Source: Diadema antillarum
Lineage: Eukaryota
NCBI RefSeq assembly: GCF_040938485.1
Contig: NW_027271595.1
Location: 310,001 to 374,000 of the forward strand
DNA: 64,000 nucleotides
Direction: 5' to 3'
The notes under the pieces were generated by a model. It saw nothing but the letters and a program-made list of their open reading frames with translations, searched no databases and was not told the origin of the DNA. Numbering within the stretch: position 1 is the first letter of the stretch; every line of letters begins with the position of its first letter. The position numbers and the translations under genes are program-made. Shown here one piece after another: positions 1 to 64,000 of the stretch.

Positions 1-103
1 TCTAGAAGGGAGAAACGACGGAGTCAACTGTCAGCGTTGAAGAGAAGACAACATATATTTCGAATCGAAGAAATTATCAGTCAAGTTAGTATCAGATCTC
101 AAG

Positions 104-3100
104 ATGAAAGCTGCATTAGTATTAGTGGTGGTTGCTCTGCTCGTCCCAGGTCTTCTCGCCGGACCGGTCGGCAGCGGCGTCCTCGACAGACTCGCTCGAG
201 ACGTGCCTCCTCAGAAGGATGAGCCGGTGGTAAGCACAGTTAAATATTCACGAGTTCAAGTTCAGTTTCTTCTAGTTATTTCTTTCGCTCAGATTCTATA
301 ACACCGCCGATATTGCAGCACTTTTGATACAATGGTTTGCTAAACTCCGCTCTCTAACATCCTAGTCCACCCCCATTCTTTGTGCTTTTCAGGAAACCCC
401 TCCCCCTAAGAAAGAAGTGGATCTCTCCATCTCCGAAGAGAAGCCAGTGGCATCCCACCAGGAGCCCAAAGATGAAGAAAATACTCCAGGAACTTTTCAG
501 GGAGACATGAAGATGACTGATGAGCAGTTGAGGGAAGTCATGGAGGCCATCGATGAAGAGAAAGCTGGTCGCAAGAAGAGGAAGGCTGTATCGAACACTT
601 TGACCCGATGGAATCAGAACATCGTGCCTTACGAAATCTCAGCTTCATCTAGTAAGTTCTGGCAACTGTATGATATCAACAATGAAGAGAGAACGTGGGC
701 AATTTATACTCTGGGCTCTCTTTAAGATATCATCTGTAGGTTTCGTCACCTGTAGGTCGGTAAATGTGCTGTATTTCAAGTCTTAGAGACAGGACTTTGA
801 AGATAAAGATTCTACACAAATATACAGTAACTGGTATTCGTTGATTAAACTTTATATACTGATATTTTCATTCTTAAGGTTCATTATCTTCGTCTTGTTG
901 ACTATATTTCAGGCAGTGATGTCAACGCGATCCACGACCACTTGATCATACTTGATAATGATCATTTATGCCTTCTTCGGCAAACAAAAACGCAAATTCT
1001 ATACCAAATGTAGTCAGAATCATTGATTGTGATTTTTTCCTGGTGTAGAGTTCTTGGTAGGCTCATTATCATGATTGTTATCATCTTGTTGATTGTATTT
1101 CAGGTAATGATGTTGATGCGATCCGGGCTGCCATGGATCACTGGGAACAGCACACCTGTTTGAGGTTCGAACCAAAAACCGCACAGCACGCCAGTCAGCT
1201 GGGACACGGAACCTATCTGAACTTTATCAAGAGCGATGGATGCTGGTCCTACGTTGGAAGATTCTCTTCATCCATCTCTTCGCCCAGAGCTCAGGATATT
1301 TCCATCGGATCTGGATGTGAATCCGTGAGTTTGCTGCTATAGCTGATTTTGTAATACACGTAACATTTTTTTTTTATTTGATGCCAAATCATTACATATC
1401 ATATGATTTCAAACAAATAATTTTCTAATCCGTAGTTCCAGAAAGGTACATCAAAAAATATAAGTATTATGTAAATATTCAAAAGATGTTAAGGTTCGGG
1501 TTCACACCCCCCCCCCCCTCACGTCCATTAGTGCGGATATTAAAAAGTGTGACGAATACAATGAGATGTTATTGCGGCAATATAACACCAGTGAAACATG
1601 TCACAATAGTAGCCCGTAGATGTAATTTCAGAATTGGTATTTTGGAAGAGTTGAAATTCGATTATGAATCATTTTTCTTCAGTTCCATTTAATAACTCCT
1701 TTCCTTTAATTCTAACAATGATAGCTCGGCGTCGTTGCCCACGAGATTGGCCACGCCATCGGTTTCCATCACGAGCAGTCTCGCCCTGACAGGGACGATT
1801 ACGTCACGGTCCATTTCGAAAACATCCGGTCTGGATTCGAAGGCAACTTTGAGAAATATTCCTGGAACCAAATAACAACCAGCAACGTTGAATACGACAT
1901 CGGATCCCTCATGCACTACGGATCTCATGTAAGTTTTCATGATTTCAAATCTATTAGGATATAATTGACATGTTCATTTTCTTCCCTTTCGTTTATACCC
2001 TGAATTGCAAATCAGGGGAAGCTATTAAATCAGTTATGATAAAGATGTGGAGCGGAAACATAGGCTATCTTTTCCTGACAGGTTCGAACAGCTAGGGTAA
2101 CCTTGTTTGAAAGCGTTGGTATTATTATCATGCCCCTCTTTCTTTCTTCCTTACCATGCAGGGTTTCTCCTCCAACGGCCAAGCAACCATCACCACAAAC
2201 GATCCTCTGCAGACGCTTCTTCTGGGAAACCGAGAGGGCCTCAGATTTGCCGACATCAAACTTGCCAATCTCATCTACAACTGCAACGACGCCTGTACTA
2301 GCACACTGTCCTGCCAAAATGGCGGCTACCAGGGTCCCAACTGTGACTGCGTGTGTCCTCCAGGATTCAGCGGAGACCTGTGTGAGAACGGTGACGGTCC
2401 GACGGAACCCGAAGGATGTGTCTACAGACTGACCGATCCCGAAGGAGAGATCATGTCACCAAACTACCCGAATAACTATGACATCAACCAAAAATGCCTT
2501 TACTTGATAGAGGTGAGTATTTCAAACTGCAGCCTTGTTACTGTATGGTGGAATTTAAAGAGCATTTGAATATACGGTTCGTCCTGTTTCACAGAGATCC
2601 TAGATTAGATAACAAAATCATATTCATCACCAACCTAAGTAATGATTGAATGTGACAGTACAAGGTTTTAAAATGTCTTCCCCAATTGTATATTTTTTAT
2701 TTCCAGGGAGCTCCAGGCGCTACAATCACACTCACCTTCGTCGACATGGACATCGAGTCTCATTCGACCTGCGACTACGACTCCGTGGAGGTCCGCACTG
2801 GAGATATCAGTTCGCCCGGCCCTAAGTTTTGCGGCACCACCCTACCTGGGGAGCAGGTGTCGACCGGGAACCAACTACTGGTGGCTTTCACCTCTGACTA
2901 CAGTGTGACAGGGCGTGGCTTCCAGGCTTCATATGTCATCAATGGTGGCGTCATGACAACTACTACCACAAAGTCTCCCACTACTGTCAAGACAACTACT
3001 ACTACACAGTCTCCTACTACTACCACACAATCTCCCACAACTACCACACAGCCTCCCACAACTACCACACAGCCTCCCACAACTACCACACGATCTCCCA

Positions 3101-4591
3101 CAACTGCCACACAATCTCCCACAACTACCACACAATCTCCCACTACCACCAAAACAACTACCAGCACCCCAACGGTATTCGTGGGTACTTGTGGAGGAGA
3201 CTTCACCGGGAACAGTGGGACGATGGCCTCTCCTAACTACCCAGGCAACTATGACAACGACTTGGAGTGCGTCTACACCATCGAGGTCGATCCTGGTCGT
3301 CGAGTTGAACTCAGCTTCGACGATATGCTGATTGAGAATCAAAGGAAGTGCAAATGGGACTCTCTTGAGGTCAACTTAGGAGAAGGTGTCAAGGTGCCGA
3401 TGAAGTGAGTTTTCTTTTACAGAATCACCAACAGCCTCATAAAGGTGAAATGTATATTGTCATGAACATGCATTTATGTTAAGCAAGTACACGTACTGAA
3501 TAACCTATTCAGCCCAGGTGGGGCAGAGGAAGATTCGAGACTATGGGGACTACGGCGCTGGAGGAGGCGCGGGGACAAATAAAGTTTCGTTGTTACTTAT
3601 AGGGGATGGGTAGTAACTGATCAGTGGGAATCAGTGGGAATGCTGGGGGATGATTGTTCCGATCCTTGTGGGATTCATTTAAGAGTACATTATATATCTA
3701 TTGTTGTGTGAAAATAATTTGCTTCGGAATGGTCTCATATTCAAGTAATGTGTAGTTTAATGTTTCCAGGTTTGCATGACTGTACAGTGACGGGGCGATC
3801 GTTAACGATTAACTGCACATTACTTGATTATGAGACCATTCTAAAGAGAATAATTTTCACACAACAATAGATATAATTATAATGTACTCTTAATTGAATC
3901 CCACAACGATTGGAACAATTATACCCCAGCATTCCCACTGATTCCCACTGATCAGTTACTAGCCCTTCCCCTTTAAGTCTGGTATGGTGATGGTGATTTG
4001 TTTGGTGTCAATTATGATATGTGTGACATGTTGAGTTGCCACCATCATCTTTTCCTATCCTCCGTCATAATGCCATCTCAGGTTTAGTTGTTAGAGTAAA
4101 AATTTACTTGCCAGACTCACAAGGGTGAGGTGAAAGTCTTCATATTACTTGCTCTCCTTCGATGTTAATTTTAAAAGAAAAATCATTCATTTGGAAAGCA
4201 ATGACTCTATCGAATAGTTGTGCATTTGTGCATTTGCTTTTCACATGTCTTTAAGCTCTTACAAAATGAATAACTACGTCTATTTTCTGTCATATTATGT
4301 TTGATTGTAATGATGCAAAACAATGTTTGAGGAAATCATTAAATATTAAATTCTGTGATAACTTTCTCTGAATAGTTTCGTTCAGGAGTAGAGTTCTTGA
4401 CTCTACAACACTTTGATTTATAAAATAAACTAATGGACATTTAATTTTGTTTCTTCATCAGGTTGTGTGGACCTAACTATCCAACCGGCTCTCTGGTCTC
4501 AGTTAACAACAAAATGGAGCTGATTCTGCGGACCGACAATAGTGTCGCTGAAAGAGGCTTCGCTGCAGTCTACCGTGCCATCGATATCTAG
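104..4591 (+). CDS. SpAN/BP10: Astacin-EGF-CUB-CUB metalloprotease copy 1 (SpAN/BP10-like), 7 exons: 104-229, 393-651, 1104-1324, 1725-1928, 2162-2512, 2707-3404, 4462-4591; 662 aa
   Basis: All introns are GT-AG and phases join into one ORF (1989 nt). It has a signal peptide, the pro-domain Asp-switch FQGD, a basic RKKRK cleavage site, HEIGHAIGFHHEQSRPDRD, the Met-turn SLMHY, an EGF domain, two CUB domains and a Thr-rich linker. This is the SpAN/BP10 architecture. Confidence 0.93.
2956..3170 (+). repeat. Coding 21-bp tandem repeat (TTTTQ[S/P]P)n forming the Thr-rich inter-CUB linker of copy 1
   Basis: About seven acaactaccacaca(g/a)(c/t)ctccc units plus degenerate flanking units; absent from copies 2 and 3. 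Confidence 0.95.
3601..3972. mobile_element. Foldback MITE, Kolobok-like, in intron 6 of copy 1
   Basis: ~165-bp imperfect inverted arms with AGGGG...CCCCT termini, flanked by TTAT and TTAA (TTAA target with one mismatch). Confidence 0.75.
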
Positions 4592-5193
4592 TGAATTTAT
4601 CAGGGAAGCCAAGGAATTCCAGTACAGCAGGAAAAATCAGTTCTTACCTTATTTTATTATCGTCATTATTATTGCTATTATCATCACTACTACTATTACT
4701 ACTACCATCATTGCAGTTTTCATCTGTAGGTGATTCTATGTCAAAGAGAGTGATAGAACTACACAGGCAACTCTCCACACTCTGATTTTGTATATTGTTT
4801 TATTTATTTACTTTGTTTTTTAGCACGAAAGTCAGGAGTGGAGTTACCATAGTAAGAGTTTATAGGTAGGGCCTGTATGCATTGATTCATTATCATGATG
4901 ACATGACTACATATTGACAATCAAAATGATGATTATATATACCTTTATATAAATTACATTCTCATTTTAATGCTGAGTGTTAACTTATTAGGATGTTGAT
5001 ACCGTCCTCGCTTCATGCGAATTATCTATGGTAACTAAACAGCCATTTATATAAGTAGACCCTGTGTCTGGTTACGATATCTTCCATTAGTGACGTGAAG
5101 ACTATGCAATACACAGCTATGATGCCAAAGAAAACATGTCCGAAATGAAATCGGGTTAGTTCTTATATATTGTCGCTACATTGCGTGAGTTAT

Positions 5194-5210
5194 CCGTCTG
5201 GGACGGCTGG
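5194..5210 (+). promoter_or_regulatory. 3'UTR hairpin CCGT-CTGGG-ACGG (SRE-like), copy 1; partner CCGT-CTGAG-ACGG at 5480-5492
   Basis: 4-bp GC-rich stem with a CNGGN loop; the same motif recurs in all three 3'UTRs. Confidence 0.6.
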
Positions 5211-5513
5211 ATTTGTTTCTTTATTTATCCGTTTGTCTGTGTGCTTGTTAGCTTGATTCCTGTCTGGTTTATTTTTCCAGATGATGGTTTACTGTGACAC
5301 AACGATGAAAGTTAGTTTGTCGTGCAAAATATTTAAGAAGAATGTGTTATTAATATTATGCCCCATATTATTCGTTCGAAGTATCCTCTGTATCTTCAGA
5401 GCATATTATTCACACGAGATGATGTGTTAGTATAACGCACAGACATAAATATAAGTTATAGTTGTTATCAGTTTTCTTCCCGTCTGAGACGGCTGGGTTC
5501 GCTTGTTATCTGA

Positions 5514-5519
5514 AATAAA
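5514..5519 (+). terminator. Polyadenylation signal AATAAA, copy 1
   Basis: Canonical hexamer ~920 nt after the stop, just downstream of the second hairpin; the position is mirrored by ATTAAA in copies 2 and 3. Confidence 0.55.
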
Positions 5520-5936
5520 GTTGAATTGTGATATGGAAATCTAACGTCTCAAATACCTTCCTTGATGACATTGCTCACTTAACGCACCAGCAATAGCCGC
5601 TGTACTTGAATATGCTACTATCATGAATGAACACGCAAACACACACATCCGCATATTATATATACATGTGTGTGTGTATGTGTACATGAGTTTGTGTGAC
5701 TCTGGGCCTGCTTGATTTATCTCGTATCATGCAACAAAATGATAATGTATGAATCATAGAATTGTAGTGTCTAATAGTTTTCATTTTGTGATATGAACTG
5801 CATTTGGAGTGATAAAATAATACATGTAGTGTGTACACATATTTCAAATGAAGGCCCAGTATATATTTAAGATATGTATATCAATAGGGCTATTATGATA
5901 GATATGTGTGTGCGCATGTGGGATCATTCAAACGCT

Positions 5937-6084
5937 NNNNNNNNNNNNNNNNNNNNNNNNNNNNNNNNNNNNNNNNNNNNNNNNNNNNNNNNNNNNNNNN
6001 NNNNNNNNNNNNNNNNNNNNNNNNNNNNNNNNNNNNNNNNNNNNNNNNNNNNNNNNNNNNNNNNNNNNNNNNNNNNNNNNNNNN
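5937..6084. other. Assembly gap (148 N)
   Basis: N run flanked by (TA)/(CA)-rich sequence. Confidence 0.99.
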
Positions 6085-7426
6085 TGTATTATACACACAC
6101 ACATACAAATATACATAATTATATACATACATACGTACATAATATGCCTCAAATGAATGCAAGCTTTGTGTTGCGGGATACTGTTTGAAGTGAAACAAAA
6201 ATATCAAACTGCTTCATGTTCTGCTTGCTTCATCCAACAAGAATTGAACATTCAATCACAAAGAAAGTATAGGAAAAAAATCTCATTCATTCATTTTCTC
6301 AGGCAAGAAACTGTTATGTTACTTTTTAAAAATACAATGTTGATAATCATGATTATTTTCCGTATGTCTAAAAAAATCGAACAGAGAAGGAATGAAAATA
6401 GATAAAAGGTACCTAAGACACATGAAATAATACAATTCAAGTGATAATTCTCAGTACAATTTAGCATGCAATATATCGATGGAATGGAATGGCAATTTGA
6501 ATATTTTATACTCAAGAATAAAAAAAAATTACGTACCAACTTCTATGGATAATGTAGACTAGGTAGTCAATTGATTATGTGCTTGCTTCTTTCACATACA
6601 AAACTACTACGTCATTAATAACGTCTGCCAGACTGTGCGTCAAAACATGAGCAGCGGTCTGATTTTTAGGAGAAATTGCATGATTGTTATTTTTTTATTC
6701 ATCCTTGTGAGTACTTGTATTACCACAACGATTCTAAGAATAATGCTTACAATATCCGCCGGAATAGAAAGAAGATGAGCCATGCCTTGACGTACATAAA
6801 ACAATTAAATGTCTGAGTAATGTCAATGTTATCATAGCTACCTATCGTCATGCACAGATCGAGGCCTTCAAGAGTTTTACGTCATGTCCATGGCTTTTCT
6901 ATGATACTGGACTGCGTCAGAGAGGTGACGAAGTTGTGCCCTCGTGCGTTGCAGCTCATCCTAATCCCAGTGAAAGCGTTACACGGGGGCGCCTTACCTA
7001 TTGCGACAAGTGGATGCAGTTTAGCTCACTTAGTTTGAGACGAAATAGAAAGTAACCAGAAATGACGTCTTTAAAACTAGCGGAGACAGTAATGTAATCA
7101 AGAAACTCTTTGTCAGTAGTTTCATCAATGTTTCTGATGAGCAATGACGACTTAAGATGTGACTACACCAAGTCTCAAGAATTAATGTACCGAATCAGAG
7201 GACTGCCCCCTCACCTTCGTGGATCCAAGGCAAACGTAGGTCCAAATCAATACCTATTGAGTTGATTCACCAAGCGTGTTACCCCAACAAAAGGCAAACC
7301 GTATCCCTCGTGAACACAAGCAGCGAAAGGAAAGTGACGACATACCACAAGATATGCATTGTGTCGACAGACGTCATTTTCCAAGCTGCAATGTTTGCTG
7401 TGGCGATTCTTGAGAAGGGTAAAACA

Positions 7427-7434
7427 TATAAATA
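7427..7434 (+). promoter_or_regulatory. Candidate TATA box of copy 2
   Basis: TATAAATA ~180 bp upstream of the ATG. The sequence downstream (from ~7500) is homologous to the copy 1 leader at 1-103. Confidence 0.5.
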
Positions 7435-7614
7435 TGACAGGATCAAGATGTTTTCTTCAGATCGCTCATCAGGAGCAGAAGAAGACACACCAGTCTACAG
7501 TGAAGAAACTACGAAGCCAATTGACAGTATTAGAAAGAAGACACTGTAAACCTCGACTCGAAGAAAGAATTTGGAGACCAGACAACGAATTTGCAACACC
7601 TACAAAACAGCGAG

Positions 7615-10600
7615 ATGAAAGGCGCGCTTCTTTTGGCGATTGTTGCCCTGCTGGTCCCGGGCTTTCTCGCCGTACCGGTCGGCAGCGGGGTCCTCGACAG
7701 ACTCGCTCGAGACGCGCATCTTCAGAAGGATGAACCAATGGTAAGCACAGTAACCCAACATTGATTTTATTCTAACTCTTGTTTAATTCTTCTCTTGATT
7801 GTTCGTTTTCTTTTCAGTTTCATATAGTTGCTACATTTGTTACACTGTGTATAGTTGTTACAGTATATATACAAACGACACACAATATAATTTCCATCTT
7901 TGCGTTTGTTTGTTGTTGTTTTTCAGGAAACTCCTCCCCCTAAGAAAGAAGTGGATCTCCCCGTCTCCGAAGAGAAACTAGTGGCATCCCACCAGGAGCC
8001 CAAAGATGAAGAAAATACTCCAGGAACTTTTCAAGGAGACATGATGTTGACCGATGAACAACTGAGGGAAGTCATGGAGGCCATCGATGAAGAGAAAGCT
8101 GGTCGCAAGAAGAGGAAGGCTGTATCGAACACTTTGACCCGCTGGAATCAGAACATCGTGCCTTACGAAATCTCCGGTTCATCGAGTAAGTTTATAACAT
8201 TTACCTTAAGTCAATTCAGTTTGAATTTCAGGTTGAAGTTGAATTTTCAGTGACGTATAATAATGTATCAAACATAATTCACCAACGATACATCTTTCTT
8301 GATATTCGGCCTTTTATGATAAATATTATGGTCATATTTAATATGGTCACACTTGATTATGATTATAATATGTCTGCTTCGGCAAACAAATCGCGAATTT
8401 TATACAAAATGTAGTCTTTATCATTGATTGGGATTTTTACCTGTTGTGAACGTTCCCTGAAAGCTAATTGTTGTCATCTTGTTGATTGTATTTTAGGTAA
8501 TGATGTTGATGTGATCCGGGCTGCCATGGACCACTGGGAACAGCACACCTGTTTGAGATTCGAACCTCGAACCTCACAGCACTCCAGTCAATTGGGACAC
8601 GGAACCTATCTGAACTTTATCAAGGGTGGTGGATGCTGGTCCTACGTTGGAAGGTTCTCCTCATCAAGCAACACGCCCAGAGCTCAGGAAATTTCCATCG
8701 GATCTGGATGCGAATACGTGAGTTTACTGTTATTCTTGAGTCGCTGTGTTCATTTTAATAAATTTCCAAATACATAATTCCAGTGATTAAAATTTGGTTT
8801 GCCTTTCCAGTGTTTACAGGTACAATCTTTTATCTGCGTTTATGTACAGTGCAGTGGTTACAAAAGTTGCGGTAAATTATCACTAGGAAGACTGGAAAAA
8901 GTGTGCCAGTAGTTATAGATTCAAAATCTGTATTTTGTCGGTGATGTATTATGATCTTTAATTCCTATATTTGATTCCCTGAGGTTCTTATTTTTCTTTA
9001 TTCCCCTTTCAACAACAGCTTGGCATCGTCGCTCATGAGATCGGCCACGCCATCGGTTTCCATCACGAGCAGTCTCGCCCTGACAGGGACGATTACGTCA
9101 CGGTCCATTTTGAAAACATCCAGTCGGGATTCGAAGGCAACTTTGAGAAATATTCCTGGAACCAAATAACAACCAGCAACGTTGAATACGACATCGGATC
9201 AGTGATGCACTATGGATCTCATGTAAGTTTCAAATTTGAAATTGAGTCTGTGGTTAAAAGATTATAATGACCCTAATGCCTAATACTAATGATGAAAGCA
9301 GAACGGTGAATTCGGTGAGGCTCTAGGATGTCCTAATAGGCCTATATGCCTTTTCTTGTATTTTTCTGTATCTTCATTATCCTTTATAATTCTTCTCAAA
9401 AGTAATGTCTCACGTTAATTTCTATGTTAAGTCTCATCTTAAGTATGTATATTTATTCTTGTAATCAGTTATGATAAAGATGTGGACCGGAAACATAGGC
9501 TATCTTTTCCTGACAGGTTCGAACAGCTAGGGTAACCTTGTTTGAAAGCGTTGGTATTATCATCGTGCCCCTCTTTTTTTCTTCCTTACCATGCAGGGTT
9601 TCTCCTCCAACGGCCAACCAACCATCACCACAAACGACCCTCTGCAGATGCATCGCCTTGGAAACCGAGAGGGCCTCAGCTTTGCTGACATCAAACTTGC
9701 CAATCTCATCTACAACTGCAACGACGCCTGTACTAGCACACTGTCCTGCCAAAATGGCGGCTACCAGGGTCCCAACTGTGACTGCGTGTGTCCTCCAGGA
9801 TTCAGCGGAGACCTGTGTGAGAACGGTGACGACCCGACGGAACCCGAAGGATGTGTCTACAGACTGACCGATCCCGAAGGAGAGATCATGTCACCAAACT
9901 ACCCGAATAACTATGACAACAACCAGAATTGCCTGTACATGATTGAGGTGAGATATTTTGATTACCCCACCAAATTTGTATTTGCACCTAGCGTAATTAC
10001 ATACCACTTTTTTGAATAGGTAATTTTACTTTTTCCCTATAGATAACATCTTTGTACGTTTTAAATGTTGCTCGTTGATTGTTACCACTTCTTAATTAGT
10101 CTTAAGTGGATTGGGTAATAAATATCATGAAAATATTCACACTATTTTCATTCATCCATTGACCTTTCTAGGGAGCTCCAGGTGCTACGATCACACTCAC
10201 CTTCGTCGACATGGACATCGAGTCCCACACTACCTGCGCCTACGACTCTGTTGAGGTCCGCACTGGAGATGTTAGCTCGCCGGGACTGAAGTTTTGCGGC
10301 ACCGCCCTACCTGGGGAGCAGGTGTCGACCGGAAACCAGCTACTGGTGGCCTTCACATCAGACTACAGCGTGACAAGGCGTGGCTTCAAGGCTACCTATG
10401 TCATCAATAATCCTGAACCTCCAACTACACTCCCGAGTACGACCAACGGTCTTGGAGAATTCGTCGGTACTTGTGGAGGAGATTTCTTGGGGAACAGTGG
10501 GACGATGGCCTCTCCAAACTACCCAGACAACTACGACAACGGCTTGCTATGCGTCTACACCATCGAGGTTGATTCTGGTCGTCGAGTCGAACTCAGCTTC

Positions 10601-11129
10601 CACGATTTGCTGATTGAGGATCAAAGGAGGTGCAGCTGGGACTACCTTGAGGTGAACCTCGGAGAAGGAGTCAAGGTGCCTATGAAGTAAGTATTGCCGT
10701 CGTGACATTAATCACATCCACACACTTTAACTGAACGTCATAATTCATCCACTCTTCTCTGATTTAGGCTCATAATGGAGTGTTTGATAGCATGGACCTA
10801 TGATATTGAAAATTTAGTATGATGGAGAATTCGAGAATTCCTTATCAGTTAAGAAAGTTAATCACAATAGTTATCATGATTTTTCATCTAATAAGTAGAT
10901 TGAATTAGACAAAGTTAACAGTTGCCATTTCACAATATTACCCGTTATCAAAAATACGATTCTAACCGACTGTTTCGCTATTTTATATTATTTTCTCAGG
11001 TTGTGTGGGTCCGACTATCCGATTGGTTCTCTGGTTTCTATTGGTAACAAAATAGAGCTGACGCTAAGGACCGACGGAAGCGTGACAGATAGGGGCTTTG
11101 CTGCAATCTACCGTGCAATCGACCTGTAA
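7615..11129 (+). CDS. SpAN/BP10: Astacin-EGF-CUB-CUB metalloprotease copy 2, 7 exons: 7615-7740, 7927-8185, 8497-8717, 9019-9222, 9597-9947, 10172-10686, 11000-11129; 601 aa
   Basis: Exon sizes and phases match copy 1 except for a shorter exon 6. HEIGHAIGFHHE and SVMHY are intact, and no stops or frameshifts were seen. Confidence 0.93.
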
Positions 11130-11619
11130 GAAGCATCACCGAAGACACCTCGAATTCCATAAACTCGAAATAACCTTTCCGTTTGTAGTCTGCGAAAACG
11201 TATTACTTACAAATTACATAGAAAGAAAGAAATAGTATGAGTCAGAAAATTATTTTATTCCATTCTTCGTTTGCTATAGTTTGTTTGTATGTTTGTCTTT
11301 TATTTTGGAAAGGCCGTTGTAATGATTCACAGCAAGATTAATTTGATCTGTTTACTCTGAGCATTCGAGATTAATGAAAAAAATAAACCTGATTGCCGGA
11401 AAGGGATTATTTCTTCTAGAAGCGTTAAATTGTTTTAAAGGAGAGATCTAACCAATGTTACTTGAAGTGACGATAAAGACAAGATTTTGTGTGCATTCTG
11501 CAGAGTTGAACCTTAGCCATAGACTATTATTGTTAGTGCTATACAGAAATACTGAAATGTCAAAAGCCAAGATTATTGTCCAAAAAACTTGCATGTATAT
11601 TCGAACTGTCTCTTGATAT

Positions 11620-11806
11620 CCGTCTGGTACGGCTGGAAACTTATTTCGCTTAAAGAATTATATTCCAGGTATCTCATCTATGCATTGATTGTATTTATGA
11701 TACTTTATGTTGGAATTTGTGATTGTATTTATGAAACATTGTGTAATGAAATTTACGATTGCACATTAATCTATGTATTTATAACTTGACCGTCTGGGAC
11801 GGCTGG
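11620..11806 (+). promoter_or_regulatory. Pair of SRE-like 3'UTR hairpins, copy 2 (11620-11632 loop CTGGT; 11790-11802 loop CTGGG)
   Basis: Invariant CCGT/ACGG stem, CNGGN loop, trailing CTGG; ATTAAA at 11826-11831. Confidence 0.6.
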
Positions 11807-12134
11807 TAGCGAGTCAAAATATGATATTAAAATGTTTTGATAATTATAAACATAACACGCCATCGTAATATGATCATTGATTTGCTGAACTCATGCAATG
11901 AACGATGAATGGGTATGTGTGGGACATGAAAGTGTGTGACAGCGTTTGTGTGTACCTTGTGCATGTTTGGAGGGTATACAACATCTAAGTCAATGTCAGC
12001 GATCGTGAAGGTGTTTTTATCTAGGCCTATTTGAAGTCTTCAAGTCAGTTTTTTTCGTAACACAATCCTAAAGAACTTCCCAATTTGTCTTTGCAAAACT
12101 CTCTGATCCTTTGTCATCCACATTTACTTATCTC

Positions 12135-12146
12135 TCTCTCCCTATG

Positions 12147-12212
<66 letters not shown>
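12135..12212. repeat. (CT)n(AT)n microsatellite
   Basis: Direct reading of the sequence. Confidence 0.95.
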
Positions 12213-12216
<4 letters not shown>

Positions 12217-12249
12217 ATTAGCTTGTATGTATATTCTGCATTTGTGAAC

Positions 12250-13915
12250 ATATTCAAATCCATTCAATTCATTTTATTTCCATACTTCTCATTCATGAAC
12301 TTTATAACAGAAATCAAACAAGTTTTTTCACCTTGTAAACAATGCAAAACACAACAATATACATGGTGATAACACAGTAATTATGTAATAACTGGTCAAA
12401 TTCGAAATCGAGATTGGGTTGATCAAAGAAAAGTATGACGGGGCCTACATGAAAGCAAGCTTGTTTGGCTGTAAGCCCCGAGTAATCAGTGTTTGTGAAA
12501 AAGAAACGGAGAACGGATAGTAGATAAGACCAGATGATGTAAGGGTGCCAAATAAGAAAAAAAATATGCTAAAATGTGAACTATTGCGGTGACCGAGCTA
12601 TCATTGGTTTCAGGAGTACAACATGATTTGCATAATCATAAAGCCTACTTTGGTATATACACTATAAACTGTCGTTGCATTAAAGCTATCGCCAGGATAT
12701 GATCAGTAAGACACAAGAAGTAACATGTACAGCTATCAAGCCATTTGGTGCCCGCCGTCAAGCTCTGTATAGAAAGTTAGGGAGAGAAAGATGGAAAGAG
12801 GAGGAGAGGGAAGCGAAGTAGAATGTGGAATTGATAATGATGAATTCGGAGAGCCTGACAGCAAGACCCAAAATGGAATCTGCAGCGTGTTGACAAGAAT
12901 GTTTGATCGGACAATAACATACCACAATATTGCATAAGACATTACAATTATTCAGTTTCTGCAAGATATACCCTCAATAAAGACTCTTTGAATTTGCGTT
13001 TAAAGGAATATAAAGACGAGCAGCTTGTTATTTCGGGGGAGAGGTCATTCCAATATCTAGGGCCCGTATACATTATCGTTTTTTTTAGCGAAAATTGTTC
13101 GAGTACGTGGAAGGTGAAATGCGTCACTTTGGCGGGTAGGATAATTATTAATCAAATAGCTTTTCCTGAACATGCGAGTGAAAACATCCGGTAACTCCTT
13201 GGCAGAAAACTTATACATAAATATGCCGACGTTGTAACTAAATAAATCTGATGTTTTCAGTATCTTATTTTTGAAAAATAAATCATTCGTGAGGGACAAA
13301 TATCCAACATGGTTGATATTTCTGATGGCGCGTTTTTGAACACGGAACAGTATGTCAAGAAGATTTCTAGGTGCATTCCCCCAAACAAGAATGCCATAAT
13401 CAAGGTACGGAGTAATCAAAGTAGAATAAAGATTAAGCAGGATTTGACTTGGAAAAACATTCTTCAGTTTATTAAGAACACCCGTATTTTGGGAAAGAAT
13501 ATTAATTAAATAACTGACGTGAGATTTCCAAGACAAATCACTGTCAATAAAAAGCCCTAGAAATTTTATACTACTAACTTGATTTAATTCAGTTTCATTA
13601 AACTTGATGTTACAAGGAAGGGTTTTAAGGCTGTTGCTAAAAAGCATACAATGAGTTTTATCGATATTAAGTGACAATTTGTTGGCGTATATCCAAGATT
13701 GCACAGATTTAAATTCTTTATTCATTGTGTTAACAAGAGTATAAGGATCTCTGTGTGTAAAAAAACAGATTGGAGTCGTCAGCAAAACATATAAAGGAAA
13801 GAATTGGCGAGGAACTAGGAAGATCGTTAATGTACAAAATGAACCAAAGTGGGCCTAGTAAGGAGCCCTGTGGAACACCACATGTTTGAGTATGTACCAC
13901 AATCATTACGCTCAG
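12250..13915 (-). mobile_element. 5'-truncated L2/CR1-group (Crack/Daphne-like) LINE: RT C-terminal half plus 3'UTR
   Basis: Minus strand reads GVPQGSLLGP...FADD, then after a frameshift the 242-aa ORF NKLSLNIDKT...KFLG...LDYGILVWG...VQKRAIR. It ends in an AATAAA/(TTGAA)-like tail near 12255. Boundaries are approximate. Confidence 0.88.
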
Positions 13916-14093
13916 TTGTTTTATCCTCCCCCCCCCCCTTAGTAATACTCATGCAGGCAGAAAAACAGTAACTATATATTATATAGATATAGTGTGATGA
14001 TGCTGATACTCGTACTGTACGCCTCTGTCATCTTAGGAAGAATTATAGTCGAGACAATGTAGATGACAAAATATGTCGCATGAAGCCGGCTGT

Positions 14094-14127
14094 TACGAAG
14101 CTTTCGACCTTGGTCTTCCTCAGCTTT
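14094..14127 (-). ncRNA. Degenerate minimal hammerhead ribozyme motif in a Penelope-like fragment (~13975-14135)
   Basis: Minus strand reads aaag-CTGAGGA-A-GACCAAGGTC-GAAAGCTT-cgta. The core and stem II are intact but stem I is poorly paired. Confidence 0.5.
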
Positions 14128-14255
14128 ATCATCTGCTAAGCAGACGTGTGGGTTACTTGGGTGTCTTGTGGCTGCAAAGAAAGAGCAATATGTCAAGTTA
14201 AGAAGCAGAAGGGCAAACAAGAAGAGGCTGCATATCCCAATGTATCCTCCAATAG

Positions 14256-16073
14256 TATACAAATAATGAATGTTTATGAGTGCAATGGACAGAATATTTC
14301 ATGAGGTGAAAGATGAAATGATCCATTCAACGAGGCGCGGCCGAGTTGAATGGATCAAACATTTCATCTTTCACCGAATGAAATATTCTGTCCATCGCAT
14401 GAATGAAAAACATTTATTATTTGTTTTATATAACGCCTAAAATAGATCCTTGTCATTTGATGTTTTATTAATTTAGCAACAAAGAGAGAATCTAAAGGCC
14501 GTGTCACACCATTCCGGGCAAGCTACGCGGGCTTGTGGCGAGGAGGTAGTTTCCAGCACGTAGAAGATTTTCAGCGGGCGAACAAGAATGTTTGCAATTT
14601 TCATTCATGCCTTGTCATACCGTGCGGGGGAACTTCTGCGGCTCGACTTGCGGGGAAACAAATTTACTCCCCGGAGCTCTCCGCAGTTGGTCCGCACCTG
14701 ACAGTATCTACCGCGTAGTTGCCCGGAGGTGCTCACGCAAGTCCGATTTAACCGCAGACAAGTTTTGAGCATGACCAAAACTTTTTCCGGGTGAGTCGCG
14801 GGAATGCCCGTAGAGGTCCACGCAGAACGACAGTAGGACACCCTCAGCTACAGTACTTCCCAGGCAATGCCCACGCAGGTACTTCGCAGTCCCGTATGCA
14901 GCCAAGATAATGAAATTCTGTGAGATTTCAGCCATTCCATTAAAGAAATTCCTTCACTGAGTTGTCAGCCCCCACGCGACTGGTACAAAGGTCACACAGT
15001 ATACTCGCAAGTATAACGCGTCCAGCAAGTAAGACACAAGCGCTGACTCGCACAAATCCTTTTCCGCCCTCAGGAATGTCCGGTATGCTAGAAAATCCCT
15101 ACACGTAACAAGCCCGTGTAGCTTGCCCGGAAAGGTGTGACAGGGCCTAAACACGGTTGCGGGTAAAAAAATATGCGTGCGCACCTCCGGGCGACTACTT
15201 TTGAGATACATGCTAGGTACTGTCATGTGCGTATCATCTACGGGGACCTCCGGGTAGTCAAAATTGTTCTTTGCAAGTCGCACGCAAGGCTGGTGTGACA
15301 CGGCCTTTAGAGCGCGCTGTCGCATACACACGCTGCAAACGCAAGCTTCTTGCAAGCGCGCTGTAGCATACTACACACACTGCAAACGCAAGCGTTTTAT
15401 ACACGCGAGTGTGCCGGGCTCTCAGCGAGCGTGCAATGGACCAAATCGTATGGATCCAAAATTGCACGGTAAATGGAGCCACAATTGCACGGATGATGAT
15501 GTCATAGTGAAATGGGCCGAATGATCAATGTCAAACAGCCAATCAAATGACAAGGATCTCTCCAGGCGTTATATAATATACAAATAATGAATGTTTATGA
15601 GTGCAATGGACAGAATATTTCATGAGGTGAAAGATGAAATGATCCATTCAACAAGGCGCAGCCTCGTTGAATGGGTCGAACATTTTCATCTTTCACCGAA
15701 TGAAATAATCATTCTGTCCATTGCACGAATGAAAAACGTTTATTATTTGTTTTATATAACGCCTGAAAGAGATCCTTGTCCTTTCATGTTTTATTAATTT
15801 AGAAACAAGAGAGAATCTAAGATTGCGAGAGAGTGCTCACTGAGTGCTTTACCCTATTCTCAGTAGCGCGCAACTGCAACACGTACACGCAAGCGTATAC
15901 GCGAAATAAGCCGGGCTCGCAGTGACCGTGCAATGGAGCAAATCGTATGGATTCAAAATTGCACGGTAAATGGAACCACAATTGCACGGATGATGACGTC
16001 ATAGTGAAATAGGCCGAATAATCAATGTCAAACAACCAATCAAATGACAAGGATCTCTTCAGTCGTTATATAA
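14256..16073. mobile_element. Head-to-tail dimer of a ~500-bp hairpin-rich element without TIRs (unit 1 14256-15576, unit 2 15577-16073)
   Basis: Two homologous units, each with a long 5' hairpin and an asymmetric internal/terminal inverted repeat. The paralogous flank of copy 3 (~25715-25735) shows an empty site. Confidence 0.75.
14496..15306. mobile_element. GC-rich PIF/Harbinger-type MITE nested in unit 1
   Basis: Perfect 15-bp TIR AGGCCGTGTCACACC, flanked by TAA and TTA. Confidence 0.8.
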
Positions 16074-17276
16074 ATCAAAATATAAAACGGGTGGTATACA
16101 CCAGTGCAAAAAGAGTATAGAAACTGGGCATTATGTAAATATGAAGTATGAACAATTCCATTTCATCACTCAGCAGAGTTTAAAAAGTGATTGCATTTCA
16201 CCTTCATTTTAACTTTCTTTTATTTCTTCTTGTGAAGCTGCCTGACTTGACATTTCTAAGACAACAGAATTGCTACATTAATGTCTATATAGTAAATATG
16301 TCAAGTATAATTATGCATCAGACCCCCGGTGCGTTCACATGCACGCAACACACACGGATTTCCGACGCTTACCATAAATACTCAGTCCCAGATGATAGAC
16401 ATTTCAATTGACAGAGTACGTCTGCTTGTCCATGTTTACTGTTATATGAAAAATTTTAAGGAAACATGTCATTTCGATAATTTTCGCCGTAGGATCCTTA
16501 TGGAACTCTTTTCATTTTGTAGGGTATTTGCTCGATAGATAAAAAAAACCCAACTAAATGTAACATCATTCGTAGCTATCTCGCCGCTCGCATGACACAT
16601 GAAAACAGATATGTAGTGATATGCTTACTCTACTTACTGTACCTGTACATGTATGATCATTCATCATTTTAAACAAAAAAATAAGATTGTAACATAAGCA
16701 GAGATGGAGATGAACTTCAGCCTTCAAGTATCAAGCTTGTCGTTTATTTACAGTTTTCTCTCTCAAACAAAGACATTCAGAAGTATAGTTGTGGGTTCTT
16801 AGAAAGTTTTTTTTTCCTTTAAAATAGCACACTGTCTACACAGGAAAACACTCGATTGACGGTAGACAAAAGCAACATCCACTCTTTCTTAGTTCTCAAG
16901 ATTGTTAGAACCATTCCTTTTCAGGTCGTATAATGAATATGTAATCACAATAACAAGAGAGACATATTCAAAATACTATATATACACACTGAAATGAGTT
17001 TTGGTACCCAATACCAAACGCCAAATTTAAGAGTTAACCCGTTTCCTAACGGAACCTAGTGGCTCATGTATTAAGTCTAAGGGATTTTAGAATTCAGTAT
17101 GGAACGAGGTTATTCTCTCACTTACTGGTATAAGGTGCGTCATAGTAACAGAGATTATTTGGATTATCAACCATAAAAAGCCGGATCCAGCCGTATTATA
17201 GCAAGGTGATACACCATGAGTAACCTTCAAATTTCCAAGACCCAGAATAAATCTGGATATTTCGCCACCATAGGTC

Positions 17277-17613
17277 TAGCCTTTAAACAAGGCGACTCGC
17301 TCTGCGTGCCCCCGTATAGCGCGTTTACCCCACAAACCTGTTGGCCGGCGAGTGGAGCGAGCCGCCTTTATCCACTCGTTCAGGGATGTGTACTTTTGTC
17401 GTTGTTGTTGCTTTATATTCTTTGACAAATTTGCGTACAAATTTGACGCAGAAAATACGCACGGCACCAGAATATAAAGCAACAACAACGACAAAAGTAC
17501 ACATCCCTGAACGAGTGGATAAAGGCGGCTCGCTCCACTCGCCGGCCAACAGGTTTGTGGGGTAAACGCGCTATACGGGGGCACGCAGAGCGAGTCGCCT
17601 TGTTTAAAGGCTA
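17277..17613. mobile_element. Young palindromic MITE with 145-bp TIRs and a 9-bp TSD (AcademH- or MULE-type)
   Basis: TAGCC...GGCTA termini, arms identical by eye, 47-bp spacer, TSD CCATAGGTC at 17268-17276 and 17614-17622. Confidence 0.9.
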
Positions 17614-18221
17614 CCATAGGTCATGCGAAACAACTCGTTATGGTGATTGGTCCCAGATCTCAGAAAAACCTTATTTTCGTATAAAGCAGCATTCTATAAA
17701 TGTGGTACAACTAAACGACGGACGTAAATCTTTGTGAGATATCCTCTTCCCGCACAAAACTTCGGAAGGTATCATATTGCTACCAATAATTTAATCATAT
17801 TTTTATTCTTTTGCGATTGTTGGATTGACTGTGCTGTTTGACCGGATATCCCTTGCTTTTGAAATGCATCCAATAGTTGCGATGGTGTTCCTCCATTCTA
17901 TAACAGATAATCTGATTAAGTGATAACCTGAAAAAAGAGTTTGCTTCGTTTGTGTTTTATTTCATAAAAAGGTGCATAATTGATAACATCTTCGAATTAT
18001 AGTGCTGATACAAAGACATCCCATTTCCGCAATAGTAATAATCAATCATTATCTTCCTATGTTGAAGGATAGAAAATACAGTTAGGTCCACTTAAATTAA
18101 CAATACTGTATTTTTGTCGTTAGTAATAATTGTCAAATGTAAAAAAAAATACTTTGCAGTGGGAAACTTTACTTGTGCTTCTCCCTATAGGAACCTACTC
18201 TTAGTAAACCATTTCAAGTTT

Positions 18222-18349
18222 NNNNNNNNNNNNNNNNNNNNNNNNNNNNNNNNNNNNNNNNNNNNNNNNNNNNNNNNNNNNNNNNNNNNNNNNNNNNNNN
18301 NNNNNNNNNNNNNNNNNNNNNNNNNNNNNNNNNNNNNNNNNNNNNNNNN
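18222..18349. other. Assembly gap (128 N)
   Basis: N run. Confidence 0.99.
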
Positions 18350-18565
18350 CACCTCCCATCATTATATCGTTTTGAAAGTGACGTACCACCAGGCTCTGCT
18401 CATTGAGGCGACTGTATTCGCTTATAATTAGACTCTGTGTTAGGAAATTGTTTGTCTTACTTGTTTTAACTGCACAGTCATGTGTTATTTATCAACTTGA
18501 ATGTAATCAGTTTGTGTCACGTGTTATCCGGTAAAAGTGGAAATAAATGTGAATTTGATTGGTGT
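18350..18565 (+). mobile_element. Probable 3' tail of an L2/CR1-type LINE upstream of copy 3 exon 2
   Basis: Ends in AAATAAATGTGAATTTGATT like the tail of the 12.3-kb LINE. Homology to copy 1 intron 1 only starts at ~18625. Confidence 0.4.
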
Positions 18566-18758
18566 TTTTGAAATCGAAAGATTAAACAAAATGCGCAATG
18601 GCAAAAACAACAGTGACATGAAACAAGTTTAGTTTCTTCTTGTTTCTTTTGCTCAGATTCTAAAACACCACCAATATTGCAGCACTTTTGATAAAAAATG
18701 GTTTGCTAAACTCCGTTCATTAACATCCCAGTTCACCTCCATTCTTGTTGTTTTTCAG

Positions 18759-21700
18759 GAAACCCCTCCCCCTAAGAAAGAAGTGGATCTCTCCATCTCC
18801 GAAGAGAAGCCCGTGGCATCCCACCAGGAGCCCAAAGATGAAGAAAATACTCCAGGGACTTTTCAGGGAGACATGAAGATGACTGATGAACAGTTGAGGG
18901 AAGTCATGGAGGCCATCGATGAAGAGAAAGCTGGTCGCAAGAAGAGGAAGGCTGTATCGAACACTTTGACCCGCTGGAATCAGAACATCGTGCCTTACGT
19001 CATCTCATCTTCATCTAGTAAGTTCTGGAACCTGTATGATATCAACAATGAAGAGAGGACGTGGGCAATTTAGACTTTGGGCTCTCTTTAAGATATCATC
19101 TGTAGGTTTCGTCACCTGTAGGCCGGTAAATCTACTGTATTTCAAGTCTTAGAGACAGGACTTTGAAGATATAGATTCTACACAAATATAACTGGTATTC
19201 GTTGATAACACTTTATATAATGATATTTTCATTCTTGAGGCTCAGTATCTTCATCTTGTTGGCTGTGTTTCAGGCAGTGATATCAACGTGATCCACGACC
19301 ACTTGATCATACTTGATAATGATCATTTATGCCTTCTTCGGCAAACAAAAACACAAATTCTGTACCAAATGTAGTCAGAATCATTGATTGTGATTTTTTC
19401 GTGGTGTAAAGTTCTTGGTAGGCTCATTATCATGTTGTCATCTTGTTGATTGTATTTCAGGTGATGATGTTGATGCGATCCGGGCTGCCATGGATCACTG
19501 GGAGCAGCACACCTGTTTGAGATTCGAACCAAGAACCTCACAGCACGCCAGTCAGCTGGGACACGGAACCTATCTGAACTTTATCAAGGACGATGGATGC
19601 TGGTCCTACGTTGGAAGGTTCTCTTCATCCAGCGATTCGCCCACAGCTCAGGATATTTCCATCGGATCTGGATGTGAAGACGTGAGTTTGCTGCTATAGC
19701 TGATTTTGTAACAAGCGTAATATTCTTTTGATTTGATACCAAATCATTACATATCATTCGATTTCAAATCAATTATTTCCTAATCCGTAGTTCCAGGAAG
19801 GTACATTTTTTTTTTGATGTAAGTGTTATGCAAATAATATACAAAAGTTGTTATGGTTTGGGTTCGCCCCCCCCCCTTCATTAGTGCGGATATACAATGT
19901 GATGAATACAATGAGATCTTATTGCGGCAATATAACACCAGTGAAGCATGTCACAATCAGGCAATAGTAGCCCGTAGATGTGAATTCAGAATTGGTATTT
20001 TGGAAGAGATGAATTTCGTTTATGAATCCTTTTTCTTCATTTCCAATCAATAACTCCTTTCTTTTAATTCTACCAACAACAGCTCGGCGTCGTTGCCCAC
20101 GAGATTGGCCACGCCATCGGTTTCCATCACGAGCAGTCTAGACCTGACAGGGACGATTACGTCACAGTCCATTTTGAAAACATCCAGTCTGGATTCGAAG
20201 GCAACTTTGAGAAATATTCCTGGAACCAAATAACAACCAGCAACGTTGAATACGACATCGGATCCCTCATGCACTACGGACCTCGTGTAAGTTTTCATGA
20301 TTTCAAATCTATTAGGATATAACTGACATGTTCATTTTCTTCCCTTTCTACCCTGAACTGTAAATCATGGGAAGCTATAAATCAGGTATGATGAACAATG
20401 TGGACCGGAAACGTAGGCCATCTTTTACTGGCAAGTTCGAATAGGCTAACTTTGTTTGAAAGCGTTGATATTATTATAATGCCTCCTCTTTTTTCTTTCA
20501 TACCACGCAGGGTTTCTCCTCCAACGGCCAACCAACCATCACCACAAACGACCCTCTGCAGATGCATCGCCTTGGAAACCGAGAGGGCCTCAGCTTTGCT
20601 GACATCAAACTTGCCAATCTCATCTACAACTGCAACGACGCCTGTACTAGCCCACTGTCCTGCCAAAATGGCGGCTACCAGGGTCCCAACTGTGACTGCG
20701 TGTGTCCTCCAGGATTCAGCGGAGACCTGTGTGAGAACGGTGACGGTCCGACGGAACCCGAAGGATGTGTCTATAGACTGACCGATCCCGAAGGAGAGAT
20801 CATGTCACCAAACTACCCGAATAACTATGACAACAACCAGAATTGCCTGTACATGATTGAGGTGAGATATTTTGATTACCCCACCAAATTTGTATTTGCA
20901 CCTAGCGTAATTACATACCACTTTTTGAATAGGTAATTTTACTTTTTCCCTATAGATAACATCTTTGGACATTTTAAATGTTGCTCGTTGATTGTTACCA
21001 CTTCTTAATTAGTCTTAAGTGGATTGGGTAATAAATATCATGAAAATATTCACACTATTTTCATTCATCCATTGACCTTTCTAGGGAGCTCCAGGTGCTA
21101 CGATCACACTCACCTTCGTCGACATGGACATCGAGTCCCACACTACCTGCGCCTACGACTCTGTTGAGGTCCGCACTGGAAATGTTAGCTCGCCGGGACT
21201 GAAGTTTTGCGGCACCGCTCTACCTGGGGAGCAGGTGTCGACCGGAAACCAGCTACTGGTGGCCTTCACATCAGACTACAGCGTGACAAGGCGTGGCTTC
21301 AAGGCTACCTATGTCATCAATAATCCTGAACCTCCAACTACACTCCCGAGTACGACCAACGGTCTTGGAGAATTCGTCGGTACTTGTGGAGGAGATTTCT
21401 TGGGGAACAGTGGGACGATGGCCTCTCCAAACTACCCAGACAACTACGACAACGGCTTGCAGTGCGTCTACACCATCGAGGTTGATTCTGGTCGTCGAGT
21501 CGAACTCAGCTTCCACGATTTGCTGATTGAGGATCAAAGGAGGTGCAGCTGGGACTACCTTGAGGTGGACCTCGGAGAAGGAGTCAAGGTGCCAATGAAG
21601 TAAGCATTGCTATCATGTCATTAATCATATCCACACACTTTAACTGAACGTCATAATTCATCCACTCTTCTCTGATTTAGGCACATAATGGAGTGTTTGA

Positions 21701-22043
21701 TAGCATGGACCTATGATATTGAAAATTTGGTATGGTGGAGAATTCGAGAATTCCTTATCAGTTAAGAAAGTTGATCACTATAGTTATCATGATTTTTCAG
21801 TTAATAAGTAGACTGAATTAGACAAAGTTAAGAGTTGCCATTTCACAATATTGCCCGTTATTAAAAAGTACGATACTAACCGACTGTTTCGCTATTTTAT
21901 ATTACTTTCTCAGGTTGTGTGGGTCCGACTATCCGATTGATTCTCTGGTTTCTATTGGTAACAAAATGGAGCTGATTCTAAGGACCGACGGAAGCGTGAC
22001 AGATAGGGGCTTTGCTGCAATCTACCGTGCAATCGACCTGTAA
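18759..22043 (+). CDS. SpAN/BP10: Astacin-EGF-CUB-CUB metalloprotease copy 3, exons 2-7: 18759-19017, 19461-19681, 20083-20286, 20511-20861, 21085-21599, 21914-22043; exon 1 (signal peptide) not visible
   Basis: Exon sizes are identical to copy 2, with intact splice sites, frame, zinc motif and Met-turn. Exon 1 may lie in the N gap at 18222-18349 or may be lost. Confidence 0.85.
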
Positions 22044-22528
22044 GAAGCATCACCGAAGACACCTCGAATTCCATAAACTCGAAATAAGCCTTCCGTTGAA
22101 GTCCGCGAAAACGTATTGCTTACACGTAGAAAGAAAGAAATATTATGAGTCAGGAAATTATCACATTTCCTTCTTATTTTGCTTGTTTGTTTGTATGTTT
22201 GTCTTTTATTTTGGAAATTTCGTTATTATGATTTTACAGCAAGATTAATTGTTTCTGTCCACTCCTGAGCATTCGAGATAATAGTGGAAAAAAATGAACC
22301 CGAGTATAACGGAAATGGAATATTTCTTTTAGAAGCCTTAAATTGCTTTAAGAAGAAATCTAACCAATTTTGTCGAAGTGATGATAAGAATAGGATTTTG
22401 TGTTCATTCTGCAGGGCTGAACCTTTGCCATAGACTATTACTGTTAGTGCTATAGAAATACTGAAATGTGAAAAGCCAAGAGTATTGTTCTAAAAATTTG
22501 CATGTATATTCGAACTGTGTCTTGATAT

Positions 22529-22718
22529 CCGTCTGGTACGGCTGGCTAACTTGTTTCGTTTAAAGAATTATATTCCAGGTATCTCATCTATGCATTGATT
22601 GTATTTATAATACTTTGTATGTTGGAATTTGTGATTGTATTTATGAAACATTGTGTAATGAAATTTACGATTGCACATTAATTTATATATTTATAACTTA
22701 ACCGTCTGGGACGGCTGT
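22529..22718 (+). promoter_or_regulatory. Pair of SRE-like 3'UTR hairpins, copy 3 (22529-22541; 22702-22714)
   Basis: Same motif as in copies 1 and 2; ATTAAA at 22737-22742. Confidence 0.6.
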
Positions 22719-23106
22719 TATAGTGAGTCAAAATATATTAAAATGTTTGGATAATTATAAAACATAACAGGCAATCGTAATATGATCATTGATGTGTTGA
22801 ACTCATGTCATGTATGATGAATGGGTATGTGTGGAACATGGAAGTGTGTGACTGTGTTTGTGAGTTTCTTGTGCATGTTTGGAGGGTATACGACATAGAC
22901 ATGTCAATGTCAGCGATTGTGAAGGTATTTTTATCTATTTGAGCAGTCTTCAAGTTAGTTTTTCGTAACACAATCCTAAAGGCTTTCACAATTCATCTCT
23001 GCAAAACTCTCTGATCCTTTGTCATTCATATATATATATATTCATATATAAGATGAAGAAGTAGAGTGGTAATGCATTTTGACAGTCCAACAGTGCTATT
23101 TATTCA

Positions 23107-23146
23107 GACCAAATTTTCGACGAATACATTCGTCTTCCTCAGGGTC
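23107..23146 (-). ncRNA. Minimal type I hammerhead ribozyme
   Basis: GACC-CTGAGGA-A-GACGAA(TGTA)TTCGTC-GAAAATTT-GGTC: stem I 4 bp, stem II 6 bp, palindromic AATT stem III, NUH = UUU. Confidence 0.72.
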
Positions 23147-23261
23147 GACAATGACAATTCTGAAAGTAAACAAGGTGACTCTATTCTCTATCTAATAATA
23201 CAAGATAATACACTCTTGAGAGAATAGAGTCACCTTGTTTACTTTCAGAATTGTCATTGTC

Positions 23262-23298
23262 GACCCTGAGGAAGACGAATGTCGTCGAAAATTTGGTG
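23262..23298 (+). ncRNA. Minimal hammerhead motif, mutated copy
   Basis: GACC-CTGAGGA-A-GAC(GAATGTC)GTC-GAAAATTT-GGTG: 3-nt deletion in stem II and one stem I mismatch. Confidence 0.6.
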
Positions 23299-23569
23299 TG
23301 AATAAATAGCACTGTTGGACTGTCAAAATGCATTACCACTCTACTTCTTCCGAAAGCTTCCACCAGCCGGCATCTTCTGTCATCATTACATTGTCTCGAT
23401 TATAATCTTCCTAAGATGACAGAGGCGAACGGTACGAGTACCAGCATCATCCCACTATATGTATCATAATTATATATACTAGTATGCATGTATATTGGGC
23501 ATTTGTTGTTTGATTCCCCCCCCCCCTCTTATTAATACTCATGCAGGCAGAAAAGTAATACGTGTAAAT

Positions 23570-23574
23570 ATATG

Positions 23575-23629
<55 letters not shown>

Positions 23630-23874
23630 GTGTGTGGGGGGGGGGTGGAGCCCCATGATTATCAGTTTTATGAGCATCATGGCAATGAACACAATATAAC
23701 ACACAAACTTAACAATATAGAAACACATGCAACAGTCTACAGTATGAATTTGTAATTGATAGATGGGAGTATACCACGTAAAATATTTGGGGAAATAGAA
23801 TATGATAAACATGTAACACGTCGGCAGAAATTCAGCAAAAAAAAAAAAGAGGAAACACACAAAAATTACTGTGT

Positions 23875-23955
<81 letters not shown>
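23570..23955. repeat. Microsatellites (TA)n ~23570-23625 and (GT)n(GA)n ~23870-23955
   Basis: Direct reading of the sequence. Confidence 0.9.
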
Positions 23956-24268
23956 GATGAAGGGAGAGAGGGAGCAGTTGAGATTACTGACCAGGTCTTG
24001 GTGCAATTTGTTGATATTTTTTCCCGGTACCATTTCAAAAGTCATCTTTATTCCAATGTCACAGAAAGCAGTCACATTGTTTAATCTCACTTTCTTTTTA
24101 ACGAAAAAAAAAACACATTTTATAGCAATTTCATTCAATATAGAATACATTCTCTTCACCATCTCATTATCTCTCAGATTTTCATGAAATTCTATGCGTA
24201 AGACAAGACAGACTAGCAATACAATGTATCAAGTGTTTGCTGCCACCAGGCTATCATATCTGTCAGAT

Positions 24269-25006
24269 CAAGGAGGTTTTTATACATGGAGTTCCAACTG
24301 GCTGTAATTTATTCAAACAGTTGTCTGATTTCTATTGATGTACAAAAGAATTCCACAGGTGCACTTTTGCCTTTGATGATCGATGTTCCAAGCCGCCGTC
24401 TTGCTGAGCAATCTGAAGATTCATTTTGAACGTTATCATAATGTTGGCCATAATTTGCTTACCTATTCATTAAATGAAATGAAATTTCACTTAATAATAA
24501 AGCATGTAAAACAAAAGTCAATCCGTTCAAAAATTTGCGCAAAAGTGTAATTCAGAGCTGTATTATGTGAAAATGTTTAAAACTGTACCATCCTGGAAAG
24601 CTGGTTTTATCACTTTTCGACTTAATTTCCCCAAATGAAACTAACATGTTAATGATCTTCAAGTATGATACTTTATTGATAGATATATCAGATTAGTGCC
24701 CGCGTATGCCCAGTCGAGTAATTTTCATTTTCATTTCAGCACTTTTTCCTCAATTTCTGTTCTCGCATCCTGGTGTCTGTACCACCTAGCTTTTATAAGA
24801 AGGGATAGCGAAAAGTAATTACCATCACAAAGACATATCTTCCTTTGAAAGTGGCTGGTGATTATGTAATGAGGCACGAGTCAATTGTCTTCGTATCAGC
24901 GCGGATCTAATTGTTTGGCACATGATTCAAATATTTTTGAGCGGCGGCATCGAACATAGATCAAAGGGAATAACTCTGTTGTTACTCCATCTCTTCAACC
25001 TCCTTG
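24269..25006. mobile_element. P-element-like non-autonomous transposon, copy A
   Basis: TIR CAAGGAGGTT...AACCTCCTTG with 7-bp TSD GTCAGAT on both sides; homologous and inverted relative to 49098-49832. Confidence 0.85.
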
Positions 25007-25206
25007 GTCAGATATAACCAGAATCTTGGATACATACAATGATGTATTTGACTTCACATACGTTACAGAGAACCTGAGGGAGGACATTGTCAAACACCAC
25101 TAGTACACTGACAGTCAGAGCTTTTCTAGAAACTGTTGAACTCTTCCAATTTTCACCTGCAAAATTGACGAGAAATGTAAAACAGCTAGTACACCGCATC
25201 AACATT

Positions 25207-25664
25207 AGGCGTTTTCACATCAGCCCGATAAAAATCCAAGCTCGAGATATTTTTTTATTAGGCGTTTTCACATCAGAACGATAAAAATCCAAGCTCGAGA
25301 TATTTTTTAATGTCCCAAGTCAGAAAAATAGCGCGCTATTTCGAAACATCGGGCTGATGTGTAAACGCCTATTTTGGCAGTTTTAAGTGTTTGTTTTGTT
25401 TTTTTTTATTGTTGTTTTCTTAAATAGCCAGCTTGCATTGACAATATAAATGTTAAACCTAAATGTTTTCTTTTGAAAGCAATGAAGTGTTTTGAGGTGT
25501 TGACTCAGAAGATTCGCTCCTAAATTATGCACATTATGTATAGAAAGAGCAATAGGCGTTTTCACATCAGCCCGATAAAAATCCAGGCTCGAGATATTTT
25601 CCAATTTCCCAAGTCAGAAAAATAGCGCGCTATTTCGAAACATCGGGCTGATGTGAAAACGCCT
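25207..25664. mobile_element. Cluster of 111-bp mini-MITEs (partial 25207-25256; full 25260-25370 and 25554-25664)
   Basis: TIR AGGCGTTTTCACATCAG with 3-bp TSDs ATT/ATT and AAT/AAT. An empty site with a single AAT lies in the paralogous flank at ~14187. Confidence 0.85.
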
Positions 25665-26550
25665 AATGTGTCAAGTTAAGAAGTGGAAGGGGGTACAAGA
25701 GGAGGTTACATACCCTCCATTATTGATCAAAATATAAAACCAGCACAAAGAGAGCGCTAAAACTGGGTATTACGTAAATATGAAGCATTAACAATTCCAT
25801 TACATCACTCAGCAAAGCAAAGACCATGTTAAAAAGTGACTGCATTTCACCTTCATTTATATGTGTTCAGTTACCTCATTCTGTGTTCAACTATGTTGGC
25901 AATTGAAACCAGAGGCATTTCAACCTTCTTTTAATTTCTCCTTGTGAAGCTGCCTTACTTGAAATTTCTCCTTGTGAAGCTGCCTTACTTGAAATTTCTA
26001 AGACAATGGAATTGCTATACTATGTCTTTGTAGTAAATAGGTCAAGTAAAATTTGTGTTCTGATCGGTTAGACAGCACCATGTGACCATGTGAAAATTTC
26101 AGTGTATAGTGCTCAACCATGCCCTATACCTAAACACTAGCACCTGTATACTTCACGCCAACGCTTTTTATTGTCTGTGCAGCGATATGCAAGGGGAGGG
26201 AGACGAAATTTGGGCAAGGCCTTCTTTAGTTCTTTCAGCTTTATACGTACAGCACAGGATGCAGAAAAGTATGAAGATATGGTAATTCACAAGTCTGCTC
26301 AGCACTACGTGGCTGTACAATCCCGTAGTCCATGGGCCAGGCCAGATGTTGGTACCACCTCACCTGAGGTGGCAAAACCTTTTTGGTGTCATTTTGTTTG
26401 TCGGACATAGATATGCTTATCAAGCTATGATAGCATTTCCAAATGAGTAGCTTAGTCATAATAAATGAATTTTTAACCAATTTGGTCTGTTTTTATATCC
26501 CTATACTTCTGAATCGAAACTAACCGCTACACAAAGAAGAGCACTGTCTT

Positions 26551-27545
26551 CTGTGGCGTAAATCGGGGGGGGGGGATGGGGATATATCCCCCCTGAAATG
26601 GAGGAGGGGGGGGGGGTGGCCTGTACAATCATCCCCCCCCTGAATTTTGAGGGAAAAAATGGAGGAAGCAGAAATGTCATTGTAACAATTTTGACATAAT
26701 TATTGCATGACGCTTGTACGCCGGCCTTCAGACAGGTAACATAGCTGAACAGTATTCTAAATCTTGTAGGAAAATGCATAATATCTCAAGCGCTCGCTCG
26801 CTTCACTCGCTCGCGAAGAAAGTAACATCGACATACAGTCACTGTAAGGTATGGCTCAGACGTTGACAACGTCAAATAGTATAGGCCTACATGTAAACAT
26901 GCTATGACGCGAGTAACTGGGGACCATCTGCAAAATATGTACGAAAACAAACAAACAAACAAACAAACAAACAATAACAAAAACTATGTCGTCATATTTG
27001 AACCCCCTCCATTTCCTGAATCATTCCTGAGAAACGACAGTGACTGATTACTCAGTCAGGATATATCTATGGGCATTCCCAGGGAAGATTAGGGGCGTCG
27101 AATATATTGTGACTATTTCATTTTCTTATTTTTCTTTTAAGAAAAGAAAAGAAAATTTTCACCAAAAGTGTGCACCGGATCGCTGAATTTCAGGTCTGAA
27201 AATGCAAAATCTTCCTCGTGTGGGAGAGGGATACCCCCCTACACCACCCCCCCCCCCCCCCGTTCGGTCGCTCCGCTCCCTCTCACAGATATTTAAAAAA
27301 CAAAACAAAAATGTCTTCATACTTTTAAGGTCTGATTTTCCGCCGAAAGTCATCTGACAAGCAAAAAAAAAAAATCAACAACAAAAAATCTTCACATTTT
27401 TGCTGCCACTTTCCTCCCACTTTATATATTTCATGCAAAAGAGTGGGACATCCGATCCCTGTAAAGTGTGCTGGGGGGGGGGGGGGGCACCAAGCTTCTT
27501 CCCCCCCCCCCCCCCCCCACTCCTCAGTACGGATTTACGCCGTTG
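26551..27545. mobile_element. Possible hAT-type MITE remnant with poly-G/poly-C tracts
   Basis: Imperfect TIR CTGTGGCGTAAATC / GATTTACGCCGTTG; no TSD found. Confidence 0.35.
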
Positions 27546-27855
27546 CTTCTGTATGTCCACAGGTGTTCTGTTGTAAACACGGTGCACTTAGTCTATTCTC
27601 CCTGGTACCAATAACCCATTTTTCGGGTCTTGGCCCATGGACTAATAAACAAGATTTCACTTTATACTCTACACACACAAAATCAGTACCGGTAGTAGAT
27701 CTTGTAGGGCCTAGACCTACAGAAAATACATGTAGATCTAGGGGTTTTTTACTATAGCAATTAGTCCATGTTTTATTGATGCATCAGGACTTGCTGGGCC
27801 CTGTTTTATCAAGATAAAGTTGATTGTGAAATCAACGCTAACTTTATCCAACTTG

Positions 27856-27978
27856 GGCCCCGTCTTATAAAGCCTTGAAATCAATCACAAGTCCCCAAAT
27901 CAATCGCAATTTGCATTGCAGCACACATAACAAGAAACTTGTGATTAATTTCTATCACAAGTCTTTATAAGACAGGCC
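27856..27978. mobile_element. ~120-bp Harbinger-type mini-MITE nested near the left terminus
   Basis: TIR GGCCCCGTCTTATAAAG / CTTTATAAGACAGGCC. Confidence 0.7.
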
Positions 27979-29471
27979 CGCTCTAACTTTAAATCTACTG
28001 TACTGTAAGTTTCCGTTTTACGAAGAGACTATTATAGTTATTATAGTTATTGCTGATCACCATGGCCATGACTTATATTATCTTAATCGATATAACAATT
28101 TGTGGACGAGCCTTGCGCCTCCTCATTATCCGAAATTGCGCAATTTTCACTACTGAGTATTTTATGTTCACATGTCGTCTGCGCGGAGAGGAGAGGAAAT
28201 TTTGGTAACCAACGCAACAGAACGTGAGTATAGAATATGCGTTAAATGCGTCATATGGTTACGACCAAAGTTTTCAGAGTTGAACACAAATGTTAATTTT
28301 ATGGATTACATGTGCGTTTAGGCTCCGATGGTGTGTAGACTAAAATTACTTTCAACGTTTGCGCGTACCGCGTCATCGCATCGCGTTGTCAGCCGTAGTC
28401 CCACATTACTATGTACGTGTAATGCCGTTCATGCGGGTTAATTAAGGTTACTTTCATATGGAATGCTGCACACAGAGACATTGAAGCTGGGAAGTTTAAC
28501 GTTACATTCGTTGACAAATGTATTAGACATGATGCAATTTAGAAGCCACTGTCTAATAATACAGAATATATATATACATGGATTCCCCGGAAATCCTGGG
28601 TTTTAGGGAGCTACATTTCTTACTCGATCCTCGATTTTTTTACTTAGCCTGACCGGGCGGGACCGTTGAGCGACGATGTGCGAGCTAGCTAGTAGAGTCT
28701 ATAACGTTAGACTAACGAAAGGCCAAGGCCTACTCGGGTACTCGGCTGTGTCTGTACAGTGCTGTAGGACCTATAAATTTATAGCTTTGTTTTTACTTTC
28801 CGACGGTAGGCACCTAATTACTAGATTAGTTAGAGTATACAGGCCCATATGACTGGTACAGCGCCATAATATTGGTACACCCAGCACAGGGAGTGGGAGG
28901 TGACCTCCCTGGTGCAAAATAAAACCTAACGTTATAATTCTTTTACACACTGAAGCTGACATAGGCCTTTAGCCAAGTGCTAGTCTAGATTAGATAATTC
29001 ATAACCTTGTGTGTAATTTGTATCATGTTTGAAAGATGCAGCCTGTTACCTCTTAAAATTTCACAGGCCTAAATTTAAACAAGGCGCCAGCAGAGGCCAT
29101 GAAAAAGCTTCACCAAAAGTTCTTGTTCTTTGTGACCTTCCCGAACTAGAATTTCAAACTAGAAATTTGCAGGCAAGTTAAGATGCGGTCCTCGTCATTT
29201 ATTTGTAGACCACTGTTTCCCAGTTATGCAGTTGTTGGGCACGGAATGGTGAATAGTCATTTGTGCAAGTGAAGTGTGTTTTTTCAGTCAGACTCATCAA
29301 GTGACAATTTGATGCAATTTCAATAGTCGCGCTCTATCCACACGTAGTGCTCCTCTACAAGTTAGTTAGCGTGGATGTGTCTTCCTGGACATTTTGCTGA
29401 CTAAACCATACAGATAGTCAACAGCAGTCAGATTACAATTGACTAGTGAGCTCACAAAGATGTTTACTTAA

Positions 29472-30026
29472 AGGACAAGTTCACCTTCATAAACATAAGG
29501 GTTGAGAAAATGTAGCAATAATAGTGGAACAATCATTGAAAGTTTGAGGAAAATTGAACAATCCGTTCAAAAGTTATGAATTTTTGAAGTTTTTGTGCAG
29601 CAGCTGCTGGATGAGAAGACTACTGCAGTTTACGATGTCACATGCGTACAACAATACAGGAAAATATAAAGAAAATTTCACAAAATTTCATCTTCTGAAA
29701 AAAGTACACATTTCCTTGACTAGTTACCGACATATGTTGTAGGTAATATTATTCCCCCTGCCTTTAGAAAGAGGCAAGTCAAATGCTCTTTTATTATGCG
29801 AAAAAAGTGAAAATATGTTGAATTTTCTTTACATTTTCTTTATACTGTTGTACTCATGACATCACAAGCTGTAGTAGTCTCCTTGTCCAGCAGTTCCAAC
29901 ACACAAATTTTAAAAATTCATAACTTTTGCATCGATTGTCCAATTTTCCTCAAACTTTCACTGATGTGTTCTACTAATATTGTTGCATTCTCTTAACCCT
30001 TATGTTTATGAAGGTGAACTTGTCCT
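29472..30026. mobile_element. Kolobok-like MITE
   Basis: ~170-bp TIRs AGGACAAGTTCACCTTCATAAAC..., flanked by TTAA and TTGA; same family as 40576-41888. Confidence 0.82.
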
Positions 30027-30344
30027 TTGATAAAATCAGCCTTTCCTCCAGACAGACTGTGACATGATTGGAACAGCTCCATGAATTTTTAGTGGTGACA
30101 GCGTGTTTGAAGCTTGCAAATTAATGAAGTTTTAATATCAGTGCATACAAATTGAAAGTGTGTACGAGTCATGGACAGGCTTAACTATGATACACAGCCC
30201 TGTCGCTGTACACAAGTGTAAAGTCGCAACAGGGCTGTACCGTGTGGACACTACGTAATATTATAATTCTTTGGCGCCAACTCTTGTTTTGAATTTACTG
30301 CACCACATTTGTTACAAAGACTACATAAGATGAAAACTTTACTA

Positions 30345-30530
30345 CAGTGAACTCCCATTACAACGAAGTCCTCGGGACCGGCAATTTTCTTTCGTTATAT
30401 CGAAATTTCGTTATAAAGGAGCAAATCAACAATAAAAATACATAGAGTGGATAATATTGCGGCCTGAATTTTTTCTTCGTTGTAACCGGAATTTCGTTAT
30501 AACCGTGTTCGTTATAACGGGAGTGCACTG
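30345..30530. mobile_element. Tc1/pogo (Tigger-like) MITE
   Basis: TA TSD; TIR CAGTGAACTCCCATTACAACGAA / TTCGTTATAACGGGAGTGCACTG. Confidence 0.85.
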
Positions 30531-33500
30531 TATTTAGCTACCGTTTTCAGCTGTTGATATTGACATAGATATTTAACAACTTAACAAAGATGACACATCT
30601 TTTAATCCTGTACGCCGCAGAAATCGTAGAAGTGAGTCGAAATGTCGGCGCAGCACTTGGCAAAGGGGGCATTGTCGACCGCGTGGGCGTACAAACTCTA
30701 GCAGCACAATTTGCATCTTTCAAAGCTGGTAAAGATTTATTTTGAATCGCCCAGCGAAGATCACAGCATTCCGGGTTAAGATTATACTTTTTGCTCAGTG
30801 TATGTTGCGTGAAGGCTTTCTATGGACTGAAATACCATGCTCATAGTCTAAGCATCTCAATTCATATGAGTGATTCGTAAAATTAGTGATAAGAATGTAT
30901 AAATTTTCAACAGTTTTGTTAGTGTGTGGCCGTGTTCGAGAGGTTTAGTAGATATGTGTACCACACACCGTCAGATGCCGTGCGCTAGCACGACTTCTGG
31001 TCGGGCTAGGACAGGCTGTACCAAACTTGTCACTAAAGAAGTCAACATAAAAAACTATTTTTGGGGGGGGCAAAATTTCTTCTATGAAATAAATTGTATG
31101 CATTTATACTGTCGTTATAATGCCACATAGTTTTCCAAACATACACTCAAGACTTAATCTATTTCGAAACTATAGCACAAAAACCCTAAAGTGTACCAAT
31201 CTTGGGCATGTTAATCTATGTGTCTATACCCATAAACTAGGGTTTAATACATCTCCACTATTCTAGTGGAGCTGTTTGTTTGTTTTTGTTGGCCCAATCC
31301 AATGTCCTAAGATTGGGCCCCATTTCATCAAAAGATGAAATTAATGTAAAAACCAGGAAATCATTATTTTTGTTTTTGTTATGAAATAACTGCATCAAGT
31401 ACATATGGCTTTTTTTTTAATTCAAAGGCTTACAGACATGCTGAAATCAAAGAATACAGGATGTGGATTGACTGATGATGCCAAGGTAAGCAGTTTTAAG
31501 GATCTTTCATCCCAAATAGATAAGCAATTTTTTTTTTCAATAAACAATCTACTTTAAGTACTTATGTGTTTCATATTCATTTTTCTCAAATCTTCTCTTA
31601 ATACAATGACTTTTTTTTTTTGTTAAGTTTATCCAAATGATGGAAAGCTTTTATTGAAGCTAAAATAAGTAGTTGGCCAGTTAAACATCACTTGTGTTCT
31701 CTTGAAACTGTTTACTTACAGTGAGCTGATGGCACTTTTTCAACGAATACAACAGATGGATCATATCAAGGAAGACTGTCCACCTCAATAGTGATGTGCT
31801 GGCCTCTGGGATGATAGGAAAAATGCCATGACCTCTTGAAATAATAGGCCTACTTAGTTTTGTGATATGTAGGTTATTGATATGTGCAAGAAGTTTTTAT
31901 TGATGTGACTTTGGCAATTCTGGAGCAACTATACTGTAGTTTGTCCAATCTAATTTTTGCCAGCATGGGTCATGGTTGTGAATATAAACTGTCCGTCCGT
32001 CATCAATTCTTTTCCTACTAATTGAATGTATACCATTTTATGAACAGGTAAATCGTATATTTGCTTTCCATGTTGCCTTTGCATACAAGTGAGATGATTG
32101 AATACTGCGTCTGGTCTGGCTATATCGCCTTGTGCATTTTCAAACAATTCTTGTGTGTAAATATGCTCTATAAGCCACATTTCTTGTCGGATTTATTCAA
32201 ACTTGCTATGTAGGTTTTTGGGGAGTTAATCTAGGAATCAAAAGCTTTCATTGCCAGCGCTCTCATTGTTCAACCTTTTATAGGATGACATGTCATATCC
32301 CTTGTATGTTATTATATACATACATTTCTTGCCGGATTTTATTGTATCCTGTGACAGTTAACATATTTTACAGCATTCTTGCCTAAAAAGTAAGATGGGG
32401 TATAGGAGACAGGTTAGGGGGGTACATGTACATGTGCTCAATTGCGAGTGCTCTAGGTTTTTTAGTGTGTCAAAAACAGAAGGAATGTGAATGATAAAGA
32501 AATATTTATTGCATTAACTACTCTACACTATAGTAACTTGTAGAGGGGACAAGTGGATCACGAATTACAATTAACACCAATTAGGATAGTGTGGGGTAGT
32601 GGAGGGGGGAGGGGGCTGTGGAATCTGCCCTCTCCCCCCTCCCCCCCCCCCCCTGCATTTCTTGTAATAACTTGGCAACGCAGGAAGACCTCATCCCCCA
32701 CCTTCTTTGCCTCTTTCTTTCAACACATTTTGAGACCAAATTGTAATGTCTCTGTATACTGTGATGAACTCACATAGATTTTTATAATGGCATGTTATCC
32801 CAAAACATTCACAAGTTGGTGATTTTGTTTACATTCTTGTGAGAAACAGTGTGTGTGTGTGTTTGGGGGGAGGGGGACTGAAGTCAGCCAAATCTAGCAT
32901 CACCAAAAAAATTCCAACCTGTTAACGGTTAAAAAAGCTTAACTTCATAACAATGTTAAGGCCTATTCCAGTGATATGCCGTTAATATCTTTTTATTTGT
33001 CTTTCATTCAGGCAACTAACAGTGCAGAGCTGATGGATCAACTTGTTTCAGTTATCCCAACAATAGCAGTGCCTGTACTAGATGAATGTGAGTGCCAGAC
33101 CTGCTCGTCTTTCATTTGCACATAATTAAAAAAACAACAACAATTATTAGCATGGAAAATTTTGTTATTTCAAAGGAACATTTTCTTGAAATTCGACAAA
33201 ATGTAAACATACTTTTGTGAGTATGATAATTGATAGAATATTTATTTCAGTTCTCTGCAATTACAAAAATATTGTTCATATTAATTTTTTTCCCTGTCCC
33301 ATTGAATACCTCAGATGTCACAAGAAATATTAAAGAAAAAACCTTTACCATGCGAACTTAATAAGATAAAATTATGCATTCAGCCACTAGTTTAATGTCA
33401 ACAACTTCAACCAATGAATTCTGTGTGTTTGACTGTTTTTATGACGCTCATTATCATTAAAGTGGATACCTTTCTGTACTGAAGTCAGAAACTTTAATGA

Positions 33501-34119
33501 CCATATCAATTACGCTGATGTCAAGGAACCAATTTAATGCAAATATTTTTTTTTTTTAAAGTTACCTAGTGCAATGGACCAAAATTACGCACTGTATAGT
33601 GAAATATAGGACACACAACTCAAGTCAGCTGGAGCTCCGTAAAGAGATTTTATATCTTTGGCTGAGATGAGGAATCTGCCGTTAACTTATTGCAAGATGC
33701 TTAGAAAACACTGTGATGTGTTAAAAAGTCTACAGGTCGTAAAGAGGAATTTAATCTTTGATTGATGAAGATCGCTTCTCAAATTACTTAGATATCCAAA
33801 AACAAAGTGCAACAAAAGCATTCTAATGGGGGTTTTGACCCACTTTTCAGTAGCATTAATTTGTTTTGGATAATTTTTGACATTTCTTAGCAAGTTGTTA
33901 TCAAAAACAATTTGTATTGCTTAAAATGCTCTTTATTCTCAGAGTTTCAATACTCTATTACATCTCGTAAAAGGTTCATCCAAATAGTTGAAAACAAGTA
34001 GTCCCATTTAAACCATTCCATTAAATTGGACACCTCTATTGATTACATTTTTTAATAAAAAGATCTCTTTCCATCACATTAGCATTCATTCATTGTTAGT
34101 GTTTTATCTTAAGCTTTAA

Positions 34120-34712
34120 AGGGTGTGTACAGTTCTGGTTGAAGTGAGGATTTAGCTTTTAACGTTTTGCGAGATATTCAGATAACACTCTATGAGATGT
34201 CAAAGAGCATGCAATTCTTAGGTGTGCTGTAAAAGTGGATATTTTCGCGCGACTAATTTTTCGCGCTTGGCTGGGTAAGAAGAGTTTCGCATGTTTATAA
34301 TTCCGCGGAATAAAGACATCACGCACAGGAACATATTACGGCAAGCAAAAATATTTGCGTGCTTTTATTTTCGCGCTAGTTTCTGGTTGCGCGAAAATTT
34401 CAACACCACGAAAATTTCCACTCTTACAGTATCAAAAGTTTATTTGATGAAAATCGGTTTTGAAATGGCTGAGATATCCAAAAGGTGAAACGAAGAGATC
34501 CTGATAAAGTTGTGGCCTGTAGTCTTTTATCATTACACCTGTATCACTTTTTTGGATATCTCAGCCATTTGAAAACCAATTTTCATCAAATAAACGTTGA
34601 ATCCTTAAAATTACACGCTCTTTCATATTTCATAAGAGGTTTCTCATTTTCTCACTTAATTAAGAATGTTAAAAACATGAATCCCCACCTCAGCCAGTAC
34701 TGTACAGTCCCT
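34120..34712. mobile_element. Kolobok-like MITE containing a nested Tc1/mariner-type MITE (34227-34429)
   Basis: TTAA-AGGGTGTGTACAG...CTGTACAGTCCCT-GTAA. The inner element reads CTGTAAAAGTGG...CCACTCTTACAG-TA and is related to 51605-52060 and 55189-55428. Confidence 0.75.
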
Positions 34713-37700
34713 GTAATGTGAAATATAATTGGGATGCAATATGTGTGTAATATTTTCATAAATGACACTCCCTGACTTGAATCATTCGTATTCTCTTTCT
34801 GCAAAGTTGAGGCAACTCCACCGGTGCATCCTAAACCATGCCAGGCAACATCATCATGTCAGCAGCAAGTTCTGTCATCACAACCTTTGCAGTCATCAAC
34901 AACAACACCAACACAACCAACACCAACACATAAACCACCAACATCAATGACGTCAACCAGGAAATCACCATCAGAACCAACCCTACATGAAATTCAAGTT
35001 GAGCTCCTGAACACCAAACGTGAGCTGCTCTCTGTTGAGAAGCAGGATTTGGAGGTTAGGAGGGAGGAACTTAACATTTTGAAAGACATTCGTACCTTGC
35101 TTAACAATCTTGTTTCTCAGGAGGATTGAATCAGATGTGCTCCTCTTTTGGCAGTATTAATAAGCCATTTTAGTTCTTGTAAACATTGGTACAAATGACC
35201 TTTCCTTTTATCTCATTTAGTTAGGCTCTTCACTTGTTTTCAAAGCAGTATAATGCATAAGCTTGCCCGATTTAACAATATATGGAATTCGTGTTGAAAC
35301 AAATAATGCAATTGCATTGAGAACATGTGATCAGATTACTCCAGTAGTTTTCAATTTCACCGGCATCCATGTCATTGTTTTTATAGAATGTAATAACAGC
35401 ATATTTCCTGTTATATTGCAAAATACTATTTTTTCTGTTAAATGGATGTGCTGGCAAGAACCATTTAGATAAGAATCACATGAATAATCATCGCATCACA
35501 GATGAGTACCTCAACGAATTTACAAACCATACAGATTGTTGGTACAAATAACCTTTTCCATCTCTTGCGAAAATTGGATTTACAATTTAGTCTATTCATG
35601 TGATCAACATCAAGTACAAACAAAACTACCAATACCACGAGTTCTTCATTTTCTAAAGACAGCTTTTCAGCTGTTTGCCATTTTATTTAAAGAAACATTA
35701 AGCTGAAATGATGTTGTTAGTCTCTCATTACTAGTCAACATTTCAGTAAACTATGTTAAGCAAGAGGTGATTGAAAACGTCTATTTCAATAGCATACCCT
35801 TCAGATGAAAATTGTGAATGGGATCGACCCTTCATTCTTTATAAGTCAGCAGGTTAGTACAGAGTAAATGCAACAACATTTAATGAAGGTGTATCATAGC
35901 ATGTAAAAGTCAAGTTTAAGTCCACCAAAGCAGTTGCCTTCCTGCATGAATGGAAAAGAGTTTCCTCAGTAAGCAGATATAGAGACTGTGTCCCATCATG
36001 AAGTGATTGAAGTTATAATGTAGGTATCATACCTTTCCTGAAATGGTTGCACATTTTACTACTCAAAATCTCTTACTCTGTTCACATAAACATATCAAGT
36101 GTGTGGCAAATATCCCTGAAGATGCATTGGCAGTGATGAGATAATAATTCATAAGGAGCATTGAGTTAACTGCTCAACAATGTGTGGTTGTGAAGAAGAA
36201 TGAGATAGATATTTCCCACAAGCAAGATTTCGCGCTCAGCTGAGTAGGATGGATTCGGCATATTTTCAATTTTGAGGAACCAGGGCGTAAATTACTGGAA
36301 CATTTGGCATGCAAGAATAGTTGGTTGCTTTCATTTTTGCACTAGGGTCTGATTGTGAAAAGTGTGCTGAAATTTCCACTTTTACAGTACTTCATTATGT
36401 TATGACCTTCCATGAGTTTCTTGCATTGTTAACAATATAACCAAGTGATGTCTTCTATTGTACATGTAGTGATTATCACAAACAGTGCATGACGCAGCTC
36501 CAATATAAACACCTTAGCAAGAAGTTTTGTAAAATAATAATTACAGTAAACATTTGCAGAACACCTTTTTACACTGGATACAAATGCCCCTTCCAAAATA
36601 ATTTTTTTTTCTTCTTCACACTTGCCAAACGCATCTATCAATTTGGTAATCAGTTTTATACCACCAATGTGGATAAAGTTGGTCTGGTGAACTGGTCATG
36701 TGCTATACTGATACAATCAAATGACATGACGCTATATGCAAAGAAGTTGTTATATGCAGTTGAAATATGACCGAAATCATATATAAGTTGATGTCCACGT
36801 TGTGATGTAGATGAATTCAGTGGTCCAGTCCACATCCAATCTTGCTTTGTTTCCATAAGTTGTTAGTGGCTGAAGAGAATTTGACAGAAATAGAGAAATT
36901 ACTATTGATTAGATCATTATTCAGACATGATGATTACCCTTCAATATAAAACCAACACAATTTATCAAGACATTGACTTCTAGTTAAGACAACGTTTTGA
37001 AAAGAGCTGACTCTGCGCTTTAAGATGATGTACCCAGTAATTCAAATGGACTCTTCCAACCTACTTAATTTTTGGAAATATCGAACCTACTGTGGAATAG
37101 TCAACTGAGAAAAGAGGCTCTGAAATACAGCATCCATTCAAGTGCTTAATTTACACGAAGCTGTGCTATCTATTTAATGAATGGAACAAAAACAGGATGT
37201 ATACCACCAGGGCAGTAACATTGAAGAGTTTTTCTGATTAAGCTGAAATTGATCATACTCAATTAACACATTATTTCCATAGTTATTGGCAACCTTTAAA
37301 GGTAATATCATTATTCTTTCAAATATTGTTAAAGTTCAAAGTGAAGAGTGTGCTAAGGATTTCAAAAAATAAAAAGGGACCTCTAAAATGTACCTCATCA
37401 CACTGCTGTACAAAAAAAGGAGATTTTAAAAAAAGAATTGCTGATAACAAACTTTTCAGTTTATTTCATGATCGAAAGCTTAGGACTCATAGGAAAAAAG
37501 CTCTTTGAGAAAATATGAAAAACTCAAGATTGACTTTGTTGTTCAATTTCACCTTTTCTGAGTCCTCATGTAAGATCAAGGGGGTGCAATTTTCTATTGA
37601 TATTGCCAGCTGGTTATTGTAATGCATGTTCACTTACATGCAAATAACCTGTAACCTTACAAAAGTAACTTCACATTGGATGGTTGGACGATTTCAGTAT

Positions 37701-37845
37701 AAAGATATGGTTCACGTTTATGTTAAGGGATAAATATTTACGCCCAACCAAAAAGTGTCAATGGAGGTGTTTGATTTGATTGTTGTCTGTCTGTTTGCCT
37801 TTCCGTCCATCCTTTTAAAAGGAATTGACTTCATGTACAGCATAA

Positions 37846-38594
37846 GGGCAATTCTGCAGTTAGGTGAACATGACGTGGATAAAAGAAATGTGCCTCTTTA
37901 TCTTATTCTTTAATTTAGGTATCAATTAATGCTGTGGATGTTCACCAATCACTAAGGTCTTTCAAATTCAGGTTTTATTTTTCGTATTTATTGATTTTGC
38001 GAGATCTAAAACCATCATTTAAAATGTACATGTGGGACTGGGGAGCTGAAATTCACTTAAATGCCAATTACAGTGGGTTGCTTTGAAATTTTTTCCTTAA
38101 ATTTTTGCTAAAAGGTAAAAGATGAATACATTGAAGTACTCCAGAAGTCATGCAACATTTTGTCAATTATAAAAGGGTGAAATGACCTGCGGAATTACTC
38201 AGGACAAATGTAACGTTACTAACCGTAACATTACTAACCACGCATTTGGGGGTCTAGCTAATAAATTATCGGTTGAACTGCTAAAAATATTTGCATGAAC
38301 ATTTGTCATGATGCAATAATTGAAATCAATGCAACACTTTATATGAACTTTTTGTTACAAGACATTGATTTTTTGGTCATGTCTTTTTTCGTAACGTTAC
38401 TAACCAGCCCTTCTAGTTGCCGTAGCAATTCTAATATTTATTGGATTGTACTCATTCTTTTCTATATCATAGACCTGGGAAGGATGTACATGTCTTAACA
38501 TGATTTTGACTTGAAATGAATAAATGGTGATTTAGTAGTAAAAATACATTTCTAAATTTCTTTAAATGTAACGTTACTAACCGCGGCATTGCCC
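37846..38594. mobile_element. Non-autonomous element with GGG...CCC termini and 4-bp TSD (Sola2-like), copy A
   Basis: TIR GGGCAATTCTGCAG / CCGCGGCATTGCCC with TSD ATAA/ATAA; inverted homolog at 57938-58709. Confidence 0.8.
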
Positions 38595-39327
38595 ATAAGT
38601 GTTTCAGATGCCCTTTTCAAATGTGGCTTATGTATGTAATTATGTATTGGTGGAAGAAATTGTGCCTTTCAACTGTTGGATATACCTGCTGAAGTTATTA
38701 GGTTCAAGGTCACGTTTTGAATATGCCAGAAATTACCCCATATCTCTGAAATACATTTATTTCAGAAAATAAAGTGTGTGCATGTATTACCATGTAAAAA
38801 AAAACTGGAGGGAAAGTTTTGAGTCATTGGGTAAAACTGATTCTGATTCTGATTGTAATTTCTTGAGCCATTGGGTTCATAAGTAAAAAAAAAAGAAATT
38901 CCTAAGGTGAAAATGTCAAAATTTGTCATTCAATCCTCACATTTCCCATTATGACTTCTTTTTTTTTTGCCATAAATTTTTACCCTGTTATATCTCTTTT
39001 TATCTGTTATATCTCTTTTTTAAAAATCTGTTATATCCCATTCACGTACAATTTCTTTTACGCGATTGGGCGAGACACATTATGGCACTTGCCTTGTCTT
39101 GTATAAATAGCATCAATGTGTGTTAAAGATACATAATGAAATGCCAGATAGTTGCAATTACTCTATATCGAATGTTATTATTTGTATCTTAATTGTTATA
39201 TTATTTTTATTAATATAATTGTTTTTAATATCTTCAATGATGTTCTCTACACCTTTAAATTATTTAGTGCAAAATAATAAATGTATATTTATATCCTGTA
39301 TATTATATATTTATTCCTGTATCTTAA

Positions 39328-40027
39328 CCCTAATCAGGCCGGGCTCCCGCCGCGATGTTTCATGACTTTTTTCTTTCAAGTATCGCGCAACTTTTGAGAC
39401 CAAAATTGTTGCGCCCGCGCATACCGTTTTGACGCGACGCCCGTTCGAAAAAAATTTGTCAACCCCAAAATTGCTCCAAAACGTGATTTTGTGTACAAAT
39501 CCAATGCAAATTGTGTTTTTTCAATTAATTCACATAAAAATTCATATCTTGACTTAGAATGGACGAAATTAATTTATTTTAGCATAATAAAGCTTCGAAA
39601 AATGTCTGTGACAAATTTTGGCCAAAAAAACAAACAAAAACAAAAGGTCGAAAAACAAGGAAATACATAAGAAATTAAAAAAACAATCAAATACATAAGA
39701 AATTAATTTCGATACAGATTTTTTTTATCCTATGTCTCAGGAGAATGATACAAGAAACATTTTTAAAAAGAAATTAGCTTAATTAGAGCATTAATAAGTG
39801 ATTTAGAGCCCAGAACTGATTTTATGCATAAATTACAATAATTAATTAATATAAAATATAAGAAAAATTTTTCGGAGAAAGCAACCATACATTTTGATAG
39901 TATACGTCGCGGGCGTTGCGTGTGCCGATTTTCGGCGCGATCACGCGTTCCACAGGCGAGATCTGAAGGGGGGGCGGAATCCGCCCCCCCGATATAGCAT
40001 AGCCAAAAAAGCCCAGCCTGATTAGGG
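39328..40027. mobile_element. piggyBac-like MITE, copy A
   Basis: TTAA TSD on both sides; CCCTAATCAGGC...GCCTGATTAGGG termini. Confidence 0.88.
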
Positions 40028-40575
40028 TTAAAAGTATAGTTGCAGAAAGTCTGTTATAAATATTGGAAATTATCAGTAAAGCGATCTTGTGAAAGAAGAT
40101 GTGGGCAAGAGGTAATTGTCAAGTGAAAATGATCAAATCCTCTAATACTAGCCCTCTGCAACAAATGAGTCATCAGAATGAAATCTGTAGTATTTCAAAA
40201 ATGTTTGAGCACGTCATACATTTGAGGTTGTGGTAACAATATTTCAAGTCTCTCATTTTGAAGACCAGACAAATTGGAAAATAATGTAATATTGCAGAGT
40301 TATACTAGTCACAACGGCAGCATTTGTATTTATGTGTTAAAACCCACAGAAGAATAACTGATTGCATCGTTGTTTAACTTAATCATTTCTTTCAAAAAAA
40401 ATATATTGTGTTTAACCAAACCTCTAGCCAGATATCTCTCTGCAAATGGAAAAAATAGAAAAGCACATGCCTCCACCAAGCCAGGAACTCATTTCCACCC
40501 TTACACGCATGCAATTTCCAGAAATGCTATTACTAGTAAAAGCCTTTTGCTTATGTCATTTTACGCTGCATTTAA

Positions 40576-41572
40576 AGGGAAGGTAAACCCAAAGAGCAAT
40601 GTGGATTGAGTGAAAGCAGCAACATTAGTAGAACACATCAGTGAAAGTTTGAGGAAAATCGGACAATCGATGCAAAAGTTATGAATTTTTAAAGTTTTGG
40701 TGTTGGAACTGCTGGATGAGGAGACTACTAGAGGTTATGACGTATGAGAGGACAACAATACAAAGAAAATACATTGTATAAAGGAAATTCAACAAAAATT
40801 CATTTTTCTAGCATTATGAAAGAGCACTTGACTAACCACTTTCAGAAAGCAGGGGGAGTAATTGCTACCCTTAACCCTAAAGGGGCCGGGCTTTTTTGGC
40901 TATGCTCAGACCGGGGGGATGGATTCCGCCCCCGATCGCGATGAAATTTTGCATGCGTGAGACCCGAGTCATAATCTACAAGATTGTGTCATAAGATTTT
41001 TTTGAAACAATCAATTTCTAATTTTAATTAATTAATTGTGCAAATTAAGCTCAAGATGATATTTTAGCCTAATTAAAAGCAATGAGAGTCTAATTTTTGA
41101 TCTGCAAATCTGTTTTAGCATATTCAACAATTGTACATCACAAAAACTTCCAAATCTCATTTCAATTCTTATGTATTTTATTGTTTTCAGAATTTCTTAT
41201 GTATTTCTTTGTTTTTCAACTTTTGTTTTTTCTTTGTTTTTTCATTGGAAATTGTCACTGACCACTTTTCTACCATAATTAGCACAAAATCAATCAATGA
41301 AAGTGATTAATTGTAAAAATAATCAGGTTTTTATGACTTTCATGACAGAGCACTGTTTTCCATAGGAAATGTACACAAAATCACAAAATTGTGACCGTTT
41401 TGGGGCGACATTCCGTGACAAAAATGGGCGTGGCTTCGCAAAAGTATGCGCGGACGTTGCAAATTTGGTCTCAAAAGTTGCGCGAGACTTGAATGAAGAA
41501 AGTCAAGAAGTCTCGCGACGAGGCCTTCTCGCGTTACAGAATTATAGCGCGAAACGTCGAGGGGGGCGGATT

Positions 41573-41607
<35 letters not shown>

Positions 41608-41888
41608 CACTTTTAGGGTTAACATGTGTCAGTATCAAGTTGACAGAATTTGTAATTTTCATGAAAAATGGATTTTTGTAGAATTTTCTTTATATTTTCT
41701 TTGTATTGTTGTCCACTCATACGTCATAACTTCTAGTAGTCTCTTCATCCAGCGGTTCCAACACCAAAACTTTAAAAAGTCATAACTTTTGCATCGATTG
41801 TCTGATTTTCTTCAAACTTTCACTGATGCGTTCTACTAATGTTGCTGCTTTCACTCAATCCACATTGTTTTTAGGGTTTATCTTCACT
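40576..41888. mobile_element. Kolobok-like MITE interrupted by a piggyBac-like MITE
   Basis: TTAA TSD at 40572-40575 and 41889-41892; long arms homologous to 29472-30026. Confidence 0.82.
40875..41618. mobile_element. piggyBac-like MITE, copy B (inverted relative to copy A)
   Basis: TTAA-CCCTAAA...TTTAGGG-TTAA; reverse-complement homolog of 39328-40027. Confidence 0.88.
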
Positions 41889-42295
41889 TTAAGGGCAGAC
41901 CTTACTGTGTTGATGTTCAGGTAAATTTACATTTTTTGTCAAAAGATTAAAAATTCTTCAAAAATGCACATAAGTGTCAGGTCTTTACCAAAATCGAATG
42001 AGGAGTCTGTTGTATCAGTATTGACTTTCTATGCAAGTTTCATGTTTGTCCTTTCAAACCTTATTAGCAATTTTGCAAACAGACAAACCAACGCTGATTA
42101 ACACTTAACCTCCTACTTTGTAGCCGGAGGCTATAAAGAAAATAAAAGGCGAAAATATGGCTAATTTAGTCTTTGTTTCACTGTCAAGGATGTCATGAGA
42201 TTTTAGTGAAATGAATAGAAATGTAGCAAGTGAAAATGTAAGATTTCATTTGGTGATTACACTACACTGAGTATGTCTTAAATTGAGGAACTTGT

Positions 42296-42493
42296 TAAAT
42301 ATGTTACTGTCAGTTTTTGCATTGGAATTAGATATGTTACTGTCAGTTTTTGCATTGGAATTAAATATGTTACTGTCAGTTTTTGCATTGGAATTAAATA
42401 TGTTACTGTCAGTTTTTGCATTGGAATTAAATGTTACTGTCAGTTTTTGCATTGGAATTAAATATGTTACTGTCAGTTTTTGCATTGGAATTA
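42296..42493. repeat. 33-bp minisatellite, 6 copies (one 31 bp)
   Basis: Unit TAAATATGTTACTGTCAGTTTTTGCATTGGAAT, near-identical, with no spacers. Confidence 0.97.
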
Positions 42494-44618
42494 CCTCTCT
42501 CATTACTGATGTACATATGGAGTAATAAATTTTAATGTATATAATATGAATGAATTAGTCTATCAGTCATATTGATTTCTACACTAACATTGGATTTGGT
42601 GGTTCAACTCTTAACAGATAGGTCATATTCATAAGCTGCTTAGAGTAACTTCTCACTTGTGTGCAGCAAGATATCGAACATATTCTGCACGGGCAGCAAC
42701 ATCAGACAGGTCACTCTCTGGGATGGCATCCTGTGGAATGGCATCATGTTGCAGCTCTGCCATCAACATGTCATCCATGACTTCATCAGGTCCACCACAG
42801 TCCTTGCTCAACTTGAACAGGATGCAGCGTGCCATTATCACCTAATGGGATAATAAAATTGTAGCACATTTATGTTTATGGATGAATCAAATATGGATAT
42901 GATCTTTGGAGGAATGATGTTACCGTACAGAAACATGATGTAGAAGTTAAGAAAGATTGTAAATAATCTGTGAAGAAGTCACAAGTTTTACATGTATTTG
43001 GATGATACCATTGCTTGACGAGGATAAAGATTGCTAGTATAATACAGTTACATTAGTTGGCATAGACAAATATATACATGAATGAGATTTTTTTTTTTCT
43101 CATGTTCACTGAAAAAAAAATGCAAGGGTGATGATCATCGAAGAATTAATTGGAAAAAAGATATCAATATTACTCATGTTTTTGCACTGTATCATTTGAA
43201 CTTTTTTTTTGCAGGGGATAGTGAATACCATTATTAGTAATTATCTATTATTACCTTGCAGGCTTTTTCTGGCCTCATCTGCATTCCGTGTCCAAGAAGA
43301 CATCTGAATTTCTGTTTCAATTGCCCATTCACCTGCTCAATCAGGACCCTTGTTTTGATTTGAGCACTGTTTGATGAAACATACATATTAAAGAATGTTT
43401 GAATTGCATAATTATGATATTCACAAGTATTTTTTTTTTAATAGACCGTCCCTTTTATGAATCTGTAGATAAAAAATGAAAGCACAGTGCTTATGACGTT
43501 ACGGTTTACCTTTCCTATACACACAGCTTTGATAATGAGTTAGTTTCATTGACACAAGTCACATACTACATTAAGATGATTTGTATTGTTTTCTGAGTTT
43601 ATCTAATTTTATTTCAATACTAGAGTAGCATAGACGCTGTCATTTCATTTTTTTTAAACTGGTTTTTATGTACACCGTATCTTCCAGCAAGGTCACTCAC
43701 TTGTTGTAGGCTTCTTCCTGCTGGTTTTGTGGATTTTCGAAGGGAGTCAGGAGCCATGGTTGGAGAGGGTAGCCCGAATCCCCTAGAAGTACTCCTTCCA
43801 GCTGTCCTCTTCCAAACAGCTCTGCTAGCTTGCTGGTCTGTTTTCAAATGACATCAATGTTAAAAAAATTGATAAGAGGTAAACATTATCATAAACAACT
43901 ATAACATTTTCTCCCTAAAGAAAGAATGTTTGTTTAAAATAAATGTGGAGAAACTTTAAAAATGATAATAACAATAAAAAATTTGCCAACACTAAATACA
44001 CAGATTCTAAGCCTCTAGGAACACATATGGCTAAAGGACAGAAGAAAATACAAAACCTGATTTCATTATATTTCTGTGCCTCAAAAAATAAATCATTACT
44101 TCATCTCAAGTAACATTGAAGTTAGCATTTAAAGAGTACTAGTCCCAAAGTGCTTATTCATGTTGTGTGTAAGAAGGCTATCTGTTTTAGTTCATTATAT
44201 ATTGTATTTACACTAACATCTAATTTATTATTTCTTGTTGTCAACGGCTATATCTTTTGAAGCTAACTCTGAGAATTCTACTATCATGCGTTGATCCAGG
44301 CCACTTTGCTACTACGCTTGTGATGCGATATCTGCTGTTGCAGACCAACTGCACATTTATGCTATGTCTGCCCTTTCGGTTGATGTATATGTGCTCATCT
44401 GGGCCAAGATGTGCTCCATGTAGTCCCACATGTGTCCCATCAACACAGCCGAGTACGTCAGGGAGACCTGCTACTCTCTGAAAGCCTCTCTTTGTTTCCC
44501 CACATGCTTCTCTTGTTCATGGGAATTTGATCACCTGTAAATGAAGAGGAAGTGTATTGCCAAAATTAGGCTTAAAATTGAATTAATTCACAAGAAAGAT
44601 TGTCAGAATGAAGCATTA

Positions 44619-47600
44619 TAGTCCGGCAGCCAAAAGCCATTTTTTTGGTTGAAGTACTTTTTCTCTGATATAGTTTTTTTCTCTGTTGATTATTCATCTT
44701 TGGGGTCTCTTCAATGATATTCAGGTGGGTGTGGAGCTCTCACCCTTGGGCAATTTTAATTATTCAAAATGGCGTCCAACATGGCCGCCACACAGCCCTC
44801 AAATTAGGAAAATGTATGTAATCATGTGTTTCAAGTGCTACTATACCAATGTTTAAATTGGAGCATTTGTCTAAAGGTCCAACAAGTTGAATAAGATATT
44901 TTTGACATTTGTTGCAAGACAGTTTTTATGGTAAACATTGAATAATTAGCTTAAAATCCCTAAAATGCATAAGATAAATACAAAATGATATGGAATCGGG
45001 TTTGCGATGTGTGATTGTTGCTGGAGGGACATGTTGACCTGAATGTTTGGCAGAAAATCGTAGAAACTATTTTACTTAAAGGACCTGAGTAGATGGTTGC
45101 CATGGATACTTGCTCTTTGGCTGGTTGCAGACATGATATTTAACATACGAATGTATAGTCCCGGGATGTCTTAGAATGTATATGAGTAACCTGTGTATAT
45201 AGGAAGCTCATCAATCTGTATAAGAAACTGACTACATGGTCGCCATGGAAACTTGCCTTTTTCTTGATGTTATACATGTTACCATGAAAGTATCATCTTA
45301 AGAGATAAATGCCTACGATGTCTTGAAACATCATAAAATCATATACATTTACTGGTACATAAAGAAAATCCTATGATATCAAGTAGGGGAGATGCAGGAG
45401 AATTGAGCCACTTTTTCTAGTTTTGGATATGTTTCCTAATCAATCCTTGCTCACAACAAGTGTCTGTTACCAAACTGAAGTACAACTATAAACCTGTCTT
45501 GTAGCTATGAAAATTTCTTCTAGGTCATTGCCTAATTTTAAAAAATAAAAACTTTCTCTAGAAAAATAAATGTCAACACTCTGCAGTGTAGGGAGAGTTG
45601 AGCCATGTTTTAAGGAGAGTTGAGCCACCTTTAGAAGATATGTGCCACTTGTTTGAGAGTTAAACCACGACGTCAAACCATAAAGATTAGATTAAAAGAT
45701 CGGCTTACAAGTAGCCAGAAATAAATCTTAGCTAACAAAATCGGTTTTATCCTAAATTCAGGCATAGAACCATCTGAAAATTTAAGAAGTTCAAACACTC
45801 GTAATATGCACTAGTGTCTTTATTCTTAAACAGAACCACTCATATTGGGGCTGGCGCTATGTTTTAAAAGTGAGGCGACCTGGTTTATATTTCTGGTGCC
45901 ACTTCTGGGTTTTACTGATAAGCAAAAAAAAAAGGGGGGGGGGGAGAGGGCTTAACTATAAATTTCTGATGCCACTTCCGGGGTTAATCGGCTGAATCAG
46001 CTGACAAGAAAAATAAAAGAGAGGGGGGCCTATCTCACTTTTCTTGTGCCTCTTAAGTATAAAATAGTGTGGGGATCCTAGTGGTAAGACCCTATATATT
46101 CCTATATATTATGCCCCCTCCCCCCCCCCAAAAAAAAAAAAAAAAGTTGAGGCGAGCCCTCACCCCTTATTTGCGTCGGCCCTGTGTACTACAGTGAAAA
46201 GTACAATTTTGCGTCATGATATTTTGCAATGGAACTTCTTCAAGTTTGATTGAGAAAGGTTTGCGGTGGCACCACTTTGTTTGGCAGAAGAGACTAGAAA
46301 GAGGGGAATTAAAGAGGGAAGCGACATATGAGGGTTGTAAGGAGGGCAAAAAGTGAAGAGTGGGGGATAGTAAGGGGTCGGAAGTTGAAGTCAAGTACTT
46401 GTGGAGACGGTAGAGAAGGGAACAGAGAGAGTGGTAAGGAAGAATAGAGTGAGAATCAAGTAAGATATTTAAGATTTTTTAAGTTTACTCATCCCCTCCC
46501 TATGTCTTATAGATACTATAATCCCTCGCATAATGAAGCAAAGTAAAAATAAGCTACTCATCAGAACTGGAACCTGAATCTTAAAAACTAACAAGACCTA
46601 ATTTAGAAACCTACATGTACTACAGAAATGAAACAAGAAAAGTAAGTCATAATAATATGTTATTTTTGTTACAGAAAATTATAACAAACACATATTTTCT
46701 TTTTTTTTTCAGATTGTTTGTGCCTTCTACACTTGTATAATATCAACTTCTGTTAAATTAATATGCATGACTCATGAATAAAAACTTCAGGCAAGTGCAG
46801 TAAGATAATTAACAAAAATCATGAAACAAGCTGGATTATTTCATTCTCAAGGATTGTAGTTTATAACAATGTATGTATTGATGTCAATGTCATGAAAACA
46901 TGTGAAAGTTATTTCATTATAGCCTTCACCTTGTTGCACATAGGAAGTCTCATTTTGAAATGTTGTTTTCACATAACACCTAATGAACGATTTTGAGGAC
47001 ATTTATGCAGGTTGTAATATTGCAATGTATGTTCCAATAATCTGACAAAACCATGAAATTATTTCACACTGCATGATTTCATTCATATCATAACTTGGAA
47101 ACAAATGAAACCATGCACATCACCATGCAGCTAACAGTCGGTTTATCCACCAATACGTATTACACAAAGATGTTGTTAGTCTCTTACCATCTAACTTAGT
47201 GTCAAACAATTTTGTTGCAATGTATATGTATGCATGTTATGGGACTGTCCTTGAAAGTGACATTGAGCAGTTACTATGGCAACCAGGACATATCAACTTC
47301 ATATAACAGAGGGAGGTACCGGTATGTGCAACCAATATAGGCATATGTAAGACCTGAAATGTGATATGTCACATTTTCACATCATTGCTTTACTGCAGTT
47401 TAACCCTTCGGTACGTATTCACAATTAAATTCACGTCTAGGTTGCTATGGCAACTATAAATATAAATAAAGGCTAGATTAATGGTTACTTCATTAAGACT
47501 AAGGGGTATGCAGGTAATTGGTATTTTGTGCATGTCGCACAAATAACAAGCATTTTTGTGTATTTTGCATACTTTTCTAACTTGTTATGAGGTTTGTTTC

Positions 47601-47900
47601 GATGTATTGATGGTTACCATGGCAACCAGATTCTACTTATCAACTAAAGACATTATACTAATATTACCGGTCTTTTAGTTGAGTGTTCTAATTGAAATAC
47701 TAGTTGTTTCAGTGACATTTTTCTGGCTTTTAGGCTTCATGGCGGCCATTTTGGACACCATTTTGAATAATTAAAATTGCCCAAGGGTGAGAGCTCCACA
47801 CCCACCTGAATATCATTGTAGAGACCCCAAAGATGAATAATCAACAAAGAAAAAAACTATATCAGAGAAAAAGTACTTAGCCCCCTCGGCTGCCGGACTA
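44619..47900. mobile_element. Academ-like non-autonomous transposon (3.28 kb) in transposase intron 1
   Basis: TAGTCCGGCAGCC termini plus ~140-bp subterminal inverted homology; 3-bp TSD TTA at 44616-44618 and 47901-47903. Confidence 0.82.
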
Positions 47901-49097
47901 TTAATCAATTTCAACATTTTCCTAAACATTTGATTAATCAAAGAGATACATTCTATTACTCTTCTCATAATCAAACAAGCATTCATACTGTTTTGCATCT
48001 TTGAATGTGTTATAAACGTGAATAGTCCAAATACATTGTACATTTACTGCTTGACACATGTAGGTATGCTTTCTTAATGAAAAATCAGTTGGATTTTTTC
48101 TTATGATTGTAATGACTGTCTTTAATGATGAATATAATGCAAGTGGATATCATTCATACACTACATTCGATTAGATAACCAAACTTAGTAATGATACCCC
48201 ATCACTTGGTAGTAAATTGAAACACAAGCTACGGTAAGAGATAGAAATTATGTCATTTCTATTACATGTGTACTGCAGTACCTTTGAGATATGTACTACA
48301 TGTAGTAGTTGAAAAAGAAAAAAAATAGTTATTATAGGTAGACCTATGGGGCATAAACTGAGTAAAACGACCCATTATATTTAGAGTACAAAATATGTTA
48401 TATGTTTCAAAGCTGGACTATAATGTAGTGCTTCCATGTTGTTCTGCAAAATTTTCTAGAAAAAGTTTAATGGTTATGAATTACCCCATGTAATGTTTAT
48501 AATTCAGGTGAAAACAGACATCTTTGTGAGATATTTCACGTTTGAAATGACCTAATATTTTTGACCTGAATTTAATAGCAGGAGATATAGGCTTACTATT
48601 ATGTCATAAATGTGAGGAAAAGCTGAAGTGTGAGGACAAGCTCTGGGGGTAGAGGGTTTACATGTTTCTTTGTGTCCATTTTCTACCTTTTTTAATTTTG
48701 AGTGTTGTTAGTGGGGGGGGGGGGGGGAGGGGAAAAACAAATGTAACCAAAAGTGATTTTTTTTTTTTTTTTTTTTAATGTACAGGCGTGTATGCTATGC
48801 ATACAATATTGGAAGCAATGAAGGGGAAAGTTGCAGATATATAGGACCGGTGTTGTAGGAAAACTGTGATTTGATAAATTTTCTCTTATCTCTACTGAAA
48901 TTCAGAATGGGGGACTAGCACCATTAAATATTGGTGTGATGGGTTATACGTGTATTTCCAGTTGACGTGTAATACATGTGCAAGTAGTGGCTGTCATGGC
49001 ATATAGTTATGGATGTATACACCCGCTTTTAAAAAAAAAACTGTAGTGGGGAGGTGGTGGGGGGGGGGGAGGGAGGGAATCGACCCCTTACTAGAAC

Positions 49098-49832
49098 CAA
49101 GGAGGTTCTAGAGAATGGAGTCACAACCGTCTTATTTCCTTTGCTAGATGTTCGAAGCCGCCTCTCAAAAATATTTAAAGCATGTGCCAAACAAGATCTG
49201 CCATGCAGATACGAAGACGATTGACTCGTGTCTCATTGCATAATCACCAACCACTTTCAAAGGAAGATATGTCTTTGTGATGGTAATCACTTTTCGCTAT
49301 CCCTTCTTATAAACGGTAAGTGGTACACACACGAAGATGCGCGAATAGAAATTGAGCAAAAAATGCTGAAATAAAGATGAAAATTACTCGACTGGGCATA
49401 CCCTGGCACTAATCTGATATATCTATCAATAAAGAATTATACTTGAAGATCATTCCATATTAATTCATTTGTGGAAATTAAGCGGAAAATTGATAAAACC
49501 AGCTTTCCAGGATGGTACAGTTTTAAACATTTTCACATGATACAGCTCTGATTTACGCTTTTGCACAAATTTCTGGACAGGATTATCTTTTGTTTTACAT
49601 GGTTTATCATTAAGTGAAATTTCATTTCATTTAATGAATAAATAAGCAAAATATGGCCAACATTATGATAATGTTCAAAATGAATCTTCCGATTGCTCAG
49701 CAAGACGGCGGCTTGGAACATTGATCATAAAAGGCACAAGTGCACCTGTGGAATTCTTTTGTACATCAAAAGAAATCTGACCACTGTTTGCATAATTACA
49801 GCCAGTTGAAACTATTGTATAAAACCTCCTTG
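49098..49832. mobile_element. P-element-like non-autonomous transposon, copy B
   Basis: CAAGGAGG TIR with 7-bp TSD CTAGAAC on both sides. Confidence 0.85.
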
Positions 49833-51604
49833 CTAGAACTATGCAGCGCCACAGATCGCATATGTAAATTGCACACCGTATTACCGCGTATGGCTACGTG
49901 GGCCCGGCCGAATAGCATGTATGGGATCAATGGACTAGGGGTTTTAGCAAGCAGAGAAACTCTGCGAGACACCGTCACATGTGTAAGCAGCTGCAAGAGG
50001 TGATCGTCATTAAGTGTACCATTATTCTTATATTTCAAGAATCTACCATACGGCTGGTTAATTTATCGTATAGCCTGTAGGCCTAGATATAGTTATATTA
50101 GTTAAATATCAAAAATGCTGTAGCTTCTCACTTGTGTTTTCAATTTTAGACAGATTGCATCTGTCACCCGGCTCACGGTTGTTGATGCCGTTGCCCTCGA
50201 TATCCCATGCATAGTGGCAGTTGCATCTAGCACACCTCCAGTCGCGTAGAAGTTCTATGTGGTACAAACTTGCAGAAGAGGTGACAGTGCCTGGCTGCGG
50301 TTGGTGTCATGCTTAATTGTTTGTTCCAGCACCAACACCAACTCGATGAGACCCTCGTGAGAAAATCTGTATTTCCTCCACAGATCTTCCGGACTCCAGT
50401 TCAAAGGATTTGTGCGGTGTCGGACGACTCTTTCCCTTCTCAGGGCCCTTCTTGCCGCTTGGTCAGGCAATATCACAACTGCTACAGCAGCCATCTTGCT
50501 TGCTTCTCTGACTACACTTGGATAGAGTTATTAGGTGATGTGGATCAACGATTAAAGTTACAGTTGATTTGTGGAAGTTAGAGTGTATTTTGTAAACTTA
50601 CCAGTTGATTTGGAAGGAAGTTAACTTTGATTACAACTCATGGTGTCTTGATAAAACGGACTTGGAGTTGATTTGGAAGTTAATCATAGATTAAGTGGAC
50701 TTGGAGTTGATATGAGAAGTTAATGATCGATTATCTTGACTTAGAGTTAATTTCATCTTTTGATAAAACGGGGCCCTGGACTTTACAACTCCAAATACTA
50801 AGTTATCCCTCGTGCACTTTTATTTAATCTTGGCCTGTGGCCTCCGAGAATCAAAACAGCACTTGTGAAAACTTTATTTTGTTGTTCTATAATCTAGTTT
50901 AGTACATAATAGAGCATGCATTAATTGTATGTTTCACGTTCACTGGGTGTATGTGGTTGACTTAATTGTGCATCTGTAAATAGTACTTGTGACATCAATT
51001 TCTTCCTAGCTATTGCCACACAAGTAAGCATTACAATATAAATTTACTGGACCCAACAACATCAACAAAACAATATACACAATCATAATAAGAGAATTAG
51101 GATAACCATTATTATTTTATGCAATCAACCTTGATGTCAAATTTCAGTACATTTTGCACATAGATTATCACAGACTGTAACACAGTAGGAGCACAGACTT
51201 GACTGAGACTTGTTGCTGTTATGACACCAACTCCTGACTATATCCTTGGAGAGTATTATGAAAAAGGTATGAATTGTAGTACAGGTTGTGTAAACTGTAG
51301 TGGTTTCATGTGGAAAGCACAAAACTAACATTAGCCAATTTCGAGGTTTTCAATATCTTACTTACATGTAGGTCCTTTAGAATCATATTAAAGATGTAAA
51401 AGAAAAGGAAGACGATAGCAACATCTGAAAGAAAGCCTCTTGATGGGGACAAGGTCAAAACATTGCAGAAAAAGCACACACATAAGTGCTGGTTAATCTT
51501 AATCTTAGTTGAAGTTGTTTGCTTTTATTCTGATTTTTAGTTATTTTAGTTGTGAATATTTATGCCTTAGGTACTGGCGTCAGCAGTCTCACTAAAATCA
51601 TATA

Positions 51605-52060
51605 CTGTAAACGTGGAAATTTTCGCGGTACATTAATTTTCGCGGATTTCGCGCTACGTTCGGCTAGCGCGAATTCAAAAACGCGCGAATATATCTTCAC
51701 AATTTTCTATGCACATTTTGAACGGGATGAATTGTGTGCGCTTCATCGATGATACTGCTACGTAGTACAATGTACAGGCATGTTTACGCTACTAGTGCTG
51801 TGCGAAGAGACCGTGACTACGGTACTACAGTCACAGCTGTACTACGTATTTGAGTGTTTGTACTCGCAGTCGAGCCGCTCGCTACGTCGCTTGTCGTACG
51901 CTGGCATAGCAAGCTATGTAGCAGAGGCTTTGGATGAAAGCAGTGAATGTGTACTACAGTGAAGTAACCTGCTGTGGAGCACGAATTTAAGAACCCGCGA
52001 ATACGTTTTCGAGCCGCTCAGCGCGAAAAATTAATCGCGCGAAAATATTGACGTTTACAG
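51605..52060. mobile_element. Tc1/mariner-type MITE (CTGTA termini)
   Basis: TA TSD; CTGTAAACGTGGAAATTTTCGCG / CGCGAAAATATTGACGTTTACAG. Confidence 0.82.
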
Positions 52061-52789
52061 TACTGGCATACAACTATCTTACATTGGAGCTTTATTTAAC
52101 ACTTCAAGGGGGGGGGGGGGGTGAGAAGGTCCCCAAGGAAAAAGAAAAAGAAAACCAAACAAACAAATATCTAGCAAATATACAAAATCATAGTGACATG
52201 GAATCTTAAATTGTAATCTGACACAACTGTGCATGAGATTAGCCAATTTTTGGTATAAAAGGTGCTTGAGACACAAAAAAGGAGTTAACAGGGCATTGTT
52301 AGATCTTCTTGCAGTTTGAAATAATCACAAAAAATTAAGTGTGTGTGTGTATGTGGGGGGGGGGGGGTTAAGGGGGGCATCATAGCTTCCCCAGACTTTC
52401 TAAAGTTAAGGAGTACCTCATAAGTTCAGTGTTGAAACATGAAGCAATTGCTCTTTGAAATCTTACAAAAAAATATTTCATCACAAAGTAGAGAGTCTGA
52501 AAATACAAGACATACCAGAAATTCAATTTCTAGGCATCTTTATGAGCATGTAATCACAGTCATCATTATTATCATAGTTATCACCATTGGGAAACGGCTA
52601 TAGTTGGAGCAAGTCTTCATGTGTCTGTGTATGTTGTACACTCATTGCACTGGAAGTCACTGTGGGTGGGCTCCCTCTGTGTTTCCATGGCAACACAAGC
52701 ACATTAAGCACTCCACAGAAAATATTGCTCATTCCATACACACCTTTCTACTTCAAGTCACATGTAACAACTTATCATTCCTTCATGTG

Positions 52790-55700
52790 TTATGACTTCC
52801 TAGACATTTCTGAAAACTTCCTCAGTAGTTCGTCGGCTGCCATCCCCGATGTGCACCTGCCCGCCATCACCTCCTCCTCCCACCGCTGGATGTCCCCTCC
52901 CAGCTCCCTGCTCTCCCGGAACTGCTCCATCATCCGGTCCTTGATGTGTTGCCACATCCACACCCGCCGCTGCACCTGACGCTTTCTCACCAGCTCCCCC
53001 GCCCGGCTCATGATGCCTCGGTACTCCTCCATCGTCTGCCATGCCTTGTCCAGCCCATCACCCGTCTTGGAGGACACCTGTTTCACCTTCAGTGATTCAG
53101 TTTGTTTGAAAAAAGAAAAGAAGAAGAAGATGTCAGTAATAATTAAGGGTCACAGGATATATTTGGCAGGAAGAAACAAGTTGGAATATAAGTTATTCAT
53201 GAAACAGAAACCAAAGCCATAACTATTCCTTTGTCTTCTTCTATTTCTGCACAGTAGTAAAAGTTTTGTCTAGTATCTCCTCATTGCTCATAACTCACAT
53301 TGACAGCATTTGAATGCAAAAAGGCACCCTAAAATACTTCTCAGATTTGTTGGCAAAAGTAGAACAAACTAAAAAAACCCAGAAAAGCACAAGACCCTCC
53401 AAATCCAAAACTCCAGTAAACATTGAAAATTCAGTAGGTGACTTATATTACAAAGTTTAGAAACTGACATCATGCTATACATCACAGGAAAAGACAAAAA
53501 ACATACTGCTGAGCTCTTTGTTTGAGCATTCCCCTAACATGTTAGTAATTAATCGTATTAATCACACCAGACCTACTTTGCATGTCATTTTAAAAGCACT
53601 AATGAAGTGGCAGATACCAGCAACACAAGGTTTGAATTGGCATGGTGAAAATATGGCAAATATAACTTTTTCTTTTTTTTTTAATGGCGACCAAGTACAC
53701 CAAACCCACACTACAAGATTTAATGATATTTGTAAGGCTGACAACATTCAAACACCACAATCATGTTGTAATGCAGAAAGTGATAATTCCATAATATTGG
53801 AAGATTTCATATTTTCTCATCGGATATTAATAAATATACAATTTTGCCGGGAGCCTCCTCGTTTCCTTAAAAAGTGATCTCAGGAAAATATGTCCCCATT
53901 CCTGCTGGCATAGGATGGACATGACAAAAGATTTACAGGAATACCAAACAAATGATAAGAAATAATAGTGAAGTACATGCCCTATGCTTTGTCAGAGTGG
54001 GTTAATACTGGTATGTGAATAGCCAAATACAGGCCCTTATTAGGCCTTTCATATCAGTCGACTAATCTGATTTATCATAAATGAAGAACAAAGACGCTTG
54101 GATGAGCATTTCAAAGGGTGTGCTTTGGTGTGAACATTTACAAAACAAATCAAACCAAAAAGGTACCTTATGAATATGTTCTTCCATCTATGCCGAGAGT
54201 CACACTTGCAAATCTTTTGGAGAATCTTTTTTTTTTTTTTATGAGGTACTTGCGTGTTGGATAAGGAAAAAATAATAAATATAATTCTTATTAGGTAACA
54301 AAAATTCTTGAGACCATATCATATCCATCAAGAAATAATATCTGTGTAGATCTCTCACACATGTGTCTCCGCTCACTCTGGAAAGTAGGAATTACATCTT
54401 GAACAAACAAGGATCAGCTAAAATAAGTTCCACACCTGTGGCTTCCACAAGGGGGAGCGTGTGTACATGAGTTTGACGGCGCTGGTGTACTCGCTGCGTA
54501 TCCTCCTGGCCGGAATGAGGAGCTCTCCATCCGCCTTGTTGATGAGGATGAAGTCGGCTCGCTCGACGATGCCTTTCTTGAGGCCCTGCAGCTCGTCGCC
54601 CCCTGCTGGTGGGATCAGGAGAACCAGCATGTCCACCATGTCCGCCACCGCATACTCGGACTGGCCAACACCTGAATATAGATGACCGTTGCAACATGGA
54701 GTTACAAATAGCAAAAATGATGTATTTTCTTACTACATTGTTTTTGAAGGCAGCATATAAGGTTTCAGGTGAAATGGGGTGGTGTATAAGGCCAAGCCTG
54801 GAACAGGTTCTTGTACTTTGCACTGATACAGGTGCAACAGTAAAGCTGTTTCACACAATTTTTTTTTTTCAATGTAAAGTTGCTCACCAAAGAGTAGGAG
54901 AAAACAGCACTACTCAGCACTATTTTTTACACATTACATATACCAGTATGCTCACATTTTTTTTTTTTACCTAAGTAACCTACCTATCAAACGTTTAGTT
55001 TTCACAGTCAAGATGGATCTTGAACTGATGTCTTTTAAAAAAATAATCTATGGCAAGAGAATGGAAGTTTCATGTCTGGGTCATGTGTAAACTGAATTTG
55101 GCGTATGTCCTTAAGTGAAAACAAGCAAATCTCCCAGAGTGCTTGCTCAGTGACATATAGGACATATAGACTGTGACATGTTCATCTTCTGTATACGTCA
55201 AATATTTAGCGAATCTAAATTTTTGCGAATCAGAACTTCCTGATGATTTCGCGAGTGGTTAAATTCGCAATCATAGAGTCCTGTACCGAATGGAGAATTG
55301 TATACGTGAGCATCACATTCATAGCGTGATCAGAGTCAATATTTTCATGTGTCCTTATTTACACGAATAGCACCTGACTTGCATAATTCGTGAAAATAAA
55401 TACCTCCCAAAATATTTGGTGTATACAGTATATCATGCTCATTATATATTGCCAAGTTGAGTTCAGACGAGTGCTTGCATTAGTTACCAATTGTTTCCAC
55501 TATGATGACATCGTAACCAGCAGCTTCGCAGAGCAGGATGGCATCGTTGGTGTTCCTGGTGACCCCGCCCAGTGTTCCTGAGGATGGTGAAGCTCTGATG
55601 TAGGCGTTGGGATCACGCGACAGCTCAGTCATACGCGTCTTGTCGCCAAGAAGCGAGCCTTCATTAATGACATGATGTGACAATGTGATTGTATTTGCAC

Positions 55701-57799
55701 AGAATCTGTCATAATATGTTGGAATATTCCAATTCATTGAAGACTACAATCCAGCTCAAGACAGCACAAGAAGCAAATGAGTTACCTTGTCTATTCAGTC
55801 TCAAATTTGCAGAATTTCTTGAAAAAAAACGGCTACAGCAATGATCCAGAATTTTATACACAATGTCGGACATATGTTAAAATGATTATCATGTTGGTAG
55901 CAATGTGATTTTATTGAATTCATTATGAATGGTCTTTAGAGGGAACTTTAACACATGACTCCCACTGGTTATTTCAGCTTGCAATAGAGGTTGACACAAA
56001 TCATGTCAAGCTTTCATAATCGTGAGTTAGGCGTTACAAAACATAAATCTGAATTCAGTGCTTGCCTGCTTGCCTGGGGCTACTGTAAGCAGCTATATGG
56101 AACGTAAAAGGAATGGGTATTTGTCTGTTCAAAATACAGTTGTATCAAGTCCATAGGGGTAACCCATTGAAGGCTAGTCCCAGAAATACTCAGGCAGGTG
56201 TCTATGGAAAATATGTGACTTGTGTTATATCAAAATAAGCCCATCCTCAACAGGTAAACCTAAGGCCAATTGGGCAAGTGAGAGATTTTTTTCCGGGTTA
56301 ATTATGACTTCTTTTCTGCTTAATAATGGTTGGTAAGTAGCTGCAAGAAAATATAAGAGACTACAATCCACAACACTTTGTCTCAGCATGATTCTTGAGC
56401 ACAACTGGAAGATTGCATCTAAAAGAAAAGAAAAAATCCAAATCACTCACCTCCTGTGATTGATGATGATGGATCTACAGCCAGCACTGCAACACGATGT
56501 CCCTGTGCAGTCAGTTTCTTGCCCATGGCTTCTATGAAAGTTGACTTGCCAGCCCCTGGTGGCCCCGTCAAACCTGTATGACCCCCGGGAGAAATAATCA
56601 AGAGTCAATTCAACATGACCCTCCTGACACTGGCAATTTACTAAGTTGCATGTAATACACTTCAAGGTGTACTGTGACACATTTAAATGCTGTTTTGAAA
56701 CCTTGAAATCATGAGATCTTCAAACATTGACAATTTATATTGCATTCAATTTGCAGCAGCCATGAGGCATGCACATTTCATTCATAGAGTTTCATAAAGA
56801 GAAAAAAATATTTCTAAACAGTAACAACTTTCACTTTTCATTTTCAAAATTTTGAGTTGGTAACAAGTAAATATACCTGTGGTCCAGCTCTGACAGGATC
56901 CTGAAGGTCTATCTTTAACTCCACAGCTTCATATCAATCTACTACTTGTCATCACAATGGATCACTGAACAGTATTTACGAACATACGCTTATTTCCCAT
57001 AGCAGTTTCTTTCCACAATTCTAAAAATATTGTGCTAAGATTCGTTGATGAATAAGCCACACAACTCGGGGAATTACCTACTATTCAACTCACCGATCCT
57101 GAAGGACGGGGGAATCCCCCTGTGCCGGATCTGCTCTTGCTTCAGATGTTCCAGGACCGCTCTGAGCAGGACCTGGGCCTGCATCTTGCCCTTCTTGTTT
57201 GTGGACTCCACAACGGTTATCGCCCGAGCCAGTGCCCATCTCTCGCCAGCTAGGAGGGCCTCACTGAGCTCCTTTGCATAGGCATCCTCTACCTGCTCTG
57301 CATCACTCTTGGGTGCTGCATCTGCACTCCATCTCGCCGTCCGGCTCAACTGGCAGACCGGTGATACCAATATGGATCTGCCATGTAGCAGTAGATTGCA
57401 ATTACTTTGAGTCACGTGTTGGAGTGCTCTGAGGTAGTTTTGATGCTGAGCACTGCGTGAATGCAAGTGTCCCTGAGGGAGTGGTTGGTAATGTGGTGCA
57501 CTGAGAAGTGAGAATGTCCTGGTGGGTGATGCACTGGGAGTACATGACTGTCCATGAAGACTTGCTGCTCCAAGATACGTACGCCAATTTTGACAAGTGC
57601 TCTTGCCACGTCCGCGTCCAACCTGGGGTCCTTCAGCCGTCCTAACCCAACTCACGTGACCAGGGTAAATTGTCCGCTGGCCGGAGTTGGCTGCCAGCGA
57701 TGACAGTGAGGCAATGCCGTCCTTCAGCTTCCTATGGCAGTGACTACAGACCACAGCCAAACCTCTCGCTCCTCTCATATTCTGCAGGAAAGCACTCAT
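52790..57799 (-). CDS. MMAA: Methylmalonic aciduria type A protein (MeaB/ArgK-family GTPase), coding exons 57799-57094, 56573-56451, 55658-55488, 54671-54436, 53086-52790; 510 aa
   Basis: GT-AG exons in frame. Motifs: [13 protein letters not shown]-loop [55 protein letters not shown]. Confidence 0.95.
55189..55428. mobile_element. Tc1/mariner-type MITE in an MMAA intron
   Basis: CTGTATACGTCAAATATTT / AAATATTTGGTGTATACAG-TA. Confidence 0.7.
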
Positions 57800-57937
57800 G
57801 GTGCTAACAAATCTCTCCAGATCATCAAACTCCTAAAGAGTGTAGTTGCAGATTGGTAGATATGTACAGAGATGTCTTTGGAAGTATTCTTCTTTCTTGA
57901 TTTTGTTCTAAATCTGTAAGAAAAGAAAAATGCATCA

Positions 57938-58709
57938 AGGCAATTCCGCGGTTAGTAACGTTACATTTAAAGAAATTTAGATATTTATTTTTACTACTAA
58001 ATCACCATTTATTCATTTCAAGTCAAAATCATTTTAAAACATGTTCATCCTTCCTAGGTCTATGATATAGAAAAGAATGAGTACAATCCAATAGATATTA
58101 GAATTGCTATGGCAACTAAAAGGGCTGGTTAGTAACGTTACGAAAAAAGGACATGACAAAAAAATCAATGTCTTGAAACAAAAAGTGTGCAAAATTTCAA
58201 GTTACTTGAAACAAAGTGTTGCATTAATTTCAATTATGTGTCATGACAAATGTTCACACAAATATTTTTAGCAGTTCGACCGATAATTTATTAGCTAGAC
58301 CCCAAATGCATGGTTAGTAACTTTACGGTTAGTAACGTTACATTTGTCCGGAGTAATTCCGCAGGTCATTTCACCCTTTTGTAATCAACAAAATGTTACA
58401 TGACATCTGGAGTATTTAAATGTATTCATCTTTTACCTTTTAGCAAAAATTTGAGGAAAAAATTTCAAAGCAACCCACTGTAATTTGCATTTAAGTGAAT
58501 TTCAGCATCCCCAGTCCCACATGTACATTTTAAATGATGGTTTTAGATCTCGCAAAATCAATGAATATGAAAAATAAAATCTACTGAATTTGAAAGACCT
58601 TAGTGATTGGTGAACATCCATGGCATTAGTTGATACCTAAATTAAAGAGTAAGATAAAGAGGCACATTTCTTTTATCCATGTCATGTCCACCTAACTGCG
58701 GAATTGCCC
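57938..58709. mobile_element. Sola2-like element, copy B, upstream of the first MMAA coding exon (acceptor at 57913)
   Basis: TSD ATCA/ATCA; reverse-complement homolog of 37846-38594. Confidence 0.8.
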
Positions 58710-60553
58710 ATCACATGTTTTCATAGAAATATATAGATTTCACTCAACGGGATGGGATTAAATGATTGAAAGATAATAAGAGATTAAAGCTTTCACATTC
58801 TTAATCATTCATCATTGGTTTGGGTAACATGGTACATTGAGAAACCTTGCATAAAACCAATAAATGCAGTAGTGGAAGCTCACTGGAAATTTGGAGATTT
58901 GAAATATTACTAAAATATAAATAATTAGAAATGTCACTACAGTGACTGGTATGCCTCCGCCATAATGCCTCCGCAGTAATGCCTGGGTCTCTCAATAGGT
59001 CTAGAGTACTTCTTGACAATGTGAGATGACATTTTCACATTTTCCCACCGAAAGTGAAAACACACATCCTGGTCTTCAAGACTAGAGAGGAGGCTTGATT
59101 GGATCGATACCCCCTCCTTCAATGAAAAATGAAAGCCAACCTTAACAATTTTCTCCCTGGAACTAGTATGAAAGACTAGACATTCTGCCTACTCCCTGAA
59201 ACCAAAAACATGATAACCACATATTTAGCTTTCATAACACAACTGGAAAAAAACAAAACAAAACTCAAGTTCATACACATTGCATGTCAACAAACGCACA
59301 CCATAACAATGGACGATAGTGCTGTGATTGGTTTAATAGTGATCACAGATGTCCGCACTTCATACAGAGAGAGATTCAGGACATTCATCTAACATGTCTA
59401 AGTAGCAAAAATGCAGTGCAGAGACTAAAAGTAGATCTGTAGAGTATGTGATGTGGTCATAAAGACTACAGATACTAAAAGTGAGTAAAACTAGGTGTTG
59501 GTGAACACAGCTTGCACAGCGCCGCTTTTACTGCACAGTCTATACACTTTATGCAGGCCACTTCGTTCTAAGTTTTGATAATATTCTTACAAAAATGTCT
59601 GGTGATTGATTAGGCCACGGAATTATCTTTCAGATCTGAGTGTAACTGTTAGAACCCAAGACAAGTGAGTTGCTGAAGGGCCAAGCAATTGAGCAAGGGT
59701 CGCTAACTCTAGAGCAGTTTGAGAGCCCCTTCCCCTCTTTCACCTGTTAGACTCTGAATTAATCATGAAAAGAGGGATATGTGTATAGAACTAACGTTAG
59801 ATCTCAATTACATACAACTTACCATTCTGTGTCTGTGATGATTTTATGAAGAGGCACAATTTCATAGACAACATAGACTCTAGTATTGTATTTTAGCGAC
59901 TACGTACCACAGCACAAGTGACTGATTCTGTGTTGGATAGGTGGCCACGATTTGCTTGTAAATTTACTGGGTTCGTATCTTCTCGTATTTGTATGGCGAT
60001 TCCAAGCCAGCCACGGAGATGAGAGAAAGCACAATTTTGCAGCGTATAAATTGCGAGTGTCCAAGAGAAAGCCGATAGCAATTGCAATACAACTGTACTA
60101 GTAGTCGTGCTGAAACGGAGTCTTCGCCTTCGCGGCGCCTAAGGTTGAGGCGTAGAAATCAGCAAATGCCCGCTGTAAGCTGCCAGACTGCTGCAGCTCC
60201 AAGTCTAGTCGTGTCCATCAAAGCAAGCAAGGTGGCGCATCTCTACGAAGTCAAGACCTGCGCCCTCTACGTTTCTGAGCGCGTTACAAACGTAACCCAC
60301 GACCACCGAACTAAAAGAATAGCTAGTTCGGTGCCCACGACCCCACAACAAGGTCAGTGGTTGTACAAGTACTGCAAAATCAATATTAGTGTACGTACTT
60401 ATATAGTAAGTGATATATTAGTACATGTACAATGTACCTTGTTTTCATACTATAATTTATGAGGAGCAGATCCATCCTGCTCACTTTTTTGGTATAGAAG
60501 TATAGATACAAATAAGCATGTATCAATTAGCGACTTCAACCTTCGCGAAATAT

Positions 60554-60608
60554 CGTATTTCAGTACTAATTGTAATTATTAAATAATTACAATTAGTACT
60601 GAAATACG
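60554..60608. repeat. Perfect AT-rich palindrome, 27-bp arms with a 1-nt centre
   Basis: CGTATTTCAGTACTAATTGTAATTATT-A-AATAATTACAATTAGTACTGAAATACG. Confidence 0.95.
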
Positions 60609-60847
60609 TAGAGCACTAAATCAATTTATGTGCATAATTATGTCACTTAAGACATACTGAAATGATAAAGTGAAAGTGATAAGAAAATACAGGATATCAT
60701 AATCATAACTTCTAGAATATTCCTTGTTATGTCACAAGTGAGGTATTACAGGAAAGGTTTAAATTTGCTCTATCTGATGATCGATAAACCGTACTTGGAA
60801 ATGTTTTAAAAATGGCGCTTATTTAGGTCATTTTGCAATAAAACTCT

Positions 60848-60849
<2 letters not shown>

Positions 60850-60899
<50 letters not shown>
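60850..60899. repeat. (TA)n microsatellite
   Basis: Direct reading of the sequence. Confidence 0.95.
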
Positions 60900-60905
<6 letters not shown>

Positions 60906-62668
60906 GCATACAAAAACATAAAAGTGGAATCGAAGAAAATTGATTACGAATTGTAGAGGTAAGAAAACCGCAAGTGTCAGACAATTAGAATTTGCCTCTT
61001 TTCCTCATTTAATTTACTTCTTGTTTCTTGTTATGTAAAATAATATCGTACTATACAAGTGGAAATTTACAGTTTTTACATAGGCCCTAATCAATGACTG
61101 ATTTTCTTTTGAAGTGAGTGATAAAAGACAATCAATCTGTCATAACTGATTTAGATTGAAGACAAATGTGCATAACTGACCAACAAACTAGATACATACT
61201 AAATACTACACGTTAAAGAGTTCGAATCCCCTGCTCTTTGTGTGCTTGACAATTCCAACATACTGTAGAAGACACTGTAGTTGACGTTAACGGAGAACTA
61301 CAGGACATTCAGAAAACTTTTCGAGGGATTCTATAATTCAATCTAATTCAAAGTTATTACTTTTTCACTTCTATGGTGAAACACGCGCTGATCAGTGTGG
61401 GTTTTATCAAAATGAACATCATACGTGCACACGAAAAAAAAATACGCATGTCAACACAAAGTAGTGAGACAGTTATAATGGAATTGAACTACTGTTAGTG
61501 AAAAATAAGAACGATGAAAAATTGTCTTTCTTGAGAGCTTGTAAGATCATGATGCGATGACAAAACTGAAGAATACGCACCTTTGTCATTATGGAAACCG
61601 AAATCCTTGACTTGGTCAATATCATCAAGGCGGTAGTATAAATGGGCAAATTCATCTTGAATGGGATTTGGAATCGTTACAAGAAGCCTAGGGGTATCCC
61701 CCCACCCTTTGAAGCAAGTGCGTATCTCCTCAAAAAGATTTTGTGTTGTCTCTTATGGTCGAATCCTCATTTATTTCTTACGCATCTCTACTCTTAATGA
61801 TAAGGCGTATGATAAGCATCATTGTAAGTAGACTATGTGATGTGATGCAGCCCTTTCTTAAACAGGAAAGAAATGCAAAGAAACCTTGTAGCATGAACGT
61901 TGCATTTTTCAAACGCAGTCACTGAATATAGAAAAACTGACAAATTAGAAATCGGTTTGTGTGTGAAATACTCTGTCTGATGCAGAACCACGTAAAGTAG
62001 AAAACGTAAAAATGAGGAAAACTGTGAAAGTGGATGGTTGAATGCTTTACACGAACAATTACTCAGTAATACTCTGTGACTGACCAGATTGTCTAGAATT
62101 ATACAAGAACAATAAACCAGTACGTAAATGAAACGGTTTGACAGCAGAGCTAGAGTGATATACGATTTCTTTTTATTCAGAGCGAAATGATGACAACATA
62201 ACATAATTGAATGCTTTAGAGTTGTTATTGTTTGTTCTTCTTATAATTTGTTTGCTTGTTCGTTCGTTGTTGTTGTTGGTTGTTGTTGTTGTTTGTTTGT
62301 TTTTTGGTTGGGTTTTTTTTTTTTTTTTTTGGGGGGGGGGGGGGGGTATCCATTTGAACATTATTGCAACCTGTATCAGGCAGCAAGATTTGAGTTTGTG
62401 TCTGTGTTATGTGAAGCGATGTCTATGACGCCGAGACCTTTCCCTATAGAGAGTCTACGTCTCCTCCATTCATTCATATACCTTCCTCTCTCATCAGCAT
62501 AAAACACAAACAAACATACAAACAAACAAACAAACATTAAACAAACAAACTGTTTTGGACTTGTTTCATGCATAGTTTTGTTGAAGTCAGAGCAATATTG
62601 TTATTGTTGCAACGGACAGAGTTGTTGTTGTCTAGCTATTGCTATAGTACCGGTAACAAAGGTTCCAT

Positions 62669-62868
62669 GACATTTGCTCCTGCGACAAGATTTATTGCTC
62701 CCATGAAATACCTACACGTTAAGCCAAACATACATCCTACCAACAAACATAACCATATAACCCTAATCCTAATCCTCACATCAAACTAGATCTAAAATGC
62801 TATTTGACCCTGACCCTAAGCCCTTTGAAGAAGTTTAGACCGGCGCAATTGTCGCAGGAGCGAATGTG
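62669..62868. mobile_element. Small TIR element with a degenerate telomere-like (CCCTAA) core, ~100 bp past the IDS stop
   Basis: TIR ACATTTGCTCCTGCGACAA / TTGTCGCAGGAGCGAATGT; internal ccctaatcctaatcct and gaccctgaccctaa. Confidence 0.65.
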
Positions 62869-62969
62869 TGTCACCGCTAGAAAAGAAAGAATCATCGCTG
62901 CTGTCCCTGGTCAACGACCATGTACCGGTTTGTATTTACGATCTACTCCTTAATCCTGTTCAGTATGAG

Positions 62970-63829
62970 CTAAACTCCACTAATGACAGGGAGGCAGTCC
63001 CTCCAACCTCTCTGCAAGCGTCCACTAAGCATCTTAACGATGTCCTTGTACTTTTCGACGTCAGCCACGTTGTTGTTCTGCTCAGGGTCGAGTTCGTTGA
63101 CGTAAAGCTCCCGAGCTTTTACGTCGTTCCAGTCCCCTTCGAAAGTGGTGTTGCTGAAGCCGATCCATTCTGTATAGTGGTACTCAATCGTGCGCATCGA
63201 GTATCCCATGATGGTAATGTTGGCAAGGTGCGGAACGTCGGTTAGTTTCCCTGGATGCACGCTTGGGCGGGGGTACTGGCTAAAGGTTGCGTTCTTCCAT
63301 CGTTTAATTTTTTGCAAGCTCCTGCTGTCATTGGTCGTCCAGCGATCAGCAATGTAGTCCTCCATTATCAACGGAGCAAAGCTGACACCTTCTGCGCAGA
63401 AGTCGACATCGAATGAATTCGGAGGACATATCGGCGGGATGGTCAGGCCAGCAAGCTCTGACACGCTTGGAAATATGTCCACGAGTTCTACAAAGGCATC
63501 AACACTGACACCATGCTGATTACCTTTAGGTTCAAGTACGTCATTGCCTTCGCTTTTGGGACTGCGAAAGGGTAAACCAACAGGTAGGCCGGTGCTTTTC
63601 TTCCATGTTATCTTGTCGTCTCTAAACTTCTTCCATGACAGTGTGCCATCAGCCTTGTGATCTACCAGAACCCTGTTGGGGGCCTTGAGCGGGTCTTTCA
63701 GGGTGAATTTTTGGGCGGAAAGCCAGTTAGTATCTGTCACACCGGGAACGTGCACCATGAGCGGGACGCGGGTGGCCAGCTCGAAGTTTGAGAACTTGCA
63801 CCATTCACCGTGTTCACCAAGTTGCCAAC
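62970..63829 (-). CDS. IDS: Iduronate 2-sulfatase, terminal coding exon (gene continues beyond the window)
   Basis: GWQLGEHGEWCKFSNFELATRVPL, VELVDIFPSVSELAGL, CAEG, FSQYPRP, IMGYSMRT...YTEW, ELY...DPEQNNN; tcctcag acceptor at 63830. Confidence 0.92.
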
Positions 63830-64000
63830 CTGAGGACATCCAAAGTAATAACAACGGTCATCATAACAACTCTGCAAAGATGTCTGCCATTAATAGGAGC
63901 ACTTAATTGTCACCACAAATTTCCCGCTGCAACAAATTCCAAATGAAATTGGTTTCTTGGTATTTGATAAGCTGACAGGTGTCAAAGTTGACTCAATCTG

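What the first reader, a model, noticed from the sequence alone, without database searches (positions are those of the whole stretch)
5194..5519. Conserved paired Smaug-recognition-element-like hairpins in all three protease 3'UTRs
The motif CCGT-CTG(G/A)(G/T)-ACGG-CTG occurs twice per gene: 5194/5480, 11620/11790 and 22529/22702. The copy 1 3'UTR is otherwise barely alignable to copies 2 and 3. The stem is invariant and only loop bases vary, and five of six loops fit CNGGN. Established: Smaug/Vts1/SAMD4 SAM domains bind CNGG(N) stem-loops and recruit CCR4-NOT for mRNA clearance, and SpAN/BP10 transcripts are sharply transient in the early blastula. Inference: a Smaug-type decay module could time the protease pulse. 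I did not notice the motif elsewhere in the window. An alternative reading is a DNA-level SMAD-like (GTCT) site.
Basis: partly seen in the sequence, partly recalled or inferred. Interest (0 to 1): 0.8.

Follow-up and report, generated by a model that had tools for sequence, protein, structure and literature searches.

The report
Conserved 3'UTR hairpins in urchin proteases
A 17-letter hairpin motif, present two to four times in the 3'UTRs of one family of sea-urchin embryonic protease genes, has stayed nearly unchanged between distantly related urchins and lies inside the mature mRNA next to the poly(A) signal, so it is very probably an undescribed mRNA control element.

Summary
CCGTCTGRKACGGCTG occurs exactly six times in the window, twice downstream of each of three tandem astacin-CUB protease genes, with none expected by chance. 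The window matches Diadema antillarum SpAN-like/BP10-like proteins.

I found 33 copies of the core (U)CCGUC-N-G-R-N-ACGG-CUGG. All lie on the sense strand, in the 3'UTR or 3' flank of family members:
- Lytechinus pictus BP10-like;
- a strongylocentrotid-like contig;
- several spliced mRNA contigs, one of them polyadenylated.

The motif is the only long word these otherwise unalignable UTRs share. The last copy always sits 5-23 nt upstream of A(A/U)UAAA.

The Smaug reading is only partly supported:
- 20 of 29 canonical copies have CNGGN pentaloops.
- A conserved CUGAG class (9 of 29) breaks that consensus.
- The stem and the 3' CUGG tail are sequence-invariant, which an SRE does not need.
- Folding gives no thermodynamic support.
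- The SpAN-clade genes checked (S. purpuratus SpAN, a close strongylocentrotid copy, L. pictus SpAN-like) lack the motif.
- ZCCHC14/TENT4 reads the same loops but stabilises mRNAs, so the direction of any effect is open.
- The SMAD (GTCT) reading fails, because T is replaced by A in 10 of 29 canonical copies.

No RNA data could be obtained for Diadema itself. Other notes of this scan cover this gene array, but none found reports this motif.

The parts
5194..5210 (+). Copy 1, hairpin 1: CCGU/ACGG stem, loop CUGGG, tail CUGG
   Evidence: R1 score 34.8 bits
5480..5496 (+). Copy 1, terminal hairpin: loop CUGAG (not CNGG), tail CUGG; the stem ends 21 nt before AATAAA
11620..11636 (+). Copy 2, hairpin 1: loop CUGGU, tail CUGG
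11790..11806 (+). Copy 2, terminal hairpin: loop CUGGG, tail CUGG; the stem ends 23 nt before ATTAAA
22529..22545 (+). Copy 3, hairpin 1: loop CUGGU, tail CUGG
22702..22718 (+). Copy 3, terminal hairpin: loop CUGGG, tail CUGU; the stem ends 22 nt before ATTAAA
4592..5540 (+). Inferred 3'UTR of protease copy 1 (stop codon 4589-4591; AATAAA 5514-5519; the 3' end is inferred, not observed)
   Evidence: by homology with polyadenylated mRNA L080
11130..11855 (+). Inferred 3'UTR of protease copy 2 (stop codon 11127-11129; ATTAAA 11826-11831)
22044..22765 (+). Inferred 3'UTR of protease copy 3 (stop codon 22041-22043; ATTAAA 22737-22742)
4457..4591 (+). Last coding exon of copy 1 (end of the second CUB domain, ...AAVYRAIDI, then stop); the equivalent exons are 10995-11129 and 21909-22043

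Best explanation
The motif is an RNA-level cis-regulatory element of the mature 3'UTR. It is a short hairpin with a 4-bp CCGU/ACGG stem, a C-N-G-R-N pentaloop and a single-stranded CUGG tail. It is present in two to four copies per mRNA, and the last copy abuts the poly(A) signal. The element was probably already in the ancestral euechinoid SpAN/BP10-type protease gene. It was kept in the Diadema array and in two camarodont paralog groups, and lost in the SpAN subclade.

The most likely mode of action (inferred, not shown) is docking of a SAM-domain protein that reads CNGGN loops, of the Smaug/SAMD4 or ZCCHC14 class. Such a protein would recruit a poly(A)-tail enzyme and so set tail length, and with it the stability and translation of the protease mRNA. 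The extra constraint on stem, tail and the CUGAG class implies either a more sequence-specific reader than fly Smaug or a second factor.

Shown here: presence, position in mRNA, conservation and specificity to this gene family.
For: - Six of six copies in the window, none expected by chance.
- 33 copies in all, every one on the sense strand in the 3'UTR or 3' flank of family members (window, L001, L008, L009, L010, L034, L071, L072, L080).
- No further hit with E<0.01 in about 233 kb searched with covariance model R1.
- The motif is the longest exact word (17-19 nt) shared by the otherwise unalignable UTRs of Diadema, Lytechinus and the strongylocentrotid-like contig.
- It lies inside spliced mRNA contigs, and L080 ends in a poly(A) run about 20 nt after an ATTAAA that starts 5 nt after the last hairpin.
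- The terminal copy lies 5-23 nt before A(A/U)UAAA in all eight UTR ends that could be read, plus the L. pictus remnant.
- Variation falls on loop positions 2, 4 and 5. C1 and G3 are invariant, and hairpin 1 is CNGGN in every gene.
- All 88 stem cells pair. One pair shows GC 19, AU 2, GU 1, and the AU form is a double change.
- Generic CNGGN hairpins are expected at about 0.1 per UTR, and the only ones present are the conserved copies.
- The loops CUGGA and CAGGU are identical to proven ZCCHC14 sites in HAV and HBV (PMC9282228, PMC11055085). Five-nucleotide CUGG loops are the best Smaug sites (PMC4053848).
Against: - There are no RNA data for Diadema itself: none was listed, and the runs that were laid behaved as DNA.
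- Folding gives no support. Z-scores ran from -1.4 to +0.8. The stem probability averaged 0.46, against 0.56 with shuffled flanks.
- Covariation is minimal: three of four pairs never vary. A linear sequence motif is therefore not excluded.
- CUGAG loops (9 of 29) violate CNGG, yet they are conserved.
- The invariant stem and CUGG tail are unexplained by known SAM-domain recognition, which contacts the loop and the 5' side of the stem (PMC4053848).
- Echinoid SAMD4 or ZCCHC14 genes were not looked for here.
Confidence: 0.5

Rival explanations
1. The hairpins are Smaug/SAMD4 recognition elements that recruit CCR4-NOT, and they cause the rapid clearance that makes the protease mRNA pulse sharp.
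For: - 20 of 29 canonical copies, and 5 of 6 in the window, are CNGGN pentaloops on a paired stem.
- Every UTR has at least one such copy.
- Pentaloops and CUGG are the optimal Smaug sites (PMC4053848).
- SAMD4 is said to be conserved from yeast to human (abstract of PMC9893680, listed).
Against: - The SpAN-clade genes checked (S. purpuratus SpAN, a close strongylocentrotid copy, L. pictus SpAN-like), whose transient expression motivated the idea, lack the motif and any CNGGN hairpin.
- The conserved CUGAG class should bind Smaug poorly.
- Stem and tail invariance is not needed for an SRE.
- The closing base is U, whereas G is preferred (PMC4053848).
- No expression time course for the motif-bearing paralogs was available.
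Confidence: 0.2
2. The hairpins recruit a ZCCHC14-like SAM-domain adaptor with a TENT4 poly(A) polymerase. Mixed tailing then protects the mRNA from deadenylation, so the element raises output instead of clearing the message.
For: - It uses the same CNGGN pentaloop code. HBV SL-alpha carries CAGGU and HAV Vb carries CUGGA, both of which occur here (PMC11055085, PMC9282228).
- The conserved position of the last hairpin, 5-23 nt from the poly(A) hexamer, suits a tail-acting enzyme.
Against: - It has the same problems with CUGAG loops and with the invariant stem and tail.
- The pathway is described in mammalian cells and viruses. Its existence in echinoderms was not tested here.
Confidence: 0.15
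3. A different, sequence-specific factor reads the whole 17-mer (stem letters plus CUGG tail). It could be an auxiliary element for cleavage and polyadenylation, or for cytoplasmic tail control. On this view the likeness to an SRE is incidental.
For: - Eight core positions are invariant and four more are at least 90% conserved in the 22-copy alignment.
- The CUGG tail is kept in 24 of 29 canonical copies.
- The terminal copy is adjacent to the hexamer in every lineage.
- There is no thermodynamic support for the hairpin.
Against: - The upstream copies lie 90-600 nt from the poly(A) site, too far for a processing enhancer.
- The pattern of variation (C1 and G3 fixed, N2 and N5 free) matches the SAM-domain code closely.
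- The compensatory CCAU/AUGG variant favours pairing.
- No candidate protein is known.
Confidence: 0.2
4. This is a DNA-level site (a SMAD-like GTCT site or a palindromic transcription-factor site) acting as a 3' enhancer, or a neutral leftover of a repeat spread by gene conversion.
For: - The core is a DNA palindrome (CCGT N5 ACGG) and contains GTCT in most copies.
- Paralogs in tandem arrays can homogenise each other.
Against: - GTCT becomes GTCA in 10 of 29 canonical copies.
- All 33 copies are on the sense strand, inside UTRs.
- The motif survives between lineages whose UTRs are otherwise unalignable, which gene conversion within one genome cannot explain.
- The surrounding sequence is single-copy in a relative's genome run, unlike the intron repeat at 3554-3977.
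- No copies occur elsewhere in the DNA searched.
Confidence: 0.05

Closest known systems
Smaug/Vts1/SAMD4 recognition element (SRE)
   Same: It is a short hairpin with a pentaloop starting C-N-G-G, located in the 3'UTR in several copies per mRNA. Loop positions 2 and 5 are free, while C1 and G3 are fixed (PMC4053848).
   Different: The stem letters and a 3' CUGG tail are invariant. A conserved CUGAG loop class breaks CNGG. The closing base is U rather than G. The last copy is tied to the poly(A) signal. No binding data exist.
ZCCHC14/TENT4-responsive CNGGN stem-loops (HBV PRE SL-alpha, HCMV RNA2.7, HAV Vb)
   Same: The loop sequences CAGGU and CUGGA are identical. The element would act on poly(A) tails, which fits the position beside the poly(A) signal (PMC11055085, PMC9282228).
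   Different: The cited sources describe these elements mainly in viral RNAs in mammalian cells. Here the element is cellular, multi-copy and echinoid. The opposite functional outcome from Smaug means the sequence cannot tell which applies.
Roquin constitutive decay element (Y-R-Y triloop hairpin); recalled from memory, not checked in a paper
   Same: If C5 pairs with G9, the element becomes a 5-bp stem with a triloop. The variant CCAUC-UGY-GAUGG (L001, L080, L034) has a Y-R-Y triloop.
   Different: The main copies would give UGG or UGA triloops, or cannot form the fifth pair at all (loops CUGGU, CUGGA, CAGGA, CAGGU).

Membership tests
Smaug recognition element (SRE) | Loop begins CNGG, with 4-8 nt in the loop (five is best) | tested here: inconclusive
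   Met by 20 of 29 canonical copies (5 of 6 in the window) and by at least one copy in every UTR. Not met by the conserved CUGAG class (9 of 29) or by the CUGYG variant (4 copies) (rule from PMC4053848).
Smaug recognition element (SRE) | The loop is closed by a base-paired stem of any sequence | tested here: met
   All 88 stem cells pair in 22 copies. However, the predicted probability of the stem averages 0.46 and is no better than with shuffled flanks. The stem is also sequence-invariant, which the family does not require.
Smaug recognition element (SRE) | Bound by a Smaug/SAMD4 SAM domain and confers repression or deadenylation | not testable with these tools
   This needs EMSA or RIP and reporter assays in embryos.
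Smaug recognition element (SRE) | A Smaug/SAMD4 gene is present and expressed in the embryo of the organism | not tested
   No query sequence was available by reference. A literature search gave nothing specific for echinoids.
ZCCHC14/TENT4-responsive pentaloop element | CNGGN pentaloop on a short stem | tested here: inconclusive
   The counts are the same as for the SRE. CAGGU and CUGGA loops are identical to the HBV and HAV sites.
ZCCHC14/TENT4-responsive pentaloop element | Mixed (G/U-containing) poly(A) tails that depend on TENT4 | not testable with these tools
   This needs TAIL-seq or direct RNA sequencing. No raw RNA reads were obtainable.
Roquin CDE | A 5-8 bp stem with a pyrimidine-purine-pyrimidine triloop (rule from memory) | tested here: not met
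   Only the four CCAUC-UGY-GAUGG variants fit. The main copies give UGG or UGA, or cannot form the fifth pair.
SMAD-binding element (GTCT/AGAC) | A conserved GTCT core | tested here: not met
   T is replaced by A (GTCA) in 10 of 29 canonical copies, at exactly the free N2 position of the loop.
Dispersed repeat or transposon fragment | Many copies unrelated to the gene family | tested here: not met
   - No copies lie outside family 3'UTRs in about 233 kb.
- Depth at the hairpin bins is single-copy-like in a relative's genome run, against 10^5-10^6 for the intron repeat.
- Among the AT-rich hits of the metagenome scan, only BP10-like 3'UTRs resembled the family. L039 is a coding-sequence chance hit. 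The GC-rich hits were taken as chance without inspection.
- A whole-genome scan was not possible.
SpAN/BP10 astacin-CUB protease family (the host genes) | Astacin domain plus CUB domains, grouping with echinoid SpAN/BP10 | tested here: met
   Pfam domains PF01400 and PF00431 appear on the homologues. Exon-by-exon tblastn gave about 81-83% mean identity to D. antillarum P0166 and P0169. In the tree, the window copies sit in a Diadema clade inside the echinoid SpAN/BP10 clade.

The most novel reading that the evidence does not exclude
The element is a dedicated 3'-end control module that has persisted since the Diadema-camarodont split (more than 200 million years by my own estimate). It has two loop classes: CNGGN upstream, and a CUGAG copy that is terminal beside the poly(A) signal in Diadema copy 1 and the L001/L080-type genes but middle in Lytechinus-type UTRs. 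Each class is read by a different factor. Together they set the poly(A) tail length of BP10-type protease mRNAs. This could be the post-transcriptional input that lets the level of these Chordin-cleaving 'scaler' proteases change with embryo size, whose regulation is stated to be unknown (PMC13319035).
Probability: 0.12. Interest if true: 0.8.

Novelty: new variant of a known kind. Interest (0 to 1): 0.6.

Why it matters
Span and Bp10 proteases cleave Chordin. They are proposed as size-dependent 'scaler' genes in sea-urchin embryos, and how their level is set is unknown (PMC13319035). This work identifies a short cis-element that is easy to mutate and is kept in the 3'UTRs of BP10-type paralogs across distant urchins, but is absent from the SpAN genes checked. 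That gives a concrete handle on post-transcriptional control of these mRNAs and a natural with/without comparison between paralogs.

It would also be one of the few cellular CNGGN-type hairpins outside flies, yeast and mammals with deep comparative support. It could show how SAM-domain readers, or a new reader, use stem and tail sequence in addition to the loop.

Tried and rejected
- **RNA evidence for Diadema.** The look-up of sequencing runs listed no RNA holder. The 'any' search gave runs of unknown kind which, once laid, covered introns and repeats like DNA. Transcript inclusion therefore rests on relatives.
- **First word search.** A search with the 159-aa CUB exon reached only exon-sized ORFs.
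- **Exhaustive representative search.** Multi-CUB giants swamped it, and it yielded one useful full-length protein, P0100.
- **Thermodynamic significance of the hairpin.** There is none.
- **Covariation.** It is weak, because the stem hardly varies.
- **Rfam.** No family matches the hairpins, at gathering or at E up to 10.
- **Metagenome scan for the CUGAG 17-mer.** It returned 90 loci. 81 of them have 45% G+C or more; apart from L039 and L080 these were not inspected and were taken as chance. One hit lies in the end of an RPB5-like coding sequence (L039).
- **SMAD/GTCT site.** Rejected on the T-to-A variation.
- **miRNA seed match.** I considered miR-184, which from memory would target UCCGUCC. 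I dropped it: it would be an offset, wobble match only, it would not explain the palindrome or the tail, and it was not tested.
- **Literature.** Searches found no paper on this element or on Smaug in echinoids.

Full report
**1. Observation**

The 16-mer CCGTCTGRKACGGCTG occurs at 5194, 5480, 11620, 11790, 22529 and 22702. All copies are on the + strand and there are none elsewhere in the 64 kb; shuffles gave 0.00 expected. The looser pattern CCGT-N5-ACGG finds the same six, with 0.16 expected. The loops are CUGGG, CUGAG, CUGGU, CUGGG, CUGGU and CUGGG.

Three-frame translation and tblastn with full-length homologues place the last coding exons at 4457-4588, 10995-11126 and 21909-22040. The stop codons are at 4589-4591, 11127-11129 and 22041-22043. 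Each gene has an A(A/T)TAAA hexamer 21-23 nt after the stem of its second hairpin, at 5514-5519, 11826-11831 and 22737-22742. The inferred 3'UTRs are therefore about 0.7-0.95 kb, with the hairpins inside them.

The copy 1 UTR is 45.6% and 47.6% identical to copies 2 and 3 over aligned columns, whereas copies 2 and 3 are 90.1% identical to each other. The longest exact word shared by copy 1 and copy 2 is the 17-mer. Copies 2 and 3 are not independent witnesses.

**2. The genes**

The exons encode astacin plus CUB proteases. They are closest to Diadema antillarum 'protein SpAN-like' (P0166) and 'blastula protease 10-like' (P0169), with a mean of about 81-83% over all HSPs and near-identical C-termini. 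They are only 51-54% identical to S. purpuratus SpAN and P. lividus BP10.

In a maximum-likelihood tree the window copies sit in a Diadema clade. The camarodont genes form its sister group. Within that group lie:
- a BP10-like set (L. pictus P0161, P0100, P0162 and the gene on L003, which matches the gene next to SpAN);
- a long-branched SpAN/BP10-proper subclade (S. purpuratus SpAN, P. lividus BP10, L. pictus SpAN-like);
- a further group (the gene on L001 plus P0168).

**3. The motif in other urchins**

I fetched loci through proteins found with the CUB exon and with P0100. I also made one metagenome scan for the CUGAG 17-mer. The same core turned up in the following places.

| Locus | What it is | Copies |
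|---|---|---|
| L001 | Genomic contig from the same ENA assembly as L002, which is 84-89% identical to S. purpuratus through SpAN introns. It carries two tandem genes. | Each gene has CNGGA, then a variant CCAUCUGYGAUGG, then CUGAG |
| L008 | L. pictus BP10-like | Three copies 600-965 nt after the stop, plus a second trio behind a CUB-exon fragment (a truncated duplicate) |
| L009 | Spliced mRNA contig from a JGI metatranscriptome | Three copies |
| L010 | Logan contig with an uninterrupted CDS (an apparent transcript; run type not shown) | One copy in a short partial UTR |
| L080 | Full-length mRNA (CDS 199-1926) | Four copies; the contig ends in a run of A about 20 nt after an ATTAAA that begins 5 nt after the last hairpin |
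| L034, L071, L072 | Partial mRNAs | Further copies |

That makes 33 copies in all:
- 29 with the CCGU-type stem (one of them a G-U form, CCGU/AUGG, in the L. pictus remnant);
- 4 with CCAU/AUGG.

Between lineages the motif is the longest shared exact word (17-19 nt). Everything else shared is AT-rich 10-12-mers. A covariance model built from 22 copies recovers them at 26-41 bits and finds nothing else with E<0.01 in about 233 kb. The best other hit has E=0.024 and lies inside a Polinton-like element.

**4. Where the motif is absent**

The model finds nothing in the 3' flanks of these genes:
- S. purpuratus SpAN (L007);
- the strongylocentrotid SpAN (L002);
- L. pictus SpAN-like (L011);
- D. 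setosum P0170 (L005);
- Patiria BP10-like (L012);
- the 820 nt of UTR available for P0168 (L006).

A generic scan for any stem of at least 4 bp with a CNGGN pentaloop finds none in the SpAN, SpAN-like, D. setosum or P0168 (L006) flanks and one unrelated hairpin in Patiria. In the motif-bearing UTRs it finds only the conserved copies, against about 0.1 expected per UTR.

By parsimony on the tree, the element was present before Diadema and camarodonts split and was lost in the SpAN subclade and in one Diadema paralog group. This is an inference; the tree is rooted only by the starfish genes. The split is more than 200 million years old by my own knowledge, which I did not test here.

**5. Anatomy**

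The consensus is (U)CCGUC-N-G-R-N-ACGG-CUGG.
- In the 22-copy alignment, eight core positions are invariant and four more are at least 90% conserved.
- The variable positions are loop positions 2 (U or A), 4 (G, or A only in CUGAG) and 5 (G, U or A).
- The loop tally is CAGGA 8, CUGGG 5, CUGGU 3, CUGGA 2, CAGGU 2 and CUGAG 9. So 20 of 29 canonical copies are CNGGN.
- Hairpin 1 of every gene is CNGGN.
- CUGAG recurs in Diadema copy 1, in the L001/L080-type genes (as the terminal copy) and in Lytechinus-type UTRs (as the middle copy).
- All 88 stem cells pair. Three pairs never vary and the third is GC 19, AU 2, GU 1, so there is one double (compensatory) change, shared by related copies.
- The CUGG tail is present in 24 of 29 canonical copies.
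- The terminal copy lies 5-23 nt before the poly(A) hexamer in all eight UTR ends that can be read, and in the L. pictus remnant.

Folding gives no independent support. The z-scores for 56-nt windows run from -1.4 to +0.8. The partition-function probability of the stem averages 0.46, against 0.56 when the flanks are shuffled. Rfam has no matching family.

**6. Mechanism**

The facts favour an RNA element over a DNA site or a relic:
- sense-strand only;
- inside mature, polyadenylated mRNA;
- several copies per UTR at drifting positions;
- one copy fixed beside the poly(A) signal;
- extreme conservation within neutral-looking UTRs.

The pattern of fixed and free loop positions is the code of CNGGN-reading SAM domains. 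For Smaug the consensus is CNGGN0-3 on a non-specific stem, five-nucleotide loops and CUGG are best, and the protein contacts the loop and the 5' side of the stem (PMC4053848).

The same loops are read by ZCCHC14, which recruits TENT4 for mixed tailing and protects RNAs from CCR4-NOT. Its HBV site is CAGGU and its HAV site is CUGGA, and both loops occur here (PMC9282228, PMC11055085). The sequence therefore cannot say whether the element destabilises or stabilises.

Three features go beyond both models: the invariant stem letters, the CUGG tail and the conserved CUGAG class. They point to a more sequence-specific reader or to a second factor.

I put about 0.85 on 'functional RNA cis-element'. 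I put about 0.5 on the statement given as best explanation (a SAM-domain-type reader acting on the tail). Within that, Smaug-type decay gets about 0.2 and ZCCHC14-type stabilisation about 0.15. A different factor gets about 0.2, and a DNA-level or neutral origin about 0.05.

**7.

It is partly supported. The link to the sharp SpAN/BP10 pulse is weakened, because the SpAN genes I could check lack the element. The motif-bearing genes are the BP10-like and related paralogs, and no time course was available for them. Their presence in plankton metatranscriptomes fits embryonic or larval expression, but that is only suggestive.

The GTCT/SMAD alternative fails, since the T is an A in 10 of 29 canonical copies.
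- The hairpins are inside mature mRNA in relatives.
- They are not a common repeat in the DNA available. The bins around them have single-copy-like depth in a related genome run, whereas the intron repeat at 3554-3977 reaches 10^5-10^6.

**8. Comparison and novelty**

The closest known things are SREs and ZCCHC14-responsive pentaloops. I found no description of this element in Rfam or in the paper library. I class it as a new variant of a known kind. It is an SRE-like hairpin with added sequence constraints, a second loop class and a fixed position at the poly(A) signal.

It matters because Span and Bp10 cleave Chordin and are proposed size-dependent scaler genes whose regulation is unknown (PMC13319035).

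**9. Limits**

- There is no RNA evidence from Diadema.
- No whole-genome scan was possible.
- The 3' ends of P. lividus BP10 and of the gene downstream of SpAN were not reached.
- The species behind L001/L002 and behind the metatranscriptome contigs are inferred from similarity only.
- Many of the 33 copies are related by descent, so counts are not independent events. Independent lineages number about four:
  - the Diadema array;
  - the BP10-like group, seen in L. pictus and in L009-type contigs;
  - the L001/L080 group;
  - the L010 transcript.

Noticed in passing
window 3554-3977 (intron of copy 1): This is a very high-copy repeat. Summed contig depth reaches 10^5-10^6 in a related genome run, against about 17 in the flanks, with many loose ends at 3596-3601 and 3964-3981.
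   Followed up: no
L008 16387-17400 (L. pictus, downstream of BP10-like P0161): A truncated duplicate lies here. It consists of a 29-aa CUB-exon fragment followed by a second copy of the 3'UTR with three hairpins, the first of them decayed to a G-U stem, and its own ATTAAA. It resembles the 'hollowed-out paralog' that another note reports upstream of this window.
   Followed up: partly
window 22900-23500: Another note calls the 296-bp palindrome here back-to-back hammerhead ribozymes. Rfam finds no hammerhead at gathering score in the whole window. At E up to 1 in this stretch it finds only generic long-hairpin (miRNA-precursor-like) matches, all below threshold.
   Followed up: partly
L006 2130-2738 (3'UTR of mRNA contig for P0168): The UTR is filled with a tandem array of units of about 60 nt, each containing TCATACTTCTGTTAGCGATTTTAC-like cores. 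The contig ends inside the array.
   Followed up: no
L001 13858-20570: A Polinton/Maverick-like element lies just downstream of the protease genes. Its hits are a double-jelly-roll capsid-like domain, an rve integrase and a faint Pox_A32 ATPase.
   Followed up: no
window 13057-13906 (- strand): ORFs with reverse-transcriptase-like motifs (...FADDSNLFF...) lie between copies 2 and 3, probably a retroelement fragment.
   Followed up: no
window 2686-3408 against 10211-10690 and 21124-21603: Copy 1 carries a long Thr/Pro-rich (PTTTTQS-type) linker between its CUB domains. Copies 2 and 3 lack it.
   Followed up: no
window 5627-5687: An imperfect (CA)n/(TG)n palindrome lies just past the copy 1 poly(A) site. 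It gives sub-threshold miRNA-family matches on both strands, which are most likely spurious.
   Followed up: no
L008 and L011 (L. pictus chromosome CM073230.1): BP10-like P0161 and SpAN-like P0165 are head-to-head neighbours about 11.5 kb apart. A further 578-aa astacin-CUB gene lies downstream of SpAN-like, as it does in S. purpuratus L007.
   Followed up: partly

Follow-up and report, generated by a model that had tools for sequence, protein, structure and literature searches.

A 23-kb PIF/Harbinger element in Diadema antillarum with a disabled transposase gene and abundant nested repeats

RESULTS

Ends of the element and target site

We examined a 64,000-nucleotide stretch of the Diadema antillarum genome (assembly GCF_040938485.1, contig NW_027271595.1, positions 310,001 to 374,000; here called the window), in which an element of 22.98 kb extends from position 27797 to position 50775. 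Its left end, GGCCCTGTTTTATCAA, begins at 27797, and the reverse complement of that end, GGCCCCGTTTTATCAA, finishes at 50775. The terminal 16-mer occurs exactly twice, at these two ends and inverted relative to each other; with up to 2 mismatches, it occurs four times in the window (0.06 expected by chance). The left terminal inverted repeat (27797 to 27825, plus strand; GGCCCTGTTTTATCAAGATAAAGTT...) and the right one (50747 to 50775, minus strand) are identical in 15 of their first 16 bases, and, with a 2-base indel tolerated, the likeness reaches ∼27 bp. Terminal inverted repeats of PIF/Harbinger elements measure 25 to 50 bp (PMC9179366). A CTG lies on each side of the element (27794 to 27796 and 50776 to 50778), as expected of the 3-bp duplications (TWA or CWG) of this superfamily. 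Both boundaries are also family boundaries in the genome: the left 59 bp had ∼204 candidates, with matches breaking off at 27797, where copies of a ∼1.5-kb family end too, and the right 182 bp had ∼393, with matches breaking off at 50775 (these and other repeat counts are lower bounds, with the best 40 matches per query scored).

The sequence flanking the element is another repeat. Among the matches listed, 12 other copies of this host repeat are uninterrupted, so that the left flank (to 27791) adjoins the right flank (from 50776), the two overlapping by 2 bp on the CT of a single CTG. Relative to these paralogous empty sites, the left junction has 4 additional bases (CTTG). Since both termini are exact family termini and the flanks are contiguous in the 12 paralogues, the sequence identifies 27797 and 50775 as the left and right limits of a single PIF/Harbinger insertion, which agrees with the original prediction that matching inverted repeats and a CTG duplication bracket a single element. 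Just inside the right end, 2.4 copies of a 40-bp direct repeat (50658 to 50753) are probably bound by the element's proteins.

Transposase gene

The transposase gene lies on the minus strand, begins 281 bp inward from the right end, and comprises five exons, the number originally predicted. Exon 1 (50132 to 50494, 121 codons) was placed by homologue alignment and sister copies. Exon 2 (44268 to 44534) carries the motifs VIKFP...DGTH...NRKG...WPGSTHD, exon 3 (43701 to 43837) carries GDSGYP, exon 4 (43255 to 43366) holds the third part of the DDE_Tnp_4 domain, and exon 5 (42653 to 42841), located by tblastn with protein P0018, follows an AG acceptor and includes the stop codon. The exons were searched singly, by reference, and not as a joined spliced model; searched in this way, exons 2, 3, and 4 matched positions 1 to 62, 75 to 104, and 108 to 150, respectively, of the DDE_Tnp_4 profile (PF13359) that characterizes PIF/Harbinger transposases. 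Exon 2 scored 46.7 bits (E = 3.3e-12; cutoff, 24.8 bits). Each of the five exons could be aligned gap-free with a 351-aa D. setosum protein labeled "putative nuclease HARBI1," in an order collinear with 351-aa urchin homologues, and all splice sites are GT-AG with consistent reading phases. The block from 47816 to 48149 was rejected as a further exon, as homologues run through exon 1 unbroken to 50132; the block is intron backbone common to sister copies.

Among public proteins, the nearest to the DDE exon comes from S. purpuratus (XP_030833634; at most 69% identity); the best paralogue in the D. antillarum genome, in which this transposase lineage is single-copy, is 62% identical. Many of the closest DDE-exon paralogues lie in short open frames (97 to 147 aa), which would be consistent with splitting by introns. 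If these paralogues are indeed intron-split, the intron-richness of this transposase is not special here, and the original view of it as unusual loses its footing.

The reading frame is interrupted twice. A TAG in exon 1 (50255 to 50257) is found in both haplotypes at a codon that is TTG (Leu) in sister copies, and a TGA in exon 2 (44517 to 44519) is confined to the window haplotype, with CGA in the allele and in sister copies. In the allelic contig, exon 1 lacks 34 bp, exon 2 has two deletions (2 bp and 4 bp), and exons 3 and 4 are the sites of insertions of 0.86 kb and 9.2 kb. Because sister copies have sense codons at the positions of both stops and the allele carries these deletions and insertions, the transposase gene is, by its sequence, a pseudogene. 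An autonomous element would have both reading frames intact; with TAG and TGA in the transposase, this element is a former autonomous copy that is now dead. The transposase gene is still recognizable, as had been predicted, but it no longer encodes an intact protein.

These lesions also bear on whether the two genes form a domesticated host pair kept for a cellular function, as with HARBI1, the domesticated Harbinger transposase of vertebrates, and its partner NAIF1. A single-copy transposase lineage whose best paralogue is only 62% identical in the DDE exon would suit such a pair, as would the annotation of the second gene as a protein by NCBI. A domesticated gene of the HARBI1 kind, however, would have shed its terminal repeats and kept a frame preserved by purifying selection. 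The present element still has both terminal repeats and the target-site duplication, its transposase frame contains stops, and the other haplotype adds exon 1 and 2 deletions and kilobase-scale insertions at exons 3 and 4. With disabling lesions in both haplotypes, domestication is effectively refuted.

Second gene

A second gene on the plus strand is convergent with the transposase, and the two stop codons are 7.5 kb apart, as originally described. It corresponds to a three-exon, 148-aa NCBI model (P0161) labeled "uncharacterized protein": exon 1 (MLKSKNTGCGLTDDAK; 31438 to 31485) ends at a GT donor, exon 2 (33012 to 33087) has an AG acceptor and a GTGAGT donor, and exon 3 (34807 to 35129) encodes a Pro/Thr/Gln-rich stretch and a coiled coil and includes the stop codon. 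Exon 3 has no Pfam domain, and its genome matches are confined to this locus and its allele. A tail made of a low-complexity stretch and a coiled coil presumably resembles those of NAIF1/MSANTD-type proteins, in line with a lead from the Atlas language model, in which the likeness of the second gene to Myb/SANT-like proteins was weak and below threshold (0.86).

The gene had been predicted to be multi-exon and Myb/SANT-like, and its exon structure stands; for the Myb/SANT domain, the language-model lead is the only sign. No Myb-type Pfam domain was found in the second gene or in the 55 plus-strand ORFs of at least 24 aa between 31000 and 35300, in 138 further ORFs, or in sister-copy ORFs, and tblastn with the Myb domains of the related proteins P0007 and P0070 gave no match. 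In Smith-Waterman comparisons with two Myb references, the score was reached by 8 of 500 and 458 of 500 shuffles, and the match lay inside a T-rich intron. The second gene of PIF/Harbinger elements encodes a Myb/SANT-like (trihelix/MADF) DNA-binding protein. Myb-like partners are very divergent (PMC9179366). If other Harbingers are a guide, the second gene here would be a candidate DNA-binding partner of the transposase. The conserved block from 31626 to 31830 was also considered as THAP-like, a reading that was discarded because Pfam searches of the window and of sister copies lent it no support. The 3-bp CWG duplication and the lack of a Pfam-backed THAP domain also separate the element from the ISL2EU branch, which is defined by a different accessory gene and accessory domains.

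Family, sister copies, and the internal terminal repeat

The two ends of the element are shared with a high-copy family of ∼1.5-kb nonautonomous copies with CWG duplications. In eleven family copies (∼1.3 to 3.1 kb), both end types are paired, mostly between CTG or CAG flanks; the sequence held in common with the element is only ∼150 bp on the left and ∼180 bp on the right. In two sister copies, C1048 and C795, the right end is continuous with transposase exon 1 and intron 1; in a third, C591A, a CAG-flanked left end of its own continues into the interior up to 32104. No sister copy was found that has both ends and the transposase, so the left and right halves are linked by evidence from this locus and its allele together with the paralogous empty sites.

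The left arm (27797 to 31314, plus strand) is collinear with C591A and consists of ∼1.9 kb of family backbone and nested repeats (27856 to 27977, 29306 to 29416, 29465 to 30029, and 30190 to 31010) that are missing from the sister copy or multicopy. It is followed by an internal copy of the terminal repeat (31316 to 31344, plus strand), complementary to the right end at 28 of 30 positions. One reading of this arrangement is that the original autonomous element ran from 31316 to 50775 and later recruited the 3.5-kb left arm, after which the composite moved as a unit. The internal 30-mer is closer to the right end than the true left end is, the second gene begins ∼120 bp past it, in a mirror image of the transposase near the right end, and the same arm with its internal repeat is present in C591A, which lies at an independent CAG site. 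Nevertheless, all six genome matches at 31316 run across it and none ends there, the flanking triplets, TTG versus CTG, do not form a duplication, and the break in the host repeat lies at 27797 and 50775 rather than at 31316. We therefore rejected 31316 as a true left end, given the six crossing matches and the host repeat split at 27797, and consider a recruited arm improbable. It is likewise doubtful that the family as a whole is a composite Harbinger carrying ∼3.5 kb of extra DNA by means of an outer left end that replaced the internal repeat. Such a composite, if real, would represent alternative-end transposition enlarging an animal Harbinger and could account for the long left arm common to an independently inserted sister copy.

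Nested repeats and length

Nested multicopy repeats make up at least 11.4 of the 22.98 kb, a larger total than the ∼8.2 kb first tallied. Transposase intron 1 contains a full-length 3.28-kb nonautonomous transposon with 164-bp inverted ends (44618 to 47899), which is missing from C1048 and C795 and has several full-length genome copies at 84 to 89% identity, and a 740-bp high-copy repeat (49094 to 49834; 3,175 candidates, 92 to 95% identity). The spacer between the two stop codons (35130 to 42652) is a mosaic of nested repeats (35170 to 35596, 36206 to 36396, 36936 to 37583, 37843 to 38598, 38959 to 39101, 39343 to 40031, and 40441 to 42138), with a 33-bp tandem array at 42295 to 42493 and short low-copy pieces in between. 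At least 63% of it is multicopy; the low-copy remainder (∼2.8 kb) includes two pieces, of 609 and 539 bp, that are present solely here and in the allele. The haplotypes differ by four large insertions within the element, ranging from 0.9 to 9.2 kb, and the segment from 40579 to 41887 is missing from the other haplotype.

The original prediction raised the possibility of an undescribed Harbinger lineage that is giant or carries cargo; most of the ∼15 kb that remains once insertions are subtracted, including the 7.5-kb spacer, would then be native. Typical Harbingers are a few kilobases long, and even the upper bound for the backbone here exceeds that size; moreover, low-copy sequence accounts for ∼2.8 kb in the spacer and ∼1.9 kb in the left arm, and the left arm recurs in an independently inserted sister copy. 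Against native cargo, multicopy repeats take up at least 63% of the spacer, and its residual pieces, when examined, tended to reveal more of them. The search for cargo between 35.2 and 42.6 kb came up empty, with no Pfam domain in spacer ORFs of at least 40 aa; there were no Rfam matches, and no other copy of the spacer was found in the genome. The right arm is 6.2 kb in the window versus ∼1.6 kb in a sister copy. A giant lineage is thus very improbable: the element reaches 23 kb only because younger transposons inserted into it make up at least half of that length. For the backbone, the upper bound is about 11.5 kb, and the probable size is 6 to 9 kb.

DISCUSSION

The locus very probably holds a single PIF/Harbinger DNA transposon of an ordinary type, an old copy that was inactivated and enlarged by later insertions. 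A formerly autonomous element would have been inserted by cut-and-paste into a CTG of another repeat, duplicating the CTG, and would originally have carried two convergent genes, the five-exon DDE_Tnp_4 transposase and the second gene past the internal terminal repeat. The copy would then have died, with a TTG-to-TAG change in exon 1 arising before the haplotypes split and further lesions gathered independently by each haplotype. Nested transposons would then have piled up passively in the introns, the left arm, and the intergenic stretch, so that an element of no more than about 11.5 kb, and probably of 6 to 9 kb, grew to 23 kb.

The element is an ordinary, uncurated representative of a known kind of transposon. 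Like the animal PIF/Harbinger elements, including zebrafish Harbinger3_DR and sea-urchin Harbingers related to Harbinger-Snek, it has a DDE_Tnp_4 transposase, terminal inverted repeats of ∼27 bp, a 3-bp CWG duplication, a two-gene layout, and abundant nonautonomous derivatives. Its right half-site, CTGGACTTT, compares with the Harbinger3_DR target, AAACACCWGGTCTTT (PMC3016246), and Harbingers have already been reported in S. purpuratus and H. pulcherrimus (PMC8437027). Unlike those elements, this copy is dead, is ∼50% nested repeats, has a second gene without a detected Myb/SANT domain, and carries a long left arm and an internal terminal-repeat copy. HARBI1 belongs to the same transposase fold family and lends its name to the RefSeq label of the urchin relatives; in contrast to HARBI1, the element described here retains its terminal repeats and duplication, is broken in frame in both haplotypes, and belongs to a mobile family.

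The general importance of the locus is small. It documents an uncurated Diadema Harbinger family, with one dead transposase copy and hundreds of ∼1.5-kb relatives, that can be used in repeat annotation of urchin genomes. It also cautions that later insertions can make an ordinary element look giant, and the four insertions by which the haplotypes differ inside one element illustrate how fast such a build-up proceeds. The ∼1.5-kb nonautonomous family was presumably mobilized by this transposase lineage. Its CWG duplications are shared with Tourist-like MITEs and other nonautonomous Harbinger derivatives, whereas its copies are longer (1.3 to 3 kb) than classical MITEs and have an interior unrelated to that of the element.

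Termini and target site

The element (window positions 27797-50775, 22,979 bp) begins with GGCCCTGTTTTATCAA at 27797 and ends with the reverse complement, GGCCCCGTTTTATCAA, whose last base is 50775; CTG adjoins both ends. The window held four matches to the terminal 16-mer at ≤2 mismatches, against 0.06 expected by chance, and the two exact ones were the claimed ends. The inverted repeat reaches ∼27 bp if a 2-base indel is allowed. In the 1.75-Gb Diadema antillarum assembly, the right-end 182 bp drew ∼393 candidates (85 to 88% identity) that stopped at 50775, and the left-end 59 bp drew ∼204 (∼91% identity) with their first base at 27797. Both ends are termini of one family. The 40-bp subterminal repeats near the right end (50658-50753) are putative protein-binding sites.

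Another repeat family, here called the host repeat, flanks the element on both sides, with 184 genome candidates for the right flank (50776-50930) and 1036 for the left flank (up to 27791). At 12 loci, left- and right-flank alignments lay on the same strand and overlapped by exactly 2 bp. Examples of these paralogous empty sites are C2919 (72395-72485 and 72484-72638), C1026 (38372-38462 and 38461-38615), and loci on contigs C198, C23, C653, C664, C212, C171, C1134, C1386, and C617. As read from alignment coordinates rather than an aligned junction, the uninterrupted host repeat is ...AGGA-CTG-GACTTT..., with a single CTG, and in the window this CTG is present on either side of 22,979 bp. Both ends therefore bound one insertion and were not inserted independently, in agreement with the original prediction, which had cautioned that the CTG match might merely reflect a CWG target preference; with one CTG in the paralogous empty sites, the duplication is real. 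The left junction reads AGGACTTG-CTG (27787-27796), with four extra bases (AGGA-CTTG-CTG versus AGGA-CTG in the 12 uninterrupted copies) that may be a private indel of this host-repeat copy or the footprint of an earlier insertion and excision there.

The element is a Harbinger-type cut-and-paste transposon that inserted once, at CTG. Its CWG duplication and right half-site CTGGACTTT are like the zebrafish Harbinger3_DR target AAACACCWGGTCTTT (PMC3016246). Harbingers are defined by a two-gene layout, a 3-bp duplication, and 25- to 50-bp inverted repeats (PMC9179366), and sea urchins are already known to carry them, some with just one of the two genes (PMC8437027).

Non-autonomous relatives and sister copies

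Among fetched loci, eleven elements of 1.3 to 3.1 kb (mostly ∼1.5 kb) joined left-type and right-type ends in the correct orientation, flanked mostly by CTG or CAG. They resemble the window element over only ∼150 bp on the left and ∼180 bp on the right and are therefore non-autonomous elements that form a family with these ends, probably spread by the transposase lineage of the window element.

Partial sister copies covered one half of the element or the other, and none was found to hold both. Those on C1048 and C795 ran from the right end through 50053 at ∼88% identity and then joined 48197-47900 straight to 44617-44481. The copy C591A had its own left end beside CAG, in an unrelated flank, and was collinear with 27980-28668, 29102-29275, 29414-29471, 30030-30089, 31087-31250, and 31259-32104. 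Two copies of the block comprising the left arm and second gene lay 16 kb apart in C591:380001-420000, with the same LINE 3′ fragment at the same point, and so arose by segmental duplication, not transposition. An internal terminal-repeat copy (31316-31344), 28/30 complementary to the right end and ∼120 bp upstream of the second-gene start, was also conserved in the C591 and C962 sister copies; it could be a further protein-binding site.

Nested repeats and element size

We counted a segment as nested if it was absent from a sister copy or the allele or had many genome copies. Nested segments lay at 27856-27977, 29306-29416, 29465-30029, 30190-31010, 32144-32466, 34114-34716, 35170-35596, 36206-36396, 36936-37583, 37843-38598, 38959-39101, 39343-40031, 40441-42138 (a repeat itself holding a 1.3-kb insertion missing from the other haplotype), 42295-42493 (a 33-bp tandem array), 44618-47899 (a full-length member of a 3.28-kb family), and 49094-49834. 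Together they amount to at least ∼11.4 kb, or at least 50% of the element, based on the best 40 matches per query. The region contains no stretches of N.

The spacer between the two stop codons (35130-42652; 7,523 bp) consists of ∼4.75 kb (63%) nested repeats and nine remaining fragments, two of which (609 and 539 bp) occur only in the window and its allele. No meaningful Pfam match was found in ORFs of ≥40 amino acids on either strand of the left arm (27797-31314) and spacer, and no Rfam family was found. From the right end to transposase exon 2, the distance is 1.6 kb in a sister copy versus 6.2 kb in the window. Given this difference and the repeat tally, the backbone is at most ∼11.5 kb and probably smaller: ∼1.9 kb of left arm, ≤2.9 kb of second-gene region, ≤2.8 kb of spacer, ∼3.1 to 3.8 kb of transposase gene, and 0.28 kb of right end. 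The proposal of a giant or cargo-carrying lineage thus fails; the element is a new, uncurated Harbinger of an already known type and not a new variant, and no cargo was detected in it. Transposons that arrived afterwards occupy its non-coding parts, and the two haplotypes still differ in them.

The 690-bp repeat at 39343-40031 is 96 to 98% identical to its best 38 copies and therefore young (a query containing it drew 6341 candidates); its family looks currently or very recently active. The segment at 44618-47899 is a non-coding transposon bordered by TAA, with inverted ends of 164 bp (TAGTCCGGCAGCC...), and several full-length relatives share 84 to 89% identity. A repeat with long G or C homopolymer runs occurs four times in or beside the element (27480-27540, 32590-32660, 41560-41610, and 49040-49090).

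The second gene

On the plus strand, the predicted multi-exon gene is present with three exons (31438-31485, 33012-33087, and 34807-35129) and canonical splice sites, and its Myb/SANT-like identity found no support in domain searches. The last ORF, used in a word search, matched a single protein, P0161 (148 amino acids, "uncharacterized protein [Diadema antillarum]"), at 100% identity, and in the genome the last exon occurs only in the window and its allele. No Myb/SANT, MADF, or THAP family was detected in P0161, in 55 plus-strand ORFs of ≥24 amino acids (31000-35300), or in sister-copy ORFs, and Myb domains from fusions with related transposases, used as tblastn queries, gave no match to the gene. 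In a protein-language-model Atlas, P0161 fell near clusters with Myb_DNA-bind_5 or Myb_DNA-bind_4 at scores of ≤0.86, which is no more than a lead by the Atlas calibration. The P0161 tail, in which a coiled coil comes after a Pro/Thr/Gln-rich stretch, is of a type seen in Myb_DNA-bind-type proteins. The interval 31626-32104 is conserved with the C591 copies, carries stop codons in every copy, and might contain a decayed DNA-binding exon; the gene may formerly have encoded a DNA-binding partner.

The transposase gene and its decay

We modeled the minus-strand transposase exon by exon, from homology and splice sites taken from the sequence. Its five exons (50494-50132, 44534-44268, 43837-43701, 43366-43255, and 42841-42653) total 1068 coding nucleotides (355 codons), with GT-AG introns throughout and consistent phases. 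Pfam DDE_Tnp_4 matched three pieces (profile positions 1-62, 75-104, and 108-150), and the 351-amino-acid D. setosum "putative nuclease HARBI1" (P0018) covered the whole gene without gaps in tblastn, which bears out the predicted five-exon structure. A HMMER scan with the 91-amino-acid exon returned 5239 relatives, and the nearest named ones were likewise "putative nuclease HARBI1" (69% in S. purpuratus, 67% in Lytechinus, and 55 to 58% in Diadema). Two public relatives, P0007 and P0070, appear by eye to carry an N-terminal Myb/SANT-type domain and are either true fusions or merged models of two Harbinger genes. The best genomic paralogue of the DDE exon is only 62% identical, so the lineage survives only at the window locus. 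Many of the closest paralogues sit in open frames of only 97 to 147 amino acids, suggesting that Harbinger transposase genes interrupted by introns are common in the D. antillarum genome.

The locus also occurs, at 97 to 99% identity, on contig C1325, which we treated as the other haplotype. Codon 80, within a conserved L-x-F-Y-A-T-G motif, is TAG in the window (50255-50257) and C1325 and TTG (Leu) in three sister sequences. A TGA at the start of exon 2 (44517-44519, after VIKFP) is CGA in C1325 and the sister copies. In C1325, exon 1 has also lost 34 bp and exon 2 carries deletions of 2 and 4 bp; an insertion of 0.86 kb interrupts exon 3 at ∼43790, and one of 9.2 kb lies at the margin of exon 4 (43385-43394). 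The gene is a pseudogene, and the independent decay of both alleles rules out its being kept for a conserved host function.

Inside the element, four large insertions differ between the haplotypes (40579-41887 and sites at ∼43390, ∼43790, and ∼49425), which indicates very recent transposon activity. The window haplotype alone carries the first, a 1.3-kb element with inverted ends of 206 bp, and C1325 alone carries those of 9.2, 0.86, and 7.3 kb.
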